DNA of 14,196 bases from the IMG/VR virus record IMGVR_UViG_3300025609_000026. One strand, written 5' to 3'. The notes below the pieces were generated by a model, which saw nothing but the letters and a program-made list of their open reading frames with translations, searched no databases and was not told the DNA's origin. The stretch comes from a virus. Positions 1-14,196 of the stretch are shown piece by piece (position 1 is the first letter of the stretch; each line of letters begins with the position of its first letter). Both the position numbers and the translations under genes were made by a program.

Positions 1-127
1 CATTACTTCCTTGGTTAAACTCAATATTATATTCCTCTTGGCTAATAAATAGATCATATTTAGGGTAGTACTCAAATAGGCAGCTATAATTACTTATACC
101 GTTCCTATTCTTTAAACATACTAATTC
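1..127. repeat. Terminal direct repeat, copy A. It is identical to 14070-14196 and marks the circular closure or assembly overlap.
   Basis: A base-by-base comparison of 1-127 with 14070-14196 shows a perfect 127/127 match running to both window ends. A single reading frame passes through the junction. Confidence 0.97.
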
Positions 128-1909
128 TATTTGTCTAGGGTTGGCCCTCTTGGCCTGGTTAATCTTTTCCCTTTTCTCTTTTATCTTGGTTTGTGAATTA
201 AATACCTCGTCATGTATTACTTGTAATTGCAGCCCCCATACTACATCTGCGGTATATTCTATACCTCCACTTTCTTTAAAACTTTCAAAGTCTATAGGGG
301 TTAAATAGTTTGTCCTATTTAAACTACTAATAACAATTACACTTATATTATAATCCCTTGATATTCTCTTTAATTCTGTTACTACGCCGTCTATTCTTTC
401 CTTGTCGCTTCTATCTGTTTCCCGTCCTGGTATGATCTGTAGGTAATCAATTATCACTACTGGGCTTACTTTATTTAATAAAATGTAATTGTGTATATAC
501 TCCCTTATACTATCTATATTAGTATTAAAGTTACCTTCTACAATACTAAACCTTTTAGATATAGGCTCATAATTAGTTATGGCCTGTTGCACCGCTGCCC
601 TTTTTCTTTCCGGTATATCATTTAATCTAATCTGTAAAGCTGATACGCCATTCTCAAAGTTATAGCCGTCTTTATTCAGTACCGTTAAACGGGCCATACT
701 TTTAGTGATTAATTCAAGGGTAGCCATTTCTAAACTAAAAAATATTATATGTTCGCCCATTTCTGCCATTTGGTCGGCCATCTGGTGTATAAAGGTTGTT
801 TTTCCTAGTGTACTTAATCCACCTATAACATATAATCCAGGGTAAATGCTTGTAATTTCATCTAGGTTTTTATATCCTGTTTTTCTATCCCTAAATTGCT
901 TATACTGTTCAATATCTGGAATTAATCTATTAAGCATATAATTATATAAACTATCTGGTCTTTTCTGTGTTTCTATTTGCTTATAGATACTTTCTTTAAA
1001 TTCTTCTTTGTTGCCTTGGATCCATTCGTTAACATCTTTATATTGTTTAGGTATCTCAATCTTATATTTACTTTCTACTTCCTGGCCCTTCTCGTCATTA
1101 TCAAAGGCGGTTAAAAACAATAAGTCATTTCTTTTATTGTCTTGTATAAAGTTTTTATAGTTCCCTACTCCGCCTATGGCTATGGCTTTTACTCCTATAC
1201 TTTCAAAACTTAAAGCGTCAAATTCGCCTTCTGTTATAACTATTGTTTCCCCTTTTGCTGCCGTCTTTAAATGGTCTATATTAAAATATACTGCGTCCCC
1301 TCTTGCCTTTAGGTACTTTATTTTAGGATCCTTTTCTATTGCTCTAGCGTTCCAGTAAACAACTTTATTATCCTTCCATACTGGCAATATGGCCCTTTTA
1401 CCAAAGTAATTATTATCTAATCTATTTACATCACCTATACATAGCTTGTATCTGTCTATAATCTCCGGGCTTATTCCTCTTTCTATAAAATACGCCTTGT
1501 CTTGGTCTGTCTGTTTATTGTATAATTCTAATATGATATTGGTATAATCTTTATAGGCATCTGCTCCCTTAACTTGCTTGGTCGGCTCTGTTTTGGGGGC
1601 ATTTTCCTTTTTTATATTTACTTTAAATTCACCTTCTGGCGTTTCCCCTGCTAGTTCTAATAATTCCTTATAGGCCGTTTCTTCGTCCATTCCTTCTACC
1701 TCTACTAAATACTTATACACGCTTCCGCCCTGGCAGCACTCACTAAAACTACTATAACTATTAGTTTCTGGATATATAGTAAAATGGTCTTTTTTCCCGC
1801 ATATTGGGCATGGGTTTATTCTTAAAACATTCCCTACCCTTTTTACCTTATATTTACTTTCAATTAAAGATAATAAGTTAACTCTTTGCTCTAAATCTGT
1901 AATCTTCAT
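1..1909 (-). CDS. Bifunctional DNA primase / replicative helicase, T7 gp4-like in architecture: zinc finger, TOPRIM, then a DnaB-family RecA-type ATPase. The gene is split by linearisation and continues at 14069 down to a stop at 14058-14056, giving 640 codons in total.
   Basis: Hand translation from ATG 1909 (SD GGAGG at 1916-1920) gives an open frame all the way to base 1.
- Start of protein: MKITDLEQRVNLLSLIESKYK...
- Zinc-finger-like segment: NPCPICGKKDHFTIY...SECCQGG
- TOPRIM segments: ETIVITEGEFDALSF and FLTAFDNDEKGQE
- Walker A: GGLSTLGKTTFIHQMA
- Walker B-like: VVIIDYLQII
- Other helicase motifs: VIVISSLNR and CLKNRNG
The gene is absent from the ORF track because it has no in-window stop. 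Confidence 0.9.
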   Translation of the reverse strand, partial: MKITDLEQRVNLLSLIESKYKVKRVGNVLRINPCPICGKKDHFTIYPETNSYSSFSECCQGGSVYKYLVEVEGMDEETAYKELLELAGETPEGEFKVNIKKENAPKTEPTKQVKGADAYKDYTNIILELYNKQTDQDKAYFIERGISPEIIDRYKLCIGDVNRLDNNYFGKRAILPVWKDNKVVYWNARAIEKDPKIKYLKARGDAVYFNIDHLKTAAKGETIVITEGEFDALSFESIGVKAIAIGGVGNYKNFIQDNKRNDLLFLTAFDNDEKGQEVESKYKIEIPKQYKDVNEWIQGNKEEFKESIYKQIETQKRPDSLYNYMLNRLIPDIEQYKQFRDRKTGYKNLDEITSIYPGLYVIGGLSTLGKTTFIHQMADQMAEMGEHIIFFSLEMATLELITKSMARLTVLNKDGYNFENGVSALQIRLNDIPERKRAAVQQAITNYEPISKRFSIVEGNFNTNIDSIREYIHNYILLNKVSPVVIIDYLQIIPGRETDRSDKERIDGVVTELKRISRDYNISVIVISSLNRTNYLTPIDFESFKESGGIEYTADVVWGLQLQVIHDEVFNSQTKIKEKREKINQAKRANPRQIELVCLKNRNGISNYSCLFEYYPKYDLFISQEEYNIEFNQGSN

Positions 1910-1991
1910 TTTATACCTCCTCTTAATCTTAAAGTTAATGTTAATGTCCAGGTTAATATTTTATTTTAACTGTTAAAGAAATAATATTAAG

Positions 1992-2025
1992 GCATGGCGG
2001 CGGCTGTCAAGCAAGCCGCCAATGC
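1992..2025. other. GC-rich imperfect hairpin in the putative origin region.
   Basis: GGCGGCT (1999-2005) pairs with AGCCGCC (2014-2020) across an 8-nt loop. An outer GCAT/ATGC pairing sits at 1992-1995 and 2022-2025. No T-run follows on either strand, so it is not a classical terminator. Confidence 0.5.
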
Positions 2026-2033
2026 TGCTACAG

Positions 2034-2060
2034 TACCTATAATACTTATAGTACTTATAG
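2034..2060. repeat. Three tandem 9-mers: TACCTATAA, TACTTATAG, TACTTATAG.
   Basis: Read directly at 2034-2042, 2043-2051 and 2052-2060. They lie between the GC hairpin and the iterons. Confidence 0.6.
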
Positions 2061-2125
2061 GGTTTTTGAGCAATCGCTGAAAGGCTTGTCCTATCTAGGT
2101 TTGAGGGCATTTTTTATTTTTTTAA

Positions 2126-2213
2126 GGTTCCCACTTATTGCACCCATGGTTCCCACTTATTGCACCCATGGTTCCCACTTATTGCACCCATGGTTCCCAC
2201 TTATTGCACCCAA
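2126..2213. repeat. Four head-to-tail 22-bp iterons (GGTTCCCACTTATTGCACCCAT). Putative replication origin.
   Basis: Exact copies lie at 2126-2147, 2148-2169 and 2170-2191. A fourth copy at 2192-2213 differs only at its last base. A T-rich tract (2108-2125) flanks them. They sit directly 3' of the 471-aa gene and upstream of the primase-helicase gene. There are no spacers, so this is not a CRISPR array. Confidence 0.85.
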
Positions 2214-2222
2214 ACAAGCGTT

Positions 2223-3638
2223 CTAATAAAATATTTCTATTCCTTTAAATGCTCGCCCCTCTTTATAAAATTCAAAGTTTTTAATGTATTTTTCTGATAC
2301 AAATTTACTCAATAACTTTTCTATTATATTCCTAACTTTTAAAGCTTTTTTCTTTGTTGGTTCTGGCTCGTTTAGTTCCTCATAAACTCTTTCAAGTAAA
2401 ATACAGTTGGATTGGTCTTTATTCTTTTTCATTACCTCTATACGCCTTATTAAATATTCTCTAATAATAATTACATCTTCTGTAGATCTAATTACATCTT
2501 TAGTATTTAATAGCTTACTAGGTACCGTTAATACTTGCCCTGATACTTGTGCATATTGATATAATATAGGTTTACTATTTAATTTATAACCTGTTACTCT
2601 TTGGCCCCCTGCTTCCAGGGTTATTTTTTTGGCTGATAAAATATAATCCTCTACTATGCAGCTATTAACATCTTTTCTATATGCTTTAGCTTCATTGGTA
2701 TAATCAATTTTAGCATAAATACGCCTTTGTTTATCTAAACTTCTAGTAATGGCTCCTACGGCTTGGGGGCTTACATATTGTTGGTCGTCTAATCCATTCA
2801 TAGCCCTATATACTTGGTCTGGTGTAAAGTTCGTGTTACCGGCTTCAAATAAACTACATACGGCATTATGGACGGTACGGTCATAAGGGGTAAACCTTTT
2901 ATTTTTATCATAAATCTGTATGTTTTCATCATCATAATTAAGGCTTACCTTGGTTAAAATTTCTTTTTTATTTTCGTTATTTATTCTTAAATTAAAGTTT
3001 TCATTACATAATACTTCGCCTTTAGCCATTGTATTCACCAACTTATTATTAGGTATAATATAGCTTTCTGGTACTATACCGTCTAACAACTCTATTTCCT
3101 GTTCCAACCCTTTGCCGTCTATCATATCCATTATTACGGATAGTTCTAATTTTTCTATGTCGGACTGTTGAAGGTTATTAATCCTATCAAGTTTTTTCTT
3201 TAGTTCCTCAATATGTTTTTTAGTTCTAATTTTATGTTTTTCTAATGTATCAATTAGTTTATCCTTATCTTGATAAAGTTCTTCATAAAATTTTAAAGTA
3301 TCTTTATGGGTATTAATCAAGTCATTAAAATAAGCTTCTGTATACTTATACTTTTCTTCTGGTGTAGGATTTTCAAGCATATTAATTAATTCTTTGGTTT
3401 CCTGTATACTGGTTTTTATAAATTCCTCTGGGCCTAATTCCTCTATCTTCTTCAATCTTAATTCATTAAATTTTAATGCACTTGCTACTGTGTTTTTAGT
3501 TATTTCCAATTTTCCTTCTTTAGTTAAGCTATTAGGTGTTATATGATCTTTGCCCTCTGCTTTTAACTTCTTTATTCTTTCGCTTCTCTCTTGGGCGTAT
3601 TCCTCGGTTATCCATGGCTCTATTTTGGGTATACTCAT
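2223..3638 (-). CDS. Hypothetical 471-aa protein. Putative iteron-binding replication initiator, with a coiled-coil-rich N-terminal half and a globular C-terminal half.
   Basis: Complete ORF with SD GGAGGGGG at 3644-3651 and a TAG stop nine bases from the iteron array. The functional call rests only on position (next to the iterons and primase-helicase). I do not recognise a family signature. Confidence 0.35.
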   Translation of the reverse strand: MSIPKIEPWITEEYAQERSERIKKLKAEGKDHITPNSLTKEGKLEITKNTVASALKFNELRLKKIEELGPEEFIKTSIQETKELINMLENPTPEEKYKYTEAYFNDLINTHKDTLKFYEELYQDKDKLIDTLEKHKIRTKKHIEELKKKLDRINNLQQSDIEKLELSVIMDMIDGKGLEQEIELLDGIVPESYIIPNNKLVNTMAKGEVLCNENFNLRINNENKKEILTKVSLNYDDENIQIYDKNKRFTPYDRTVHNAVCSLFEAGNTNFTPDQVYRAMNGLDDQQYVSPQAVGAITRSLDKQRRIYAKIDYTNEAKAYRKDVNSCIVEDYILSAKKITLEAGGQRVTGYKLNSKPILYQYAQVSGQVLTVPSKLLNTKDVIRSTEDVIIIREYLIRRIEVMKKNKDQSNCILLERVYEELNEPEPTKKKALKVRNIIEKLLSKFVSEKYIKNFEFYKEGRAFKGIEIFY

Positions 3639-3650
3639 ATTATCCCCCTC

Positions 3651-3704
3651 CCAATATTATTATGTTTACATTGTAAACCTTGTTTACCAATATTACTATG
3701 TTTA
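3651..3704. promoter_or_regulatory. Operator-like region upstream of the 471-aa gene, with a 15-bp palindrome and an 18-bp direct repeat.
   Basis: Perfect palindrome GTTTACA-T-TGTAAAC at 3664-3678. Direct repeats CCAATATTATTATGTTTA (3651-3668) and CCAATATTACTATGTTTA (3687-3704). A third TGTTTAC lies at 3681-3687. Confidence 0.55.
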
Positions 3705-3705
3705 T

Positions 3706-3924
3706 TTAATCGTTTAAAAACTCTTTTACTGCTTCCTCATCAACTAGCCATTGACGGCCTATTTTTTTCCCTTTTATTCTACCTTCGCTTATATACTTTC
3801 TTACTGTCTGCGGTGTTGTATTCAGTAATTTAGATAAATCTTTTACGGTATATACTACTAGGTTACCTTTTTCTAATTGGTTACCTATATTACTGATATT
3901 ACCGTTATTACCTGTATTACTCAT
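3706..3924 (-). CDS. Small helix-turn-helix DNA-binding protein of the excisionase / AlpA / MerR-like HTH_17 type.
   Basis: 72 aa. The core YTVKDLSKLLNTTPQTVRKYISEGRIKGKKIGRQWLVDEEAVKEFL matches the classic excisionase-family HTH pattern. The N-terminus is an Asn/Gly-rich low-complexity tail. The start overlaps the upstream stop as TAATG. Confidence 0.75.
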   Translation of the reverse strand: MSNTGNNGNISNIGNQLEKGNLVVYTVKDLSKLLNTTPQTVRKYISEGRIKGKKIGRQWLVDEEAVKEFLND

Positions 3925-4208
3925 TACTTATCACCCCTTCTAATAACTTCCTTATCCTTCAAGTACTCGGCTAATGCTTGGTTTATTTCGTCTTTAATAG
4001 TAGTTCTATTGGTATAGGCTAAATCTTTCAATTTCTCCAATAGATCCTCTCTAACTATAAAAGTGGCTCTAGTCCAATTCTCTTGTAATCCTTCCTGGCT
4101 GCTTTTGGTATATTCTCTGTCTATAGTTCTTGGCCTTCCAGGGCCTTTTTTTTCTTCTTCCTCTTGTTGTCCTATCCAATCTAACGGGTTGTTTTTTATC
4201 CTACTCAC
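3924..4208 (-). CDS. Ribbon-helix-helix (CopG/ParG-like) protein. Likely the centromere-binding partner of ParA.
   Basis: 94 aa. A disordered basic/acidic N-terminus is followed by TRATFIVREDLLEKLKDLAYTNRTTIKDEINQALAEYL, a beta-strand plus two helices as in the RHH pattern. It sits immediately downstream of parA, as in type Ib partition loci. Confidence 0.6.
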   Translation of the reverse strand: MSRIKNNPLDWIGQQEEEEKKGPGRPRTIDREYTKSSQEGLQENWTRATFIVREDLLEKLKDLAYTNRTTIKDEINQALAEYLKDKEVIRRGDK

Positions 4209-4214
4209 TTATAA

Positions 4215-4976
4215 TCAACTCCTTTTCAATATTTCATCTACTAAACTGTTATAGTCCTCGGCTCCGTTGCTATTAGGTTTATAACTAAATATATCCATTC
4301 CTTGGGCCGGGGCTTCTGCTAATGATACATTGTTACGGATCCTAGTATTAAATAGCTTATCTGGGAAATAAGTTTCTACATTCTCAATAACTTCTTTATA
4401 AAGTAGCTTTCTACTATCAAACATAGTTATAATAATCCCTGTAACCTCTAAATCTGGGTTTAACCTTCGCTTTACTGTTTCTATAGTCTTGATTAATTGG
4501 CTCATACCTAATAGGGCCAAATATTCTGGTTGCAGCGTGATATATATTTCTTTAGCTGCTACTAATCCATTAAGGGTTAATAGTGTTAGGCTTGGGGGGC
4601 AATCAATTAAAATATAATCATAATTGTTAACTATCGGCTCCAATACTTCTTTTAGTATGGTTTCCCTTCCTGGTGTGCTGCTTAATTCAATTTCTGCCCC
4701 GGATAGCCTAATATCTGACGGCATTACATCAAATTTCTTTTTTATAATGCAATCCTGGGCCTTAATTTCGCCTTTAAAGGCTTCATAAATGGTATTAGAT
4801 AGATTGTATGTTTCAATCCCTAAACTGGCCGTTAAACTGCCCTGTGCGTCTAAATCTATGGCTAATACTCTATAACCTCTATCTTTTAACCCGGCTGCTA
4901 TATTAATAGTGCTTGTGGTCTTTCCTGTGCCGCCTTTCTGATTTACCAGGGCTATTATTCTAGTCATTGGATCCAC
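4215..4976 (-). CDS. parA: ParA/Soj-family partition ATPase.
   Basis: 253 aa with a deviant Walker A (NQKGGTGKTTSTINIAAGL), IDLDAQGSLT, and Walker B-like YDYILIDCPPSL. The size is typical of small plasmid ParA proteins. Confidence 0.93.
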   Translation of the reverse strand: MDPMTRIIALVNQKGGTGKTTSTINIAAGLKDRGYRVLAIDLDAQGSLTASLGIETYNLSNTIYEAFKGEIKAQDCIIKKKFDVMPSDIRLSGAEIELSSTPGRETILKEVLEPIVNNYDYILIDCPPSLTLLTLNGLVAAKEIYITLQPEYLALLGMSQLIKTIETVKRRLNPDLEVTGIIITMFDSRKLLYKEVIENVETYFPDKLFNTRIRNNVSLAEAPAQGMDIFSYKPNSNGAEDYNSLVDEILKRS

Positions 4977-4982
4977 TCCTTT

Positions 4983-5405
4983 CTATATCATTCTTTTTCT
5001 AACAATCATACCTTCCATTAAAAACGGGTGTCCTGCTTCATGGTTATAGAAATAATAACCCTCTTTGCCGTCCCTTTGTGTATATTCAACCCTACCAAAT
5101 AGCCATTCATCATAAAAATACTCTAATGATGATCCACAACTTAAAGGGTAGCTTTCTGTACCGTCATAATACTTGATATAAAACTTATTAAGCTTCTTAT
5201 CTAAAAATAAAACGCCCTCTTTTACTTCTGCTGCTAAATACTCAATGCTTTCCGTTGTATCTTCCATTTTCTCTATAAGGTATTCTAAATTATCATAAGC
5301 TTGGCTGTTCTCTGCTCCCTCATAGTCTGCCTGGTCTAACAATTTCCTTAAATCATACATAGCCTTTTTTATAATGTCATTGGCTTGTAAATACTTATTA
5401 TCCAT
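4983..5405 (-). CDS. Hypothetical 140-aa protein. The C-terminal half resembles the small beta-rich domain annotated as DUF5348 in Firmicutes mobile elements.
   Basis: Complete ORF with SD AAAGGGG upstream. The C-terminal pattern is LSCGSSLEYFYDEWLFGRVEY...GYYF...LMEGMIVRKR. The family assignment is from memory only. Confidence 0.3.
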   Translation of the reverse strand: MDNKYLQANDIIKKAMYDLRKLLDQADYEGAENSQAYDNLEYLIEKMEDTTESIEYLAAEVKEGVLFLDKKLNKFYIKYYDGTESYPLSCGSSLEYFYDEWLFGRVEYTQRDGKEGYYFYNHEAGHPFLMEGMIVRKRMI

Positions 5406-5477
5406 AATTTAAACCCCTTTCTTTTATTGTTTTAGTCGCAAAATTAAGATTTTGTGCCTTAACCTTAAATATGTACC

Positions 5478-5498
5478 AAAGGGGGCATAAAAGCCCCC
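5478..5498 (-). terminator. Weak intrinsic terminator or attenuator after the 206-aa gene.
   Basis: GGGGGC (5481-5486) pairs with GCCCCC (5493-5498) across a 6-nt loop. On the minus strand only TTT follows. It begins 9 nt after the stop at 5507. Confidence 0.45.
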
Positions 5499-5506
5499 TG
5501 TAATGA

Positions 5507-6127
5507 TTATTTAACTACCTTTAGATACTTTGGTATAGGCTTATTTAACTTGGCTACCTTACCGTCTTTTATAATGAATTTATTACCCTTCTGGTCTTGG
5601 TGTGCTGTAAATGTTTCTATTCCGTTCATTTCGGCCCATTCTGTGGCTAATGAAGGGTAACCCTCTAGCTGCCTTAAATCGCTTAAATAGCCCATAAGAT
5701 TAACATTAAATTCAGTTATATCCCAATTAGTGTACTCCCATATAAACATTAAAGGATCTTCCTGCTCTGCTATTGTTTTATTAGGATCCAATGTATTAAT
5801 ATAATCCCTGGTATAGAAATAATCTTTCATACCCCATTTATGGCCCTTATATTCCTTTTCTATTGGGAATATTGTTATAAATTCGCCTGGCGTTAATAGG
5901 CCCATCATATCTTTTACTACGCTGCCAAATTGGAAATTGCTTTCTGCTTCCTCTCTAGTTAGGTATTGGGGTTTTTCTTTTAGATTAATAGCCTTTACTC
6001 CATGGAATACGGCTTGTTTTATATAGTCCTTTTTAGTAATGTCTGGGGCTGCTGCATATTGTTTAATTGCACTACAAAAAGCGTTTAAATAAAGTCCATA
6101 TTTTTTATTATCTCTTTGCCTTCTCAT
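5507..6127 (-). CDS. Hypothetical 206-aa protein.
   Basis: Complete ORF with SD AAGGGGG 7 nt upstream of ATG 6127. No motif recognised. Confidence 0.5.
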   Translation of the reverse strand: MRRQRDNKKYGLYLNAFCSAIKQYAAAPDITKKDYIKQAVFHGVKAINLKEKPQYLTREEAESNFQFGSVVKDMMGLLTPGEFITIFPIEKEYKGHKWGMKDYFYTRDYINTLDPNKTIAEQEDPLMFIWEYTNWDITEFNVNLMGYLSDLRQLEGYPSLATEWAEMNGIETFTAHQDQKGNKFIIKDGKVAKLNKPIPKYLKVVK

Positions 6128-6351
6128 TACTTTAGCCCCCTTGCCGCTTTTCTATTTTCTCTCTAGCTTTAAGTATTTATCAATTTTAATAGAGCTGTTT
6201 ATTGCTTTGTCTAAAAATTCTTCTAATATTGCATAGGCTACACCTGGATCATCTTTAAAGTTGCCGTCAATATAATCTAATAAAACATATTTAACTCCTT
6301 TAAGTAAGATAAGTTAATAACCAATTATTGGCATCCTGTTTCTTTTCGTTA

Positions 6352-6379
6352 GGTCCTCAGGTCCTGTGCACCGGTCCGG
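6352..6379. repeat. GC-rich cluster of GGTCC pentamers (AGGTCCT x2 in tandem, then CCGGTCCGG). A fourth, inverted copy lies inside the adjacent terminator.
   Basis: GGTCC at 6352-6356, 6360-6364 and 6373-6377. GGACC at 6412-6416. This is a local GC island in an AT-rich intergenic tract, upstream of the maintenance operon. Confidence 0.5.
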
Positions 6380-6392
6380 TATATAATTACAG

Positions 6393-6417
6393 AAAAAAAA
6401 GGGCCCTTGCCGGACCC
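6393..6417 (-). terminator. Strong Rho-independent terminator, minus-strand specific.
   Basis: Minus-strand RNA reads GGGUCC-ggcaa-GGGCCC, which is 6 bp including one G-U pair, followed by U8 (plus-strand A8 at 6393-6400). On the plus strand the same stem would have a C-A mismatch. It lies 5 nt after the mini-ORF stop. Confidence 0.8.
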
Positions 6418-6422
6418 TATGA

Positions 6423-6506
6423 TTATGATTTTTTGGCTACTTCTAAAATTATAAGTATCGGTAATAGTAATAAAGCAATAATTATAAGTATTATCCCTTT
6501 AATCAC
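6423..6506 (-). CDS. Candidate 27-aa hydrophobic membrane peptide, resembling a type I toxin.
   Basis: GTG 6506 to TAA 6425-6423 encodes (M)IKGIILIIIALLLLPILIILEVAKKS, one predicted TM helix with a charged tail. AAGGAGG lies at 6527-6521, 14 nt upstream, which is long spacing. A strong terminator follows. It is too short for the ORF track. Confidence 0.35.
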   Translation of the reverse strand: MIKGIILIIIALLLLPILIILEVAKKS

Positions 6507-6576
6507 CTTCTTTATTATATCCTCCTTTGATTTTTCGCCCCAAAGGTGATATAATAGTATTAAGCCCTTTGGGGTG
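6502..6576 (-). promoter_or_regulatory. Structured leader with two mutually exclusive hairpins upstream of, and over, the mini-ORF start.
   Basis: Hairpin A: 6538-6546 CCCCAAAGG pairs with 6566-6574 CCTTTGGGG (9 bp, 19-nt loop). Hairpin B: 6502-6509 ATCACCTT pairs with 6543-6550 AAGGTGAT (8 bp). Hairpin B covers the GTG start and encloses the SD. The two hairpins share 6543-6546. Confidence 0.45.
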
Positions 6577-6652
6577 TTCGTTAAGGTATCTGGGTTAAGT
6601 TTAGCCGCTTTTCCAGGTATCTTTTTAGTTTGCCAATGTTATTAATGTTATT

Positions 6653-6716
6653 AGTATTACTATTATTATTCTGTCCCCCTTTCTTACTTTGTTTATGTAA
6701 TAATTTAATGTTTACA
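6653..6716. promoter_or_regulatory. Shared intergenic motif block: a 16-mer AGTATTACTATTATTA plus TGTTTACA.
   Basis: 6653-6668 is identical to 9515-9530. TGTTTACA lies at 6709-6716. On the plus strand, TTTACA (6711-6716), 17 nt, then TAAATT (6734-6739) forms a promoter-like arrangement. Confidence 0.45.
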
Positions 6717-6762
6717 ATCATATATTAACATTATAAATTCAAACTGTCAACCATAATAATAT

Positions 6763-6810
6763 AAAAAAATAGGCTATTAATCATTATATCGTTAATAGCC
6801 TTTATTTTGC
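6763..6810. terminator. Bidirectional intrinsic terminator ending the head/packaging operon.
   Basis: A perfect 10-bp stem, AGGCTATTAA (6771-6780) with TTAATAGCCT (6792-6801), and an 11-nt loop. A7 lies upstream (6763-6769) and TTTATTTT downstream (6802-6809), so a U-run follows on either strand. Confidence 0.75.
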
Positions 6811-6930
6811 GTTTTAAGCCGTCTTATCTTTTAAAGGTATAAAACCATTACCATAACCTTTTAAAGCCATTGTAGGCCATTCTACGGCGTTGTTATTTAT
6901 GGAATTGTACAAAATCAACCTTTTGTATAA

Positions 6931-7134
6931 TCATTTAGCTTGGCTTTCCAGGTATTTAATAATATTGGCCCTAAAATCATCAACCATATAAAATACTTGT
7001 CTGGCTAATTGCTCATAGTCATAATAATTTAATGTTTCTCTTGGATCATTAGCACAACTTATATTAGATTGTATTTCTTCGCTAAATGTCTGTAGGGCTT
7101 CCCCTAGTTTTCTATCCAGTTCTTTTATAGTCAT
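6931..7134 (-). CDS. Hypothetical 67-aa protein, the last gene of the head operon.
   Basis: Complete ORF with SD GGGGGA upstream and a TGA stop. No motif recognised. Confidence 0.45.
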   Translation of the reverse strand: MTIKELDRKLGEALQTFSEEIQSNISCANDPRETLNYYDYEQLARQVFYMVDDFRANIIKYLESQAK

Positions 7135-7145
7135 AATATCCCCCT

Positions 7146-7481
7146 TTAATTAGTTTTAGTGGCGTATATAGTTAGGGTTTCTTTATAACCTTCATAATCA
7201 TCTATACGGGTTATTTCGTATATTTCGCCCCTAAATTTAACTTTACAAGTGGTATCTATGTCTTTCCTATAGGCTATATTAAATATAGCGTCTACCTTCG
7301 TATTGGCCGTTAAAGCTGAAAAAAATTCGCTACCGGATACTTGTCTATAGTAGGCCCATATATTAGCTGCTATGGTCTGTAATTCGTCTATAGGCTCCCC
7401 ATATTCATCATATCCCCTAACCTGTTTAAGAATATCAATCTTTTTATCTCTTAATCGGTTATTCTTTTTAATATCTGCCAT
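7146..7481 (-). CDS. Phage head-closure / head-tail adaptor protein (SPP1 gp16 / Phage_H_T_join type).
   Basis: Preferred start is ATG 7481, with SD AAGGAG at 7494-7489 and 7-nt spacing. The track start at 7520 lacks an SD. The 111-aa protein reads MADIKKNNRLRDKKIDILKQV...DEYGEPIDELQTIAANIWAYYRQVSGSEFF...FNIAYRKDIDTTCKVKFRGEIYEITRIDDYEG...LTIYA, which matches the family pattern. Confidence 0.7.
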   Translation of the reverse strand: MADIKKNNRLRDKKIDILKQVRGYDEYGEPIDELQTIAANIWAYYRQVSGSEFFSALTANTKVDAIFNIAYRKDIDTTCKVKFRGEIYEITRIDDYEGYKETLTIYATKTN

Positions 7482-7494
7482 AATATCACTCCTT

Positions 7495-7626
7495 TTATAA
7501 TGCTCTTTTAAATTCCTCATAATGATCCATTAAACCTACATAAGCATTAAGCATACTGGCCGTGCCGTCTATCCTCATTTTAGGGCTTTGATTTTTAATA
7601 GGTACTATATTACCGTTTCTGTCTGT
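7495..7626 (-). other. terL: In-frame continuation of TerL beyond the TAA: 43 codons carrying the conserved C-terminal nuclease segment. The full-length frame 7495-9135 has 547 codon positions, counting both TAA codons.
   Basis: Codon-by-codon reading after TAA 7629-7627 gives TDRNGNIVPIKNQSPKMRIDGTASMLNAYVGLMDHYEEFKRAL, then TAA at 7497-7495. The GN-I-P-K...K-IDG-A segment is the usual C-terminal TerL motif. The second stop abuts the SD of the next gene. Confidence 0.75.
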
Positions 7627-9135
7627 TTAAATTCCTGTATTAGTTAAGCACCATTTTAAAATACTGTGATTATTGTAATTAATCTTTTTAGCCTTTAAAT
7701 CGGCTCCCATTTGCTGCATTGGTAAACTTAATGTCTTGGCTCCTTGAATACATCTAATCATTTTAAAGCCGTGTTGCTCCATTTCATCAACCCAATATTT
7801 AGCTGAATAACTATCATAATAGATCCATAAAGGGGTTATATTATAATCGTTTACTATCTCTAAAAACCAGTCTGTAATATCTGAATATCTAATTGTATTA
7901 CCAGTACATAGCCTTAATAGGCCCTGTTCATACCATTTATCATAAGGTATCTTATCCCGTTCTACTCTTTCATTAAAGTTATCTAATGGTAGCCAATACA
8001 TCTGGTGTATATATCGCTTTTCTGTTTTAGGATCCATTAATAATATAGTGGCTGCCGTTAAGTCGCCTGTAATTGATAGGTCGGCTCCACCTATAGCATA
8101 AGCCCCCCTAAAATCTTCTATATTAAAGGTTTCTTCATTGTTTATATCATCAAAGGATAGCCATGCACTATGGATTGTATCTCTAATATTAAAGTCTTTT
8201 ACTAATAGGCCGTTTAAATCATTAGGGTTATTCTTGGCCCTTTCAACTTTCCTAATTAGATCATCAACCTTTTTAATTGTTCCTAGTGCCGGGTTTGCCT
8301 TCTGCCATTTCTTTGGATCCTTCCATTCTTCCCTAGCGTCCAGTTCATAAAGTACGGGTAAAAAACTATCATCATTAAAAGTACCGTCTACTACATTACA
8401 AGCGTATTGGTACATATCATCAAAGATACATTCCCTAATAGTTCCTGCCGTTGTTATCATTATCATTAAAGGCTGCTGCCTTGCTGATTGTGATTGTCGC
8501 ATTACTTCGTATAGGTTTCTATCCTGTATACCGTGTAACTCGTCCATTATAACTAAATGGGCGTTTAAACCGTCTAGGGTGTTTGAGTTCTTACCTAATG
8601 ATTGGAATTTACTAAATGTTAACGGGAAATATATATCTGCCTTACGCTTTTTAATATGTTTAGTTAATTCCGGGCTTTGCTTAACCATGTTATGGACTTC
8701 CTCAAAGATTAAATTAGCCTGGTCTTTTTTAGTGGCTACGCTGAATATGTCGGCCCCATATTCTCCGTCTGCAATTAACATATATAAAGCTATCCCGGCC
8801 AATAAAGTAGATTTACCATTCTTTCTGGCTACATAAAACATACTTTCCCTATAGCGTCTTAATCCTGTATTCTTATCTATAAAACCAAATAGGGCGGATA
8901 TATAAGCCTTTTGGAATAACTCTAGTTTAACGGGTTTACCCGCCCACTCACCTTTACTATGTTTACAAAACCTTTCTATAAACTCTATAGGCTTATTGGC
9001 TTTCTGTTCATCAAAAATATATTTACCCTTGCCTTCCAGGTCTTTTATAAGCTTCTGGTACTGCTTATAAACCCTTTTAGATACTATTACCTTACCCTCT
9101 TGTATTTCGTTCCAATACTCCCTAATGTAGTTCAT
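7627..9135 (-). CDS. terL: Terminase large subunit (Terminase_1 type). This is the 502-aa portion upstream of an in-frame TAA.
   Basis: - Walker A: YVARKNGKSTLLAG
- Walker B: HLVIMDELH
- Coupling motif: MITTAGT
- Nuclease acidic motifs: AIGGADLS and YYDSYSA
- The ORF ends ...ILKWCLTNTGI at TAA 7629-7627
- The start overlaps the TerS stop as TAATG. Confidence 0.9.
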   Translation of the reverse strand: MNYIREYWNEIQEGKVIVSKRVYKQYQKLIKDLEGKGKYIFDEQKANKPIEFIERFCKHSKGEWAGKPVKLELFQKAYISALFGFIDKNTGLRRYRESMFYVARKNGKSTLLAGIALYMLIADGEYGADIFSVATKKDQANLIFEEVHNMVKQSPELTKHIKKRKADIYFPLTFSKFQSLGKNSNTLDGLNAHLVIMDELHGIQDRNLYEVMRQSQSARQQPLMIMITTAGTIRECIFDDMYQYACNVVDGTFNDDSFLPVLYELDAREEWKDPKKWQKANPALGTIKKVDDLIRKVERAKNNPNDLNGLLVKDFNIRDTIHSAWLSFDDINNEETFNIEDFRGAYAIGGADLSITGDLTAATILLMDPKTEKRYIHQMYWLPLDNFNERVERDKIPYDKWYEQGLLRLCTGNTIRYSDITDWFLEIVNDYNITPLWIYYDSYSAKYWVDEMEQHGFKMIRCIQGAKTLSLPMQQMGADLKAKKINYNNHSILKWCLTNTGI

Positions 9136-9485
9136 TAATCATCACCCTTTATAAAGTCTAGTAATGGATCCTTTGAAGGCTCATAATCTACCGGGGGTAA
9201 TAGTTCTGTTAATTGTTTAATTGTCTGGGTGTACCTTTGTAATGTTTTATTATAGCCCTGTAGTGCCGGGTGTTCTCTATAAAATTCTTGTTTACCCTGT
9301 TTAAATAGTTCTACTGGCCCGTCTTTATCTACCTGGGCCTTTAATTCTGTTAAGGTATTCTGCATAAAAACTATTTCATTAAATAGGGTGTTGGCTATTG
9401 CCTGGCGTTCTTTGGGTATTTTTTTTAACATAGCTTTAACTTTTTTCATCTCTGCGGATATATCAATATCTTTCTTTTTACTCAT
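9135..9485 (-). CDS. terS: Terminase small subunit (P27-family-like).
   Basis: 116 aa, immediately upstream of and coupled to terL. The helical protein contains ...FYREHPALQGYNKTLQRYTQTIKQLTELLP, as in small P27-type TerS. Its position after HNH is typical of HNH-dependent cos packaging modules. Confidence 0.7.
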   Translation of the reverse strand: MSKKKDIDISAEMKKVKAMLKKIPKERQAIANTLFNEIVFMQNTLTELKAQVDKDGPVELFKQGKQEFYREHPALQGYNKTLQRYTQTIKQLTELLPPVDYEPSKDPLLDFIKGDD

Positions 9486-9506
9486 ACTATCTACCCCCTA
9501 ATTTAC

Positions 9507-9550
9507 TGTTTACAAGTATTACTATTATTACATATGTTACCCTGTTTACC
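9507..9550. promoter_or_regulatory. Shared intergenic motif block upstream of terS.
   Basis: TGTTTACA at 9507-9514. The 16-mer AGTATTACTATTATTA at 9515-9530 is identical to 6653-6668. A near-palindrome TTACATATGTTA lies at 9529-9540. TGTTTACC lies at 9543-9550. Confidence 0.45.
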
Positions 9551-9644
9551 CCTCCCTTAATCCTGTGTAACCTTGGAGGGGTTTATTTAAGTTGGCACGT
9601 GGCATTGACGGGGCGGCCCTGTTTAGCTTACCTGGGGTGTATGC
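9549..9644. other. GC-rich non-coding tract between HNH and terS. Candidate cos / packaging-recognition region with a plus-oriented hairpin and T-run.
   Basis: CCCCTCC (9549-9555) pairs with GGAGGGG (9575-9581), followed by TTTATTTA. Then comes GGCACGTGGCATTGACGGGGCGGCCCTG, which contains CACGTG and GGGCGGCCC palindromic cores. It is locally far more GC-rich than its surroundings. Confidence 0.4.
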
Positions 9645-9941
9645 TTATCGTGGTATTTTAACTAGGTTTCCGTTATCATCAAACATTAAGCCATTTTGTG
9701 TAATGTTATAGTTACCGTGTAGCTTTTGGTGGCACTCATGGCATACGGCCATTAAATTACTCCAACTTAAAGTTATATTAACATCATGTATATTCTCTGG
9801 TGTGATAGGCTCTTTATGGTGGCATATTACAGCTACGCCGTTGCATACTTCACAAACATAATTCTTACTTTGCATAAAAGCATTACGGCACTTGATCCAT
9901 TCCTTACTATTGTAGAATGGTCTACTATAATCTTGGGTCAT
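9645..9941 (-). CDS. HNH endonuclease (phage packaging-associated type).
   Basis: Preferred start is ATG 9941, which overlaps the connector stop as TAATG. The 98-aa protein contains CEVCNG...CHHKEPIT...NLMAVCHECHQKLH, with the HNH and zinc-ligand cysteines. The track start at 10037 would overlap the connector gene by 97 nt. Confidence 0.85.
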   Translation of the reverse strand: MTQDYSRPFYNSKEWIKCRNAFMQSKNYVCEVCNGVAVICHHKEPITPENIHDVNITLSWSNLMAVCHECHQKLHGNYNITQNGLMFDDNGNLVKIPR

Positions 9942-10222
9942 TACTTTAATGTCCTTCCTATTGCCGTTAAGGCTACTAATAGATTGTCTATAGTTCTCTT
10001 TAATCTCTCTGTGTCTGTGCCTTGTGCATTGTACCATAGCTGCAATATAAACCCTGCTGCCGTCTGTGCTAATGGATTAATAGGATTATCATTATCCCAC
10101 CTTCTGCCTGTTGTAGCCTCCAGGTAATCTGGTATAGCTTCTAATAGTGGTAATATAATAGTGTCATTGTCTGGGCCGTCTAGCCTTAATATATCTCTTG
10201 CTTCCTGTATACTCATTAACAT
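9941..10222 (-). CDS. Head-tail connector / DNA-packaging protein (gp6-like, Phage_connect_1 type).
   Basis: 93 aa. The sequence SIQEARDILRLDGPDNDTIILPLLEAIPDYLEATTGRRW...AAGFILQLWYN fits the gp6-like connector pattern. It lies directly after the major capsid gene. Confidence 0.7.
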   Translation of the reverse strand: MLMSIQEARDILRLDGPDNDTIILPLLEAIPDYLEATTGRRWDNDNPINPLAQTAAGFILQLWYNAQGTDTERLKRTIDNLLVALTAIGRTLK

Positions 10223-10246
10223 ATATAATCAACTCCTTTTAATAGT

Positions 10247-10284
10247 AAAGGGTACCGGCTGCCTACTCCGGCTAACCAATACCC
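10247..10284 (-). terminator. Stem-loop after the major capsid gene. Possible leaky terminator or mRNA stabiliser.
   Basis: Minus-strand RNA pairs GGGUAUUGG (10284-10276) with CCGGUACCC (10258-10250). This is 9 bp including two G-U pairs, with a 17-nt loop, and only UUU follows. Confidence 0.35.
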
Positions 10285-10321
10285 CCTACTGTTCTATTAA
10301 TTGATATGAAGGCTTATTTAA

Positions 10322-11551
10322 TTATGCTTCTGCCTGGTATAGCTTAACAAACGCTTCTGCTACCAAAGGTTTAGTATCGGCTATAGCTAACGCTCTGTAA
10401 TCAATTAGGCCGCTCTTAAAGCTGCTTTCTCTTGATACTTCGATTAATATACCTTGTGGTATGTTATAGCCCATATAATCAAAGTTTCCTAGATATATGT
10501 CGCCGTCTGCTATGTTATCGTCAATTACTACTTCCTTACCTAAAATGTAGCCTATAGCTTCATTCTTTGGATCCTGTATAAAGATTGGTCTACCGTTTGC
10601 GTCTACTAATCCATATACGGACTTATAAAGTGTTGCGTTATTCATAGCAAATTTAGCGTTTGCTCCATAACCTCTTTTTAGTAATCCTAATGCTGCGGTA
10701 ATGTCTGTATATGCTAATCCGTCTGTAGCACTATATTCTATAGCGTTGGTGTCTTTAGTCCAGGTAATAGTTTCTAATCCTGTACCTTCTGTAGATCCTT
10801 CGCCATTAATAATACTATCTTCAATAGTTTCCATTACACTATTTACTAACTCGTCTACTAGATAGCTTTCAAATGCTGCTATACTCATTCTTTGAGTAGC
10901 TGCTGAAATGCTAAATATTTTAATTATTTCATAGCCGCCAAAACTTACATAAGCTAAATTAGCTTTTTCAGTTTCTACTGCGTCCCCTTCTGTGTGCCAT
11001 GCAGCTTTATTACTTGGTGTTGCTATTGGCACCCTAATATTTGTTGGTAGATTAAAGTTTCTACAATGTCCTAATAATCCGCCTTTCTTTCTGGCCTTGC
11101 TTATTACCTCGTCTAATGTAGCCGTTGGTAATACTGCTGCTGCGTTTGTAGTAGTATTAAAGGCATCTGCTCTTGTTTCTGTCATAGCCTGGTTAAATAC
11201 TCTTTGTTCTACTTCTGTTAACTTATGGCCTAATAAATTCTTAAAGAAGGCTGATCTATATTCTTTAGTAGCAAATATTGCTTCTCCTTCTGGCATTTCA
11301 ACTTTATTATTATCGTTGTAGTTCATACCAGTAATAGGATTAAATATATTTACCTTACTTCTTGCTGCTGCTCTAGTTTCAATATTTTCTTTAGCTTCTT
11401 TCAAGCCGTCTAATTCAATGTTAAGGCTTCTTATGTCTGCGTTTGGATCTGTGTCTATAATATTGCCTATTTCTGCGGCCCTTTTCTCAATTTCCTTAAT
11501 ATCATGGTTTCTATAATAGTTAAAAGCTTCTGCTACGCTATTAAATTTCAT
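10322..11551 (-). CDS. Major capsid protein, HK97 fold, with an N-terminal delta/scaffolding domain.
   Basis: 409 aa, positioned after the prohead protease. It has a coiled-coil N-terminal segment of about 100 aa, followed by a typical HK97-family body (...AVLPTATLDEVISKARKKGGLLGHCRNFNLPTN..., ...YLGNFDYMGYN...). The start overlaps the protease stop as TAATG. Confidence 0.88.
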   Translation of the reverse strand: MKFNSVAEAFNYYRNHDIKEIEKRAAEIGNIIDTDPNADIRSLNIELDGLKEAKENIETRAAARSKVNIFNPITGMNYNDNNKVEMPEGEAIFATKEYRSAFFKNLLGHKLTEVEQRVFNQAMTETRADAFNTTTNAAAVLPTATLDEVISKARKKGGLLGHCRNFNLPTNIRVPIATPSNKAAWHTEGDAVETEKANLAYVSFGGYEIIKIFSISAATQRMSIAAFESYLVDELVNSVMETIEDSIINGEGSTEGTGLETITWTKDTNAIEYSATDGLAYTDITAALGLLKRGYGANAKFAMNNATLYKSVYGLVDANGRPIFIQDPKNEAIGYILGKEVVIDDNIADGDIYLGNFDYMGYNIPQGILIEVSRESSFKSGLIDYRALAIADTKPLVAEAFVKLYQAEA

Positions 11552-12141
11552 TATAATACACTCCTTTTCAGTATTTGATTTACTTTAATTTTGGCTTGTA
11601 CTCTTTCCGGGCTTTCTAATTCTTTTTTTACTCCCTCTATCTGACTTCTAGCTTCTACGCTTGTTTGAGGATAGGCCGGAAATGGTACTATAGATACTTC
11701 ATAGACTTTCTCAATCTTGGTTATTGTCCTGGTATTTGTTTTAGGATCATAATGGCTACCGCCTTCTGGTACTTTAAACCCAAAACTCATACCTGTTAAG
11801 TCGCCCCGTTTTATTGCCATATAAATGCTGCGGCCTTCTTCTGTATCTGGTAACTCTGCTCTTAATGTTAACCCTGCCGGATCTAACATAAATTGCATTG
11901 TTTTTGGTACTCTAGCCAATGGAATTTTTGATAAATCGTGATTATAAAGTAATCTGCTATCTGTTAAATCTGCTCCGTCTAATGCTCCACGCTTTATAAT
12001 CTCTGTATATTCTCCAAAGGCTTCTTTAATTGTGGTAGGTTGGTCATATACTATGGCCCTACCTTCTATATAAAGGCCTTTTTCCTTTCCTACCGGATTG
12101 GTGGCCCTTATTTCACCTATTCTAATTTCCTTCATCATCAT
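11551..12141 (-). CDS. HK97-family prohead maturation protease (S78/U35).
   Basis: 196 aa with LYIEGRAIVYDQPT..., LLYNHDLSKIPLAR and GDLTGMSFGFKV motifs. It lies between the portal and capsid genes. There are three tandem ATGs, so the exact start is uncertain (12141, 12138 or 12135). Confidence 0.88.
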   Translation of the reverse strand: MMMKEIRIGEIRATNPVGKEKGLYIEGRAIVYDQPTTIKEAFGEYTEIIKRGALDGADLTDSRLLYNHDLSKIPLARVPKTMQFMLDPAGLTLRAELPDTEEGRSIYMAIKRGDLTGMSFGFKVPEGGSHYDPKTNTRTITKIEKVYEVSIVPFPAYPQTSVEARSQIEGVKKELESPERVQAKIKVNQILKRSVL

Positions 12142-13348
12142 TACCCCCTTTTGCTACCACTTGATTATTATTTTCTAATTGGTATTGGTCGGCTTTATCT
12201 GCTGATATTACATTTAAAGTCTGTAATCTTCTATCGCCGTCCTCTACTGGTGGTAAATTCAATATTTCTAATGCTTGATTTATGGTAAATAGCCCTAATG
12301 GCATTAATTCTTTTAATATGTTTGTTTTTGTGCTACTGCTACTAAACTGTAGTCTATTTGCTTCAAACATAATCATATTGCCAAAGGCTTGTTCTCTTGG
12401 GGTAAATATTTTATCTGTTAACTCTAGGCTAAACTGTAAAGCCAATGGCTCTATTACGCTTTCATAAAAGGCGTTAAATTCTTCTTCTGTATAACTACTG
12501 TTTACTATGCTTTCAGTTATTCCTAGATACTCATATACTTTCTGTTTTACTGCTGCTAATTGCTTTTCGTCTATGGCCGTTGGTTTAATCTCCAATGGTA
12601 TATATTCGGCCTTACTATCTATTGCAGCTATACCGCCGCTATTTGCTACGGTTAAATAATCATTTATAAAGGCTTCTTTTTCCTCTTTTAGTTTCTCTGG
12701 GCTTAATACCTGGTTGTATTTTAATATCCCTCTTATGGTTGCATTAGCCTTTATAGCTTGGCTCATTCCTTCGCTTTGTGTGTGTGCTAATTCAAGCGTT
12801 GGTAATATGGCCGTGTTTGTATCTCCTAATAGATCATTGTCATTAAAAAACCTTCTAATAGTGAATACATCTTCAAACGGTAATATATATGTCTTTCCCT
12901 TACCTACAATAAACTTACAAAATAACTTGCCTGTTGGATCTGCTAGGTACTCCATACTATGGGGCCTTATAGGCCATATAGCTTTTAGGTTTCCTTTCTC
13001 GTCCTTATCTAAATAAGCAAATGCGTTATTGTATAGGTAATAATGGGTTACTAGCTTATACATTAAATCATAGGCCGTCATATATGGATTGGGCCTTACT
13101 TGTAATATTCTATTTAATCCGGTATCTCCCGGCTTTCTGTTGTTCTCTAATATAATTACATGGGTACCCTTTAGCTTTCCGGCATTTCTGGCTATTGCGT
13201 CTACTGCTGCCCTATATATATCACTTTCATAGGCCCCGCCACTAAATGGTGTAAAGTATGCAGGTTTACCGCTCATTACTTCGGCTTTTACTGTTACTTG
13301 CGGTATTTCCTTCTTTCTATTAAATAACTTATCTAATATCCCGGCCAT
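12122..13348 (-). CDS. Portal protein (HK97 / Phage_portal family).
   Basis: 408 aa with SD GGGGTGAGGA upstream. The size, position and sequence character (...GGAYESDIYRAAVDAIARNAGKL..., ...MPLGLFTINQALEILNLPPVEDGD...) are typical of HK97-type portals. The acidic C-terminal tail overlaps the protease start. Confidence 0.85.
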   Translation of the reverse strand: MAGILDKLFNRKKEIPQVTVKAEVMSGKPAYFTPFSGGAYESDIYRAAVDAIARNAGKLKGTHVIILENNRKPGDTGLNRILQVRPNPYMTAYDLMYKLVTHYYLYNNAFAYLDKDEKGNLKAIWPIRPHSMEYLADPTGKLFCKFIVGKGKTYILPFEDVFTIRRFFNDNDLLGDTNTAILPTLELAHTQSEGMSQAIKANATIRGILKYNQVLSPEKLKEEKEAFINDYLTVANSGGIAAIDSKAEYIPLEIKPTAIDEKQLAAVKQKVYEYLGITESIVNSSYTEEEFNAFYESVIEPLALQFSLELTDKIFTPREQAFGNMIMFEANRLQFSSSSTKTNILKELMPLGLFTINQALEILNLPPVEDGDRRLQTLNVISADKADQYQLENNNQVVAKGGNDDEGN

Positions 13349-13359
13349 ATCCTCACCCC

Positions 13360-13572
13360 TTATATAGCAACTACGCCAATAGCTTTTATTCCTTTAGGGG
13401 TTTCTCTTACCATATACTCTACTGGTAGGCCCTCTCTTAAATCTGAAAACTCTTTAGGCTCACATACTCCGGTTGCGTGGAAAAATACTGTTTCGCCTGT
13501 TTCGTCCTCTTTGATAAATCCATATCCCTTATTTTTCACTAAATGAATTATTAATCCCTTATGCGTTTCCAT
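13360..13572 (-). CDS. Cold-shock-domain (CspA-like OB-fold) nucleic-acid-binding protein. First gene of the head operon.
   Basis: Preferred start is ATG 13572, with SD AAAGGAG and 8-nt spacing. The track start at 13623 has no SD and overlaps the predicted promoter's -10 region. The 70-aa protein has RNP1-like KGYGFI and RNP2-like VFFHA: METHKGLIIHLVKNKGYGFIKEDETGETVFFHATGV... Confidence 0.8.
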   Translation of the reverse strand: METHKGLIIHLVKNKGYGFIKEDETGETVFFHATGVCEPKEFSDLREGLPVEYMVRETPKGIKAIGVVAI

Positions 13573-13624
13573 GCTCTCTGCTCCTTTCCCACTTTTAAAT
13601 TTTCCGTTTCTACAACTACCCATT

Positions 13625-13656
13625 ATTATAATACCATAATATTATTACTTTGTAAA
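13625..13656 (-). promoter_or_regulatory. Sigma-70/SigA-type promoter for the head/packaging operon.
   Basis: On the minus strand: TTTACA (13656-13651), a 17-nt spacer, then TGG-TATTAT (-10 at 13633-28) overlapping a perfect TATAAT (13630-13625). The -35 element lies inside a copy of the TGTTTACA motif. Confidence 0.55.
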
Positions 13657-13695
13657 CATTAATTACTAATATTATTAATATTTTTATGTTTACAA
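13650..13695. promoter_or_regulatory. 10-bp inverted repeat, TTGTAAACAT ... ATGTTTACAA, bracketing the late promoter region.
   Basis: The arms lie at 13650-13659 and 13686-13695, separated by 26 bp of TAATATTATTA-type sequence. The core matches the motifs at 3664-3678, 6709-6716 and 9507-9514. Confidence 0.55.
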
Positions 13696-13705
13696 TATAA
13701 ACAAT

Positions 13706-13734
13706 AAAAAAGAACGGGCTTTATTTTCCCGTCC
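13706..13734 (-). terminator. Rho-independent terminator ending the replication operon.
   Basis: Minus-strand RNA pairs GGACGGG (13734-13728) with CCCGUUC (13718-13712). This is 7 bp including one G-U pair, followed by U6 (13711-13706). The TAA stop of the 111-aa gene lies in the loop. Confidence 0.7.
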
Positions 13735-14056
13735 TTTTAATGTAATCTTCTACATACTTGATATTTTGTATATAAAATACCCTGTCCCCTGTCATTAAGC
13801 TAATACATTCTATGCAATCCCTTAAAACTTCCTCTATTGAGGCATTAGCTGCTATTTCTTTATTTATTTTACATCTTAAACGCTCTGACTTCTTTATATT
13901 GTCCTGTAAATACCTAAATAGTTCTAGGCTTTTCTTTTCTCTCTCTATTCTGGCCGTTAAAATGGGCGTGTGCTGCTCTTTTTTATCTTCTTTAGGGGTT
14001 TCCTTGGGTGTGGTGTTATCTTCGCTAAAAAAGGCCTTCAAAGCGTCCAGGCTCAT
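13721..14056 (-). CDS. Hypothetical 111-aa protein, translationally coupled to the primase-helicase gene.
   Basis: Complete ORF. Its ATG overlaps the upstream TAA as TAATG. It has a charged, helical N-terminus and no recognisable motif. Confidence 0.5.
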   Translation of the reverse strand: MSLDALKAFFSEDNTTPKETPKEDKKEQHTPILTARIEREKKSLELFRYLQDNIKKSERLRCKINKEIAANASIEEVLRDCIECISLMTGDRVFYIQNIKYVEDYIKRTGK

Positions 14057-14196
14057 TATATCACCTTCCCATTACTTCCTTGGTTAAACTCAATATTATA
14101 TTCCTCTTGGCTAATAAATAGATCATATTTAGGGTAGTACTCAAATAGGCAGCTATAATTACTTATACCGTTCCTATTCTTTAAACATACTAATTC
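14056..14196 (-). CDS. C-terminal 46 codons plus stop of the same primase-helicase gene, seen in the duplicate copy of the junction.
   Basis: The frame continues ...YNIEFNQGSNGKVI then TAA at 14058-14056. The stop overlaps the next ATG (14056) as TAATG. Confidence 0.85.
   Translation of the reverse strand, partial: ELVCLKNRNGISNYSCLFEYYPKYDLFISQEEYNIEFNQGSNGKVI
14070..14196. repeat. Terminal direct repeat, copy B (identical to 1-127).
   Basis: Same comparison as copy A. The unit length of the circle is 14,069 bp. Confidence 0.97.

What the first reader, a model, noticed from the sequence alone, without database searches (positions are those of the whole stretch)
1..14196. Tail-less, integrase-less capsid-forming element with plasmid partition and iteron replication: a candidate plasmid-borne phage satellite
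The closed 14.07-kb circle carries a full HK97-type head and packaging set. This comprises portal, prohead protease, major capsid protein, gp6-like connector, head-closure adaptor, HNH, TerS and TerL.

I find no tail tube, tape measure, baseplate or fibre genes. I also find no holin or endolysin, no integrase and no CI/Cro-type switch.

The rest of the genome is a plasmid lifestyle kit: ParA plus an RHH partner, a putative initiator next to four 22-bp iterons, and a primase-helicase. A small AlpA/excisionase-type HTH sits just upstream of the replication genes, as in PICIs.

Described capsid-forming PICIs have a similar head-only gene set, but they are integrated islands with an integrase. Phage-plasmids, by contrast, are full-size phages. 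A head-only satellite that persists as a partitioned extrachromosomal replicon would be a distinct lifestyle.

The 14-kb size fits the small T=4 capsids used by P4 (about 11.6 kb) and SaPIs (about 15 kb).
Basis: partly seen in the sequence, partly recalled or inferred. Interest (0 to 1): 0.9.

Follow-up and report, generated by a model that had tools for sequence, protein, structure and literature searches.

The report
Capsid-making phage satellite kept as plasmid
This 14-kb DNA circle from a low-GC Gram-positive bacterium looks like a plasmid that builds its own virus heads but no tails, so it probably borrows tails from a helper phage to spread; this lifestyle was first named in 2025-26 in marine Vibrio and here appears widespread in Bacillota.

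Summary
The window is a 14,069-bp circle with a 127-bp assembly overlap. All 19 genes lie on one strand: an HK97-type head and packaging set, plus ParA, an RHH protein, an HTH_17 protein, an initiator next to four 22-bp iterons, and a primase-helicase. I found no tail, lysis or integrase gene, and no integrase remnant.

The same element recurs at ≥99.7% identity in at least five independent assemblies with different break points. It never sits on a contig longer than 20 kb.

The head module belongs to a large Bacillota cf-PICI-like lineage. In it, 61 loci carry an integrase and none shows a circular overlap. Twenty loci carry the ParA/Rep arm; none exceeds 16 kb and 10 distinct ones close as 12.6-14.7-kb circles, two of them from cultured isolates. 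The two types interleave on the capsid tree.

The best reading is an episomal capsid-forming satellite. That kind, cf-PISP, was published in 2025-26 for Vibrio only. This is therefore a new variant of a known kind, not a new lifestyle.

This copy has a nonsense mutation in TerL (E503*) and is probably packaging-defective. Helper dependence is inferred, not shown.

The parts
1..127 (.). Terminal direct overlap, identical to 14070-14196. It closes a 14,069-bp circle.
   Evidence: Independent assemblies wrap the same junction at other break points.
1..1909 (-). Primase-helicase fusion, 640 aa (CHC2 Zn-ribbon, Toprim, DnaB_C). Its last 13 nt, including the stop codon, continue across the junction at 14056-14069.
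1981..2010 (-). Best promoter-like site in the window (TTGACA-18-TATTAT, 11 of 12 matches), upstream of the primase-helicase gene.
   Evidence: This is a consensus match only.
2032..2212 (-). Putative origin. It has four perfect 22-bp iterons (TGGGTGCAATAAGTGGGAACCA, 2126-2212), an A/T run (2108-2125) and three 9-bp repeats (2032-2060).
   Evidence: Arrays of about 3-4 copies of 21-22 bp occupy the same position, downstream of the Rep gene and before the primase-helicase gene where one follows, in six relatives.
2223..3638 (-). Putative replication initiator, 471 aa. It has an N-terminal coiled coil and a conserved C-terminal region of about 290 aa that models as tandem winged helices.
   Evidence: No Pfam, NCBIfam or PDB sequence hit. 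AF2 model pLDDT 85.8. Foldseek top hits are RctB domains 2-3, E 1e-4, probability 1.0. In the elements examined that also carry a primase-helicase gene, that gene directly follows.
3706..3924 (-). HTH_17 (AlpA/excisionase-type) DNA-binding protein, 72 aa.
   Evidence: E 2.3e-13
3924..4208 (-). Ribbon-helix-helix protein, 94 aa. It is the candidate ParG-like centromere-binding partner of ParA.
   Evidence: Arc-like, 7e-6. It always follows ParA in relatives. There is no PDB sequence hit.
4215..4976 (-). ParA/Soj-type partition ATPase with a KGGTGKT Walker A motif. The true start is probably the ATG at 4967, giving 250 aa.
   Evidence: PDB ParA 7e-62, Soj 1e-50
4983..5405 (-). DUF5348 protein, 140 aa, function unknown. 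It also occurs in integrated relatives.
5507..6127 (-). Unknown 206-aa protein (phrog_6329). The model is all-helical with a small beta hairpin. It sits in the accessory or regulatory arm in relatives.
6400..6506 (-). A 27-aa very hydrophobic ORF (MIKGIILIIIALLLLPILIILEVAKKS, 6506-6423) followed by a strong terminator hairpin (6418-6400). It is specific to this lineage.
6931..7134 (-). Unknown 67-aa protein, conserved directly after Hc1 in relatives.
7146..7481 (-). Head-closure protein Hc1, 111 aa from the ATG at 7481. The mechanical ORF extends to 7520.
7495..9135 (-). Large terminase reading frame of 546 codons, interrupted in this copy by TAA at 7629-7627 (E503*). The product is 502 aa.
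9135..9485 (-). Small terminase candidate, 116 aa. Its stop overlaps the TerL start.
9486..9644 (-). HNH-TerS spacer and candidate cos or terminase-recognition region. It holds the GC-rich motif CCGTCAATGCCACGTGCC and the inverted repeat CCCCTCC/GGGAGGGG.
   Evidence: Assigning function here is inference.
9645..9938 (-). HNH endonuclease, about 98 aa.
9941..10222 (-). Head-tail adaptor Ad1 (gp6-like), 93 aa.
10322..11551 (-). HK97-fold major capsid protein, 409 aa.
11551..12141 (-). Prohead serine protease (S78).
12122..13348 (-). Portal protein.
13360..13623 (-). Cold-shock-domain protein, 87 aa. It lies upstream of the portal gene in both plasmid-type and integrated relatives.
13721..14056 (-). 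Unknown 111-aa protein. Its start overlaps the primase-helicase stop, and it travels with the replication arm.

Best explanation
The window is a complete 14,069-bp episomal capsid-forming phage satellite, a 'satellite-plasmid', from a low-GC Bacillota host that is probably clostridial.

Vertical life (inferred from gene content and origin anatomy). The 471-aa initiator binds the four iterons just downstream of its gene. It recruits the adjacent primase-DnaB helicase for theta-type replication. ParA and the small RHH protein partition the copies.

Horizontal life (inferred by homology with cf-PICIs).
1. When a helper phage replicates in the cell, the element makes its own small HK97-type proheads from portal, S78 protease and MCP.
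2. It packages unit-length genomes with HNH, TerS and TerL from a site in the HNH-TerS spacer.
3. It seals the heads with Ad1 and Hc1.
4. It depends on the helper phage for pre-assembled tails and for lysis.

The element belongs to a large Bacillota cf-PICI-like lineage. In that lineage one conserved head module is combined either with an integrase-repressor-primase arm (chromosomal islands) or with a ParA-RHH-HTH17-Rep-iteron-primase/helicase arm (circles of 12.6-14.7 kb).

The sequenced copy carries TerL E503*. This removes the conserved C-terminal RIDG segment of the nuclease domain. This clone is therefore probably packaging-defective and lives as a plain plasmid.
For: Circularity.
- There is an exact 127-bp overlap.
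- At least five independent assemblies at 99.7% identity or more are each longer than one unit or have their own overlaps (201 and 77 bp), with different break points.
- The exact MCP occurs in 43 data blocks, and none has a contig longer than 20 kb. The integrated C. botulinum relative is mostly on contigs of 20-200 kb or more than 1 Mb.

Gene content.

Replication module.
- Rep fold search gives RctB domains 2-3.
- Iteron arrays of 21-22 bp follow the Rep gene in the window and in six relatives, upstream of a primase-helicase gene where one is present.

Family survey.
- Twenty ParA-type loci were found, none longer than 16 kb. Ten distinct ones have terminal overlaps of 55-127 bp.
- Two of these come from cultured isolates: C. 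tetani QMBC01000022 and Bacillus ectoiniformans DSM 28970.
- Sixty-one integrase-type loci were found. None has a terminal overlap, and 30 are longer than 16 kb.
- The nearest relatives (MCP 74-75% identity) are plasmid-type. The next (71%) is an island next to guaA.

Capsid lineage. The MCP is far from phages: the best of 50,697 phage records is 31% identical. It is absent from 72,556 plasmid records.

Selection. Head genes show 60 synonymous against 19 nonsynonymous variant codons within the lineage.

Precedent. The concept exists as cf-PISP and cf-PICI.
Against: - No particle, helper phage, induction signal or copy-number data exist.
- No Stl- or CI-type regulator was found, so how the head genes are switched on is unknown.
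- No centromere repeats were identified.
- Rep has no sequence match to any known initiator family. The fold match is moderate (TM 0.46 on the target).
- No DnaA boxes lie near the iterons.
- The TerL nonsense allele is present in this copy and in three other assemblies.
- The host is unidentified.
- A circular assembly cannot distinguish a plasmid from a replicating or packaged concatemer.
Confidence: 0.78

Rival explanations
1. The circle is the excised, replicating or packaged form of an ordinary integrative island. It uses a recombinase supplied in trans, for example by the host Xer system or by the helper phage.
For: Most relatives of the head module are integrated islands with an integrase. 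Circular assemblies also arise from excised or terminally redundant DNA.
Against: - There is no integrase and no remnant of one.
- A ParA plus RHH partition pair and an iteron-type Rep have no role in an island.
- The element is never on a contig longer than 20 kb in 43 data blocks.
- ParA-type and integrase-type arms are mutually exclusive across 81 typed loci.
- In two isolate genomes the relative is a separate closed contig.
Confidence: 0.07
2. It is a small plasmid that captured a phage or satellite head module that no longer functions. On this view it is a decaying remnant with no particle-mediated transfer.
For: TerL E503* occurs in this copy and in three other assemblies. It removes the RIDG segment that aligns with the C-terminal part of HK97 TerL.
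Against: - Sister copies differing by a single base have intact TerL.
- The eight-gene head module keeps its order and intact reading frames in about 150 loci, down to about 45% MCP identity.
- Polymorphism within the lineage is mostly synonymous, 60 against 19.
Confidence: 0.1
3. It is an autonomous tail-less virus or a gene-transfer-agent-like particle that needs no helper phage.
For: It encodes every head and packaging function and its own replication.
Against: - Ad1 and Hc1 are the head-side parts of the head-to-tail joint of sipho- and myoviruses (family knowledge). The nearest phage Hc1 homologues are in Geobacillus siphoviruses.
- There are no lysis genes.
- Homologous cf-PICIs were shown experimentally to use helper tails.
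Confidence: 0.04
4. The closure is an assembly artefact, and the real molecule continues into tail, lysis or integrase genes.
For: A 127-bp terminal repeat equals a common assembler k-mer size.
Against: Five or more assemblies made with different assemblers and k values (overlaps of 201 and 77 bp, plus MEGAHIT k141 contigs) give the same 14.07-kb unit with different break points and no extra sequence.
Confidence: 0.01

Closest known systems
[quoted passage not shown]
   Same: Both are small extrachromosomal circles (15.8 kb there, 14.07 kb here). Both carry a cf-PICI-type head and packaging set, parA and a rep gene, and no tail genes or integrase. Both have an MCP of Pfam PF05065.
   Different: - Host phylum differs: Bacillota here, Gammaproteobacteria there. 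Those authors found none outside Vibrio.
- The replication module differs: here an RctB-like-fold Rep, iterons and a primase-DnaB helicase, with no ProQ/FinO gene.
- No Stl-like regulator was found here.
- The small tyrosine recombinase inside the head module is absent from this copy, although many Bacillota relatives have one.
[quoted passage not shown]
   Same: The gene set matches: HNH, TerS, TerL, portal, protease, capsid, adaptor and connector, with an AlpA-type HTH and a primase, and no tails or holins. Typical size also matches (median 14 kb and 19 proteins). The capsid lineage is distinct from phages. Integrated Bacillota relatives share 57-71% MCP identity and the same gene order.
   Different: There is no integrase and no chromosomal site. 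A partition system and an iteron initiator take their place. Of 969 cfPICIs in that survey, all but three were chromosomal.
Satellite P4 in its plasmid state
   Same: Both are satellites that can persist as multicopy plasmids using their own primase-helicase.
   Different: P4 encodes an integrase and no capsid, portal or terminase genes. It remodels helper P2 capsids instead.
Phage-plasmids (P1, N15, SSU5 types)
   Same: Both have ParA-type partition and plasmid replication on a molecule that also encodes virion genes.
   Different: Phage-plasmids are complete phages of 40 kb or more, with tail and lysis genes. This element has neither.
Iteron-controlled theta replicons (RepE/Pi/RepA; RctB domains 2-3)
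   Same: Tandem direct repeats lie next to the rep gene. The predicted fold is tandem winged-helix, with RctB domains 2-3 as the best structural match.
   Different: There is no sequence similarity to Rep_3 or RctB. The protein has a long N-terminal coiled coil and is paired with a dedicated primase-helicase. No DnaA boxes were found.

Membership tests
cf-PICI | Encodes its own capsid, portal, protease, head-tail adaptor and connector, HNH, TerS and TerL. | tested here: met
   TerL carries a premature stop in this copy only.
cf-PICI | Lacks tail and holin or lysin genes. | tested here: met
   Pfam, PHROG, NCBIfam and PADLOC scans of all ORFs. Transmembrane scan. AF2 and Foldseek on the largest unknown ORF.
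cf-PICI | Has an integrase and is integrated in the chromosome as an island. | tested here: not met
   No integrase hit or remnant. The element is never on a contig longer than 20 kb.
cf-PICI | Capsid lineage is separate from bona fide phages and clusters with satellites. | tested here: met
   The best phage hit is 31% identical. Integrated island relatives are 57-71% identical.
cf-PICI | Is induced by a helper phage and forms small capsids joined to helper tails. | not testable with these tools
   This needs induction, transfer and electron-microscopy experiments.
cf-PISP (satellite-plasmid) | Assembles as a small extrachromosomal circle. | tested here: met
   Relatives.
cf-PISP (satellite-plasmid) | Has plasmid maintenance genes (parA and a rep gene) in place of an integrase. 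| tested here: met
   ParA. Rep fold and iterons.
cf-PISP (satellite-plasmid) | Has an Stl-like regulator that controls induction. | tested here: not met
   No HTH_3/XRE or Stl-like protein in the window. Some relatives have an HTH_3 gene.
cf-PISP (satellite-plasmid) | Shares sequence ancestry with the Vibrio TG54 lineage. | not tested
Its authors report no relatives outside Vibrio. Independent origin is likely.
Phage-plasmid | Is a complete phage genome with tail and lysis modules on a plasmid replicon. | tested here: not met
   The element is 14 kb. Its unannotated coding capacity is about 570 aa in five small ORFs.
Iteron-type plasmid initiators | Direct repeats lie next to rep, and repeat sequence varies with the Rep variant. 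| tested here: met
   arrays of about 3-4 copies of 21-22 bp directly after the Rep-family gene in six relatives, with different sequences in different elements.
Iteron-type plasmid initiators | Shows sequence membership of a known Rep family (Rep_3, RepA_N, RctB). | tested here: not met
   No Pfam, NCBIfam or PDB sequence hit. Only fold similarity was found.
Type Ib partition (ParA plus an RHH centromere-binding protein) | Has a short deviant-Walker-A ParA followed by a small RHH protein, plus centromere repeats. | tested here: inconclusive
   ParA is strong. RHH rests on a PHROG match only. No centromere repeat array was identified.

The most novel reading that the evidence does not exclude
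Satellite-plasmids are not a Vibrio curiosity. They are a common and repeatedly evolved lifestyle in Bacillota.

One capsid-forming head module swaps freely between an integrase arm and a ParA/Rep/primase-helicase arm, with at least five switches on the capsid tree. There also appears to be a third circular form with a prim-pol-type replicase.

A TerL-null clone that is otherwise identical across several metagenomes would then show that these elements can persist and spread as plain plasmids once their capsid route is lost. That would make them a live intermediate between satellites and plasmids.
Probability: 0.45. Interest if true: 0.7.

Novelty: new variant of a known kind. Interest (0 to 1): 0.55.

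Why it matters
Phage satellites have been treated, and searched for, as chromosomal islands anchored by an integrase. The SatelliteFinder survey discarded the elements without an identified integrase when it extracted and characterised cfPICI genomes. Episomal members are therefore likely undercounted.

This survey shows a coherent and widespread plasmid-borne branch of capsid-forming satellites in Gram-positive anaerobes and bacilli. The hosts include a C. tetani isolate and a culture-collection Bacillus. That extends the new satellite-plasmid class across phyla and suggests modular switching between integrated and episomal life.

It also supplies tractable strains in which helper dependence, copy number and transfer can be tested.

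Separately, it defines a previously unannotated replication cassette: an RctB-like-fold initiator, 21-22-bp iterons and a primase-DnaB helicase. Several kinds of Bacillota mobile element use it.

Tried and rejected
- Megablast of the whole circle against PLSDB plasmids and GenBank phages found no match.
- The Rfam scan of the window at E ≤ 0.1 found nothing.
- PADLOC found no defence system. The only hits were weak cold-shock-domain and HTH matches.
- Rep471 against PDB by sequence, both as a single sequence and as a profile, gave only noise.
- The RHH protein against PDB by sequence gave nothing.
- The 206-aa unknown gave a confident AF2 model but no significant fold match in PDB or BFVD. Its function stays unknown. 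It is helical, so it is not a tail tube, lysin or recombinase.
- DnaA boxes were no more frequent than chance, and none lies at the origin.
- Folding the HNH-TerS spacer gave no unusual stability. The cos assignment rests only on position and on conserved motifs.
- The 27-aa hydrophobic peptide is not conserved in relatives. I do not treat it as a core part or as a holin.
- Host identification failed. Cluster names and a literature search on the sample accessions gave nothing.
- The distant Rep homologue on the Anaerotruncus plasmid has no obvious iteron array.
- The C. tetani comparative genomics paper does not mention the 13.6-kb element.

Full report
**1. What is in the sequence**

The window is a 14,069-bp unit plus an exact 127-bp repeat of its start. 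GC content is about 34%, and strand skew is uniform. All credible genes lie on the - strand.

Read on that strand, the gene order is as follows.
- A 111-aa unknown, then a cold-shock-domain (CSD) protein.
- Portal, S78 prohead protease and an HK97-type major capsid protein (MCP).
- The Ad1/gp6-like adaptor and an HNH endonuclease.
- A 159-bp spacer.
- A TerS candidate and TerL.
- Head-closure protein Hc1, then a 67-aa unknown.
- An 800-bp region with few genes.
- A 206-aa unknown and a DUF5348 protein.
- ParA, a 94-aa ribbon-helix-helix (RHH) protein and a 72-aa HTH_17 protein.
- A 471-aa unknown, four perfect 22-bp iterons, and a 640-aa primase-DnaB helicase that crosses the junction.
.

The tool list of ORFs omits the primase-helicase only because it runs off the window end. 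It appears once the circle is closed.

No ORF hits an integrase, recombinase, tail, holin or lysin family in Pfam, PHROGs, NCBIfam or PADLOC. Six-frame searches with integrases, small recombinases and repressors taken from relatives find no remnant. The only strongly hydrophobic ORF on the coding strand is a 27-aa peptide.

TerL is interrupted at codon 503 by TAA. Copies from other samples, one of which differs from the window at only this base over 14.1 kb, have GAA there and a 546-aa TerL that abuts Hc1.

**2. Is the circle real?**

The exact capsid protein occurs in 43 blocks of the public collection. Contig-length classes are 2, 29, 7 and 5 blocks for <2, 2-5, 5-10 and 10-20 kb, with none above 20 kb.

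Five full-length contigs from different projects match the window at 99.7-100% identity. They are a MAG in GCA_029777045.1, JGI 3300010327, ERZ27257421, ERZ746980 and the window itself. Each starts at a different gene, and each either has its own terminal overlap (201 or 77 bp) or runs past one unit length. No contig continues into other DNA.

As a control, an integrated relative in C. botulinum is found mostly on contigs of 20-200 kb or more than 1 Mb. An assembly artefact is excluded. A circle, or a head-to-tail concatemer, of 14.07 kb is the real molecule.

**3. The family it belongs to**

The MCP has more than 2,000 homologues. A large share of the top hits sit on contigs of 12.5-14.8 kb.

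I scanned one genome per species and IMG/VR, then typed each locus with reference proteins. A strictly conserved module appears in about 150 loci, almost all from Bacillota:

portal - protease - MCP - Ad1 - (small Tyr recombinase) - HNH - TerS - TerL - Hc1

The seemingly odd order in the window is therefore the family norm.

The loci split by the arm attached to this module.

| Arm | Loci | Longer than 16 kb | Terminal overlap ≥50 bp |
|---|---|---|---|
| Large integrase (often with a CI-like repressor and a primase) | 61 | 30 | none |
| ParA-RHH-HTH17-Rep-iterons-primase/helicase | 20 | none | 10 distinct loci, 55-127 bp |

- The integrase-type loci are ordinary cf-PICI-type islands. Examples are C. 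botulinum and an island next to guaA.
- The ParA-type circles have unit lengths of 12.6-14.7 kb. Two of the closed circles come from cultured isolates: C. tetani QMBC01000022 (13.5 kb) and Bacillus ectoiniformans DSM 28970 (14.2 kb).
- The window's nearest relatives (MCP 74-75% identity) have the plasmid arm. The next nearest (71%) is the guaA island.
- On a neighbour-joining capsid tree the two types interleave at five or more places. The arms are evidently exchanged. This is a distance tree and is indicative only.

Against 50,697 phage records the MCP reaches only 31% identity. It has no hit in 72,556 PLSDB plasmids. This matches the reported separation of satellite capsids from phage capsids.

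**4. The plasmid arm**

ParA is a clear Soj/ParA ATPase (PDB ParA 7e-62). It is always followed by the small RHH protein, which is the arrangement of type Ib partition systems. I did not find a centromere.

The 471-aa protein has no sequence-family match. About 350 homologues share its C-terminal 62%. An AF2 model has pLDDT 85.8. Its best structural matches are RctB domains 2-3 (E 1e-4, probability 1.0, TM 0.46 on the target). By established knowledge, that is the tandem winged-helix unit shared with iteron-plasmid initiators.

In the elements checked that carry a primase-helicase gene, this protein's gene is followed directly by about 3-4 copies of a 21-22-bp repeat and then by a Toprim-DnaB primase-helicase. 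The repeat sequence differs between elements. This holds in the plasmid-type satellites and also in unrelated integrated elements of Neobacillus and Clostridium sp. FP2. A distant homologue is the only candidate Rep I saw in the 15-kb region examined of a 52-kb Anaerotruncus plasmid.

In the window the iterons are followed by an A/T run, three 9-bp repeats and the best promoter match in the window.

Origin and initiator function is thus well supported by context and fold, but it is not demonstrated.

**5. The remaining unknown ORFs**

- The 206-aa protein (phrog_6329) models confidently (pLDDT 88.7) as a helical bundle with a small hairpin. It matches nothing in PDB or BFVD. In integrated relatives it lies in the regulatory arm, not among the head genes.
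- The 111-aa protein is translationally coupled to the primase-helicase gene and travels with it.
- DUF5348 and the CSD protein occur in both island and plasmid forms.

None of these looks like a tail, lysis or recombination protein. Together they are far too small to encode a tail.

**6. Are the head genes alive?**

Within the window's own lineage the head genes show 60 synonymous and 19 nonsynonymous variant codons, plus the one stop. That pattern indicates purifying selection.

TerL aligns with the solved HK97 terminase (6Z6D, E 2.5e-42). The 44 residues lost in this copy include the conserved RIDG segment near the end of the nuclease domain. I infer that cos cleavage or packaging is impaired.

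The null allele is present in four assemblies (the window plus three others) that are otherwise 99.98-100% identical. This fits persistence by plasmid inheritance. Complementation by co-resident intact copies cannot be excluded.

**7. Packaging site**

By analogy with HK97-type cos phages, the HNH gene and TerS flank the cos site (established knowledge). The 159-bp spacer is the most GC-rich intergenic stretch: 44% overall, with a 30-nt window at 70%.

It shares the motif CCGTCAATGCCACGTGCC with one plasmid-type relative and one integrated relative. It also contains the inverted repeat CCCCTCC/GGGAGGGG, which recurs upstream of TerS in distant relatives. This is a candidate site only.

**8. 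Comparison with what is known**

cf-PICIs are defined by exactly this head and packaging set without tails, together with an integrase. They have a median of 14 kb and 19 proteins. All but three of 969 surveyed were chromosomal, and elements without an integrase were set aside.

In 2025-26 a Vibrio crassostreae study described 15.8-kb circles with the cf-PICI head set, parA, repA and no integrase. It named them cf-PISP and reported none outside Vibrio. No other paper in the searchable library uses the term.

The window works like a cf-PISP and meets its structural criteria. It differs in four ways:
- host phylum;
- capsid lineage;
- replication module;
- lack of an identifiable Stl-type regulator.

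It fails the integrase criterion for cf-PICI and the completeness criterion for phage-plasmids.

**9. Verdict**

The lifestyle is no longer unknown, however. I rate it a new variant of a known kind.

The main added value is fourfold:
- the demonstration that this is a widespread branch in Bacillota;
- the evidence that it arose by repeated arm exchange;
- the availability of culturable hosts;
- a newly delineated Rep-iteron-primase/helicase cassette.

Helper dependence, induction and particle formation remain inferences from homology.

Noticed in passing
window 7627-7629 (- strand), within TerL 7495-9135: There is a nonsense codon (GAA to TAA, E503*) in TerL. It removes 44 C-terminal residues, including a conserved RIDG motif. 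The same allele is in three other assemblies (L002, L003/L012, L006), while L001, L005, L009 and L011 are intact.
   Followed up: yes
window 6400-6506 (- strand): A 27-aa extremely hydrophobic ORF (MIKGIILIIIALLLLPILIILEVAKKS) is followed by the strongest terminator hairpin in the window. It resembles a type I toxin, which would suit a plasmid, but it is absent from relatives and has no Rfam match.
   Followed up: partly
L014 6133-6684; L015 11668-12210; L029 6388-6960; L049, L051 and others: Many relatives, both island and plasmid types, carry a gene of about 180 aa with a tyrosine-recombinase domain inside the head module, between Ad1 and TerS. The window lacks it. The Vibrio cf-PISP paper reports a similarly placed recombinase. 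It may resolve multimers.
   Followed up: partly
L074 (Clostridium sp. K13, 12,653 bp, 77-bp overlap) and L117 (13,920 bp, 99-bp overlap): This is a third circular form of the same head module. It has neither ParA nor an integrase, but carries a 404-aa protein with an RLPGTxN motif of prim-pol type.
   Followed up: partly
L081 10001-13043 (Neobacillus novalis chromosome); L083 10001-13086 (Clostridium sp. FP2 chromosome); L169 6707-7972 (Anaerotruncus plasmid NZ_CP094683.1): The Rep-iteron-primase/helicase cassette also occurs in integrated elements that have no capsid genes. A 28%-identical Rep homologue sits on a 52-kb plasmid with no typed replicon. This may be an unrecognised Bacillota replication-initiator family.
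   Followed up: partly
window 9486-9644: The HNH-TerS spacer is GC-rich. Its motif CCGTCAATGCCACGTGCC is shared with L086 and L088, and its CCCCTCC/GGGAGGGG inverted repeat recurs in distant relatives. It is a candidate cos or terminase-binding site.
   Followed up: partly
window 13360-13623; L085, L086, L088: A cold-shock-domain gene lies immediately upstream of the portal gene and is conserved in plasmid-type and integrated relatives. It gives weak hits to the retron Se72 effector and PADLOC CSD_V models. It may act in late-gene antitermination or as an accessory function.
   Followed up: no
L056-L062 ('uncultured Campylobacter' MAGs) and L046 ('Bacteroidaceae' bin): The same head module, at 51-56% MCP identity, is assigned to non-Bacillota bins. 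This is either cross-phylum spread or mis-binning.
   Followed up: no
L004 151-1314; window 2223-3638: The N-terminal coiled-coil third of Rep is highly variable. There is a 387-aa variant in an otherwise 98-99% identical element, and homologues share only the C-terminal 62%.
   Followed up: no
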